A stretch of 63,999 nucleotides of DNA, counting the filler, from Bipalium vagum (taxonomy: Eukaryota), in the NCBI GenBank assembly GCA_037834085.1. It is 3 parts of 3 records of this genome, joined end to end, with 100 filler letters (N's around TTAATTAATTAA, not from the genome) between each part and the next. Parts side by side here need not be neighbours in the genome. Positions count along the whole stretch, not along the records: positions 1 to 28,444 come from JBBMKC010048249.1; 2 more parts are not named here. The stretch is one strand, 5' to 3'. Positions 1 to 63,999 of the stretch are shown here, piece by piece; positions within the stretch are counted from its first letter, which is position 1; every line of letters begins with the position of its first letter. The notes below the pieces were generated by a model, which made no database searches, was not told the DNA's origin, and worked only from the letters and a program-made list of their open reading frames with translations. The position numbers were made by a program, and so were the translations under genes.

Positions 1-26
1 AAAATTAAACTAATAAAAAGTAAAAT

Positions 27-110
27 AATAAATATAATAAAAAATAATAAAAATAATAAAAATAATAAAAAATAATAAAAATAATAAAAATAATAAAAAT
101 AATAAAATAA
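27..110. repeat. (AAAATAATA)n tandem repeat
   Basis: Directly visible. Confidence 0.85.
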
Positions 111-279
111 GTTACATGATAAAAAATAAAAAATTGCAATTTTCAATATTTACAGAAATATTTTTAGTAAAAATTAATACTATTATAAAATTGTTACGCA
201 TATGAACCTTTATTAATAATAAATTTTATAACAGAATTTTATCTTGAAAATCGATTTATGTCAAATATAAATTTTCTAG

Positions 280-487
280 ATTTCCTTTCCTGTGATTATA
301 AAAAACGACCCCAACCGAAAAACAAATGATAAAAAACCTTATGACCACAGGGAATCAACTCTTCATGGCAACAACGATTCAAAGAATTTGATTATAATTG
401 GAATATTGACAACTGTTGTAGTTATTGTGATAATAATTACAATTATAATTATTTTAATTATTCGACGACGCACAATAACAGAAAGAG
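280..487 (+). CDS. Internal exon of a single-pass transmembrane protein (gene A; upstream exons lie outside the window)
   Basis: Acceptor ttttctag|ATT at 280 and donor GAAAGAG|gtaatt at 488. Translates ISFPVIIKNDP...NLIIIGILTTVVVIVIIITIIIILII-RRR: a hydrophobic TM segment followed by a basic stop-transfer motif. Ends in phase 1. Confidence 0.8.
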
Positions 488-1139
488 GTAATTTATATTT
501 AATAAATTTTATTTTACTTCATATGTTGATATTTCATATTTTATTATTATTATTATAACTATCATAAAAGTAATTCTTATTTTAATTTTTGAAAATTTAA
601 AATAATTGTTCTAAAGTTAAATATAATAAACCACCAGATGATAACCTGCTTAATATCATAAATTCTTCTTCCTTAATCCTTTTATGCTCATTATCAATAT
701 TTCCCTTAGTTTTATGTATTTGGTTGATTTCTCTGAATACTTGGCTTATTAATATTACATTATTACATTAATTTCGATAATGTAATGTAGCTTGGGATAA
801 ATTATATGAAATGTATTATGAAAGATAGGAATCTTTAAACTAATGCAACTACCAGTGATGCGGAATTTTGGAAATTAATTATGCAAATCAAAAAAGATTC
901 GTTAGATATTCTTGACAATCCTCTTCCATTTATTTGAATTAGAGCGGTATCATTAATATTTTTCGTTATTAACTTTAATTTTGATAATAAACATTTATAT
1001 TATATTATATTATATTATATATTTTCACTTTTAGATATATTTTTAAACTTTCTCCGTTTTTATATAAATATTTTATAAACAAACGTTATTATATATGTTT
1101 TACAATTAAGGTATTGATTGATAGCTCAGATATTGTGTA

Positions 1140-1192
<53 letters not shown>

Positions 1193-1193
1193 T
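1140..1193. repeat. (ATT)n microsatellite
   Basis: Directly visible; produces the spurious poly-Ile ORF. Confidence 0.95.
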
Positions 1194-2278
1194 ACAATAA
1201 AATTTTACTGAAAAATGTTTAATATGAAAAATGAGAGAGATGAGAGAGGTTATAGAATCAATATTGACCATGTTTTTATAAACTCAGAAAAAGATATATA
1301 CAGAGGATTTTGAAAGAAATCTTTGTTGTGTACAAATTTCCAGGAGCCCCACCGAGACTGACAGTGATAAATTATTGGATGTGATTGACAGTGTTCGACG
1401 AAGAGTAGCCAAACTAATCTAAGGATTATTATTACTACGCAGTAATGTCAAAACGATTATATAAACTTCGAATGATTACCAAAGCAGTGTATGGGTACCG
1501 GGTAGATTTTTTTGAAAAAAAATAAGTAAAACAATTTCTGCTACATTGAAGCTTAGGAAAATTAATACGTACTTTAATGGAATTATTGCAGGTGATACAA
1601 AATTGGATTATTTATGAAATATTGCTAAGATAATCTTTTGACAATTGAGATCTACCTTAAGAGGTTTTCTTAAAACGGTCGATGGAAGGTGGAAATGAAA
1701 ATTGTGTCGCATATTACCAGTTGACCTCTGAAAATAGAGATAATGATTTTCAGTGAAAAACTGGTGAGAAAATTATGAATAGGCAATCGGAAGTGGTTTA
1801 AGAATAGCAAATATTTTATTGATTAAATATAACATTATAAAAAAATTTTATTTATTAATTTTATTGAGAAAAAAAAAACGAAACGTTTCACAAATTTCAT
1901 ATATTTTTATTACTCTATTTTCATTTGGTTTAAAAGTGAAAAATTTGTTATTATTAAAGAAATAATTATTTTTAGTGAATGTCTGTCATAATTTGGAAAA
2001 ATCAATAAATCTTATAAGTAATCTAGAAGAAAGACAATAATTCGATACTAAATTGAGGGTATTGAATGTGATCAGAAAATTGTAACTAGTATTATTTTAA
2101 ATTAATAACAATATTGATCGAATTAAAATCTGAAGAAATATTATGAAAAAATAATAACGAATTACAGAATATAAAATTTTTTCAATTAATTTAATATTAA
2201 TATTTACGACATTTTTTGTCATATTCACTTATAATAATGATATGATATTAAATTAATATTATGATATTAAAGTTAGTA

Positions 2279-2669
2279 CAGATGAAAAGTCTATAGCATA
2301 TCTAGACCTTTCAATTGAAGATTTTCAGGTTCTCCTTGTATATTTTCAACCGTACCTACATTTTTTCGACTGGGGGATTATGGTCACCCACTGAACACAA
2401 AGATGTCTAGCGCCCACATGATTAAAGAGAGTATTTCCGCCATCTGATGCAAATTTATCCGTGGGTCTTCTTTGCTAAATCTCGAACCACGGTTACATTT
2501 TCATGCATAGTCACTTCTGTTCGGCGACCGGATCACAGAAGGTCATAAAAGCAAGTCCGACATATCAGTAATTGACGAAATCAATTCGTAACAGAAGAAT
2601 ATCTAACAGCTTCTGTTCCCACTGGTTGGTGGTGTCTGTTGTGGATATATTCTACAGACTTTTTATCTG
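2279..2669 (-). mobile_element. Internally deleted mariner derivative (MITE-like)
   Basis: TA-flanked TIRs CAGATGAAAAGTCTATAG / CTACAGACTTTTTATCTG. The minus strand retains an HTH-linker remnant (SGRRTEVTMHENVTVVRDLAKEDPRI). Confidence 0.65.
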
Positions 2670-2689
2670 TACTAATATATTACATTATA

Positions 2690-3106
2690 CAGTACGTTAA
2701 TTAATACCGTGAACAAAAATTAAAGATAAAATAATTTACGAAAGAAAACGATTTATTTATTTTTAAGAGAGTTACAATTACAATGGAATAACCAAGAAGG
2801 AATACTATTTTAGTCTTTAATAATTATTTTAATTGATGGAACCTCATTTAGTATAACAAATTTCATTCTTTTATAGCAATCCAATCTTTCATCCTCTGAC
2901 TTCTGTAGCACGGAACACCATCGTAAAAGAGAATCCATGATTCCTCATTCTTAAAACACTGCTGCTGAAACGATGATAATTTGACAATTAATACCTTTAA
3001 GTACCAGAGAAGGTTCCCAAAAATAACACTGGTCGGATGCTTGACTATAGGGGAAAAGATATATTTTCTATGACTGAGAAATAGTTAATTAATAGTTAAC
3101 GTACTG
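2690..3106. mobile_element. Non-autonomous Tc1/mariner-type TIR element
   Basis: TA-CAGTACGTTAA ... TTAACGTACTG-TA terminal inverted repeat. Confidence 0.6.
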
Positions 3107-3894
3107 TATATTTTATTATATTATATTATATATTGTATAATATATAAATATAAATAAATTGTGTTTATTCCCTGGAAATTCTCAATAGTATTTAATTGAC
3201 TTAACCTTGACGAATTAAACATGTGAAATTAAACCAACTTGATAAGAAGAAAGATTAATTTTTTTTATTTATAATATATTTTTAAAAATAAATATATTTA
3301 ATAAATAAAATATAAAAGATGAATAACGAAAGTGAAGTTATGAAAAAGCACTAATAAACCATACCACCCAAACTGATATATGTGATGGACATTAGGGAAA
3401 TTAGATTATTTGCTGCTTTCGAAACAAAAATTGGAAAGAGAAATATTTTTACTTTATCATGTAAAATTTAGAGAAATCAAAGCGAAAAAAATATTATTTT
3501 TGACTTTTATATAATTTTATTGGTATTAATTTGAACCTAAAATATCATGAAACTTAAATGGACGATTGATTTTTATTTATTTCATAAAATATGCAGGTTT
3601 GGAAAAAATTGAGTGTATATTAAAAAAATAGTGCTAAAAAATGAAATGCATGAATATTTTATGTGACAAATATAAATAACAATATAATAATTGTAATACT
3701 ACTATGTTCAAAAAGTAAAGTGACTTATAAATGGGAAGTCCTAAAAAGCCGTTATTTCTATACTGCCACAACATTCAACTATATTTTTGCTGAATTTCAT
3801 TTTAAAATGTTAAAAAAAAGTAACCGTTGTTTGTTTACATCAATTAATTCGCCTTTTATGATTTTTAAAAATGTCTTACACAGAGTAAAGAGGT

Positions 3895-4070
3895 TGCATT
3901 AAATTTTATTCAAAAAATGAAATCAGTGCAACCAAAAGTTTTCAATAATGCAGACAGCATTTGGTGAATAATGCTTATAGAGAAAAAATATATTCAAGTG
4001 ATATAAATTATTCGGAAAAGGTTGTGAGTCCATAGAAGATAAGGATCGTTCTGGTCTTCCATCAACATTG
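3895..4070 (+). mobile_element. Mariner N-terminal HTH remnant
   Basis: Frameshifted KNEISATK...QTAFGE...GCESIEDKDRSGLPST. Confidence 0.55.
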
Positions 4071-4635
4071 ATATCAAAAAGAAATTTGCAAACAATTATT
4101 TTTCACAAATCAATATATTTTTGTAATTGAAACTAACTTACATGAAAATTTTTTAAGAACGAGAACTAATTTCTAAGTAAATATTTTTGGTGAAATTCAA
4201 TATTAATCGTGCGTACATTATTTATTTATTTCATCACTATTATATGTAAATGTTTTTAGTATAATACTTAATATAATACTTTAACATGTTCAGAACATGT
4301 TTCAGTGAACTTTAATATTTCTGTTCTGATTTTTCAAAATTATGTAATATTCAAAGTTAATTATTATTTTCCTCATTGTTGATTCAAATTCATTTATTGA
4401 CATTTGAAGAATTTTATCCATAATCCTTTTTTTAAGAAGTTTTATTATTTATTTAAAAAAAGTTTTCAACACAATTTTTAAATTTATTATTTATTATTAT
4501 TTTATTAAATATATATTGTGTACATATATTATTAAAATTGAAAAAAATTAAAAATAAAAACTGTAAAAGAAATTTATATAAAAAAATTAAAATTAATCTT
4601 CTTAAAAAATATTGAGTTTTTCATGAAATTATTGA

Positions 4636-4800
4636 ATTATTATTAATTAATTTTATTAATTATTAATTAATTTTATTAATTATTAATTAATTTTATTAAT
4701 TATTAATTAATTTTATTAATTAATTTTATTAATTATTAATTACTTTTATTAATTATTAATTAATTTTATTAATTATTTATTATTGATTAATTATTATTAA
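4636..4800. repeat. AT-only minisatellite, about 20-nt unit TATTAATTAATTTTATTAAT
   Basis: Tandem copies directly visible. Confidence 0.85.
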
Positions 4801-7199
4801 TTTTGATTAAGATTTAATCATCTATTCTTATGTTCCTTTTTCTATATCCCCTTAGTTAATCTAAGCTGTGTTCTTTTAATGACCGCTGACTCATAAATTT
4901 CTGTTTCTTCGACATTAGCAAAATTACTCATTAATACAGAAAATCATTTTAATTAAAATATATCATTTTTGTTTTCATTTTACAACTCGTAATATGATTT
5001 TATACTTTTTTTCTGTTTTATTTAATGTTTAATAATTTGATTTTGAAATGACCTTGTATTTCCTCTATGAATAGTTGACCACACCAACGAAATGTATTAA
5101 AAATATTAGCTTAATTTACATTTATAGTTCCAGCCTTGATTTTTAGAAAAACTTTACTCTTTTTAGTTACCGAGATAACCTTCAAGCTTTCTTCATTTCT
5201 GCTTCAAAAAATCTTTTTTCTGAAACTTTTAATTTATTTTGAATAAAGAATTTTAATTTTTAATATTCAATAGTTCTCTTATCTTTTCCGGGATTTTATA
5301 TTATTAAAAAATTCTGTATTCATAAACATTTCTGCTTCCATATTTTCATTTCCCATTCTTGATAAGTCTAATTTTTATATCTTTTTTTTAGTTTGTTCCA
5401 GGTTTTACCACCCTATTTAGAGTCAGAAGTAATAAAACTTTTTATTAGACCTTTTCCATACCTGGATTCAAAAATAATCACATTTGATATTAATGTGGAA
5501 ATTATCGATCAGAAATGGATCCATTTCATTTTTTTTTAAAATTAAAAATACATCATCAAAATATTATTTATATGCAAATGATCTACTTATCTAGAAAATA
5601 TTTGAAGAGTGACAATGACCTGGACAGAGTAGATTCGAGATCCTCGTCAATATAGTGTTATAACAATGAGCATTGCTTACTTTCAAAATTGTTATTTAAA
5701 AAGTGTTTATTTAGAATATTTTAAAATTTATGTTCCCAAAAAATATGCATTGTTATAACAAGGAATCCCGATATTATAACAACCAAAACATGAAGTTGAA
5801 AAATTTGAAGTATATTTTGATTGAATATTTTTGGTGAGGTTATTGTCATAATCAAATGGATTTCTAAATCTCAAATGTTATTTTTCAATTCAAAAGAGAA
5901 GTTTACATAAATAATATAATTATATGTATAAACATTAATATTTTTCTCCTACACATATTTTATCAGTTAACAGCAAAATCTGTTTAAGCATGCAATTATT
6001 AAAAAAGATTGGGTTCTATGGTTTTCATATATTGTAAATTTCCTTTGGTTACCATATATAATATTTTCCTGTGATCAAATAAAGTTCTTTCAATGTTTAA
6101 AGAGTCTCAACAACACAGATTGAATAATCTCAAATTAAAATCTCTGACTGACTCTTTTTGAGAAACAAAAGTTAAATCAGTCTTTTTATAGAATTCTTTG
6201 CTATTGATAAACTTATCCACTGTTACCAATATAATCTTTTACATTTTCCATTATTAATAAGTATTCTTCACCATCCTCTTATTTCATAATAGAATCCGAA
6301 TTAGTGCTTTTTCTTCAATCATTCTAACTGTAAAAATAAATGAATGGAATTTTATAAATTTAACTTCTAAATTGTAATTAAATTGTCCTTTCAAGAGCTT
6401 TTAAATGACACTAAATTTTCATAGAAATATTATTATCAACTGATAAGGTAAAAAAGAATTTTAAATAACTAAAAACAAGAATAACTTTTGACTCAACCTG
6501 ATATATCGATAATAAACTCTAAATAAGTTGATAATTTTACTCAATTTTTCAAAGTTTACTCAATATTTTTATACACCTTTTAATAAAGACAATAATCATA
6601 ATATTAATTGTAAATATCTCAAATTATAATAATAATATCACCGGTTTATAATATGACGTTATTCACATATTCCAGTATTTCTATTGATTTTATAAATAAA
6701 CAAAATAAGAAACAACAAAGACCAATGATAAATGAATAAATAAATAATTTCGCACGGATATTAAAACAACCATGAATTATAAATGTAATCATGAGATCAG
6801 AATTTCTTCGCGAGATTATTAAAGGAATTATAGTTTTGAATAATATAAAGAGAAATTATAATTATAATCTTCATTCTAATTTTTATATCATTAATTATTA
6901 CATCTTACTTCGTTTGTTCGTTCACAATTTTTACTTTTGTAACTCATCTGCTATTATCGTCTCAGTGTACATGATTATTTCATATGGTCTTTCTTTTAAT
7001 TAATATTTAATTAATATTTATACCATCCGTTTTTCATTAGAAATGAAGAGATACATTTTGGATAATAAATAATAATAAAAATAATAAATAAAATTTTCTA
7101 ATTTATTTACAGATAATATTGAAAAATTCTTTTTATTAATTAAAATGAGATTCATTTGATTGTAAACATTTTTCTTCAAAGAAAAACAAAAATAATCTA

Positions 7200-7480
7200 T
7201 TCGCATTGAATGAAAAAAAGTTATTTCTGAAGGCTGCTTGTTTTCTTTTAAAAGTTTCAACATTTTTATTATTTTTGAAGTTTTTAAACAACGAAAAATG
7301 ATATTCGGCAGGTCAATTCTTTGGGATTTAAGAGATTGGTATATTGATATAATATCCAAATTCCTTTAGTTGTCTGAAACAACTTTTATAGAGTTGTGGT
7401 CTTGTGCTGTCATGAAGAAGGATTCACAAATGCAATAATAAATCATCGAGGTATCTCGTCCTTTTTGTCTATTTCCTGAA
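7200..7480 (-). mobile_element. Mariner catalytic-domain remnant
   Basis: Minus strand LLHDSTRPQ (HDNARPH-like) and DLPNIIFRCL (YSPDL..SDY.LFRSL-like), heavily decayed. Confidence 0.5.
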
Positions 7481-10400
7481 CATACTGCTTCACTGTAAAC
7501 GTTTTTCTATTGTTTTAGGAAATTAATAAATTAAGAAGACAAATTTATGATCAACGGATCTTTACGATTATTTTTTTTGTTTAATTTCTGATTTTGAAAA
7601 TGTGGAATTTTGTCATGACCTAATCACTGACCTTATGACTTTCTTTAAAGCGTTCATTAAGTTTCATTATTTATCATTTCGAGCAAAGTATAAATCAAAA
7701 TTAATTTCTCAGTATCATAATTTATGCTATTTATAATATAACTATTAGCGTTATTATAGGAAAACTGAAGTTTGATAAATCAGGATGTTCATTATAACGT
7801 ACTTTCTTTTGAAATATCAATTGATAATATGTAGATATTGGTAATCTTTTTATGGATTAATAGTATATTAATTGATTCAGATAATTTTAAAATATTATGG
7901 TTATTTTTTTCCTGTGTAAGAAAATATTTAAATTATTTTGGGGAAGCAAAATTCGAAAAATTTCAGGCAGCTTTTGAGCAATGGAAACAAGTTTCTCATT
8001 TCTCAAAGTAGACTGTGCAATAAAAATAAAATCCGGTGGATAGCTTTCAATTTTAATACAGTAAAATAATTGATTGAGTTCAATGAAAACGAGTTTCATA
8101 GGCAAATGATGCTTAGTGAGACAATGTACAATTCAAAAATTATTTTTAATGGGTTAACAAGATGAAAGCAAGTTCGTCCTAAATTATATGATTAGTCACC
8201 CTTTTTTCTTGTTATTAAATAAACTGTTATCATAAACAAGATTTGCTGTTTGTAACTCCAAGATTGAAGTATCAGTGTGATACAGTTTAACTTCAGAAGG
8301 TTTCACTGAGTGATATTTCTTCAAAGACGGATATTTTTGAATTAAACAATATTTCATGTGACCTAAAGTAGTAAGGAGTCTTAAACACTTAAAACCGCAT
8401 GAGACATCAACATAAAATTGTCTTATGTTAATAAACTGGGTAGACAGAAAATTCCCTAATTAATAGATTAGATGTTCTAACTTCCGATCTAATTCCAATA
8501 GACTTCTTATGGAGGTATCTAAAGCACATTATGTACAGATTTGTATCTTCCACTGTCACAGAGCTTAAGGACCGAATTAATCATGTTTGTACCGAGGTAG
8601 ACATTTGAGTGCTCCAGCATACATCTGTTTTTGTCATCAAAGGGTTTACCTATATGTTTATCATAAAGTGTATTAAGGTTCGATAAATATTTAGTCAAGA
8701 TTTCTAGGTATATTGCCCAATATTTTAATTATAATTATGCGAACAGTGATAGTGTCTTCATGATAACAAGTTTTCCAAGGACAACTTTTATTGATTTATC
8801 AAGTAGAGACACGCTCACATTTTAATTTCTCAAACCACCTGTAAACTGTTTTAAAATAGTCTCATCAAGAAAGCCCAATTTTAAAACATCAAAATATTGC
8901 TGACGTCTCAATTCACATGGAAAATCATAGAGTAGTATGAAAATTTTTTAATTTATAATTTTTTTTCATATGCTAAAATTACCTAAAATATTTTTTCTTT
9001 ACGTTTTGTCATGTCTATTTTCTAAAATTGTTCAATATGGCCTCTGTTATGTGCAAAATAATTATTATGTTATCCAGTTTAATATTTTATATAAATTCAG
9101 AATTATTTATATTTATTTCAATATTATTTATAAATTCAATCTTCATTAATTAATTTTTCAAGCAAATAATATTATATATAATATTTATATTCATTTATTT
9201 ATATTCATTTATTTATATTCATCTCTATATGAAAAATTAGTGAAATAATAATTTTACTAAATATTTGTCAAATATTGACAATAAATAACGAAAAAATTCA
9301 GAGAACATTAATCCTTCTGTCTTATTTTGAAAAAGGCATTTCGTCCAACAATATAAGTATAGTCGATAAATTAACAGAAATAATTTTGGTTCGCTTACAT
9401 TTTCCATTGATAATAAAATCATTTTCTAATTTCATTCAGGTCACAATATTCTCCTGTCAGCTAAATTGCTGTGGTACCTAGTTAATATTCTATAATGTAA
9501 CGAAACCTATTCATAATTAAACCTAATGAAATGGAAATACAATTTTCATTAATTTTATTTCTAATAATATGTAATTATTTTTTTTCATAAAAATTCTTTT
9601 TAATTGAAATTTTTCTTCATGAATTTTTGTTCTTCAATCATTATATGTACGTAAAATAAAAATTTTAAATAAATAAATAAAAATTATATAAATAAAATAA
9701 TATAAAAAATAAAAAATAATGTTAAAAATATGATTATTAGAATAATAATAATTTTAATTGTGATAGGAATAAAAACTATATAAAATTTAATAATAATATT
9801 TTCTTAATAAAAAAATCAAATAAATTATAATGGTAATACAATAATAATATAAAAAATTAATATGATTAAATAAAATAAATAATAATAATAATAATAATAA
9901 TAACCAAAAAATTAGAAATGTATTAAGAAATTAATTTTTTTATCTTAAAATAAAGATAAGAATTTGTTTAAATATTTTTTATTAATAAATGAGAACGTTC
10001 AATTTTCAAATAAAATTAACGAAGAAATGGAACTTTAATGTTAGCAGACATGAAGTCTTTACAATTAAATCTTTCGAGTTTGTAAAATAAGTCTTGTACT
10101 GTGAATACAAATTTGTAACCATTGAAGTAGTTCTCATTAGAGTTTTTCTTCATACCAGTCTCATATCTGGTTTTATGACCAATTTTAGATGTCTTAGTTG
10201 ATTAAAACAAATAGTGGTCCGATATCATTTCGTGGAATGCATAATGGTATTTCTATTATCAGTATAGTCACTTGAAACATTTGTTATTATTTACGACATT
10301 TATTCTGATCAGAAATATGAAGGGTTTCAATTTGTTTTAATATTGATTATTGGCTGGACTTTGGATAAAATTAAAACAAAATAAAATTATATCAGGAAAA

Positions 10401-11041
10401 GAACGACTGCAACAGAAATAAAAATGACCTTCAGTAATTGTTTAAATATTATAACTAATCATTAATAATTACATTAATTTATTTTTATTAATTACATTTA
10501 ATTTTATTGACATGTATCCAGCTGATTTCATTAATAAAGTTCGGGACCTATACAAGAATCATAAAATATATAAAGAATTGTCACATTATTAGATTTATAT
10601 AGTAAAAAACAGATAAGGTTTGTTCAAAAAGAAATAAGATAAAAAAAGTTTCTAAAAACCAAATGAAAAGACAAGCTCAAGGGTTGTGGCCACAAAGCTA
10701 GGGGAGATTGCGATGTCCACACAAGCTTGTGTACTATTAAAAGACCTTTACCAATTTTTGGATTGATTTACAGGAAAATGGCTCAAGTATTACTTTTAAC
10801 AACAAACACAAAAGGCTCGAATATGGATCTCAACAAGATTGACTTGTTCTTCAACATTTCTTTTTTCAATCAATAAAATACAAAGAAAAATAATATCGCA
10901 TTTTTTTATTTATATAAAAATAAAATAATATATTTATAAAAAATTATAAAATATAAATAATTATAAACGAAACAAAAACTAATATTATTTTTTTAATTTT
11001 CTTATTAAATATAGTTTTATTTCTTTTATTTTCTAAATTAG

Positions 11042-11106
11042 AATTGGACAACAACAAATGCTACCAAGCCATCGACCTGCCGGTTAACAAATACGAAATG
11101 TCTGAA
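11042..11106 (+). CDS. Small cytoplasmic exon of gene A
   Basis: ttttctaaattag|AATTGG...TCTGAA|gtaagc. Phase 1 in, phase 0 out, matching both neighbouring exons. Translates (E)LDNNKCYQAIDLPVNKYEMSE; locally higher GC. Confidence 0.75.
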
Positions 11107-12216
11107 GTAAGCGTTGATTTACTCTTTAATTATGCAGAATATTTTTATGTTTCATTTCAGTCAGCTTTAATAGCCCTTCCATTTAATTATGTTTACCCCA
11201 ATTATTATTGTTTTAATTTTTAAAACAATTAAAGAAACACCGATTTCTGTTCATTTCACTATGTCCCGTCCTTTTATCTTTTGGCTGCTCTATTTAATGA
11301 GTAATAATAGTTTCATTTTATGGAAATTAATACCAAAGAACTAAAACAAAGAATTAATGAAAAAAAGATTGGTTGTCATTACAACTTTGACTTGGTGGTC
11401 TACCATTATTTGCTTAGTTTTTCAGGTTGCAAGAAAACCACGAATTGAAATAAAGTAAATCTTCTTTATACAAAAGGGGTCCATTGTTGCTGTTTGAGAT
11501 TATGGAAGATTATTTATTTCTTTTACTGGAATTTGATATATATCGAACTATATAAATAGAAATTGCCTAGATCTCGATAGAACACTATATTAGGCTCTAT
11601 TAGAAATTTGGTTCCAATTTTTAGAGAAAGGTTGATGAAACATGAGGATAAACAAAAAGGCGTAACAAGGAAACAATCATTTGAGATCTCAACCTTACCA
11701 TTTACCAATCATTTTAAACTAAATATATTTTTAAAATAAAGTAATCGAAACAGAAAAATATCAAAACAAATTTCATCAATTGAATTTCGTTTATGGAAAA
11801 GGTCACATACTTAAAAGCTGTTTTCACAAATGGATTCTATGGAAAACATTAACAAATATGGATTCCTGCAGCTTCAAAGTAGAACCTCTGGCATGAATAT
11901 GATATGAAACATATCCATCTGTCTTGATCGTATTCAATTAGTAAGCCTACAATGCGCCATAGCGGCTGACTTAATTCTGATTCTCAAATCGCTATATAGT
12001 TTTCGTTTCATGCTAAGATAACTTGGAGAAAGTGAAAGATGGTACAGATCATTTTTAGTCGGTTTTTCTTTTCCATGTATAAACATTGTAAAATATACCT
12101 GAAATAAAGATCACTGGATTATGTTGGTTGACATTAATAAGAATGGATGAATGAAATAGTTTTTAGGCTGCAAAATATCTAATGTTTATCTGATCATACC
12201 AATTATTATTTCGCTA

Positions 12217-12220
<4 letters not shown>

Positions 12221-12272
<52 letters not shown>
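12221..12272. repeat. (ATT)n microsatellite
   Basis: Directly visible. Confidence 0.95.
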
Positions 12273-12274
<2 letters not shown>

Positions 12275-12499
12275 TACCAAAATATTTTACTACAAGTAAA
12301 CATATATATATTAAAGCCTTGTCACTGGCAAAAATATGTTAATCGATGAATATATTTAATCATATAGTAGATGAATAAAGAGAGTATGATTAAGTTGTTA
12401 TGCAATAAGAAATTCTTGTTTTGCTGCAATCTTTGTAAAATTATGAGTAATTTTGAAATGCACTATTACTCACCTGTCATTCTATAATTAGAGATATGA

Positions 12500-13096
12500 A
12501 AGTTACAAGTTAAAAATTCCGTTTCCTTACCGAAACATGTCCCAAAAATGACACCGAGGCTAAAGGATGTCATCAGTTCAAGTACAAAGCATAAGGCAAC
12601 GATTAAGTTTCATTAAAGATCATTTACCACTGGTATTTAGATTTCCAATTTAGACAATGAATTTCTTCAAAAGACAATACCAGGTTCGAATGCCACAGGC
12701 TTCTCATCGTTATAATGCATGAATTAGTATATAATGATAAACAAATTGATTGAGTTTACTGCTGCTTTACGTATTTTTCCCCTGATTTAAGAGAAAAAAC
12801 GTTAAATGAATTCCCACATTATTCTTAGACATGATAATGCTGATCCATACTGTGCTTCTTTTGTAGCCTAATCCCTTGAAGAAAAAAAATAATTTTCATA
12901 CAATAGTTAACCTACAGTCCAGACTTAAATATGTTCGATTCAAAACTTGAATGGAATCGATTTAATCGAACGTTTTCAACCCTATCCTCCGAAACCTAAT
13001 CAATCAGTTCCAGTAGTTAATTTCCAAATTCCAAAACTGAATTCGTGCTATCATTGATGCAAAAAATTGATATATGTTTTAAATGTGCCACCCTAT
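12500..13096 (+). mobile_element. Tc1/mariner remnant
   Basis: HIILRHDNADPY and PYSPDLN motifs; ends in a TIR-like GTGCCACCCTATA. Confidence 0.5.
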
Positions 13097-13237
13097 ACTT
13101 TATATATATACATACATTTATAATAGCTTTCATTAAACATTCTTCGACAATTAACAATCATAAAAATGTGATTACTTAAGTTATGTTTTTGAGAATAAAA
13201 TAATAATATTTATGATTAAAATAAAACTTTATTCCAG

Positions 13238-13840
13238 CAAGTCGGTATGTTGCAATCGTCAATGTCCCCAGGAAAAGATAATCTATTTCGTGGTTACATG
13301 ATCCCTTCTCAATACTCCGATTCTCTACACAAAACTCTATCCTGTAATATACAAAAATCTCCGTCTACTTCTAGTCCCCCGTTTTCGCCACCATCATATC
13401 ACCAGGTGTTGACCAACCAAGGTGTCCGTATTATTCAAAATCCTAATCGATTTAATGATCAATATATTTACGAATGGTCATCAATATCAGATGATAGGGA
13501 GAAATCGATGCACAGAAACCTTAACAACCTTGAAAATATAAGGTCTATGTCTCCTACCAAAAGCATGTCCATTCACAATAGTTCAAAAATGCTTAATGAT
13601 GATCAACATGATTCTGGATATCAAATTTTGAACCCGTTTGGGATAATTTCGTATCCACAACCAAATTTCATAAATTATTCGCCCGAAAGTCTGATACCAT
13701 GTGAAAACGAGATATTACCCGGTGATTCAAGATCATTGACCATGTTGAACAACTTTTTTGATGAAAATAACAATGGATCTCACAGCAAGACCACCCCAAG
13801 AACAATGAAAAAGAACTATTTTCAGACAACCTTTGTTTAG
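13238..13840 (+). CDS. Terminal exon of gene A: Ser/Pro/Asn-rich cytoplasmic tail ending QTTFV* (class I PDZ-binding motif); protocadherin-like receptor possible
   Basis: attccag|CAA GTC GGT ATG is phase 0 and in frame with the 13247-13840 ORF. AATAAA motifs follow about 100-120 nt after the stop. The family assignment is inference only. Confidence 0.8.
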   Translation, partial: QVGMLQSSMSPGKDNLFRGYMIPSQYSDSLHKTLSCNIQKSPSTSSPPFSPPSYHQVLTNQGVRIIQNPNRFNDQYIYEWSSISDDREKSMHRNLNNLENIRSMSPTKSMSIHNSSKMLNDDQHDSGYQILNPFGIISYPQPNFINYSPESLIPCENEILPGDSRSLTMLNNFFDENNNGSHSKTTPRTMKKNYFQTTFV

Positions 13841-15181
13841 AATATTGGAAAAATGTTCATTTGACGTTTTATCATTCCATCTTCAACTATATCTCAATTG
13901 CAATCAGATTAATTTCGAAATATATTATTGACTTTGTAAATAAAATGTATTTATTTAATAAAACCCTGGTTTTTATTTATTTTTATTATTGACTTTTAGA
14001 TGAGTGTCTTTGCCTCCCACAGACGTCTCAGCGAAATTATAAAAAAAGTTTCTATTTTCATTTGGAAAATGAAATCTGAGCTCATTTATAAAATCTTTTC
14101 CTAATAGTTATCAAAAGGGAAGTAATAATTTCCACCTTGTGAGGATTAAAAAATTCCTTAACAAAACCCTTAAATGCGTATTCTTTTTTTTATAGTGATT
14201 TTATTTTTTTTTATTTTCGTAGTCTTTAGTTTGATACATATTAATAAAAATAATATTATTAATATATAAAAATTCTTTTGTTTATTTTTTGACCTCATTT
14301 AACTTCTATTTCTACTGCTGCTACTGATACCACTTAAACTATTACTAAGAACGAAACAAAGAAATAATATCATTATGAATAAAGGGTTATTCCTTAATAT
14401 TTTAAATCAATGGTGTACGTAATAGAAAGTTGATTAAAATATTTATTTGAAAAACATTAACACGTAAACGTGAAATTATAATTCAGATAAACGAATTTCC
14501 CGCCAAAACGTTTGTTAATAAACTTCTTGCATGATCGAAAGTTTGTATTAAGTTGCCAATATATTCTCTTAAAATCCCTCTTGTGTTATCTTTTAGAATC
14601 TTATATCTTATCTTTTAAAATTTAGATTATCCCTTGAATTAGCAGCAGATGTGATTTAGATATATATTTAGCTTTTAATTCTCGATGGGATTGAGATCCA
14701 GCGTATAAAGAGGACGAAATTTATTGGAAATATGATTCATTCAGTAAAAATAAAATATCCGTTCTGTGGTGAAATCTACAATTATCCATTATTAATAGGA
14801 ATAAAAATATTTACATTAAGGAATAACCCCGTAATAACAATAATAACGATCATTCATTATTAATACCGTTCATTTTCCAATATTTAACCAAAACCTGAAT
14901 ATAATAATGGTTATAATAAATAATTATTCGCTGGGACACATAAATTTTAATCTGGAGAAATATTATCCATCAATTCTAAAATTATTCTGAAATTAAAAGA
15001 AAATGTTAGGATTATTTCAAATGGAAAATGAAGAGTTGATATTGACTAAAATGTCAAGTCAGACATTGTAATTAATATTTTTCCCATCTATCGTTAGATC
15101 TGGTTTTATCAATCTAACAAGTTTGATCCTCCAGTGCAAGAGATTTGAAAAATATATTCCCAATGTAAATCAATAAATGCA

Positions 15182-15248
<67 letters not shown>

Positions 15249-15263
15249 GTAATAGTAATAGTA
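15182..15263. repeat. (AAT)n microsatellite grading into (AGTAAT)n
   Basis: Directly visible; produces the spurious poly-Leu ORF. Confidence 0.95.
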
Positions 15264-16460
15264 AAAATAATAAATAATTTTTCTGAATCTGCAAAATTAA
15301 ATAAAATTTAAATCTAAGGAATTTTATTTTATTTCCTTATTTATTTTAACAGCTGTTAGTTAATTTAATGCCAAGAGTCTGCACGATGTGCATATATATA
15401 ACTGAATTCCTCAGAGTGTTAGGCTCTTCTTTTCTTGTTAATGACAGGAAGTCGTATAAAAATCACATATGACATTGTCTGCACGACAGGAAATAATAAA
15501 TACATGGTTTGAAAATGACTTCGTATTAACGGATAATAAATTTTTATGAATTAGTAAAAGTGCACTGATCTTTCGAACTGCAATGAGAAAAGATGCCTTG
15601 GCGAAATTGAAATTAATAATTATTTTCATTGTTTTTTGATTGGGGAAAATTGGTGGAAATAAATTTTCCTTTTCATGTTTCGTTTCCAAAGATATTCTAA
15701 TGTCACTTGTTAGTGAAATAAATAAATTGAAATCATTTATTTATTTATTTATTTATTTATATTTTTAAAAATTGGTGTTCTTTATTTTCACATCTGGAAT
15801 TTCGATATTCCATCGAAAATATGAACTAGAATATAAATACTGATCGTTTTTTTTTCGACCGATCTTTCCTCAGGAATTTATTTCGATTTTATTTTATTTA
15901 TTTTTTGTACCATGTTCAATGCTTGGTAATTTATTGCAAAATATATTCAGTAAAAATTATAAAAATTAAAGTAAATTTTAAAAATATGAACAGCGATGAA
16001 TAAATAATAAATGAGAATAAATTTCATTATCTTTCATCACATTATCGATTTTATTAAATAAATATTTAAATATAAATCTATACAGTAAAATTCTGTGAGA
16101 AATTTTTGAAAAATTTTTCATAAAAATTTTCAAGGAGAATTTTTGCATAACTGTTATAGCAGAATTTTAAATTTCCAATCCATCTGGAAAACTTTATAGA
16201 AAAGTATTGTGTAGGAAATGAATTTTCAATTATGATTTTAATTTCCAATTATTAATATGTAAGAAAATTAAGTTTGAAAAATTTAGATTTTTTTCAAAAA
16301 ACGACAGATAATTGTTTTTCAAAGTAATATATTTCTTAACATTTCTTGACATTATTGTTTATATTTTGTATTTAATTATTCAGGGTTTCACGAGCTCAAT
16401 AAATTAAAATCAAAATTAAAACTGTAGATCGCTTTCTATTCATGTAATAATTTCATATTT

Positions 16461-16646
16461 NNNNNNNNNNNNNNNNNNNNNNNNNNNNNNNNNNNNNNNN
16501 NNNNNNNNNNNNNNNNNNNNNNNNNNNNNNNNNNNNNNNNNNNNNNNNNNNNNNNNNNNNNNNNNNNNNNNNNNNNNNNNNNNNNNNNNNNNNNNNNNNN
16601 NNNNNNNNNNNNNNNNNNNNNNNNNNNNNNNNNNNNNNNNNNNNNN
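16461..16646. other. Assembly gap
   Basis: N run. Confidence 0.99.
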
Positions 16647-19600
16647 ATTTAGTCATTAAAAATAATTACTTTTCTAAAATATAACCAATAAAACTTAACA
16701 GTGAGAAAAAGGTTATGCACCAAGAATAAAGTTCCAGATTCATTATGACAACTCTGAGAATCAACATCAACGGGAGATGTTAATAAGAAATGTATTTTTT
16801 TTTAATAATTACCGTTATGAACCTCTATACCGTTATGAACCTCTATCAATTGTCTCCGTTTAATATATACGTTTAATTAATAGAAGCTTAAGATGAACCT
16901 GTTTGAAGATTTTCAAACAAATTGGCTTATAAGAATTGGCTTTCAAAATCATCTGGAAGCATGGAACAACCTTGTCAATGGATTTTAAGACAACGTTTGA
17001 GTTTAATTGTTGAGTGTCTCAAGTTCAAAGTTCGTCAAGGTTTCCTGCAGATAAGATTTTGTCAAATATTTACCTCGAAGTCAAGTGAAATATAATTGCG
17101 GAGGATGTTTATAGTCAGTGTTAATGTTAACAGTCAAATAAATGAAAGGATCATAATAATAATAAAACTTGAAATTATTTCAATTAACCAATATTAATGT
17201 AAAGAACATGAAATTTTGATAATTTTTCAATAATAACAATAATTGAAATATTAAATTGACGATATAAAATAAGTTATGTTATATCAAAGTAATATTATAT
17301 TAATTATTATTTTATAATTATTATAATATAATATAAATTATTATTTAATAATTTTTTTTTGAGAGGGGATTGTTATTCAGAAAATCTTAAAATTCATTAT
17401 CTTCTGAAATTTTTGCCTGAACCTGTCTTTTTTTATCATTCAAATCGAAGTTGGCTGATTTAAATCTGGTAAATCAGAATTCGCAGATTAAAAACGGCTT
17501 AGCCTCATTAACATGTTTCCTCATTAATTTGAAGCGATTCCACCACTGATTTTTGCATATTGAATAAAAACATTGAAACAGTTCTGAAATATAATCTTGA
17601 CATTTTCATTTATTATATCTTTTAAGTGTTTATTTAAACAAATAGAATTTCTAAACTTATAGATTTACATTAGATATTTAGATATTTAAAATAAGTTGTT
17701 ATTTTAACTTCATTACAGATATAACTAAGACTTATGCTTATTTTAATTTTAGACCAGAATTAATGCATATTAAATAATAATAATTTTAATAATTTGCATA
17801 AATAATTCTTGTGAAAAAGATATTAAAAATACTTTGTCATTGATTGCACTATTTTTTTGAGTTTCAGTTTCAACTTCCAAAAGTGTTTTTTTTATAAAAT
17901 TATTTCCCTTTAAATAATATAATATAATAAATATTAATTAAATATTTTTTTAATATTATATCAATATATTAATTAATTTATTATTGATTATAATATTAAA
18001 TTTAATGTTTCTATTGAGTTTTATAATTTGATTTCCGAAAATTAATCTAATTTCATATTTAACTATTCTAATAATATTTGATAAAATAATAATAATAATA
18101 ATAATAACAAAAAATGTTTAATGATAAATAAAATCAAAATTTTACATTTAATTTTTCTGTAAGCCTAATAATTAAAAATGGTCTCTTAATAAAGAAAATA
18201 TCTGATTATTTCAAGAATTATTTTTTCTTTTTTATTTACATAAAGATTATAATTTTAGATGAAACACAATTTATCTGCCTAGAACTGAGCTATTCTAAAA
18301 CGAGACTTGTGTTAAGGAGAGAGATAATCTTCACAGGAAATTTGTTATAAAAATATATAAATCAATATTGGTGGGATTTGTTTTCCTGTAATCGAATAAA
18401 AAATCTTTTAATTGACTCAATATTATCTGTTAAAACAAATCTCAATAATTCGATAATTACTCTCAATTTAATTCGTTATATAAAGTAAATCAACAAAATT
18501 AGAATACGGAACAGGTTGATAGAAATAAGTTAATTTATTTTTCTTCAAAAAATTGTTTATTTTATTTTAAAATATGAGAAAGTCGGAAAATAATATTTTC
18601 TATAAATTTTTCTTATTATTAATTTTATTTCAAAGATTTTTTTTAAAAATATTTTTTTATGATGTGAAAAAAAACAAAAGTAACCTTCTATTTATCGTTA
18701 CCGTCACAATCAAAATACCTCGACTGAACGTTATTTTTGACGACCAGTCTTCCCAGACCATTAGGGACATCGGAATAGAAATCACAAGTTTTTTTCATTT
18801 TATTCAATATTTAAAATATGATTTAGAATTTGCCGAAAATAGAAAATAATGTCACTGTTCAAATAATGAACAGTCTCATTAAACCTAGATAAGACTACTT
18901 TATTTGTATTTAAAGATTAACAGAAAAGAGTTTTACATAAAAAATTAAATATTGAGAGGTAAGGCACTCAAAGTTTTTGAAGTAATAAAGGCTTTTAAAA
19001 TATAATTGAAAATAAAATGTCATAAAATTGGTTCACATTACCATACGGTTCCTAACTGTGTTTGTTAATTTTCTGTTGTTGTTTCGATTATAAAAAAGCT
19101 CTGTTTTTTGGGTTCTTCTTAAAAAGTGGACAAATAATACATATTAATGTATAACAATGACAAAAACTGAAATAATAAAAATAAAGTATATTCTTTATAT
19201 ATAATATCAAGTTGAACAGAAAGCTCATTCTGATTATTAATATTATATTATAGCTCAAAAAATGTCCTGTTGCATTGCAATAAACTTGTATAGTATTATT
19301 GCGATGAGTCATGTCTTATAATTAATAAGAAATATCAATTGTTTATCTGAATTTTCTTTGTCTACATAGCGCTAAAATGAATAGTGACAATAAACATCTA
19401 CCACATTGCGCCTTATACGAATTTCAGAAAAAGAACAGTGCGACTGAGTCAATCAGAAGTTTGCAGAATGTATTTGGAAAGGATACTGTAAAAGAAAAAA
19501 CCGTTCCGTTCTGGTTTCAAAAATTCAAAAATGAAAATTTCAGTTTGAAAGATAAGCCAAGTTCAGGTTGAACTTCTGCTTTTAATGATTCCATTTCATT

Positions 19601-19743
19601 TAAAGCAGACTCATTTGAGACTACCAAAGAATTGGCGAAGGAAATCCGTATTTCACAAAAAGCAGTAGGATTTGTAAGATTTGCTCAAAAATGGTTTTAA
19701 TGGATATCCCACGAACTCACAAAAATATTAGATCGTATTTCTA

Positions 19744-21140
19744 CAGGCTGTCTCATAAGTTCCCGCGGAAAGTAAAATTAAATATTTCTTAAGCAGATTG
19801 AGATATTTAATAGCTTGCTTTATAAAATTGAAGACAAATCTTTTAATTTTTATTTCATATAAAAATATTTACAACAATTGTTCGAAATGACTACCATTAA
19901 CTGATATACATAAATTCGTTCTTTTTACAATATTTAAAAATAAGGTATTCAGAGCTTCTCTGGTAAAACTTTTTATTTTTTCGGTAATTTTTGTTTACAA
20001 ATCGTCAATATTTTTAATTTTAGATTTGTATATCTTATTCTTTAAAAGGCCCCATAAATAGAAGTCAAGAGGATTTAAATCTGGCGCCCATCGAATTGAA
20101 TCACTTCTTCCAATCCACTTGTTTGGAAAATGAGCGTCAAGATAACGTCGTACATTTGTTGAAAAATGCGCAGGAGCTCCATCTTGCTGAAATACCAGAG
20201 ACCGTACTTTGTACATGTAAGGAGTTTAGTTGACAAATGAATGGGGGACGTAGCTCAGCGGTAGAGCAGTTCATGCGCATGCCAATTTATTTGAACCTAA
20301 CAGTACATTTTCCTCACTTCAAACATAAAACAATATTGAAGCATTGATAGATAATTTTGGCCATTAACAGTCTCATCTTCAAAGAAATACGAACCGATAA
20401 TTTTATTTTTTGACAAAGCACCTCAAACATTAACCTTCTGGGATTTTCTAGAAATTTCAAAAGTAACATGTGGATTAATTTCTGACCAATATCTGACGTT
20501 ATGTTTATTTACTAATCCTATTAGGTAAAACGTTGCTTCATCTAAAAAGAAAATTTTTTCCTGAATATTCACATTTTCTAACATTGAGGCCATGGTTTTA
20601 AACATCTCAACTCTGTCTTGAAAATTCTCTTCATGTAAATCCTGTGTGAAATGGGCCTTAAATGGTTTCAATGATAACTGTTCTCTCATAATTCGATGGG
20701 TTGTTGTTCGCAAAATGGAGCAGGTGATTGTAACAGATCGAACATTGCATTGTTGGTCACTTTCAATAACTTCACTTATTTCCTGAACTTCGTTTTCAGT
20801 GATCAGCCTTGGTCTTCCAGAACGTTCACTATCTTTCATCGAGCCAATCTCACAAAAACGATGAAAAGTCTCTTTTATAGCACTTTCACTTGGTCAAGCT
20901 TTCCCAAATTCGGCATTTAATTTCCGTTTATCAACACAAATTAAGTTGAATTTGACCATTACAAGTACAATTTTGATTCTTAACTTAAAATCAAGCGGCC
21001 TTTGCTAAATTTAATTTTTAAATATTAGAACAAGACTTAGACTTACATACTTTAATATTATATAAATAGTAATTTCAATCGATTGAATTTAATGAAGGAT
21101 ATTTAAGTTTACTTTTCACGTGGACTTATGGAACACCTTG
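19744..21140 (-). mobile_element. Tc1-superfamily element, rosa/DD41D-like, nested in the mariner
   Basis: About 48-bp TIRs flanked by TA. Transposase motifs RSGRP, FFLDEATF, FQQDGAPAH and WAP-DLNPLDFYLWG. D2-D3 spacing is 38, or 41 if the missing RSP is restored. Confidence 0.85.
20216..20302 (+). mobile_element. 87-bp solo LTR carrying a tRNA-Ala-like 5' half
   Basis: Termini TGTAAGG...CCTAACA; perfect 5-bp TSD GTACA (20211-15 and 20303-07). Excision restores the host transposase frame (MFEVRKMYKVRSLVFQQDG). Contains GGGGGACGTAGCTCAGCGGTAGAGC. Confidence 0.85.
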
Positions 21141-21460
21141 TATATATACTTTTTCTTACTTCCGCGAAATAAGAAAGATCCATTTTTGATCGATTGATAA
21201 CAGATGAAAAATGGATTCATTACAGTAATGTATGTCTTACCAAGCTAACCAGCTCCTAACACTTCAAGATCAAAATCCATGATAAAAAGAGTATGGTATC
21301 TATTTGGTGGAATCGCAAAGAACCTGTAAATTTTGAATTGTTGCCTTCTGTCGAAACAATTACATCTAATCTGTACTGTGTACAATTAACACTGTATTTT
21401 GGAATAAATAAAGAGCTCTTTAAAAAAAAACCTTTTTTGCTTAAAATAGGCAAGAACTTT

Positions 21461-22130
21461 GGACAATTTTTTGACCTATTACAACATTGTAGGTCAAATT
21501 ATACACATTGGGTGATGAGCAGGTCATTTTTTAGACATTGCATAAATTAAACTTATATTAAGATCATTTTATACAATAATTATTGTATTGTACATATTAA
21601 AGATTGAAGAAACGATGTTAAACCACAAGGCTAAAGCTCATCGACCAAGGTCTCCATCCAAGCAATTCTGGGCCTTATTAATTGCAAATTGCAGCTACAA
21701 GCCTGAGATTTGAACCAAAAATAATATCTTTCCAATCATATACGAAATAGTTAGACAAGGCAGTCACTGATGAGGCAAGAGTATGTCGTGACCTAAACAA
21801 TACATATATGCAAAAATCGGTTTGTCATAAATATCACTTTGTTGATTATGACCGCAATGTCCACATCAGAACATCGAACGCTGCAACAAGATCAAAGAAA
21901 GGCTGAAAGCTATGCATGGAGCATATAATCACCTTAGAGTTGATTTTCTTCAATACCATAATAGCTTTGAAGAAACTGTGAATTTGTTAATAAAAATATA
22001 ATTTTTGGTTGTCAATTTTATCTTTCTTGTTATTATTGACATTGGGTTTTCATTGTAGGTCAAAAAAACAGCATAGATAATTTTGTAGGTTAAAAAAAAT
22101 ATTGTTACTTTTAGGTAAAAAAAATTGTCC
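21461..22130 (+). mobile_element. Merlin (IS1016/ISXO2-like) DNA transposon, decayed
   Basis: TIRs GGACAATTTTTTGACCTA / TAGGTAAAAAAAATTGTCC; perfect 8-bp TSD AGAACTTT. Transposase remnants IEETMLNHKAKAHR, IFPIIYEIVRQG, VTDEAR, HFVDYDRNVH-QNIER. Confidence 0.85.
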
Positions 22131-25100
22131 AGAACTTTCTGTTCAACCTAATATATACGGTATTATGAAAAACAAAACATGTAGATAGTTTTATGATTCA
22201 TATATTAATTAAAGTTGTGTTCTTTATTGCCTAGCACCATTTATAAAATAATAACACAAGTCTAAAACCTTTATTTAATCACAATCATCAATAACAAACT
22301 GTCTCTATAATTTTTCGTCATTTCACCATACACCATGCTATGCAAAAATTAAAATAAATTATAAAGAGTAAAAGTCATTGCTAAAAAATAAAACAACAGA
22401 TTAATATAAAAAATTATTACTATGAATATATCATGAATAACGAAATAGAAAAATTATAATCTGAAAGACAAATCTGTTTCTGAAATACCCACTGTCTTAA
22501 GCAATTTCTCATTAAATACCTAGCTCGCTTGAGACCCGATCATAATATACTCAACCTTTCAGCTTGTGTACTACAGCGCTCTAATAATGCCAAAGTGTAT
22601 TTTATGTTTGATCTCACTAGTTTTGGAGCTCTTTGGTATCTAACTAGGATATAACCCCCCAAAATTAAAAATAATTCAAATCAGACCAAAAGAACTGCGT
22701 TCAATACAATATATTGTCACTAAATTTGTCTGGTGTGTTTCTCACCCGACTCCCATGCAAACAAACTTACTTGAAATTGATATCAACGATTATTACTTAG
22801 TTCATTTACTTTAATATTTATAATTTTACAATTTAGCAGGCCTTTAATATCGGCCCTTGTAAATATTAGGCTGAGTTGAAAAACTCAAACGGTTGTCAAA
22901 AACTATTAAATACTGTAAATCGATTAGGTTGGCTATTGACTTTTGAGTTATCAGAACTATTTATAAAAACTCAAAAACCATTCTCATAATATTTCTGTAA
23001 AAGATATTAAATAGAGTGGTCATTTTAGGAATCAGAGATCAAGGCGTATAGTGGAATTTTAGGCTCTTTTCTAAGTTTTCTCATTCTTTTCCCCATTTCC
23101 TTCAAGTTTCTGTTGGTTCTTTTTGAAATATATCTTTTATTTAACTCTAGTGATTAGGGCGATAGTGTGATAACCTAAACCCTTGATAATTTTTTAAAGA
23201 TATATCCCCATGACTTTTAATCATACTAATACTGAATTTTACAAAAACCCTCAGACCATTTAAGTCCCATTTGAAGATTATACGATAATACCTTAAAATT
23301 CTAAACTCAAATTGCGTTTTGTAAATTAAAACAAAATCACGCAAAGTTCATAAATATTAATTTATGAATGTATTATTAAAAGAAATATAATTTTTCCATG
23401 TTCCGAATTTCCATATAATTAATTATATTTTTGATTGAATGTTGATTAAATAGTCTTTCCAAAAACAATGCAAGATCTATCATTTGGCAAAAGATCATGT
23501 GTAAACAGCTAAATTCGTATTTGGAAATTATACCATACTCACTATACTCTTCAGTCTATACGACTTCGGATATTCAACTGTTCTACCTCGAAGACCTTGC
23601 TAAAAAATCTTGAAGTTCTTTCAACATAGAGTAGAAAGGCTTGTTGGGTGATAGAAACTAATCATAATTAATGAAGTCGTTGAACTTAAAATTGGTAGGA
23701 CCAATTTTATAAACAAACATCATCAATTATGGTAATGGTTTAATTTTATGATGTCTTTAGGCAAAGCCTAAGTTATTACATATGGTATAGTTATATATTA
23801 TTTATTTATATAATATATAACTAATTATTCAGTGACAAGACATTAAAATTAGCAAATTTTAATTTCACTTAAAATCCGAATTTGGAACCATAAAAAATTT
23901 ATAAATAAAGAATAAAAACAACTTTCACTTTTTTTACTTAATATTCTGTGAAAATTGACATTCAGATTTTTAGACCACACTTAGCACTATGAGAAAACGA
24001 ATGATCGTTTATGGCCGATGTAGACATTTGCGTGGAAAATGAAATTTTATCAACTGGGAAACCAAAAATAACATAGCTGATATATTTGATCCTGTTTTGT
24101 TTATATTGTCACATAATCAGATCATCGATCACGCAGTATTTTTCATATTTACAATTTAATTTGTCACATTCCTCATAGAAAATCTCGGCTGTTTTCATCG
24201 ACAGCAAGATGAAGATTTTACATGAAATGTTCATTTGTTCGCATTAATAAATTCATAAAAGCTTACCTTCATTAAATATTTTATAATTATTTATTTTATA
24301 TTTTCATATTACTTGTTTCGATGAAATAGCACTTTATCCTCTAAATCAATTCTAATACATTATTTAATTAAAATTATTATTTATCTTAAATAAATGAGAT
24401 TATTTTAAAATTATTTTTTTAAAAAAATACACTAAGCAAAGAAATATTTTAATAATATTTTTATGATTAAATTTTTTCTGTTTATAATTTTAAATTTTGA
24501 TCATCCTGACTCCATTTTGAATTCTATATTAATTTGTTTGAATCAGTTGAAATGATTTCTTTTCATGAATTTAATTCCTTTGATCAAATCCTTTGAATAA
24601 GAAATAGATGTAATTACTATTTATAAATTGCTATTAAATTTTATTTATTTTTTCCAATATTTTCTAATATTTTAATTATTATTATTAATATTAATATTTT
24701 ATTAGTAATTATGGAGAATATTAAATATTAATTTATTTATTTATTGTTTTATAATATAAAATAGTTGTCAAAACATATCAAAGAAATTTAATTAAACTTC
24801 ATCTAATTATGTCAACACTGTACATATCACGTTTACTAACACAAATATATTTATTTGTTAATTAAATTTTTATTAAATATTTTATTAATTAGTTTTAATT
24901 AAACTAATTTCAAAAATAATTCAGAAATTAAGAAGATTTTTCAGAATATGTAAGTTACGTAATAAAAAATTCATTTTAAAGATAAATAAGTAATATAAAT
25001 AATGAAAAGGTAATCGCTTAATGCTACTTCGATAATAATAAATTTTTTGATAAATATTATTTATATTTTATAATTTATGTAAAGAATTTATAAAAAAAGG

Positions 25101-26443
25101 ATGTTTTTTTCAAATTTGGAAATAATTATTAAGCATAAAAACCCAATTTAATAAATTTCGAAATCAAGAAAAATGTGTAAATCCATTTTAGTGAAGGAAT
25201 AATATTTCTTTTAAAAATTACTTCTATTAAATCGTGTAATTCTTTTCCGGTTATAATATATCTATCTAAAGTAGATAAAAGTAAAAAAACCATTATATAA
25301 TTGATTAATATTGATATTTTCAATATCACAAATATTTCATTAAAACAAAATATCACTTCAGTATTAATTGTTGTAAATTTAACAGGTACATTTAAGGAGT
25401 TCGGTTTTTCATTTTTATTTTATTAAAATTATTCGTTTTGCTGATCATACAAGATTTTTTAAATGAATTATAATTCGAAAATACTACTTTAAATTTTGTG
25501 TAATAATGATTTTTTATCTTTCAGGTAATTTCATTAATCCATCTTTATGAATTATCTTATTTTTTCTAGAATAGGGTAGCTTTTATAGGTTCGTCAGACC
25601 TAACGTTTTCTGTTCAGATAGTTCTGTATAAAGAGAAACAGTTGGTAATCTGTAATCAAAGTCAGAACTTTATATTCCAATCAAGTTTCAATAATTTCTG
25701 TTACCTGACCAAAGAGGTGTGGGAATGTGAGGAAACATCACCTCTAAGATTTACCAATTCTGGATCTTAACATAAAAATTTTAAAATTCTTAATCAAAAT
25801 TTTCTTTTCATTATCAATACCTTCATTAAAATTTGATTAAATTTCTTATTGACATTCACGGAACCTAAATAATATAATTTCAATTCATATTTTAATAAAA
25901 TGATATTAAAATAATTTATTTTGCAAAATATTAATATTGTTAATGGTTAATTTTAACATCACTTTTCATTAATTTTTCTATATTTATCTTTATAATATTT
26001 TAATGAATAAATAACCTAACTTTATAAATCTTATTTATTCACATCTACGTATACCAATATACAATTTTGTGAATTTTGACTTAAATAATATTTATGTGAA
26101 ACCGTACCGTCTGTAACCGGAACAGGATGTGATCATAAATCTGGAAATATTTACTAAATTTTAGAAATTTTACTAAATTAATATTAATTATTCTACCACT
26201 GATTATATATATGTGTGTGTGTAACTATAAAATTAAAAGACAATATTAAAGAATGAAAAAATGTAAGAACCATAATTAACATTTTAAGTAAAATATTTTT
26301 GTCTCATCACTATCTATTACTTTATATAAGTTTTTAAAGAATAAATTTGAGAAATATATAATATAAAAAATCACTTTAATAAATATCTTAGGTTGGAGTT
26401 AATTTAAAACTTATCGGGTAAAACTTGTTTTTATTATTAAATA

Positions 26444-27702
26444 CAAGGTGTGCCAGAAAAATCCGGACAAAAAAAAATTTAAACAAACAAAGATATATTA
26501 AATAATATCATAATTATTTAAGCAATAGCCATATTTTTTGATTAAAAATATGTTCCATACTTCTATTGCTCGATATAACCACCTCCTGATTCTATGACCT
26601 TGAAGGTTCTCTGCCTGAAGCGAATGCATGCCTTCTTTACATGGATTTGGTTCAATTAAACAAACGCTTTTGTAATGGAATTCTGTAGAGATGTCAGATT
26701 AGGGTGTCTCGACTTGTTAGTAACCCTTTTAAGAAAGCTCCATACATAGGGTTTAAATCTGTACTATTTCGGGGCCAGAATTCCTTGCTCCAATGGAACA
26801 TTATCGACAACCAGTTTTGAACTAAATAACTTGTATGAGCGAACGCTCAATCTTGTTGAAAGATGAACAGTCGTTCAGAAGCAACGATTTGCATCCTGGA
26901 CTTCACTACTGTACTCAGAATCTGTACGTAGACTTCCTTTGTGATAGTTTCACCCTTTTTCAAGAAATTTGGGGTCATGACATTACCTTGACTAAAGAAG
27001 ACGCCTATTACTAGAACATTGGCTGGAAACTTTGTCCTTGGTACGATTGGGACATTTTCAATATTGTGGGCAAGCCAACGATCATTCCGCCGATTATTTT
27101 TAGCATCAACTGTAAAAATTTTTTCATCAGAGAAAAACTTAAGACGACTCGCTGCTTCATTCTTCAGTGATTTGAGTAACAAGTTACACCCAACAACACT
27201 TTTAGTTTTCGTAGCCTCAGACAGCATTTGTCGTATTTTTAGAACGTGAGAAGCATATCTTAGATCTTCTTCAGCTACCCAAAGTTGTTGCCAATTTTCG
27301 AAGCGATGTCCCAAGATCTTCCATTATTAGCTGCTGAACTCTTTGAACAACTTCCGTGGTCCTTATTTTCCTTTATTTATCATGTATTATTCTTTTAGGT
27401 GTACTAGAGGTTCATTCAGCCATCTCCGATCTCCGATATCTTCGTGCGACACCGTACAATGTCGATCATGGGTACCAAAGAAATTAATTATTTCAGCAGC
27501 GTTTTTCCAGCGCTAAGCTTTCGAGAATCGCGACTCTTCGATAAATTTCCAAGCCATTTTTTGTAAAATTAACATTTTGAAAATTGTGCTCAATTTACCG
27601 AAAAATATAACATGTTTAAACAAATATTAACTCGTATAATTAAAATCAAGCATAAATATAAATTTCAAGTAAATTTTGTCCGGATTTTGCTGGCACATCT
27701 CT
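26444..27702 (-). mobile_element. Full-length decayed Tc1/mariner, maT/DD37D-like
   Basis: TA-flanked TIRs CAAGGTGTGCCAGAAAAATCCGGACAAAA. Motifs FFSDEKIFTVD...NRRNDRW, FIFQQD*A, FWPRNSTDLNP. Confidence 0.85.
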
Positions 27703-28444
27703 TAATTGTCAAATTCAAAAAAATTCGTTAAAGTTTTAATAATTATTTAATTAATTTTTTAAAAAATATATTTAGTCATTTATTTACTGAATTTTTTAAT
27801 TATTTTATCTACTAAGAAAATCTTAAATTAATCATTTGTCTCTTATGAATTTGATCAGCTAACGAGTTTGACGAAGATCCTTCTAATCTAGTAGAAGAAA
27901 ACCCTAAGTTTATTATACAAGTAAATATCTTTTAAATACAATATATATTTCAAAATCTTTATATTTCATTTCAGAATACTTTTTAAATTCATCTCTTTAG
28001 CCTCGAAATATTTTGTAAAATCCATGGTTACTTTAAATTCATGCACAAATCTTCATAACTCAATATTGTCTAAGATAGAGAATTTTCTCAAATTAAAGGA
28101 ACGCTTCATCATTAATATAATTATTAAAAATAAAGTCCTATTAATTATTTAAGCAATTATTTCTTGAAAATCTTTAATTCTTGTATAATTAAAGTCGTTC
28201 ATTTGCTGCGTGAACTTTCATGTGAGGTGGAGAGATAAGTATTTAGGGACTTCAAATGATATAATATTATTAAAAATGTTGAATTATAAGAATTTGCATA
28301 ATTATCTATACAGTACATAAATCAGAATGATCAACTCATGCGAACTTCAAGTAAAAATTAGTTCTAATCTTATTAATTAAGTAAATTTTAAAAATAAGTA
28401 AAATGTTAAATGAACAAATAGAATTCTAAGGAAAATAAATATAA

Positions 28445-28544
28445 NNNNNNNNNNNNNNNNNNNNNNNNNNNNNNNNNNNNNNNNNNNNTTAATTAATTAA
28501 NNNNNNNNNNNNNNNNNNNNNNNNNNNNNNNNNNNNNNNNNNNN
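28445..28544. other. Assembly gap with synthetic linker (N44-TTAATTAATTAA-N44)
   Basis: Exactly 100 nt; an identical construct lies at 45012-45111. Confidence 0.95.
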
Positions 28545-28714
28545 AAATAAATAAAATAAATAAATAAATAAAATTACACAAATTATATATTATTTTTTAT
28601 ACAACAACTGAATCACTAAATAATCACTAAATAACCAATAATGTTATTATTTTGAAAATTTGGATTGCTTTGGGATCGAAGTGTTTGAGGGGTTTGATTG
28701 AATTGGTTGGTCCG

Positions 28715-29482
28715 AAGGTGGGAGTCTCCACAGATCAGACCAGCAATGGACCAACAGTCACCATAATTTCTTATAGTGCAAATTTGGCTTTGGGAAATGT
28801 TTCTGAGCTTTATTTTTATCCAACCATTGTGCCGAACGACGCCGATTGTCCCAGAGAATCCATTTCTCATCACACGTCACGATTCGATTGAGAAATGGGT
28901 GGCGGTTTTTGCGCAAAAGCAGAGAAAATTCCACTTCGCAACGACGATTTTTTTGTTTTTCGCTCAGGTCAAGTGGCACTCACTTATCTATCTTTTTCAC
29001 CTTTCCAATCTCGTCTAAGTGACGAATGTGGTATGATCAACCGCAAGTTCCGCTCCGATTTCTCTTGTGGATTTTGATGAATCAGCTTCAATTATTTTCT
29101 TTAATTTATGATTGTCAACTTTACATGAACGACTGCGACCATCCTCATCTTCAAAGGTATCATCTCCCTGATGAAACTGTTTAAACCAACGTTGCACCAT
29201 ACGCTGATTCACAGTTGCAGGACCAAATGCATTATTCATTTTGCGAGCCGTTTCAGTAGCATTTGTGCCTAATTTGTATTCGTACAAAAAATGGTGCGAT
29301 ATTGATATTTTTCCATATTCGGTTAAATCACCTAAAAAAAGATAATTAAGAAATATTTTAAATAATTTATAATAAAATTTACTTTGTAAAAATTTTACGT
29401 TCAAAGATTTATCAAAATATTTATTAAAATGAATAAAATTAATGAATTGCCAAAAAAGGACATTATTTTTGCACCAACCTAA
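28715..29482 (-). mobile_element. 3'-truncated mariner
   Basis: TIR TTAGGTTGGTGCAAAAATAATG. Motifs FLYEYKLGTNATETARKMNNAFG...QRWFKQF and FLNRIVTCDEKWILWDN. Confidence 0.85.
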
Positions 29483-29557
29483 TAATTAGACATATTTAAG
29501 CCTGGTTTGATGAACCATTTAGTCGCAAATTAAGTCAAAAATAGTTTTTTAACAGGA

Positions 29558-30373
29558 TTGTCATTATTTATGTCTTGTAAGAGATATTTTTTACACTCGT
29601 TTTTTATAATATTTTCAAATGAGATAATGAAAATAAAAAATCAGTGCCTTGCTTCTGGTAAAAATGCTTTCACAATCTCCGAAGTTTATTTCAATATTTC
29701 ATTTTATCAATATAAATTATCAATAAATAATATAAATCAGATATTAATGAAGAATATGGAGAAAATGGAAAATTCAAAAAATTTACGAGAAAAGGAATTA
29801 CAAAACTTAAAGTGCAAAAGGCATAATAATTATTGTCTTTTAGAATGGAACAGAGACAGTGAAATATGTTTCGAAAAAAATAATGAATGTTTTAAAGATT
29901 CTTTTATATCAAAAAAGAAAGATCGTTTAAGATACACAGATAATTCCTCTTTAGACATCAAACAGCTAAGTGATAAATATCGATCAGGTCTTGATATAAA
30001 TTTAACGATAGATACTCAAGACTATGACATTTTCTGCAAGTATGAAATACAAAAGCTAAAAAATCGCTTAGTCGACACTTTGGGAACTGATACTCTTATG
30101 ATGCACGATTCTCAATTTTTGAGATATGCATCAACAATATTTCAGGCCAAAGAAGATTCAAAAATCAAGTCAAATGAAAAAAAACTTAAAAATATTGAAA
30201 AACTAAGAGTTGATCCTATTTCTCGGATGGATATCATAAAATCAAGGTCAAAGAAAGCCAAAACAAAATTCGATGCTAATAAAAAGAAAAAATTATCACA
30301 AAGAAAAGGAGATGTTTGTGATAAGAAAACAATCGACAGAATTAATGAAGTTATTAAAGCACCTCTTAATTAA
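29558..30373 (+). CDS. Orphan Lys-rich ORF (likely start ATG near 29747 or acceptor at 29741); unknown function
   Basis: 271 open codons in very AT-rich DNA; no transposon motif recognised. Confidence 0.5.
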   Translation: MSLFMSCKRYFLHSFFIIFSNEIMKIKNQCLASGKNAFTISEVYFNISFYQYKLSINNINQILMKNMEKMENSKNLREKELQNLKCKRHNNYCLLEWNRDSEICFEKNNECFKDSFISKKKDRLRYTDNSSLDIKQLSDKYRSGLDINLTIDTQDYDIFCKYEIQKLKNRLVDTLGTDTLMMHDSQFLRYASTIFQAKEDSKIKSNEKKLKNIEKLRVDPISRMDIIKSRSKKAKTKFDANKKKKLSQRKGDVCDKKTIDRINEVIKAPLN

Positions 30374-33300
30374 ATATTTCAAAAAGAATATAAGTGATTC
30401 AATAAACACCACGCACGAAATATCATTACAAATATGTAAAAATATTAAATGCATTATTAAAACAAAAGATTTCAAATATTGAAATTAATATTTTATTATT
30501 AATGCCAAGAATATATACTTATCATAAAAACAATAGATAAAGGTTAATTATTTATTGTTTTCAACGTTTATTTCTTTATATATATACATTTCTTTATATG
30601 CATGTATAGTTCAATTTTCGATGATATAATAAATATTTTAGTTCTTTTCAAATCATCAAAACAGCGAGATATTTTATTGTAGTAAACAATAAATTGGTTT
30701 TAATTTATTTTCTAGTTATTTAATTCTCTGTATTTATTAATAATAAAAAATTGTAAGAGATTTTTAATTAATACTGAGATGATCATTAAAGTCTATACAC
30801 AGATGCTTAAAAGTAAAAAGAAAGAAAAAATCTCATGTAATTTTGTGAAAAAAATTAATAATTTATTTAATTGAAAAATGGCTTAGATTTTCGTTTATCG
30901 TTTATGCATTATTAATACTCTAAATTTTCAATTAATTCCCCAGTCCCAAATAAATCCCCACCAAGCCTTTTTTGCAATATGAGCTTGAAGATGATTGAAA
31001 ATCGAATGGATATAGTCTCCATTAGTTCGTGATCTGATGTATTTGATATAAAAAATTGAGAATATCTGAATAAATTTTTGTTTTTTATTTATTATTTGGG
31101 GTTTTATTACTGTACTTTTATTAACAAATTTAATAGTTCCCCATCGGGTATTTTTTGAACCTCGGGAGACTAATCCCCTTGCGGAATTAATCGAAGATTT
31201 AGAATATTAATATTCATTTTTTCAATTATTAGAAATTTAAAATATTATCAATTATTAAGTCCATATCATAATATTTCAAAAGAGGGATACATAGGCTCAA
31301 ATCCTATAATACATTTTTTTCATTTTAAATTTTCATTTTATTATAGAGTACTTTGAAGTCATTATTTATGAAAGAACTGTACACAAACACTATTCTTGAT
31401 ACATTGAAAAAAATTTCCACTTATGTGATTTTCTGACTCTATGATGGATATTTGACTTAGTTTAGATCTAACTGTTAATTTATTTAGGAAAACTCATGTA
31501 TAGCCATGATTTAGGAACACTTGAGAAATTACAGAAAATCTGAAATAATGAGAAACCAAAAGATTCAAGAAGTCAAGAGTAACATGTCTAGAACACGAAA
31601 AACGTTCAAGAATAAATAGCGGAACTATAAAAAAAGACATTTGTATAGTTTTCGAAAAAAGTTCAAATTGCTAAAAAAGTGAAAAATTTTTTTGTTCTGT
31701 CGAAAAGTTTAATTTCAAACTTTTTTTGAATCAGTTAAAGTATTAAATTATAATTAGTTTCACAATCGCTTGCAGGTGAACCGAACTCAAAATAAAATTA
31801 AAACTTTTATTTGAGAACCTTTGAGAATAGTATTGAAGTTTGACATGAATTTTTCTTATACCTTTTCTTCCGGATTTCATCTTCAAAAAATTGTAAAAAT
31901 GTCCTTTTATGATCCCATAAATATAACATTTTTATAATGCAGCTGATTGACTTAGTTGGATTATGTAAATTCATTAATTCCTTATCATAATCTTAATCAA
32001 ATTTTGGAGCCTATTACAAGTTTTTCAAAAAATTTTTCAATAATCTTTTAAAGTGACAAATAAAAAATTGTTATAAATTACTTCAGATTTGATTCAGATA
32101 AACGAAACAAATAAATTTCCAGAAATGTTTACTTAATCTTTTAAATATATGTATTAAAAATAGAAAGTGTTAAAAGTTATATTAAGGCTTAAAAATCTTT
32201 CAGAAGCAGGCGACTGGTTGGCCATTCACTCGTCTATCTATCATCTTTGATCTTTACAGAATTTCCATTTATTTTGATTTACGTGACGAAGTCATACAGC
32301 CAAAATAGCGAAGCCTACAATTAATTTAATTACTAATTAACAGTAAACTGTTAATTGTTTTATGACCATTAATTCTAATTAATCTTAATTGATAAATCAT
32401 CATCTCACAACTTGTCTTACAATATTAAAAATTATGTAGTTTTTCGAGAAGTAGATTAGTAAAACAATTTAATAAAACATTTGGTTGAACTTTGATATCA
32501 CTGCAGGTCTTTTGTCAATGTTAATTTAATATTTATCATTTTAATATTTCTAATGTTATACATTTTTTTAGAATCCAGGCTTAGGGTGATTTTTTTAATT
32601 AGAGGAGCGTAGCAACTTTAATAGCGACCACTTTGGTTAAATTTAAATAATATACTATATAGTTACAAAAGTAAAGTTAAAAATTAATATTAGTTTGAGA
32701 TTAAATTAATGATTTAAATAAAGAATGAGATCTATTGAGATCCAAACATTTGGCTCTATATTTTTGAAAACTTGGATTAATCGACAATTCTTTAAAAATA
32801 TATTCTATATTGTAATAATTTTATTCGTATTTTAGAACAATTTAATAAATTGTTAACAAAATTAAAGTGCTTATTCTCAGACGACATATGGTTTGAAAAA
32901 TATAGTCTGACAGAGGAATTTCGGGGAATCGTAAAATCTAGCAATTTTAAAAGATGAAAAACCTAACAAGATTATCAAGACATCCTTTTACTTAAGCAGA
33001 GATTATATCAGATAATATAAAGAAATAAGACTCGGTCAAAAAAAACATGATCATAATTCTCTTGATTTACCAAACTTTGGTTAATAAGAAAAACTTAGTG
33101 ACATAATTGTTTTGGGATTTATAACTCATTTTATAAAGATAGAAATTAAATTTTAAAGAATTTTATTTTCATTTCTAAAATTAAATATTCAAATTATTTT
33201 TATTGGTAATACAGTTAAACTTCTCTATAACGACACCCCTCGGGAACAGCCAAACTGTTGTTATATAGAGGATGTCGTTACATGGAAGTTCCATTATATA

Positions 33301-36300
33301 AATCAGAAAAAATAACAATAAAACATAATTCATTAAAAATGGATAATCTGTGTTAATAATAAATCAATGTTATAATGAAGATGTTGAACTTCTTCTGGAT
33401 AGAATTTATAAATCTGACTGGATTTTTTCAGAAAATACAAAAACACGTAAAATGATTGAAAAATGTAAATTTCGTATGTCACTTGAAAGTTTTAAAGCAA
33501 AATTAAAACAATTTAACTTTTAATAAATTAATAATTAATGATTTTTATGATTGGTTTTAAAATTGTTTTAATACCTTTTCAAATTGTTCACGAAACTGGT
33601 GATTTTCAGAAATAATTTTTGGTCTTTCTAAAACTTTAAAAAAAACTAATGTCCCAGGTTTCGTCACATTTTAGATTTCAAAAATAGAAAAAATGCAAAG
33701 TATAAATGTGAAATATGTAATTTAATTGAAGCGCAATATATTAAGTTTATTGTAATATCGATAAAATAAAATTATTTTCTTGTAAATCTAATACACGAAT
33801 TTATTGGTCAAAAGATTGGAGTTAGGTTAATGTATCTCTTCTCTTTTAGATAGTATTAAATGTATAGAAGTTAGGAACCGTTAAAGTACTCTAAAATGTT
33901 AATGAATGATTCTACTTCCAATAAGTAAAAAATTATTTGAGCAATCTCTACGTTAAATTTAAAATCACATGCAACATTTGAGAGTGAGGTCCTGATAAAC
34001 TATTAAACAATCATATTACCTATACACATTTATAATAAAGTGCTTAATTATTTCTTGTCTTGGGTTTTAAAATATATTTTTATTGCATTAGCATATCCGA
34101 GAAATGAAATAGGAAACGCTCTTTGATGTTATCTGAAGGCTAACATTGCTAAATAATTATTGGTATAAGTTAAATACCATATCCATTTTAAAAACCATTT
34201 AAATAAATTTTTTAAAACTTAAATACTGGTTTCATAAAATAAAAGAAAATTAAATTATTGTTCAAAAATGTGAATATCGGTATAGTCTGAATTGAGTATG
34301 AAATGCAAATTTCCGCCACAATTGCGCTCTACACGCTGTGAGTGAGTCTTTCAAAGCATCAATAGTCATTTTATATTCAGGTCAGAATATGACCATCTCA
34401 ATATATAGACAACTACTGAAACACTTTATTGTAACACCACATTCTCTTTGGAGAATATACCATCTCGATAACTAATTCACACATCTCAGACCTTCCCGGG
34501 TGTAATAGAGTAATGAGTACTTAAATTGACACCCAATGTGGCTACGATATCCATTTAAAGTTAAATCACAAAGCTTTTGGGTTAATATCTAAATTTCCTT
34601 ACAATATCAACTCATTTACATGAGCATTTAAAATAGATTTGAATCCAATGCTTATTAAATATTATGGAGTAAAACAATACTTTAAAAATCAATCCAGATA
34701 ACACTGTGGACCTTAAATATCAATTAATATATTTTTCAGATTTCTTGAATTTCATTAAGTTCAAATTACTTACAAATTTGTCAGGCACTATTTAATTTAA
34801 TATTCTTTAAGTATTACGTAATTTTTTTCGTTTAGAAAAATATATAAATATAATGTTAAACATGATAATAAAAGGCAAAGCTCAAAGAAAACTATCTTTA
34901 TTTTGTGAATATTTTACACAATACCTAACTTACTCATTTCTGTCCTTATCAGAGAATTACGATGGTTACCTTTTCAATTAGTTGGGTGAAAATCTTTTTA
35001 CAAAGATCGGCATAACGTCTTTGCCAACTAGCAAAGTTTTCTGGTCACTAGCATTCAATTTCCGTTTACCATAGTTTCTGTTTCTTCTCGTATCTTATAG
35101 GTTGATAACATCGTTCCATAAAATCCCTTTATATTTGTCTAATAATTGTTCTCTTTTCTTTACGTTTGTTACTGCCACATCATTGAATTCATAAGTGAAG
35201 GTTGAATGTAATAAAATTTTTTAAAAATTGTGATCATGTCCACTGAAAATCACAGAAGAAATATTGTAACAAATTTTGACATTGCCTCGTGTTAATTATA
35301 ACATTTCATTTTCAGAATGATAAAAAATAATTTAAATTTCGAAACAATTTTCAAAATTCTTAATATTCTCTTATTTTTGAATTCATACTTATTCGTTTAA
35401 AACTTAAGTTAAAGTATTAGATTTATGAGAATGACTCCGGTTGGTTTTAATAAAAAACAAAATGCTTTTCTTAGTTTTATTTAAAATAATTTAAAGATTT
35501 TATATTATTAACAAAGACCGTCGAATGGATTCATAGAGCGAAATAAATGGAAATTCGAAATATTGAGGAATTCATTTTCAACATCCTGTAAGAATAATTT
35601 GCAAAAAAATTATTTTCTGTCTTTGAGGGCAAATGGTATTTCGACTTTCAATGTCCTTTTTAATCAATCTATGTGGGATGTGATTGCCTAATTTTCTAAT
35701 CATTCCTGTTTGTTGTATGTTGTGGGTTGAAAGCTAATGTAACATTATATAGAGGCCCGTTCAGATTTGTGCTTGACATGTGTTTTTATTAAGTAAAATT
35801 GATAATTTTTATATCCACAGACATTTTGTGGTTTCTGATTTGGCAAAGTCAATCTCTCCATATCGTATCAAATGAAGTATGTGCTCCTTACATTTCTACA
35901 AGCTAGCAGTGCGTTTCTGCTACTGTTGTCTTTGCAATATAGTGATGTAAAAATAGTTCCAACAAATATTGTTTATTCGAAATAAAATTGGACATTTTGA
36001 AATAATGTATTATTTAAACGAAACATATTTAAATAGTCATTAATTTTACAAATAAATATATTTTGTGAACCCCGGAGTTTTTCTCTTTAATAATACAGTA
36101 GTTTTCGAGCTACTTGAAATTTAACGGATCGCAATAGATAATAGAAAGTAATTCATTTAATCCAAAACACAAAATATTATTTCATGTGATCTTATCCATT
36201 TTCAATATATTTCCAAATTATTGAATGTCCTTGTAAAATAATCAGTATTGGCATCAGCGACACTTTGCCAACATTCTAAGAGTTTATTAATCCCGTTTTT

Positions 36301-38484
36301 AAAGAGTTTGGATTGCGGAATTCAACAAGATTATTGATGTCAAAAAATTGGTATTCTTTAATTAATATAATTTTAATTGAAATTAATTTAAGTATTTATT
36401 TTAAATATACAACTTTCACAAGTACAACTTTAACATTTTCAATTCTTTTTTTTTTCAAAATTATAAGATTTACATAATATTCGTTTTACATTACAGCAGT
36501 TTTAATTTAATTTAAAACTAATTTTGGAACTATCTTACAATTGATTGCCACAATATAATTGACAAACATTTTATTTTAATATTCATCTCGTTTAATGATG
36601 ATATTTTTTCTGATGTTCATTTCTATTTTAACCTTCATTACTTCTCTAACTACATTTCAAATTATATAATGGAATGTAATGATTACCCCTTAAGATTATG
36701 TAATAATAACGAGAGTCACCCTAAGTTCACAACCTCCAATCAAATGATCAAATGATTTAAATTGAATAATAAAAAAACCGAATTAATCAATTATTGAATA
36801 TTATTATTTATCGTTATTATTGAATTTAATTTATCCACATTACTTTTAATTTATATCTCATTCTACTCTTCATATTCAACCTATGCTTATTTTTATACAT
36901 AATTATTTTGATGATTTAAATTATTTAATTATCTAAAAATTTAATTATCTAAATATTATGCAAATTAAATAAAACTCGGTTAATAGATAATACACTTTAT
37001 GGAGGAACAAAATTATATTAATCAAATAAAATATGTGGATTTAACCTTTATCTTAAAAACATTAATTAATTAAAAATACGGTTGAAATTCGATTAAAATT
37101 TTGCATTTAAAAGTTCTTTTGCTTATGAGAATCTGTAAAAAAGGCGCTCCTTGGAATCACACTAGTAAAAAAATGTCAAGACCATTAACATAACTTCTGA
37201 TAATCGGACCGATTCTACAGTGTTTGGTATCCTGGGCAGGTTGATGTTCCTGTTGTCCAAAACAGTCAACAGTCATCGGAACTTGTAGTCAATATGTTGA
37301 CTGGACAGATAAATGCAGCTGGTAACATCTCTTAGTCTTCAGAACATCGTCAGAAAGTGCGGCAGTTAAATAATAATAAATCCATTCGAATAATTCACTA
37401 AGTATGAAGTTTTATTTCTCAATGTAATTTCTGTTCAGAGCTCAAACTAAAGTTATTACTCGACAAGAAATATTGATTTTAGTTAAAATAATAACAAAAT
37501 TTAAATTAAAAATTTCGAAACTCCTTCAATTTTATATAATACACTTTTTGTATCATAAAGCAGTTAAATATAATTAATTTATTAAAATATGTATATTCAT
37601 ATTTTATCTTCTTGAAACTTAGATAAGTATAATCGATCTACTCTTTTAATTAAATAAATAAAATTAACCATCGGTTTATAATAATTAAATTCTTTTAGAA
37701 ATATATAATACATTTGAGACTTCAGGATATTAAATTTCTAATTAATTTGAATACTATTTATAAATAAGGAAACGTAAAATTAAGGAAATGTAATTAAAAA
37801 GTTAGATAATTATGATTTTTATTGGATTTTAAAAAATAATTTTTAATATAATTTTGCTTAATTATTTTATTATAAAAGTATGAATATTAGCATAAGCATA
37901 ATTAAAAACGAAAAATATCCAATTGAAATGATAAAAATAAAAAGTCCTATATTATATTGCTTTTTACTATAAAAATTAATTAAATTTGGTAAAAGATGAA
38001 CCATTTTTTATGGTTTATATTTGAATTATTGTTGGGTTTCTTTTTTCTAAGCCGAAATCTTATATGTAATTCCTGTGCACAATACATAAAATAATTTATC
38101 TGTTTATCAATTTGTTTTCTTATACTGAGAAAATGTGAGCCTAATTCCTATGAGAAGAAATGACGAAATATTAATTGAAGATATGTATAAATATTCTGTA
38201 AAATCTCAATCTTTGTGAATTAGGTGGACTTAAATGCTTCTATGCAAACAAAGAAAGGAATATCAGAAGTTTGATCTCCAAGTAATACATATTGTTCCAT
38301 GGTTTTCTAATCCGAAACATATCTGTGTGTTCTGCTTAGTCAAGAGATAATGTAAATGAATCGACAAGAATTTTCATGGTTTTTCTCTATTTTGGCGCAG
38401 TATTTATCCTCTGTAATTGTGTAACCCCCTTTAAATATGCCGTAATGGATTTTGTGAGATATATTGATTAATTTTCAACTAACA

Positions 38485-38494
38485 TGGCGACCAC
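38485..38494 (+). promoter_or_regulatory. Primer-binding site TGGCGACCAC (tRNA-Arg-type 3' end)
   Basis: Immediately follows the LTR-terminal CA; complementary to a ...GTGGTCG-CCA tRNA 3' end. Confidence 0.65.
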
Positions 38495-38618
38495 ACCATG
38501 ACACCAACCAGCAGGCGAAGTCTCAAAAGTAAAAAAGTAAATGAATGAAATGGAAATTGAAGTAAAGAGACTCGGAGCGGTTAAGGGTATGGATGTGAGA
38601 TAAATTGAAAATTAGTCG

Positions 38619-38670
38619 GGGGATGTAACTCAGCGGTCAGAGCAGTCTATGCGCATGTTATGGGTTGCAC
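38619..38670 (+). pseudogene. tRNA-Ala-derived 5' portion (A box, CGC anticodon position)
   Basis: GGGGATG TA ACTC AGCGGTCA GAGC A GTCTA TGCGCAT GTTAT GGGTT GCAC. Confidence 0.75.
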
Positions 38671-40499
38671 AATAGTGACAATTTTGAAAGTGTTGGAAGT
38701 GCGAATAATTGTTCACATTGTTGTTTGTGTGGTTCTCGATGTGGTAAACGCTCCACTGAGTGAAAAAAGGCTACCACTTTCCATTGTTCGAGGAAGTGTT
38801 GTGTAGATCAACATTTGGAAAAATTTTAAAATTCATTTCCTTTAAAAGATTATTTTAAATATTCAGTTTTGCAAGGAAATTTCCCACATGGGTTACATCA
38901 GGTTTTGGAAGAGAAGAGAGAACAGATCATGTGTAGAAATTGTAAATATGATCAAAGTGAAGAGGCCGCGACCTACCGCGAAGATGGCAATAATATGCCT
39001 ACGGATATTTTAAAAGTATTGCAGTGCCAGATATATGATTCTGAGCAAAATTTGAATTCATTGTATGCTCAATACATCAAGAATTTGTCAGATTTTTGTA
39101 ATAATGCTCATTTAAAAACTGAATTTAAAAACAATTTTCAATTAAATGTCACAAATAAAAATGATACTAAAGTTAAGGCCGATTTAATAATAATAATAAA
39201 ACGAGCTAATGATAATGTTGATTCTGAAAGGATTTTTAAAGTAAATGAAATTTCGTATAATAATAATAATAATTATATTATCAAAAGTAATAATGATATT
39301 TTTAATAATTCAATGCTAACACGTGTTTTGTCCAAACGTGAAGAGGTTATTTTTCAATAATTACCCACTGTTACAAAGTATGAACAAAAGACGCGATAGT
39401 TTTCAAAAATGTAAATTATTAAATATTGAAATTAAAAAAATAAGTAAAATAAATGACATTTTGAACATAAAAGATCTAAATAATATTTCCTATAAAAATG
39501 GCAACTTCAGATGCAATGTAAGATTAGATAAAAATCCTTCAGCATCAACAGAAATCAAAAGTAATTCCGAAAAAATCATAACGTCACATCTGATTAATCA
39601 GATAAATCGCCTATTCAATCCTGTACACGATAATTGTAACAGCATTAAGGAGCAGATTAAAATAGTTTAATTATAGGTCAAAAATTGATAAAAAAGCATT
39701 TCGCTTCCTGCTTGGTAGATTGGAGCAAAAGCGTAAATCACTATTATTAAATAAAAATAAATTCCTGATTTTTAAAAATTCTCGCCTGCAATGTCTTGCA
39801 GAGCTTGAGAAATCTATTTTTGATTTTGTTGACTTCATAATCATTCAATTTTCTGCTTTTGTAAATTTTAAGCCATCTTATTTGATACCTTATTTGAATA
39901 AGATGTCTAATGTTCCTGAAGTTGATTGTAAGATTACATCTGAAAATCCTTCAAAATCTTCTCCATGTGAAATATTTTCACCTAATATCTGTGAGACTTC
40001 TCCCATGGACATGTATTGTCCAATCTGCACTGAGAGACGAACTATTTTAATCTTGAGAACAGATTTTGCTCACTTTTTAATCTGTCAGCCTTGCCTTTAT
40101 AGCTTGAATAAAAAATTTAGAAACTTTAGCAAAAGTCAAATTTTAATCAATTGAAACAAAATAGTAATTGGTCTGGTATTGCTTCTGAAAATAAAGTAGA
40201 TACTGCTAATAAAGATAATGATTGTTTAATCTTATATCTGTTGAAGAAACTATTGTTAAGATTCATATAAAAATCCTGAAACTTGATTTTTTCTACATTG
40301 ATTTTTTCTGACATTGTTAAGAGTTCTCTTGAAAATGTAATTCCGATTGCAAAACAAACCAGAGGACAATTAATTGTACCTGATTCGAATTGACAACTTG
40401 TGTCTACAACTGTCCGCACTGTCTTCAATTCCATTGATTTGACAGGTTTAGATAGCACTGATAGTGAGGAGATTGCTGAAAATAGCTACCGGCCTTTCC

Positions 40500-40900
40500 A
40501 GTATAACTCTCTATTTACTAATCTTGATATTCACAGTTTTTTGTGTAAATTTGTTTCGAATAAAACAATTTTTTGTTTAAACCCTCTCGTTGTTTTCGGT
40601 CTTGCAAATAGCAATCAATCTTATCCAAGACTTTGATCAGGCTCTTTTTCTGCTGATAGATTGTTTTGTCCTTTAAAAATTCTAAATAAACACAGGATTG
40701 CTTTCGTTTACTGCAAGACTCATCTAATTTCATTTTATTTCGATCCACTTCCATCTGCGTTTATTCCTGATTATGTAAAAAAACAGATCCAGGTTTTAAA
40801 CACTGCTCTAAATATTGCTTTTGGGATTGATATAAAGTAAATAAACAAGACAATGGCTACGATTGTGGTTCATTTATTGTTGCATTTTTTCAATTGATCA
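40500..40900 (+). pseudogene. Ulp1/SENP-like cysteine protease domain 1 within the LINE
   Basis: CPLKILNKH(R)IAF (His at 40691), YFDPL (Asp at 40742), QDNGYDCGSFI (Cys at 40864). Confidence 0.8.
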
Positions 40901-41149
40901 GCAAAAATTTTGAAGCTGATACTTTGGTTATCTCTCGTAAATTTATTAGTGAAATCAGGAAAAAGCTTTCAAAATTCAGATTTCTCTCAATGTGGTGTCC
41001 CACCTTTCTGATCGTGGTAATATAGATAACGTAAATTATAATGATAATAAAAGGTTAAAAAAATTCCAACTTGCACAAAACCGCTTTCGTTTTCAAATTC
41101 TTTGAACGATCTTTCTTCTCTTTTGTTTTTTAAAGATGATCATTTGATT

Positions 41150-41545
41150 GCCTATTGCTCTCACTATATCAAATGTAAAGAAATTCTTCTTCTTAATCTA
41201 TTGATTAGTAAGGCATTGGTGAATGAAGATTTGACTTTAATTAGCAATTACATCATGTTTAAAATGTTCAAAGTTTGGAAATGGATTTTTGTCCGTTCTT
41301 TCACAATGAAAAGTACTGGGTACTCTTTGCCTGTAATTTTCATGATAAAAGTATTTTTTGTATTGATCTTAATCAAGATTTGTCAAAAACTGATCTCTTT
41401 CCATCAGTTAAATTAATTGCCAAATTTATGACAATGTTTTCCATTAATCAAAGTTTGTTTTCGGCTGTTTCAGAAAGTCCGGCAGATCAGAAAATTAAAT
41501 ATAAGAAAGAGAGAGGTCCTCTTATCTGTGGATGTGATGTTTAGC
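41150..41545 (+). pseudogene. Second, degenerate Ulp1-like domain within the LINE
   Basis: FCPFFHNEKYWVLF...IFCID...ERGPLICG parallels P....HW.L...D...DCG.FI; the His and Cys positions are substituted. Confidence 0.55.
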
Positions 41546-44500
41546 TAATTCTTAGTCTTTATTCAATATTAATTGTTACAAAATTCGAAAAAACGCTAAC
41601 CGTTTCTTAAAATTATTTTCTAAATCAAAGACATTAAAACCGATTCGTAGCTTTGTGTCACCGCAAAGTACTTTTGTTTCTCGTATATCAATGGCTGCAA
41701 GTCTTGTTTCTACTTGTTTGGAACAAAATTTGTCTAACGATGATTTTGATTCAAAAATTGTCAAATATATATACGAATTGAGACAGATTAAAGAAAAGAA
41801 CTTATTTCTTGGTAAATCTTCAGGTCAAAGATTTCAGGTCAACCTAAGAAAAGTTACCGATTCTCTCCATCAACTGCTTTTAAGATCATTGTTGATAAAA
41901 CTGTAGCTGATTGCACTCCATCATCCGATGATGTAATTAAATATTACAGTCAAAAATCTATTGTTCCTACTGCTTGTGACTGGTTTAAATTTTTTGACAA
42001 TAATCTTTTTAAACATGGTCCTCAGTTTGATTTTCATCTAATCGATTCTGATGTTTAGAAATCAGTTTTAAAATCATGTAAAAATTCTGCTCCTGGTATA
42101 AGTATATCATACATTCTGATATCAAATATTTTGATCCGTTGTTAAATATTTATGGTGCTCTTTTTAATAGAATTATTGAGAATGTCTCTATTCCATCCAG
42201 ATGGAAATCATTCTCAACATTGCTTATTCTAAAGTCTGTGAAAACCGGACAATATCACGATATAAATTCTTGGCGTCCAATAGCTTCATTTGATTGTTCT
42301 TATAAATTATTTGCTTCGGATTTGACTAAAAAGCTTTCTGGTCGGCTTAATAATAATAATCTTTTACATTCTATCCAAAAGAGTTTGGGTCTTTTCAATG
42401 GGTGCTCTAAGCATAATTTTCTGCTTTGTGATTTAATTGACCGATATCACAGAGAACTGCAAATGCCCTTGCATGTTGTTTTTCTTGATGTTGCTGATGC
42501 TTTTGGCAGAATTCATATCTTTATCATAACCGGTTGTCTTCTGAAAATTGGAGTTGGCTCTCAATCGTGCAGATTGATATCTAGCCCTGTAAAGTAATTG
42601 TCAATCATACTTTATGTGCGGCAATCTTACTACAGATCCTATTAAAATTAATGTGAGTGTTCGACAGGGATGCCCGTTATCTACGTTGTTGTTTAATGTT
42701 TGAATGAACCAAATATTAAACAGTCTCGATCAAGTGTTAAACGGTGGCGTTCTGATTCGTGAACACCAGTTGAGCGCGCTTTCTTATGCAGATGATGTCG
42801 TTCTTTTGGCCACAAGTCGTCCACACACACAAGCTCCCGGATCGCGCAGTTAAAGTGTTATCTTGGCTTCATTTGAGATTTCGGCCTTCAAAGTGTGCTT
42901 TTGTACGTGTTCCACAAGTTCAAAATGCATATCCTTTGAAATTTGCTGATTCGTCAATTTCAACATTGCTGTTAATGAGGCATATCGATATTTGGGTGTT
43001 GACTTTTGTGAAAATCTTCATTCACCACCTTAATCGTTATTTGCTGACATTATGGAACAGCTATAAATTATTTCCGAAAGCATTCTTTACCCATGGCAAA
43101 AGTTGAATGCCTATCACACTTTTAATCATTCGCGAATGATTTTTGCTTTTCGGAATAATTACACAACGTTCAATGAGATGACACAAGGAGTCAATGCCAT
43201 TGAACCAAATATTCGACGTCTCCTGAAAAGTATACTTGGTCTTAGAAGTCATTCTTCCATTAAGTACATGTATACTCCAAAATGTTTTGGTGGTGCTGGC
43301 ATTATATCTGTAGTTGACGAATATCTGGTTCAGTCAATTGCAAATATATTTCAGCTCTTTAACTCACCAGATAAAATTACTAGAGATACGACAATCTCTT
43401 CTTTAATTGGTGCTGTCTCAAATCCTGGTCTTTTTAACCGAGTTACACTCGATCAAGCTTTCGAATGGCTTAATCGTGGCGACATTCAATGTCTTCAGAA
43501 TTGTTGGTGGAGGAAGGCTCAATCTGCAATCAACCAGATGGAGTCCAGACACAAGATCAATTTCAAATTCGAGCTAATAAAAGTGAAGCTAATTTATTCA
43601 AAAGTTGTTTCGAAAAAGTTTCACAATTTAATCAATCATGCTTGGAACAGTCAAGCAAGTGTGGGTCGCTTTGCATCAGCAATTGGCCAATCAAAATTAT
43701 CCACTTCTCCAATTTTCAACGGTGAAATATCAATCGCAGCTTGGTATTTCATTAATCGAGCTAGGTCATATTCAATTTAGATCAATGCTCGTCATGGCTC
43801 AAAATTCCGTGGATTGCCGAAAATGCATTGAGCAAGAAGAGACATTGTCTCATGTTCTTGTTAATTGCATTCCGTCAAAATTTTTTCTAAACTGCCGCCA
43901 TAATTCTATCCAAGACTATCTGCCCAAACAAATTAAAGACAATTCAAAGGCCAAAGTCTTTGTAAACGCTGAAAGTCAATACGTCTATTCCACAAAACGT
44001 GTTACCTTCAGATTGATTTCACGGACCGCAAAGTCCTGTATCTTATTGACATTAAATGTCCGTATGGTACAGTGAAAAACATCTATTGGAACCATGAGAA
44101 GAATCTCATTCACTACCAAGATCTTCTGTGTCAGACCAAAAAAGCCCTGACAGATTGGCCCGTTCTGCTAGATACGTTTGCAGTCGGTTGCCTTGGATCA
44201 TGGCAAAAGCGAAATGAGAAAATTCTGAGAATTCTCCAATTTCCTAAATTTCATATAACCAAAAAAGGATATTCTGCGTGGCGTCTAATATCAAATGGAG
44301 TGCCGCGCAATCGAAATTTCACAGAGATGTTGAAAAACAATCAGTAAATTTCTCTGAGCTCCACGCAATTGAAGATGAAAACCTCACTGACAACCAAAAT
44401 CAATTCCTGTCCGATGCTGCTTCTGAAAATCACGACGACTGCGATGATGACCTGCTCCAAAATGAAGATGAAGCAAAGCCATAATATGCGCACATTTATG

Positions 44501-44556
44501 TGAAAACGATTAGGTTCGTGAAAGAAAAAACTTTTTTTTAAAATAAAATTTTGTAC

Positions 44557-44577
44557 GATCGAATCCCGATATCTCCG
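44557..44577 (+). pseudogene. tRNA-Ala-derived 3' portion (B box/T loop and acceptor strand)
   Basis: G ATCGAAT CCCGA TATCTCC G. TATCTCC pairs with GGGGATG, including a G3:U70 wobble. Confidence 0.7.
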
Positions 44578-45011
44578 ATTAATTTTCAATTAACAATATC
44601 TATTTCAGCCAAAAACACTCCCATAGGACGCTGATGATATGTAACAAACCTGTTGCCAAACAAACACAGGCATACTAATACATACACTTGCGGGATATGC
44701 ATTCTTTTCAGACTGAAAAGTCAATGAGAAATAGAATGGATCTTGATCACCATTATAATGTTATGAATCGGCGTATATCGAACGAGATGCGCCTTATCAC
44801 CCAGTGCAGTTCATTGTTCGAAAAAAGAGATATTTGTAATTTTCAATTTTTGAAAAACAGGAATTCAGTTTTGAATGATATTTAAGAATGCATTATGGTT
44901 GACAAATTTTCCGTAATTTTAAAATAAAATTATTGTTCTTAAAGTTGTTTTAATATTTCTACAATAAATATTATTATCAAGAATAAATAATATAATGAAT
45001 TGGGGTAATAT

Positions 45012-45111
45012 NNNNNNNNNNNNNNNNNNNNNNNNNNNNNNNNNNNNNNNNNNNNTTAATTAATTAANNNNNNNNNNNNNNNNNNNNNNNNNNNNNNNNN
45101 NNNNNNNNNNN
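45012..45111. other. Assembly gap with synthetic linker (N44-TTAATTAATTAA-N44)
   Basis: Exactly 100 nt. Confidence 0.95.
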
Positions 45112-48100
45112 TAATTAATTTTAAGAAATAAAAAGGTTTTTTATTTAATTCAAATCTTGCGTGATTTTTGAGACACCCTTTATTATATTATTATTGTATT
45201 ATATTATTAATTTATTCATATTTAATTTATTTAGAATCTTTTATAAACCAGAAATATTTACTTTTTTAATTCTTCGCGGAAATTAGGAAAATATTTTGAG
45301 AAAAGAACAGTAAACGAAATACACTAATGATTTCCTTTCAATTTCAACACTTTAAAGAAAAACCTAATGACTTGAATAATATTGCCTGATATTAACAACC
45401 TAGATGAATAAATTGAAATTAAAAAATATTTATAGATAGATAGAGAGGAAACCAAAAAAATCTCTTGCGAAACTAATATGGAATATTCAAATATTAAAAC
45501 AAAAATAATTAATTTTAAAATTAAATTGAAATTTGTTGGATGAATAAGTCTATTTACCGAAGTATTTTAATTAGAATAAGTATTATTATTAATATTAATC
45601 TCATTAACTAATTCGTACTATGTGACTCATTCACTTTGTCACGGTTAGGTTGACAATAACCCTATTGGAAAATAACTTAAGCGTTAAAGCAATACATTTT
45701 ATTGTTCATCCAAACCAATAACGACAAAATTATTCAATAAACATCAATACGGTTCTCAATTGCTTTTTAGTCGATAAGAAATAGTATTTAGTTATTCGGA
45801 AAGTCACTTTGCTTTTTTATACATATCTTTAAATCTTAATTTAAGGCACTTAAATCATCTTAAAGTTTGAGATATTCAAAATGCAAGACGTTCTTCGTAG
45901 CAAAAGGAAAATAAATAATTGATTAAAATATTTATTACTAATGAAACTTTTGGTCTTACTTTTTACTAAAAAATACGTAATAACTTTCCGAACATCCCAA
46001 TAACTCCGTCCATGTCGTATCACCGCAAATAGATATATTATGATAAATATAATTATATTATATAAGTTAATTTATAATATAATGTCAATCAGCTTCAGCC
46101 ATCACTCTCTGTGTTAATCTATCTCCAACAAAATCCAAAGTAATACAAATAACACAAATTACCAATCAATAATCAAATCTTTTGGTGTACCCACGGCACT
46201 GATAGATTTCAAGTTATATATTCCCACAAAATGGGGTGGGAAGCAGCAATATTAGTTACAACAATTATTTCGGTAATAATAACAATGGAAATGATGATAA
46301 TAATAACATTTCAATAAATTATTAATTCATTCTATAATTAATATTAATTTAGGTAACCTAAATTAATAAATAGATTTAAAATAGTATAACCACAGGGTGA
46401 GCAAAGTATGGGACGAAGTTATCTGATAAAATAACATTTAAATAAACAAAATAGAAAACCAGCCCAATTCTGGATGCTAAGAAACATATATTCACTAGTC
46501 GACATATGTTCGCGGTCAACTACTGAGTCGGTCGGCTGTCCGTTGAAGATAAGTGGCTATAAAAATATGGCCCAGCATTAATTTGCCTGATGGAAAATAT
46601 TAGTGAATTTTACGCTAAATTTTTGCGCAAAAGGGAATAATTATTTTAGAATTCGGTTTCTAAGTATTCTGTTACTCAATTTAAAAAATATAAAATGAAG
46701 GATTCTTTATTAATAAGACTATTGCGTTTTTTTTAACGGAACACCAAAACTATTAGATGGAAAGAAACAATTCTGGAAGATTAACGATTGTGATAGTTGA
46801 AGGTTTTTGTTGAAGGACTACATTTTCTGATGGGTACCACATTATTCATTTCGATATTCATCAGCAAAATTGTATCTCGGTTCACAGGCGATCGGCCATC
46901 TGCGAGCGAATCATTGGACTCAACTGACGTTCTTGGGACTTTATTTTACTTATATCGGTGAACAGTTTGTTGATTGATTGTAACGTTTTCTAGACTATTT
47001 TTCTTTCATTTATTAATATTATATTTTTTTTGTATAATTTAAGATTGCCTTCAGAATTTTCATGGTTTTGAAATACATCTGTGTTAGCTAACGTGTGTGG
47101 AATTATTTTTTTTCTTTTTATTTTTTAGTATGTACCTAAATTAATTTTGGGTCTCAGTATTTTTCGGGAGATTCAGTCTGGGTATATTGTTAATTATAAT
47201 ATTATTCTGATCATCATTGGATCTCACAGATAAGCATTGTCACTATACAAACACTAACTATATTGATTACGATTTCAATTATTGTGGATTTTTTTCTTTG
47301 TCATTACCATGAAGTCGTCTAATCAGTAATTTAGCTGATAATTAATATAAATAATAAATATTGGTGACTTGTGTTGCTGGTTTATTTAAGTGCATGAACT
47401 AAACCATTATTGAAGGGGTCAGTCGGTGGCTTCATTAAATTTTTATTATTGACAAAATATATGTAATAATACTGTAGGTATTATAATTAACGACAATAAC
47501 AGAAATTAAAAATTAAAATTAAGATGAAGAAAACAAAAAAAGAACTGTCTCCCTGATTATGATATTGGTGCTTTCCCTGGTCAACAACGAATTCTTTAAT
47601 TGTCCGTTCCCTATTATCCGTGCTGCACGGAACTCTGACAAGTTGTGATCCAAATAGAGAGCATGTCGAAAAATGAATATTAGCAAGTTTCTTCAAAAAA
47701 GATTCCAATGGATAGGTGTTTTATACGTTTCTCTGTCCACAATATTTTACTAAATTCATTTCAATATAAATAAAATATCAATTCTTTTTTTCTGAGCTCC
47801 TGGACACTGTTTCAAAACCTAGGTAGGCCAATTAAAGTTCGTCTCATATAAGAATTCATTCGTTGTTAAAGTTAGTTGATTTTAATAATAACCAAACATT
47901 TTTACAATTTTAACGATGTATTCTTGGTAATTATGAAGGCAAATGTAATAAAGAAATTTTAGAAGATTATTTATCGTTATCAGTTGTTTCATAATTGGTT
48001 GGCAATTCCTTACTCATTCGTACCCTTCGGTAGAAATCCTGTCTAATTACACTTTCAGATTCCATTAAAGTATTTAGAACAAGTGACATTATGCTTGGTA

Positions 48101-50132
48101 AAAGTTTTCATTTAAGAATCATTGAGGTTTATAACCCAGAGTCACTATTGATTGAGCTTTTTGAATAATCATTTGATTAATTCGTATCACATTTTCACTT
48201 ATCCAAGGCTTTTTAAGAAAACTTGGAAACAAAAAAACAAACAGATAACTAAAAGAATCCAGATAAAATATCTGTCTAATAAAACAAAAAAATGAAATTA
48301 GTTGAACTACCAAACATCAGCTGTCAAACATAAACTTTTAAAAATCGAATAATATACACTTTATGACCTCTATAATACACTCTTCTCATACGTGTAATAA
48401 GTTCTATAAATCAAACAGACCTTTTGAACAGCATTTTTCATTTTAATAGCGTTGCTTTATATAATAAATTATAAAATTCTGTGCTTATAAAGAGAATAAA
48501 TAATTTTCATTAATAATTAAGAATATATTATGATACTTATAATTTTCAGAATAGTCTATTCTCTTACTTTTAATAAATATCCTTTTCTATAGTATCAATT
48601 ATATTGAAATAATTGATAAATAAATAATAAAATTGAAAAACATTAAACTCGTTTTCGAAATATGACTGTGAACATAGCTGTGATAACTAATATCTAAAAA
48701 AATAATTTTTTTAAATGATTGTTTTAATTAAGTGATTATTTTATTATCGAATTGATGCAATTTTTAATAGGATAACGCAGAAAAAAATTTATTGATAAAA
48801 TACTCTCTAATTCATTATTTAATAATCAATTTTATCAATAATTTCCTTATATATCTATTTAATGAATATATTATTCCAAATTTATGAAGCTCCTGTTTTT
48901 TTTTCAATAAGGCAATCAAGCTACCATTTAATAAACTCATCGCCACTTAAAGTTTACTCTTCAGCTATCGAAATTAATGATAATTTATGGGACCCGAACC
49001 CAGTTGGTATGAGGGATGAGGCAAAACATTGTGACCAATACTCAATAATTTATTTTCGATGACCAAATTGAATTGTCATGTTGGTAAATAATGGCCGAGC
49101 GCTTTAGCAGTTCTTTTCCCTATTAGATTTGGTCAATTGTGATCAGTACAAATTTATAATCAGTTATATTTGATGGATTCACTTATTGAAATATTTTATA
49201 ATTTCTTAAATTAAAATATGCTTTAGAGAACAAATTGAGATTTCACACCCTCTGTCACCATATGTTGACTGGAAAAGTAAATTCATGCATAAATGTGGCA
49301 ATTTATGGTCGAGACCAAGAACCTTTCCAAAAGCTCTCTTGCACGCAATGAGCTTAATAATCATGATCTACCATTGTGGTATAATGGATCAAAATAAATA
49401 AGATCAAACATTTTCTTTATGTAATCTAAATTAGTAACTGTTGAAATGTACTCATTGTAAAATATTTATTAATTAATAAAAATGACTATTATTTTAAGAA
49501 TGCATTACTGTAGAAAATTTACGTTAGTAAAATAATACGAAAAGCACTGATAATGATCAATATTATTAGTTTTCAATTAGTAACAGTATAATATTCAAAG
49601 ATGGAAATCAGCTTTTTATATATCCCTATGTTCTTTCTTGTACGAGATCAACCAATAATGTCTTCTGCTAATGTTACTATGGTTTCAATTTTCATTTTTT
49701 AAGACTTCAAAAAATTAATTAAAATCTTCCTTTTCATTTTATCAGTTATATCAATTACATTATTTTCTGATCGTGATTTACTTTGATCTCTCAATATTAA
49801 TAATAGAATAACTAAGATATGTCTGCAATTTGAGAATTTTTAGTAATCGTAACCGATACTGTCTGTTTCCCAACAAATATGATCAGAATTGTATTAAAGG
49901 AGTTTCATTTTTAATTAAAGTACTTTATGAAATTCTGATTGGTTAAAATTAGTTTTTAAATAATATTTTTAATTAGTCATAGAATATACTGTCAACCCAT
50001 TGGGGCTTACCTACCCCTGTTTAATTGTTAATCTCTGGATGTCGATCTTTTATTAATAATGATCTTTCACTCATTAAATGTTATAATCATTCCAAATTAA
50101 GTTAACTTTTTAGTGAAACTATTTTTTATATA

Positions 50133-52360
50133 CGAGAGAGGAGTGAAAATTTATCGGTTTAACAAAGAAAAAAACTTTTTTGGACACTAATTATATTTAT
50201 TTTTCAACACAGTCTCCTTAAAATATAATGCGTGTATTCTAATGATATTCAAGTCTTTTAATCCAATTAATGAAGAATGATTATTAAGACCTTCAAAATA
50301 TACATTAGCTTCCCTGGAATTTACTGATTTGAGCTGAATCTTTTTCCATAAATACATTTTTTCAAGTTTGAAGACAAGAAGAAATCGCTTTGCATTAAAT
50401 CTGGTGAGTGTGGTGAATAATGCAGTTCATGCAGTTTTCCACGTTCAACAGTTGAAGAATAAACTTTTGCATTGTTGTTTATCCTTAATTTCATCTTCCA
50501 ATTTACTCAATAATGATGTATGGGTAGTCTAGAAAGTTTCCGCCGATTTTGTTAATAGACGGTGAAAATGTTCTTTATGCAGTTTGATTGAAATTGATTT
50601 TGTTTTAATATATCATTTTATAATTTAATATAATCCTAGAATTCAAATAACTTTAAAAAGTAGGCATTTTGATTAATTAATAAAATTTTATAAATCTTTA
50701 GAAATGGATATAAATAAAGAAGAAACGCGATACATAATGAAATTTTATTTCTTGAAAGGTAAAAATCCTACATAGGTAACTAAAAAGGTTAATACTGTTT
50801 ATGGAGCGGATATTGTTTCGGATTAGACAGTTCGTGAATGCTTAGTTAAATTTCGTTCCAAAAATTTTGATGTCAAAGACGCACCTCGTTCTGGTCAACC
50901 AATCTGTGAAAATGTCGATAAAATAATTAGGAAGGTTGAAGAAGACAGGAATATAAGCAGCCATGAAATAGCTCAGGAATTAGGGATGATCATCAAACAG
51001 TTTTAAATCATTTGGAGAAATGTGGATATACAAAGAAACTGGATGTATGGATACCGCATAATTTGACTGAAAAGAATTTGAAAGACTGAATTTCTATATG
51101 CCAAATATTGTTGACAAAAAAATGATCGATCCATTTTGAAAGGTCTTATTACATGTGACGAAAAGTGGATCAAGTACGATAATAACATACGAAAAAGGTC
51201 TTGGACAAAATGTGGTATGACTTCACAAACTGTGGCCAAACCAAAAATGACTTCAAGGAAGTTAATTATTTGTGTCTGGTGGGATTACAAGGGAATAGTC
51301 CATTATAAATTACTCCAACAAGACAAAAAAATAAACTCAGTTATCTACTGTCAACATTTGACAAGAGTACATCAAGAAATTGCACGAAAGCATCCAAATT
51401 AATCAATAGGAAAGGCGTTGTGTTTCACCATGACAACGTCAGACCATATGTATCTTTCATGACGTAGCGAAAATTGAGGGATCTTGATTAGGAAATTTTG
51501 TTGCATCCTCCATATAGTCATAATATAGCACCGTCAGACTATCATTTTTTTCGCTCATCGTTGAACTCCCTTAATGATGTAAAGTTAAATTTAAAAGAGG
51601 ATTGCGAAAAACACTTATCTCACTTTTTTGCCAATAAATCAAAAAAGTTTTACAGTGACGGAATTTTTGCTTTACCAAAAAAAATGGCAAGACACTGTAG
51701 ATGAAAATAGTAATTATGTAATTTAATAAAATTTTCAATTCGACTTTATTTTTCTAACCTTTTTATTTTACCAAAACCGGTGGAAACTTTTTAGACTACC
51801 CAATATAATATATTCATGTGATAGTTTTCCCTTTCTCTAGATAATCAATCAATATCATGTCTTTTGCATACCATAAAACTGTTGCTATTACTTTTCCTGC
51901 TGATGGAAAAACTTTTTCTTTTTTTGGTACATTAGAACCTGCTTTTACCCATTGTTTTGACTGATATTTTGTTTAAGGGTTATAATTAAGTTCTCATGTT
52001 TAATCAACAGTAGAAATTCAATTTAATTATTATACTTTAAAACAGGTGCAAGCATTGCTTTGACATATACATTCTTTGACGCTTTTGTTTAGTGTCAGAA
52101 AATCTTTTTAAAAATAAATAATCATGTAGAATCTGTCGCACACGTTCATATGAAATCTTTGCAATATCAGAGGTTCATGAGCCTTTATAAGACTATCATC
52201 AAAAACTACATTGTGAATTTTTTCAATATCTTTATAAGTTGTACATTGTCTTCAGGAACGTTTATAATTTGAATTTGGTGCGACAATGCTTAAATTCAAC
52301 CGTTCATTTTTTGATTGATGAAAATGATGACACGTTTATTCTTGCACCCCATTTCAAACT
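50133..52360 (-). mobile_element. Decayed mariner (host of the 50521-51803 insertion)
   Basis: Minus strand PSAGKVIATVLWYAKD and HSPHSPDLMQSDFF lie on either side of the insert; TA-CGAG terminus at 50131. The right boundary is approximate. Confidence 0.65.
50521..51803 (+). mobile_element. Full-length decayed mariner (DD34D)
   Basis: TIRs TGGGTAGTCTAGAAAGTTTCCGCCG / CGGTGGAAACTTTTTAGACTACCCAA. ATG at 50704; motifs WIPH, ITCDEKW, HHDNVRP, HPPYSHNIAPSDYHFF. Confidence 0.92.
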
Positions 52361-54340
52361 ACATTAATTAAACAAATAATAATTAGAGGAATATTATTTT
52401 TTATGTTGGATAGGTACGTACATTAAGAGAATAAAATGTTTATAAATAATATAATAGCAATTGAATCAGATTTGGAGAAGATTTTACTCAAGAAAAAAAC
52501 CAAGCAGCGAAAAATAACTGAGTTTATTTTTAAAAAATAAATGTGTTGATTAGTAAAGTTTTTTTAATATTTTTAAAAAAATTATCCTTGTAAAAATATC
52601 TTTTAAAGAGAAATATCGGTTATAGAGAACATTTTTTTAAGTCCCAAAAATATCCTCTTTAAGCGGTATCTGTTGTATATGCATTTTCATTTATTATAAT
52701 ATTTATATAAAATGTCAATGATTAGCAGGATAATAGGAAAAAAGAAAGTTTTAGCTGAAGTTTACAAGGTAATGAGTAAATCGTTCAGATGAATAGAAAA
52801 TAAACTATTAGGTATGACAGTTTCATCAGAATTTGTAAGGAAAAGAATATTTATAATTTTTAGGATAAAAAAAGTGTTATGGTTGTATCATTGGTCTAAA
52901 ATATATAGTAGTAAACCTCTACTTTGTTAATAAAGAAAATGAAAAAAAGATAAAACCTCCAATAATTTTTATTCTATTCCAAGAAATTTATTTATAATAT
53001 CTTACTTATGTGATATTGGAAACAAGGGATAACTTTCTTATCTTTCAAGCCATGTTGATTTTGACGAGATTTAAGAAATTATTTTGAAATCGGAAGCAGT
53101 CAATGATATAATGTCATTTTTCCTCTGCGTTTCAATTATGGAAATAACTGTTAGGTCGGCAATGATAATGGCTTGACAAATCAAATTTCCAAACAGGAAA
53201 TTTAGAGAACACTCAAAGATAAATTTTTAATTTAACTTTAAAATAACGAAATAAGTTTAATTTTCATATTAAAAGTCTAAGGGAACATTTTTTATTTGAT
53301 ATTTAATTTAATTAAAAATGTTTATCAAATAATAAGTAACTCGGAAGGACATATGGAACTTTTAGTAATTTAAGTCTAAAATTAAACAGTATTAAGCTTT
53401 TTACAGTGTTTCGCGATCTAATAGTCAGTGTTTCCTTTGATAAAGTCGTTTCTCATTTGATAATAAAGAAATTGTGTCATACAAAAAATGACGACAAGCA
53501 AGCACAAAAATTAACACTTAGAAACATGATCTTCATTTTCAAATGGGTTTGTGATTATCGTAGTCCATTACGGATTTCTTTCCGACAGTCAAGCATTAAA
53601 TAAAGAATATTTGCGAATCATGCACTGTTTCATAAAAACAGTTAGTAAAAACAAATTGATTTATGAGTAAATTCATAGGTTTATAAACACGATAATGCGC
53701 CATCTTATGCTGTTTTCATTATTTATGTTTTTTTGGCCTCACCATGAAATCAAAATCATTCCTCAAGCAATACATTATCCTCCACGTGATTTCCTCTTCT
53801 TCCATCGACTATAGTACTTCATGACCATGGTTTTGAGTCAGTAGAACAGATTTCAGAATTGTTACGATCCCTAAAAGTTTTATAGAATTATAATAAAAAT
53901 GTGGTTCGAGTTTTGGAATACAAGTATAAAAGTGTTGCAGTAACTGAATACCAGTTCGAAGAAGACATCATAAATTTTGGTAATTAAATAAATATATTAT
54001 GTTATTTGAAATTTTTTTAAACTACTTGATCACAGTAGTAAATAGTATACTCTGATTTCTGATAGATTGTTTTTAATCTGTCAAGCAGCAACATAAACCA
54101 AATTTCATAAAACTTTTTATTTTATATAAATATTGATATATTCGCTGTTACATCACTTTTATTATTAAATAGTTAAACATTTAGAGAATATTCCATACAC
54201 TGAAATGAATGGTCACCTCGTGAAGAATGTAGAATAAGAATTTCAATATTTAGATGGAAAAAAAGTTGCAAATAGCCCTGTGAACAATTGTAATGGAAAA
54301 TAACTTGTGTTTTATAAAAAATCGTAAATTTAATTAATTA

Positions 54341-55525
54341 TTAAGTTTTTTACATAAAAAATTTCGGATTTATTGAAGTTAAGGCGTACCATGAAACTTT
54401 ACTTATTATATGTGGTTAGATCCTGTCTTATTATTTATCAATCTGTTCGTTAGAAATTGCACTATATTTTAATGTATTTTTTTAATGATTAATTATTGAT
54501 TTTTTGCGTTAGCGTCAATTCAATATACAATTTCAAAAACATGATTTTCTTGTGATTGTGTTCTTTAAACTTGGACAAAATGTTACTGAAACCACGAGGA
54601 AAATAAAAAAGGCATTTGGCCATGGTTCAATTAATGAACACACCATTCAACGTTGGCTCGAGAATTTTCGCAATGGGAATACGAGTCTCAAAGAGAAAGT
54701 CGATCGAGGTTTAAAGAGCACCCTTAATAATAACCTTCTCAAAATGACCGTAGAAGCCATTTGAAAGTTAGCAAAACAATTCCATGTGAGCACTGCGATA
54801 GTATCCCGTCACTTGCATGAAATTGGAAAACAAAAAAGATGGATAAATGAATTCCACACGAATTAACCAATAACAACAAAATCCGTAGATATGAAATCTG
54901 CTCAAGCTTGCTCTTACGAACACAATTACGAAACATTTCCTCTTCGCATAATTACGTGTGATGAGAAATGTATCATGTATGATAAGTGTAAGTGATCATC
55001 ACAAAATATTGATAAAATTGAAACTCCAAAATCCTTTGCAAAACCATAAAAAAGGTCAGTGTATGATGGAATTCTAATAGATTGATCCACCACAGTTTCT
55101 GAAACCTCGGGAAGCTATAACAGCTATCAAATAATGCGAGGAATTTGAATAAATGAATCAAAAATTACGCATAATTAATCCAGGATTGGTGGGGTTAATT
55201 ATATTTCATGGTAATGCAAAACGATTTATTGCACAATTAACTGTGCAGAAAATAAACCAACTTGGACATGAAATCCTACCTCATCGTCCATATTCGCCTG
55301 ACTAATCTTCAACTGATTTTCAAATTTTTCTCAAGGATAGGGTGTTTCAGGAACTGGCAACAGTCAAAAATATCTTACTGGATATCATGATTTTTATTCA
55401 AATGGAATAAAAAAACTTTTGTCGCGAATTCCTTTTATTTTTAATTTATATCTTTATTATTTTTAAAGTTATTAGTTTTTAAATTTTTACATCGAAATCC
55501 GAACATTTTTTAAGTAACAACCTAA
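54341..55525 (+). mobile_element. Decayed mariner
   Basis: TIRs TTAAGTTTTTTACATAAAAAATTTCGGATTT / AAATCCGAACATTTTTTAAGTAACAACCTAA. Motifs FKLGQNVTETTRKI, IITCDEK, HRPYSPD. Confidence 0.85.
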
Positions 55526-55609
55526 TATCAAAACCAAATTCTAATTTTATTCTCGGTTGACCTTTGATAGCTTATTTATAGTTCTAATAAAAAAATGCAC
55601 AAATGCTTC

Positions 55610-55646
<37 letters not shown>

Positions 55647-55962
55647 CATTTACACAGTAATATTTAAATGTTTTAGTTAACTAAGAAAATTAATAAAGAA
55701 AATAAAAAATATTCTTGAATATATATTTTAATAATAAGTAATTGCATCAAATTAAGATAATTTAAAACATCCAATCAGTGGAAATAATTTTTTACTGTTT
55801 CTGTTATTTTATGGATTTTATTATACAATTAAATTATATAATAAAATAAAAATTGTTTTGTATTTCAGCAATATTGTGTTAAATATATTTTTTCTTATAT
55901 ATTTACTTCTTATTTCCTTCTGACATTTTTCTTAAATAAAATAAGAATTATTCATAAATCAG

Positions 55963-56057
55963 ATCGCGAGAGTCTGTGGGCTGCTCGTGTGGTGGAAACC
56001 GAGCACTGGTTGTCGCAGAATCATCAACAACTCTCAACATGTGCTCAGCAAAATTGG
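55963..56057 (+). CDS. Exon of Cys-rich extracellular gene B
   Basis: aaatcag|ATC...TTGG|gtatat, a GC-rich island. Frame SRESVGCSCGGNRALVVAESSTTLNMCSAKL ends in phase 1. Confidence 0.6.
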
Positions 56058-57527
56058 GTATATTCTTTTATTTGCAAATGTAAATGAAAATTATTTATTT
56101 ATATTTTTTCACGTGAAACGTTTGACATTTAAAATTTGTCTCGTAATGTTTTGAAAAAAAATAATTGAAAAACATTTAAATTTTGTTGTAATGGCAAAAA
56201 TCAAGTTGAAAGGTAATAAATTTTAACCTATGGTGCTGAAATAATTTGTGTATTATTTTTTAATAATAATATTTAAATGAGAAGCACACAAGAATGTGGA
56301 TATCTGATTAAATTAGGCTAATTAAATAACAGATGCCATAGTTAATATAACAACTTGTTATTTTTATTGAAAATGACTATGCATAAACCAATCAAAACAG
56401 CTCTTACATTTGTTCAAAGTAGTTCCCAACAGTATTTATACAATTTTTAAACGGTCTTTCCATTGCTCGTAGCGAAAAAGAGTATTCTTTAGATACATGT
56501 TTTGTACACTGGCATATCACTGTTTTAAGCTGACTTCTACTTTCATATGTATGTCCACGAAGGTGATCTAAAAATCACATGGAACTAGACCAGTACTGTA
56601 AAGTAGTTTTGGAATAAAATATATTCCCTGTTCTTCCAAGAAATCAATCGAAATTTGTGATTTATTGCCCGGTGTGTTAATATTATGGAGTCAAAGCTGT
56701 TAATTCGAAAAAACTTGTTTTTACCCATTCATGACAAACAACTAAGCAATGATTGACTTGTTTTCACTCGTTCCTCCTTTTGCGAATCAGTGAGTACATG
56801 TGATGCCTACCGAGAACAAACATTCCTGAGTCATAATTCACTATGCAATATTTCATGGATGCTTGCAATTCCATTAATAATAATATTAATGATAATAATG
56901 ATTATAATTATAAAATTATAACGATAACACATTATTAAAATAAATAACTGATATTGAGGTTATCGAAAGTTATTGTTTATTTTTTATGGTATTTATTATT
57001 TATAATTTATTTATTTTTGTATTATCTTAATAAAAGTATAAATAAATTACTTTAAAAAACATTCACAATATGAACTAAACTGCAGCTACGTTAAGTATCA
57101 TCGATAAATATTGTTTTTTTTTGCCTTTTTTCTTTATTTGATTTTCTTATTTCATTATAAATAATAAGTCGTGTTGATACAAAAGTGTTTTCTGGATTTT
57201 TGAAATGTTTATCATTTATAAATGTAAAAATAAAAATTTGAAATATAATTCAAATAAATATAATATTAAGCCAACATTTTATAATAATGACAAGGATAAT
57301 TATTTATTTATATAATATTTAATTAGTCAAATAAACAAATTCATAATTTTGACGAGTTGGACACAAATAAAAATAAATGATTCCCCATCTTTATTTAAAA
57401 TTATTTAAAATAAATCATTTCACCTAAAAGTTTGTCAATTTTAAATTAAATTTCTTTCTAGCAACTTTTTTTAATATTTTTAACTTAATAATGTGATTGA
57501 TAATGAAACCTTCTCTTGGTCTTTTAG

Positions 57528-57668
57528 TAGATATTGGCCAGGTCTGTAACGATAAGGATATTCTTTGTATCAGTCTGAAAGCGGTTTGTCCGAAAACAAT
57601 ACAAAAATGTCAGTGTATGGAAGGGTACGTTCCTGTTTATCAGACAATGCTACAATATTATGAATGCT
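57528..57668 (+). CDS. Exon of gene B, EB/EGF-like 6-Cys module
   Basis: cttttag|TAG (NAGNAG) ... TGCT|gtaagt, phase 1-1. Translates VDIGQVCNDKDILCISLKAVCPKTIQKCQCMEGYVP...YEC. Confidence 0.8.
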
Positions 57669-59203
57669 GTAAGTCTTAAAATAATGTTTTTGCAAAATTC
57701 TTTAAAGTGGTATAATTTTTTCGAGGTATGCTTAAATGAAATTTTTAACTATGATATTTTAGTTATATCATTATCTCTCAACCGATACGCTACCGCCGGA
57801 CAAAGATAACATTTAGACAACAATGAGATACTTCTATGAAATACTCTCCTATATTTCTGTTAAGGTTAACCATAGGTTATTATATTATAATCAGGAATTA
57901 TATAATAAAATAAATACACCTTAAATAATGAAATTATCCAACTTCGAATGAAGGTCACTGATGAATCCATATTATAAATAAACTAATAGAAAATTTGCAA
58001 TTCGTTTTGTGGATTGTTTGAAGTTGGTCTTGTAGCAAATCGTAACATAACTTTCCTTTGGTATTCCTATTGACCTTTCTAATTGATTCACCAAACTCTG
58101 CCTTTTCCGGTTACTTGTCCCTGTATATATATCAATGTATTCAGTCTTGTCTTGGCGTCATGATTTTTATCATCTATTTTTAATGTTCATAATAATGATA
58201 AATAAAAAATACTAAAAAACAATAACTGTTTCATTTTGCTCAATTTTTAATAGAAAATTTTTATATTTATAAAATTACTAATAACATTTTATAATTTTTT
58301 ATTTATATATGAAGAATTCCTTGACCTTCTTCTGATATTTATTAGACTGATCAAATTTGACAAAGATACAGAATTTTCTTGATCAACTAAATTTTTTACA
58401 AAACTGATGCTCTGGTTATTGCCAACTAATGCTGGTCTTCTTGAATCATCATATCTTTTTAGTTTATTCTATATGTACTTAAATTTGCAGCAATTTGTCT
58501 TACAGTTCTGCCTTTGATAACATTTTCTTCTCCTCATGCACAGACTAAACATCGATAGACATCTGAGGCAGAATGGCCTTTGCGTTTCATTGTCTCAATA
58601 AAATAATTCACGTTTTCGGATGTCATACGCTGTTTTAGAAATAAATGTAAACAAGATTTAAGAGATAAATTTAAACAAACCTTTATGAATTTATAGATTT
58701 TATTTATCTTTAAAAATACTTATTCAATATGCAAATATTGGAAATCAATATATGGGAAAATTTTTTTCTTTAATAAAAGCAATTTTTGTAACTCCTGTAT
58801 TTCTAAATATATTAAACAGTTTTAATTTAATTTCTTTAATTCAGAATCACATTTTTAATTCATTTACCTTCAACGCAATTAAAAACTTGAATAGTTTAAT
58901 CTAATAAATTAAAAGCAACTACTTTCCAAGAAGTAGAAAAAGAAGTAAAATTATCTAAAATAAGAAAAATAATAGAAATGCTTTGTTTAAAAAATTCTTC
59001 GCAAGTTTTAATTCTATATCATAAACGAACAATGTTAATTTTTGTTTTATTGAAATAAATTTTAAATAATATTAAACTTTTTATTATTAAATAACTAAAA
59101 TTTTAGTTGATAAAAAATTATTTATGCAAAATTATCTTTTAAAAATATTGTCAGTGATTCGTACAAATCTAATTAAAATAGCGAATTATATCTGAACAAA
59201 CAA

Positions 59204-59342
59204 NNNNNNNNNNNNNNNNNNNNNNNNNNNNNNNNNNNNNNNNNNNNNNNNNNNNNNNNNNNNNNNNNNNNNNNNNNNNNNNNNNNNNNNNNNNNNNNNN
59301 NNNNNNNNNNNNNNNNNNNNNNNNNNNNNNNNNNNNNNNNNN
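59204..59342. other. Assembly gap
   Basis: N run. Confidence 0.99.
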
Positions 59343-60561
59343 CTTGTGGAACCGTATGCCAAAAAACTAATTTTTAATCCGCTTCCAATGAATTTCTTAA
59401 GATTAATTATTAATTGAATAAAGTATTGTTGTTATAATTTCCGAAATGACATAATAACAAAAATAATAAAAATATGAATTTAATTAATAAGAATAAAGTG
59501 TTACATTTTTAATGTGTCTTACTTGATTCGAAGTTTGAATAATTATGTCGAATAGTATTTATACTGTTATAATGTACTCTAAATTCTGCTTTAATTCATT
59601 AGTCGTGGGATGTAAGAGAAGAATTACATACTTTCCTAAAAGATAACAGTTGACTCTAATTGATAGAGAATTTACATTCAACCGAAGCAAACGTTGTGCA
59701 GTACATTAAGAACATTACATTCACCAGACTCCGATTATTATCTTTTAATGCCCATAAAATTATCGTAGACAAATGCAATTCCAAAAAGGAAAAGATAATG
59801 AAGACGAGGTTACAATTGGTTTCATCAAAAGATTATATTTTATAAATGCGGTTGTATAAAATTACATCATTATGGGAAAAAATTTTATGGAAGTGTTTTA
59901 TTTCAAGAGTAATTATCTAGAGCCTCAAAGACCCTTACAAAGCAAACTTATTTAACGATTTACTGTTTTTGGTTTTGCTCATCTACGATGTTCACTGAAC
60001 CTGTTACTTTCAATTTTTTACTTTTTTGAAACTTGGATAACTTCATGCTATTTGGGTTTTTGCCATTTTGGCCTTCCAGGATTTTAGCAATAAAACAATA
60101 TTTTCATCAAAAGGCATTTTTGTTTAACTTGACTATTGATAGGAAACAATCGATTCAAGCAGTAATTATTTCATTGAATAAGTAGTAGACTTTTGTTCAT
60201 AATGCAGTTCTTGTTTCATATTTCGAGTTCGCATGTTTCATGTGAAAATACCTATTTATACATGGTTTACAGTATAAATTAACGATTTTTTAACTAATAA
60301 TAAGGATTGTTTAAATTTTTCATTTTTTAAGAAAATAAACGACAATTTTACAAAAATAATAAATACATTGAGACCAGTACTCGTCAAATGATAATAAGAA
60401 AATAGTAAAGTGGAAATATCATTTTACATAATATAACACTTCATAAATTTTCAATAAAAGAAAGTTGTTCTAGAAATTAAAATAATGATCGGATGTTCAT
60501 CAACCTTATATTGTATTGTTTAAACATAAATATATAGCACTCGTATTTTGGTTTGGTTTAG

Positions 60562-60738
60562 TTCCGGCTTTTGATGAAAGGAACCTTCCTGCTCAGTGCG
60601 TTAAATGCGTGAATTCTGGAGGGAAGTGTTACGACACTACCAGCACAAATAAACCAGATGGGTGTTTATGCCTTGGTTCTTATTCCAATATTGAAAATGG
60701 TCCAAATTCTTTAATCAAGCCGTGTTCTATTAATCACC
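60562..60738 (+). CDS. Exon of gene B, EGF-like 6-Cys module
   Basis: ggtttag|TT...CACC|gtatgc, phase 1-1. Translates QCVKCVNSGGKCYD...DGCLCLGS...KPC. Confidence 0.8.
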
Positions 60739-62239
60739 GTATGCTATAATGAGTTTTAATTTGATGAATAACACAAATATTAATTCAGTGTTCATATTAT
60801 TTTTTTTAAAATTATCTATTACTATATTACTGCAAAGATAATTGATTTTGTTTATATTTCTTGCATTTGGTGAAGAAGCATATTCAAAAACTCGCTTTGC
60901 ACAATTATTCAAAGTAGTTTCTCCACTGATGAAAACTGTGATGCTTTTCTCAAAATATTCTAGATAAACGTCAAATGTCATTCGGTGATATTTAGACCTC
61001 ACTAAAGATGTATTAAACTTCGATGTATTTCATTATACATGAACACGTAAGTATGAGAATATTTTGTTCCTAGAACATACACCATAATATAGCTTTGGCT
61101 CAAAAAGAATAACGCATTGAATGGAGCAACTCAATATTCAAAAATGACATGAGAGGAACGCCAAAATATGTATAATACTGCGATAAAAATTTGAGGTGAA
61201 TTATGAAAGAAAACGCCAAATATTTATTTAATCATCAATATTTATTTTGTTCCCTTCAAAGTAATCACCAGCAAATAAAAGACATTTTATGCCAACAATT
61301 TTTTCAACTGTTGGAACATCTTTGATATTCAATTTTTGGAATGGACAAAATTTGGACAAAAAAAAAGTTTCAGCTGTACAAACGAATTATTTTTTTATTT
61401 TCTCTATTCCTTGATTATTTAGGAAGTTAAAACATTTAACATTATGACTTCCTTACATTTCTTAACATCAAAAATGAATTATGTGTTGAGTGGTTTATGT
61501 CCTAAAACCATGTACAAGCATTAAACCCGCACCTTTTCAAACTTAAAGTCTTGCATTGGAATAATACTTCAATGATCGAATGGGAAAATCAAGGAGTGCA
61601 TAGAGTATGATGGTGAATATTTTTAGAAGCATCCTTTGATATGTTTGAAATGCAATGTATTATCATAAATTATAATAAAATGTCTATATTATTTTTTCTA
61701 AACTATTTCTCTTTGGAACATTTATATTTCAATAATATTATGTTACTTTTTAAAGTTTATTAAATTAATAGCAGCACTTCGAAAATAAAATTTATTTATT
61801 ACAGAATTAAACAAAGGCATTGAAATACTTTTAAAAATGAATTCCACAGATTTTCAGAGAGGATTAAATCTAAATATTTATTTTGAAAAATTAAATTTCC
61901 TTGAAATATTCGTTTCTGGTTTGTTGAATAAATTGGAACCTGATCAACATTTCCAGACATAATAATAATTTTAAAATTATATTGCCATAATATTACTCTT
62001 TCCATTTTAGAAAAAGTAAAATTAAAAAAAAATTTAAACATTTCTAGTTTTTAAATAAATAACCGGACTATATTGATTCACAGAAAATAAACATTATATA
62101 CTCAAACGTGATGAGTTCATATAATTTTTGTTAAGCACATGAATTAAAAGTAATTTATTTTAAAATAATTAAGAACTAATTTATATGAAATATATATTTC
62201 GTGTTTTAATTCACCATTATATTTAATTTAAAAATTTAA

Positions 62240-62482
62240 AATGAGCGCCAAACATAAAACATGCTAATTTGAGAGAGGTCGTATAATTGGGTTATTAGAA
62301 GCTGATTTGTTGCAGGTTGAGGTAGCACAACGAGTTGAGCCAACCAGATGTGCGGTCTAGTCAGCGCTTCAATGAACAATTGAATTAACTAACTCATGAG
62401 GAATGTTCGTTTTTAATTGAATCTATGCCGAAAAGGATCAATGAATGTGCATCCAAAAAGGAGGTCACACTGTGTTATTAGC
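62240..62482 (+). mobile_element. Internally deleted Tc1 remnant
   Basis: N-terminal ERGRIIGLLEADLLQVEVAQRV joined to C-terminal LIESMPKRINECASKKGGHT. Confidence 0.65.
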
Positions 62483-63189
62483 AATGCTTGTAAAAATTTC
62501 TTGTAAAATGTTGATTATTGATTAATTAATTTTTACCTTCCTAAGACTTTTGACAATGAGTATTTTATCCATGAAAAGTTATAATTATTCAAAATAGATT
62601 CCATGGGATTTGATAAAAAATCTGCACGTTCAGTTAGTTCATGTATAGATTTTTTATAAGAATTTTCTTGAGTACTCGTCTTCAAGCGCTGCTTGAATAG
62701 CTTAAAAATCATCATGAAATACACGTTTCAATGCAAATTTCAGTTTCGGTTAATTATATATGATACTGTGCATAAGATAAAATGTTAATATTAATCATGA
62801 ACATTGACAGCCAATAATGTGATTAACTCTTCAATACTTCATGTCGAAGAAAGAAGTTATTGTGCCTTTCTTAGCAGACCAAGTTTTTATTTCTAAATTG
62901 TTGCACGATATATCCAGGTCGTTTCACGTAGACGTTTGGCATTCAGTTTTACATCATATTGATTTTATACTTAGTGAATAATTATCAAAGTACTTTATCT
63001 ATATTATCTCTCATATTTTAATCTCATAAATTTTTTTAATTTGAAAATCAATTTTATGCGGAATATTATTTATATTATTTTAAGCAAAATATTAGAGCTT
63101 TTGCTTACATTTCTTAAAATTAAAACCATATAATTTTAATAGTTTATTTTTATAATTCTATTTTAATTGTTTTTCAAATATATTTTCAG

Positions 63190-63458
63190 TGAAAATTGAT
63201 TTTCAAGATGATAAAATAAAATTATGCTTTCAACCCTACACATTTCCTCCATTTGAAACATTAAAACTTCAACTCCGAGCAAACAGAGCAGCTTTATACA
63301 TAACCCACCCTCATTCTCAGTTTTATTCTGGAAGTCATCAATCAATTTACAGAAAGAAAATGCAAATACATCCACAAATTTTGAACGACAGAACATATTT
63401 CTGTGGTATCTTTGACCCTAATGAAAAAAACAATATTATCAGAGTAAAACAAGTTCAA
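63190..63458 (+). CDS. Exon of gene B, possible start of a ZP-like beta domain
   Basis: attttcag|TG...CAA|gtaatt, phase 1-0. Translates LKIDFQDDKIKLCFQP...YFCGIFD. Confidence 0.7.
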
Positions 63459-63999
63459 GTAATTTTAAATAATATTTTCACTATGACAAAAAAATATTGT
63501 TATTTAATGTAACTTATTTTTGTATACTTATCAATATCATCTTCATAAACATAAAAGAACACATAAAATTTTGTTAATTGTAATAATATGAAATATTTTT
63601 TAATTATTATACCAAATGTTGTCCTAGAAAATCATTAGAGCAAAAATTATTTAATTAAACACTTCAAAAACTTAATTAATTTTAATATTATTTATCTCAA
63701 TTGATCTGAGTACCACGAAAACAATAAATAATAATAATAATATATTCCATATACTTTTTCCTTTTTCTCAGTTTTAAATGTTTTTCTGTATATTTCTTTA
63801 CACCAAGTTCCTTCTTTTAATATAAAATAAACTTCCCAGAAGTATGAGATTAACTCCTCAAAGTATTACGGCTTAATATTTTTAATTTTAACGTCTGAAT
63901 TTTAAAATAGAATCAATAACAGAGGTGACAATAACTTATATTTACAGTGTACGGAATTAAATGTTCAAATAAAAGAGGTGTTCAGCTAACAAAGGTTTT

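Follow-up and report, generated by a model that had tools for sequence, protein, structure and literature searches.

A non-autonomous element that carries a tRNA in each of its LTRs has to escape the tRNA-processing enzymes, pass the first Pol III terminator and enter the particle of a helper, and for Helenus, the tRNA-containing TRIMs ('TRIMp3'), the dependence on a helper has been described as not understood (Kojima 2024, PMC10886601). The window, by which we mean the whole analysed stretch of 63,999 nucleotides (filler included) from assembly GCA_037834085.1 of Bipalium vagum, contains only three LTR copies of such an element, every one of them damaged. In both LTR types present, the tRNA look-alike is bordered by flanks complementary to one another, and the locus raises the question of whether these arms pair in RNA and what they could do there. 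One LTR, of type B, stands alone:

20211..20215, + strand: target-site duplication, left copy, 5 bp (right copy at 20303-20307)
20216..20302, + strand: solo LTR of type B, TG...CA, 87 bp
20234..20242, + strand: type B left arm, putative U3; its alignment to the left arm of type A reaches as far as 20228
20244..20281, + strand: type B tRNA-Ala-like 5' half with box A, D arm and anticodon region (numbering by eye)
20285..20293, + strand: type B right arm, with three further pairs beyond a 2-nt gap

The solo LTR and its duplication interrupt a mariner/Tc1 transposase frame on the minus strand, with ...EVRKMY to one side of the insertion and YKVRSLVFQQDG... to the other. The 5-bp target-site duplication (TSD) is borne out by this broken frame and lies inside the Helenus range of 4-6 bp; found in one copy, it differs from the 4 bp of all animal Helenus for which a TSD is listed and matches the fungal and plant Helenus and the animal Ajax elements (PMC10886601). 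In this single type B copy the variable loop is missing from the tRNA-like core, and the T arm is deleted after 20281 together with most of the acceptor 3' strand. Within the window, the solo LTR matches the type A LTR (nhmmer E 1.6e-5 to 2.3e-5), which belongs to a mini-retrotransposon:

38453..38484, + strand: upstream LTR remnant of the TRIM, with most of the left arm and the tRNA core deleted
38485..38494, + strand: PBS-like motif starting with TGG, immediately 3' of the upstream LTR (from sequence)
38485..38593, + strand: TRIM internal region, non-coding, 109 bp, with predicted pairing of its two ends
38594..38658, + strand: 5' part of the type A 3' LTR, with TG start, left arm 38603-38617 and tRNA-Ala-like 5' half 38619-38658
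38659..44558, + strand: degenerate RLE-type LINE (R2 group, NeSL/Utopia-like), 5.9 kb, in the T loop of the LTR tRNA mimic
44559..44595, + strand: 3' part of the type A 3' LTR, with T loop/stem, acceptor 3' strand, right arm 44577-44591 and CA end

The upstream remnant retains its CA end and the right arm at 38466-38480, and six contigs of run X1, which join 38658 back to 38466, show the upstream LTR intact with the PBS behind it. The ends of the type A LTR are marked by unrelated flanks, before 38594 in 249 and behind 44595 in 72 of the contigs from this run, which is a possible source of the assembly and not independent of it; the LTR bin is covered to a depth of 59,096 and the flanks to 8 and 83, but these values do not give a copy number. 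Without the LINE, the LTR measures about 115 bp and the element, which is non-coding, less than 1 kb. A purine-rich 19-mer with interruptions precedes 38594 and can be read as an imperfect polypurine tract in this one decayed copy. No target-site duplication of the TRIM copy was found in the window; a candidate at 38319 was dropped, 38200-38420 being single-copy.

This tRNA-Ala-like LTR element is a Helenus-type TRIM, a class already in print (Kojima 2024, PMC10886601). It shares with Helenus the short non-coding build, the two TG...CA LTRs and the tRNA-like core with box A and B motifs inside the LTR; where Helenus has a PBS and a polypurine tract between the LTRs and many solo LTRs, we find the PBS-like motif, the imperfect tract and one solo LTR, and the lengths of the LTR (about 115 bp) and the internal region (109 bp) fall inside the published ranges (PMC10886601). 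Flatworms, to which the host probably belongs, are a phylum found neither in the text nor in Table S1 of that study (PMC10886601). By eye, box A is present in both LTR types, the T loop and acceptor strand can be followed at 44559-44576 as well as in contig continuations, and the type A acceptor 3' strand carries G3.U70. ARAGORN and Rfam called no tRNA in these broken copies.

The two arms of the TRIM lie 5.9 kb apart in the window because the LINE splits the 3' LTR, with about 13 nt of the target missing. LINE-free junctions are found among the contigs of run X1, which join 38656/38658 to 44559-44562 (most of these rows hold 5 to 9 contigs), and in 109 contigs the sequence continues beyond 38658 into T-stem-like letters; uninterrupted LTR copies therefore exist. 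The LINE itself is a dead copy with many stops and frameshifts, in which pieces of an Ulp1-like protease, a reverse transcriptase (RT), a CCHC knuckle and a restriction-like endonuclease (RLE) can be recognized, the last three in this order, with weak E-values and in broken frames (Pfam Peptidase_C48 E 5.3e-5, RVT_1 E 2.5e-4, zf-RVT E 0.0086; R2 protein 9nl2 E 0.0096). Protein searches for the LINE family gave no match at E <= 0.001. The Ulp1-like protease is a likeness to nematode NeSL and Utopia-1_TSP, the RT, zinc knuckle and RLE are shared with NeSL/Utopia-related LINEs, and the last 14 nt resemble, by eye, the 3' end of LIN26_SM of the planarian LIN families (PMC4640811), a likeness that speaks for a planarian host. 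NeSL-1_TV also inserts in the tRNA T loop, within a base of the site used here, and tRNA genes are the targets of LIN15_SM and LIN25_SM (PMC4640811). What sets the present case apart from NeSL-1_TV and the LIN families is that the LINE sits in a mobile tRNA mimic, as seen in a dead copy with one junction pair.

All four arm sequences named in a preliminary description of this DNA were found exactly where it had placed them. That description named neither Helenus nor, at this point, the LINE spanned by the TRIM stem or the loss of half the tRNA in the solo LTR. In the TRIM, 38603-38617 and 44577-44591 form a 15-bp stem of 14 Watson-Crick pairs and one G.U, a length reached in none of 5000 flank shuffles and at none of 5918 random window positions, and the duplex energy is -14.2 kcal/mol against -4.2 +/- 1.9 kcal/mol in shuffles. 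The pairing is thus better than in 5000 of 5000 shuffles, as the earlier proposal of a selected closing stem had demanded. For the solo LTR the same comparison gave a divided answer. Its arms form a 9-bp stem (20234-20242 with 20285-20293; eight Watson-Crick pairs and one G.U), and taken alone this stem is weak: one of equal length occurs somewhere in the flanks in 2.0% of 5000 shuffles (P 0.02), 128 of the 5924 random window positions have one too, and the duplex energy gives P = 0.087. At the register fixed by the TRIM, however, the chance falls to 1.4e-4, or to 9.5e-4 for any of nine neighbouring registers (400,000 shuffles), thus P about 1e-4 to 1e-3, for a register that was chosen after looking at the sequences. 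When metagenome data were scanned with an 18-nt pattern of the right arm, 17 loci came up, but tRNA-like context was missing at all 17, and they were rejected as chance matches.

It had also been claimed that the arms extend the acceptor stem of the tRNA and that the flanks differ between the two types. The former describes the TRIM, in which one G is bulged, but not the solo LTR, which keeps just two acceptor pairs, the T arm having been deleted along with most of the acceptor 3' strand. As to the latter, 7 of 15 left-arm positions do differ, but the flanks are not unrelated and align without gaps once anchored on the tRNA core; the identity at the remaining 8 of 15 left-arm positions is not significant by itself (P = 0.08).

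Among the inner nine pairs of the two stems, four have changed on both sides between types A and B, two have changed on one side, in wobble-type fashion, with pairing kept, three are unchanged and none is broken. When the same 6+4 substitutions were placed at random, all nine pairs were kept in only 284 to 1678 of 1,000,000 trials, and cross-pairing of the types breaks four of nine pairs for the type A left arm with the type B right arm and three of nine for the reverse combination. The covariation suspected earlier can therefore be seen between the two copies, with four double changes and no broken pair, but it amounts to a single comparison of two decayed sequences along one evolutionary branch. 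These counts suggest that arm pairing has likely been kept by selection.

Double changes could also arise without selection, if template switching between imperfect inverted-repeat arms, during replication or reverse transcription, had copied one arm onto the other. Deletions of the kind linked to hairpins are indeed common here, as seen in the upstream LTR remnant and in several joints at or near 38617. However, copy-correction yields exact Watson-Crick pairs, yet each stem holds one G.U, at a position that differs between the types; from the sequences, this would suit pairing in RNA better than exact copying of DNA, although G.U pairs can also come from ordinary transition decay. Nor does a neutral DNA process of this kind account for a stem that in either type begins precisely at the tRNA boundaries, and we regard it as a rather unlikely source of the matched changes.

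We therefore lean, with some reserve, towards the view that the arms, complementary flanks of the tRNA look-alike in Helenus-type LTRs that changed in matched fashion between the two types, are likely kept by selection for pairing in RNA. The transcript that we infer would be made by Pol III, starting near the first tRNA base and stopping at a T run. Given such ends, the left arm would be U3 and present only at the 3' end of the RNA, and the complete right arm would be R/U5 and present only at the 5' end, and in the genomic RNA the U3 arm of the 3' LTR would pair with the R/U5 arm that the 5' LTR supplies. The full helix of 13-15 bp would clamp both RNA ends. It would begin at the RNase Z site behind the 5' tRNA mimic and at the RNase P site before the 3' mimic and therefore would mask both, and by holding U5/PBS beside the 3' repeat it may favour minus-strand transfer. 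Pairing between the two ends of LTR-element RNAs (5'-3' cyclization) has been tied to reverse transcription. Within 38466-38617, a natural stretch without interruption, the right arm of the upstream LTR is predicted to pair with the left arm of the downstream LTR, with probabilities of 0.96-1.0 for 12 pairs and 0.71 for the 13th, and pair 14 is an A.C mismatch in this copy. The predicted fold of the whole stretch is modest (z -1.92; 9 of 200 shuffles equally stable); for the internal region z is -2.05 (3 of 200).

A different role in the same transcript would be that of a termination switch. Local formation of the stem would be possible in the 3' LTR alone, whose left arm is transcribed, and would there let a weak T4 run stop Pol III, whereas the polymerase would read through the same run in the 5' LTR. 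Transcription of an element with identical LTRs has to get past the first run and end at the second; T4 runs lie within the right arms of both type A LTRs (44583-44586 in the 3' LTR), and human Pol III terminates at short U tracts if they lie near RNA structure (10.1101/2020.09.11.294140). Yet type B has just T3-A-T3, the tRNA fold already supplies structure near the run in both LTRs, and the pairing continues for 5 bp past the run; a terminated 3' end would lack these bases, which speaks for the helix between the two RNA ends. We consider such a switch improbable as the reason for the arms, although it is compatible with the end-clamping RNA model.

Integrases contact the outermost LTR nucleotides, and the arms, at distances of 9 nt and 4 nt from the ends of the LTR, could at the DNA level extend the terminal inverted repeat and so offer two similar ends to a helper integrase. 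This is very unlikely, as the outermost nucleotides match over TGT/ACA only, and what is conserved between the types is pairing rather than sequence, with nearly half of the left arm changed. A chance origin of the type B stem in AT-rich flanks, without any architecture shared with type A, as the 9-bp stems at random positions and the single type B copy might suggest, is hardly credible in view of its P value at the type A register and the mutation null given above.

The RNA-pairing view may be extended to the anticodon loop. Type B has a perfect 10-nt palindrome in the anticodon region (20272-20281) and type A an 8-nt palindrome (38649-38656), which is the same in both copies and requires a G at the normally invariant U33; from the sequences, a palindromic anticodon loop is possibly a dimerisation signal. 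By eye, 25 of 26 published rust-fungus Helenus LTRs alternate at this place between the 4-nt palindromes CATG and CTAG, and the Helenus lineages, thought to have separate origins, thus differ in palindrome at the same position (PMC10886601). The loops of bivalve Helenus are unconvincing by eye, with a palindrome of at least 4 nt in 16 of 31 LTRs and of at least 6 nt in 7 of 31. By eye, complementary flanks can be seen in some published animal Helenus LTRs, for example as perfect 8-bp pairs in Helenus-2_CeFu and Helenus-2_PeMa; the 26 rust-fungus LTRs show no obvious long closing arm by eye, and paired arms are therefore not universal in Helenus.

Similar devices are known elsewhere. The earlier likening to Cassandra is apt, as the LTRs of these TRIMs also contain a Pol III small-RNA gene, are self-complementary and are predicted to form a conserved LTR-to-LTR super-hairpin (PMC7215508); Cassandra is however a plant element derived from 5S, whereas here a tRNA-Ala-like core is bordered by short arms (9-15 bp) that start at the acceptor stem. 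In Ty1, the self-complementary motifs PAL1 and PAL2 near the RNA 5' end drive dimerisation (PMC6844567). This was shown experimentally for an autonomous Pol II element of yeast, whereas in the present case the motif is a prediction and lies inside a tRNA mimic (PMC6844567). The element class and the idea of self-complementary LTRs are thus already published, and paired arms are not mentioned in the Helenus literature found. Our literature search found no paper on flanking stems of Helenus or on flatworm Helenus, and Kojima 2024 regards the tRNA as a promoter only, the terms 'inverted', 'hairpin' and 'palindrom' being absent from its main text (PMC10886601).

We tentatively suggest that the Helenus tRNA look-alike might be a replication signal and not just a promoter, in which the arms would clamp the RNA ends and protect the mimic against RNase P and RNase Z, and a self-complementary anticodon loop would serve for dimerisation. 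In an RNA some 300 nt long, the paired arms and the palindromic loop are concrete candidate cis-signals, and they bear on the question of how such an element is processed, transcribed and packaged. With this element, Helenus also gains what is probably a new phylum, with another TSD length; tRNA-gene counts in such genomes would be inflated by the element.

All four arm sequences named in the preliminary description are present, at 38603-38617 and 44577-44591 in the TRIM (type A) and at 20234-20242 and 20285-20293 in the solo LTR (type B). The two elements lie on different pieces of the window, which is made up of several eukaryotic contigs, rich in AT and separated by runs of N.

Features of the two LTR types in the window
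38453-38484: type A upstream LTR remnant, with no tRNA core and with its left arm mostly deleted
38485: type A PBS-like motif
38594-44595: type A downstream LTR, split by a dead 5.9-kb LINE
38649-38656: type A anticodon region, perfect palindrome of 8 nt
20216-20302: type B solo LTR, with TG start, CA end and a 5-bp duplication on both sides
20272-20281: type B anticodon region, perfect palindrome of 10 nt

In type A, the stem comprises 15 bp including one G.U. None of 5000 shuffles and none of 5918 random positions in the window gave as much, and its duplex energy is -14.2 kcal/mol compared with -4.2 ± 1.9 kcal/mol by chance. The 9-bp type B stem (one G.U) would be unremarkable by itself: with the register left free, stems this long turn up in 2.0% of 5000 shuffles and at 128 of 5924 positions in the window, and its duplex energy has a P of 0.087. 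Anchored on the tRNA core, however, its register is that of type A, with a chance of 1.4e-4, or 9.5e-4 when nine registers are allowed (400,000 shuffles). Pairing of the flanks is above the shuffled level in type A, and in type B at the type A register. The arms were also said to extend the acceptor stem, and a two-strand co-fold of the type A halves indeed gives an acceptor helix that runs on into the arms, a single G being bulged out. In type B the tRNA-like core is present as its 5' half; behind a deletion come the two final acceptor bases, which leaves two acceptor pairs, and then the right arm.

The arms of the two types align without gaps. Among the inner nine pairs, both sides have changed at four (position 1, C-G/T-A; 2, T-A/A-T; 6, T-A/A-T; 9, A-T/C-G), positions 3 and 4 have left-only changes exchanging G.U for A-U, three are unchanged and none is broken. 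When the six left and four right substitutions were placed at random, all nine pairs were kept in 284, 686 or 1678 of 1,000,000 placements, depending on transition bias. The suggested covariation is supported, between these two copies, by double changes and intact pairing, although the sample is two decayed sequences, equivalent to one branch, in a register picked after looking. From pair 10 outwards, 2 nt are apparently missing from the right arm of type B: set against the A right arm, the B left arm is paired at 10-13, 15 and 16, whereas within type B the fold adds three pairs after a gap. Left-arm identity taken alone is 8/15 (P 0.08).

We lean towards the view that the arms form a selected RNA helix, clamping the right arm of the 5' LTR to the left arm of the 3' LTR. 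Cassandra transcripts have both their start and their end inside the small-RNA genes of the LTRs (PMC10886601). By analogy, U3 would hold the left arm, the right arm would reach across R and U5, and a complete helix could then form only between the two arms of the proposed clamp. For the natural stretch 38466-38617 this helix is the predicted fold, with probabilities of 0.96-1.0 for 12 pairs, and it encloses the 109-bp internal part, whose own ends are also predicted to pair. Fold stability gave a z of -2.05 for 38485-38600, with the internal ends paired round a purine-rich 42-nt loop, and of -1.92 for 38466-38615, where 9 of 200 shuffles were as good. Such a clamp would bring U5/PBS beside the 3' repeat, and would start where, by established tRNA processing, RNase Z would cut the first mimic and RNase P the second. 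A neutral origin by copy-correction is conceivable, if rather improbable; template switching is able to perfect inverted repeats in the absence of selection (PMC3820800). It is unlikely that the arms act as a termination switch, for which one could cite the T4 run in the right arm and the finding that short U tracts terminate if structure is near (10.1101/2020.09.11.294140). We doubt even more that they are integrase ends, and pairing by chance is very hard to credit.

Besides the arms, both types carry the anticodon-region palindrome, which requires G at position 33 (our own tRNA numbering) and lies no more than 2 nt from the end of the broken 5' halves; across the window, 621 of 63,424 centres have a palindrome of at least 8 nt. 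Among 26 complete LTRs of rust-fungus Helenus inspected by eye, 25 have CATG (15) or CTAG (10) in this region, extended to 6 nt in 12 of the 25, counts that are not independent because the families are related. Palindromes of 8 nt were likewise seen by eye in several wasp Helenus LTRs and one nemertean LTR, and bivalve LTRs are mixed (at least 4 nt in 16/31, at least 6 nt in 7/31). As dimerisation of Ty1 RNA is driven by palindromes (PMC6844567), we hypothesize from this analogy and these uncomputed counts that the palindrome could be an RNA dimerisation signal.

Evidence on other copies comes from contigs of X1, the sole sequencing run with the region and possibly the source of the assembly, and covers those joints and loose ends with the most support (15 out of 221 and 6 out of 888, respectively). 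Among these, unrelated DNA precedes 38594 in 249 contigs and follows 44595 in 72, 109 contigs continue beyond 38658 with letters resembling a T stem, several joints connect 38656/38658 with 44559-44562, and six contigs lead from 38658 back to 38466. These flanks and joints establish that the TRIM family is a dispersed one, occurring in hundreds of X1 contigs or more, that intact LTRs measure about 115 bp, and that the LINE inserted in the T loop of the tRNA mimic with loss of about 13 nt of target. No TSD was found for the type A copy; the five bases before its downstream LTR recur before the upstream remnant, with a 3-nt gap between (38445-38452), and this copy may represent what is left of one end of a tandem array, of the kind known from Cassandra, that has decayed.

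The LINE (38659-44558) is a dead RLE type with a Ulp1-like protease piece, multi-copy in X1. A scan of ten pieces, three of them without any match, gave it Pfam matches to Peptidase_C48 (E 5.3e-5), RVT_1 (E 2.5e-4) and zf-RVT (E 0.0086), and it matched the R2 protein 9nl2 with E 0.0096. Its site is within one base of that used by the tRNA-Pro-specific NeSL-1_TV (PMC4640811), and by eye its 3' end is like that of LIN26_SM of Schmidtea (PMC4640811 S6 Fig), a likeness that would suit a planarian host. Protein searches aimed at the host or the LINE family had no match at E ≤ 0.001. It may target tRNA T loops, with abundant LTR copies as landing sites.

The type B LTR breaks a mariner/Tc1 transposase, whose frame at the two edges of the insertion reads ...EVRKMY and YKVRSLVFQQDG.... 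Several decayed mariner/Tc1-like pieces were recognized by eye from translations (19329-19568, 19998-20893, 21260-21547, 26850-27323, and further 29018-29485, 51115-51399, 54513-54761). The window also holds a nuclear RNase P RNA gene (34271-34553, minus strand; Rfam RF00009, 80 bits, E 4.3e-21) and two plus-strand open frames, a Ser/Pro-rich one of 206 codons (13220-13837) that is probably a host exon and one of 118 codons (63156-63509) with the look of a host exon, for which a protein search found no homologue among longer proteins.

By Kojima's criteria (PMC10886601) the element counts as a Helenus, with the PBS-like motif and a purine-rich stretch before 38594 as candidate PBS and polypurine tract. 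Unlike the animal lineages of that paper, it has a 5-bp TSD (seen in one copy), and a planarian host would also set it apart in phylum. The words 'inverted', 'hairpin' and 'palindrom' are absent from the main text of that paper, and our literature search, with subscription journals and Repbase entries outside its scope, returned nothing that describes stems of this kind in Helenus, or Helenus in flatworms. Self-complementary LTRs have already been predicted for Cassandra (PMC7215508). The finding would be of wider interest should arms and loop alike turn out to serve as replication signals common to independent Helenus lineages.

Follow-up and report, generated by a model that had tools for sequence, protein, structure and literature searches.

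In the 63,999-nucleotide stretch of Bipalium vagum DNA analyzed here (the window), an 87-bp insertion within a dead DD41D transposon is probably a solo LTR, damaged by an internal deletion of ~31 bp, of a ~350-bp non-coding Helenus-type TRIM. Helenus designates tRNA-containing TRIMs, TRIMp3 (Kojima 2024, PMC10886601). The ~118-bp LTRs of the element found here carry a tRNA-Ala copy that is predicted to serve as Pol III promoter. The 87-mer with its TSD, compared with empty paralogous sites, is a past insertion, which in its present state is probably dead. These observations uphold the proposal of the first-pass annotation that the tRNA-LTR is mobile, as empty paralogous sites, a common 5' terminus and a relative that has two LTRs and a primer site all point in this direction. 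On the other side, a 5-bp TSD, a degenerate purine run and a tRNA 3' part matching a prokaryotic tRNA-Ala profile at E = 10 speak against a Helenus-type TRIM. The features discussed below are compiled in Table 1.

Table 1. Features of the 87-bp insertion, its host transposon and the related two-LTR element (positions in the window)
Feature	Position	Strand	Basis
Host: decayed DD41D-type Tc1/mariner, TA-flanked inverted repeats, interrupted at 20216-20307	19744..21141 (ends approximate)	-	tblastn, 72-74% identity to P0001; inverted repeats aligned
TSD, left copy, GTACA	20211..20215	+	single at empty site of other host copies
LTR 5' leader (U3-like), TGTAAGG start, family 5' terminus	20216..20243	+	X1 depth step, divergent flanks
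tRNA-Ala(CGC)-derived 5' half, A box intact	20244..20281	+	33/39 aligned positions match tRNA-Ala(CGC) of L072; nhmmer E 3.4e-5
CC and tail ending CTAACA (U5-like), after internal deletion of ~31 bp	20282..20302	+	15/21 identity to 44575-44595
TSD, right copy, GTACA	20303..20307	+	
Relative: 5' LTR reduced to 32 bp, a fusion of its two ends without the tRNA	38453..38484	+	5' 15-mer recurs only at 38594, 3' 19-mer only at 44577
Relative: interior, 109 bp, non-coding; primer site TGGCGACCAC first, purine-leaning run last	38485..38593	+	
Relative: 3' LTR, 5' part; leader and tRNA-Ala positions ~1-48	38594..38666	+	nhmmer E 3.7e-4
Decayed NeSL/LIN-like non-LTR retroposon, ~5.9 kb	38667..44553 (5' junction approximate)	+	Ulp1 protease, RT, 3' end
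Relative: 3' LTR, 3' part; T arm (GATCGAATCCC), acceptor strand TATCTCC, tail ending TTAACA	44554..44595	+	acceptor pairing; tail 18/19 to 5' LTR end

Insertion site and boundaries of the 87-mer

DD41D Tc1/mariner elements, also known as rosa or VS, are represented by the host transposon and by its intact relative P0001 (349 aa), in which the catalytic residues D154-D243-D285 show a spacing of 41 between the last two aspartates. Like these elements, the window copy has TA-flanked inverted repeats; it differs from them by its decay: besides the 92-bp insertion, it contains stops and has lost 9 bp close to the third D. The host pieces flanking the insert are collinear with P0001, which runs uninterrupted across the site, and an HTH_32 match in the host lies below cut-off. 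With P0001 as query, zero confirmed loci were obtained in metagenome contigs.

The window, which derives from an AT-rich animal genome, also contains other decayed mariner/Tc1 remnants, located at 19329-19700, 26750-27330, 28760-29485, 51115-51972 and 54513-54761 (mostly Pfam HTH_48 or Transposase_1) and, recognized by eye only, at 21260-21550. Pfam matches were for the most part to transposon domains. Probable host-gene exons lie at 280-558, 13220-13840, 29534-30373 and 57497-57676 (all +), their basis being two long frames for which no relative was found, a weak EB-module match and a transmembrane-like stretch. The two gaps (28445-28544 and 45012-45111) each consist of 44 N, 12 bases and 44 N (the 12 bases at 45056-45067 being TTAATTAATTAA) and are likely assembly linkers.

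Paralogous copies of the host were studied using the contigs of one public run, X1, which contains 0.84 of the words sampled from 15.5-25 kb. The window may itself stem from X1, so that the two are not independent, although the paralogous contigs of X1 remain informative. Among the 2740 X1 contigs placed on 19900-21150, at least 12 skip exactly 92 bp (8, 3 and 1 in three adjacent registers), and at least 16 further ones continue from 20216 into host sequence on the downstream side. As these X1 host copies lack exactly the 92 bp, the empty paralogous site, for which the first-pass annotation had proposed this very comparison, is confirmed, and the 87-mer is not a constant part of the host transposon, an outcome which would have spoken against its mobility. 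Over the same region, numerous deletions of 56-409 bp, in part accompanied by short filler letters, are found inside the paralogous host copies in X1, and repeats in this genome seem to be eroded by deletion.

The insert starts with TGTAAGG and ends with CCTAACA, with inverted complementarity at 6 of the 7 terminal positions. The TG...CA ends and the perfect GTACA duplication that had been claimed are both present at 20211-20307, and the 87-mer thereby shows the LTR-type termini and the 4-6-bp TSD that characterize Helenus/TRIMp3. When 5000 random 40-nt cores of the window were evaluated, a TG..CA unit with a 5-bp repeat was encountered by chance in 1.94% of the cases, and in 0.06% once an inverted repeat of at least 6/7 was included. 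The boundaries had previously been regarded as fixed by restoration of the host reading frame. Removal of the 92 bp does join the host frames on either side of the insert; however, further stops persist, and the direct repeat can also be read as 6 bp (GTACAT) when the first T of the element is included, so that the reading frame alone is insufficient to define the register. Instead, the register is fixed by the family 5' end and by the tail common to the LTR ends at 38484 and 44595.

This family 5' end was obtained from 125 X1 contigs placed on 20194-20324. Their summed depth jumps from 144 to 7894 at the bin containing 20216, and at least 10 contigs diverge ahead of this position with a mutual agreement of 0.53; at least four and two diverge at 20215 and at 20213, respectively. 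Together, the depth step and the divergence identify 20216 as a family 5' terminus set in unlike flanks. The summed depths (up to 84,576 inside, ~20 outside) do not equal copy numbers, and a coverage hole at 20284-20303 in these contigs was given no weight as evidence. The eight longest X1 pieces differ from the window 87-mer by 1-5 letters in 54-66, which suggests that the insertion is probably not recent.

Two alternative origins bear on these termini. Ginger-type elements have TG...CA ends, create 4-5-bp duplications and depend on an integrase-like transposase, and a non-autonomous DNA transposon (MITE) that used such a transposase and captured a tRNA fragment would be compatible with the TG...CA ends, the imperfect 7-bp inverted repeat and the 5-bp TSD. 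We consider this origin highly improbable, as the inverted repeat does not extend beyond 7 bp and the relative described below carries homologous ends as direct repeats around a primer site. Even less credible is a tRNA-derived SINE, or a tRNA pseudogene, inserted via target-primed reverse transcription and bearing TG...CA ends by chance: such an origin would account for the tRNA 5' half with its A box, and LINE-type elements do occur in the window, but in many copies a fixed 28-bp leader of non-tRNA sequence separates the tRNA from the 5' end at 20216, a poly(A) or repeat tail is lacking, and such ends are rare (0.06% per random core).

The tRNA-Ala part and the loss of its B box

From 5' to 3', the 87-mer comprises the leader, the tRNA 5' half, the ~31-bp deletion, CC and the tail; the intact LTR would be ~118 bp. 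Box A (TRGCY ... YGG) is present as TAGCTCAGCGG at 20251-20261, while the missing ~31 bp correspond to the T arm with the B box and most of the acceptor 3' strand. In agreement with the annotated common core, 40 nt of the 87-mer are 87.5% identical to 38618-38657 (E 0.001). The loss of the B-box half, with a direct jump to CCA, is likewise borne out; in the 38.6-kb copy, this half sits 5.9 kb away, at 44554-44576. No B box was found within 2 mismatches in the 260 bases after the A box of either the 20.2-kb or the 38.6-kb copy. The leader (20216-20243) is weakly homologous to the one at 38594-38618, 20 of 2000 shuffles being equally good (p about 0.01), and the 15/21 identity of the tail is reached by 7 of 6881 CA-ending 21-mers, both LTR tails among them.

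Using nhmmer and a profile built from 34 tRNA-Ala sequences of prokaryotes and phages, we obtained matches at 20244-20284 (E 3.4e-5), 38619-38666 (E 3.7e-4) and 44557-44576 (E 10). Assignment to Ala, returned for 123 of 127 loci, is to some extent circular, since two of the anticodon bases were preset in the search pattern. The isotype is not specified by the first 24 tRNA bases, as none of the 30 viral loci retrieved by them was Ala (11 Asn, 3 Val, one each of Ile, Lys and Pyl, 3 unclear and 10 without a call). The core pattern of the tRNA-LTR matched 0 stretches in metagenome contigs.

A functional tRNA-Ala gene was considered and rejected. There is no complete cloverleaf with a B box, ARAGORN predicted 0 tRNA genes, Rfam reported no tRNA at either site (E<=10 at 20.2 kb), and folding was no better than that of shuffled sequences in either copy (z -0.33).

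At least four X1 contigs depart from the 87-mer at 20281 into tRNA 3'-half-like (variable-loop-like) sequence, with an agreement of only 0.65. As they continue past this point, the loss of the B box reads as damage and, judging from these contig sequences, looks like an event in a single copy rather than a subfamily trait. Two X1 contigs carry the leader of the 38.6-kb relative, which indicates that two leader types exist, and both the 20.2-kb and the 38.6-kb type recur in X1. In one X1 contig, the tRNA core is followed by 27 letters matching, by eye, the end of the relative's interior (~38562-38581). The second subfamily postulated in the first-pass annotation thus finds partial support, through its leader; absence of the B box as a trait of that subfamily is not supported, given the contigs extending past 20281 and the tRNA loss in the relative.

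Alternatively, the B-box-less 87-bp LTR could constitute a subfamily of its own, copied as such, with transcripts arising either through read-through or at the A box aided by sequence upstream of it. Clean termini with a TSD, the two leader types and a 5-bp TSD as opposed to the possible 4-bp one of the relative would agree with this, yet we judge it improbable in view of the four contigs departing at 20281, of the post-insertion deletion evident in the relative's 5' LTR and of the B box being required by tRNA-type Pol III promoters. The same low degree of belief applies to the TGTAAGG type being an 87-bp-LTR lineage that shed half of its Pol III promoter and moves without a B box, via an integrase producing 5-bp TSDs, in contrast to that of every animal Helenus listed. 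At 87 bp, its LTR would be shorter than any animal or plant LTR in the part of the Helenus Table S1 covered here (PMC10886601).

A two-LTR relative split by a nested retroposon

With the nested retroposon set aside, the element at 38453-44595 consists of two LTRs around a short non-coding interior. For both the 15-mer and the 19-mer that define its 5' LTR remnant, 0.03 matches are expected. The CTAACA end of this remnant directly abuts the primer site TGGCGACCAC, which is complementary over 8 nt to Schmidtea tRNA-Arg ends plus CCA and over 10 nt to phage tRNA-Arg ends. Among 84 viral loci, 36 hold a tRNA whose end is near GTGGTCG, and 24 of the 28 with GTGGTCG+CCA ends are Arg; GGTCG is the end of Schmidtea tRNA-Arg-TCG and -CCG in the portion of PMC4640811 covered (S6 Fig). 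The purine run ahead of the 3' LTR is degenerate (11 of 16 purines, 38578-38593), and the outer flanks, ATTT and ATAT, would form a 4-bp TSD at only 3 of 4 positions.

Within the split 3' LTR, the acceptor strand at 44554-44595 pairs 7/7 with 38619-38625, G3:U70 included, the latter being the Ala identity pair. The sequence GATCGAATCCC at 44557-44567 occupies the place of the B box instead of GGTTC; it was seen in the relative, not directly in the TGTAAGG type. When the relative inserted, its two LTRs must have been alike; as the 3' LTR kept the tRNA that is now wholly missing from the 5' LTR, post-insertion deletion does occur in this family. The relative carries the other leader type, so that a two-LTR copy with the TGTAAGG leader was not encountered. 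Two earlier delimitations were rejected: an LTR end at 38680 (87 bp, ATTT repeat), the true end being at 44577-44595, and a 12-bp inverted repeat at 38416/38673 as element ends, which comes without a TSD.

The relative also bears on whether the 87-mer stems, as a solo LTR, from an autonomous LTR retrotransposon that codes for proteins and has the tRNA piece in its LTR, the short two-LTR element being a deletion product. Such an origin appears very improbable: in the only relative with two LTRs, the interior is non-coding and 109 bp long, one X1 contig joins the core to that interior, and the sizes are those of Helenus. In its favor, a two-LTR copy of the TGTAAGG type was not seen, and tRNA-like parts are present in many Repbase LTRs (Kojima 2024, PMC10886601).

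The nested retroposon lies within the tRNA-Ala copy of the 3' LTR, close to where the T arm begins. It contains a Pfam Ulp1 protease (40831-41022), an RT fragment below cut-off (42082-42594) and a zinc finger. Its 3' end, AAAATAAAATTTTG, is as in four Schmidtea LIN26_SM copies and thereby points to a planarian; 10 of 100 shuffles match somewhere in the window. In the part of PMC4640811 covered, LIN26_SM is a 28S-targeting family with many off-target copies, and tRNA-targeting families occur among planarian LINs. The tRNA-LTRs might act as decoy targets for LIN-type retroposons, a suggestion drawn from a single site at which the closest 3' end is that of the 28S-targeting LIN26_SM. Its untranslated 3' end (44474-44502) bears a loose likeness to the tRNA core (TATGCGCA), which is probably due to chance.

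Relation to known TRIMs and a proposed cycle

Like Helenus, the element described here combines a tRNA-derived sequence in short TG...CA LTRs with a PBS, a short non-coding interior and solo LTRs with TSDs, and by definition it is to be grouped with Helenus/TRIMp3. Within the sections of the Helenus paper covered (PMC10886601), its sizes fit those of the bivalve and brachiopod families (LTR 104-193 bp, interior 58-268 bp; Table S1), priming by tRNA-Arg is known in wasp families, and a GATCGAATCCC-type B box occurs three times in the supplement. In contrast to Helenus, the 87-mer is devoid of a B box. Moreover, every animal family for which a TSD is given in the covered part of Table S1 has 4 bp, whereas the 87-mer has 5 bp, and for this reason we do not place it in the animal Helenus lineages, which are Gypsy-dependent (PMC10886601). 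Flatworms are absent from the covered main text and supplement of that paper; in the same supplement, a search with the core retrieved nothing beyond generic A-box matches in the published consensuses, and TGGCGACC was not found.

Other TRIMs share individual features. Ajax and Cassandra also carry a Pol III gene fragment in their LTRs, theirs being 5S rRNA and the one here tRNA-Ala (PMC10886601). Ajax is in addition an animal TRIM with 5-bp TSDs, as seen for the 87-mer, though primed by tRNA-Leu (PMC10886601). The ta-TRIM of taeniid cestodes is a flatworm TRIM with many solo LTRs (Koziol 2015, PMC4558846). In the part of that paper covered, its primer is tRNA-Leu, a tRNA-derived LTR core is not reported and the term 'polymerase III' has 0 occurrences; its TSDs are mostly 4 bp, with 5 bp in 5 of 57, so that a single 5-bp TSD need not mean a new lineage (PMC4558846). 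Open literature, covered at listing level, yielded nothing relevant on a planarian tRNA-LTR element and, for the primer-site motif, two unrelated entries; PMC12859917, in the part covered, only cites Helenus.

The earlier description of an integrase-made insertion later reduced to a solo LTR stands insofar as a solo LTR is the simplest reading, the action of an integrase and LTR-LTR recombination being inferred steps. A cycle can be proposed in which Pol III would start at the tRNA of the 5' LTR and transcribe through to the 3' LTR, although Pol III transcription from the tRNA part is unvalidated for Helenus itself (PMC10886601). The RNA would then be packaged by a putative autonomous LTR retrotransposon, which from the example of Helenus (PMC10886601) is likely a Gypsy element, and its reverse transcription primed by tRNA-Arg at TGGCGACC. 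Integration at GTACA would proceed via a 5-bp staggered cut, LTR-LTR recombination would leave a single LTR, and a later deletion would remove the B box, resulting in a dead copy. That full-length LTRs have family-wide 5-bp TSDs, and hence another helper, is possible but rather unlikely.

Taken together, the window supplies the parts that define a TRIM, namely an insertion whose paralogous sites are empty and a copy in which two LTRs and a primer site are preserved. As this kind of TRIM was already described in 2024, what is new is likely the host group and not the mechanism. High-copy tRNA look-alikes of this kind can inflate tRNA gene counts and, if the 5-bp TSD were family-wide, this would point to a helper integrase different from that in other animals. 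Overall, tRNA-promoter TRIMs are likely extended here to a phylum absent from the 2024 survey.
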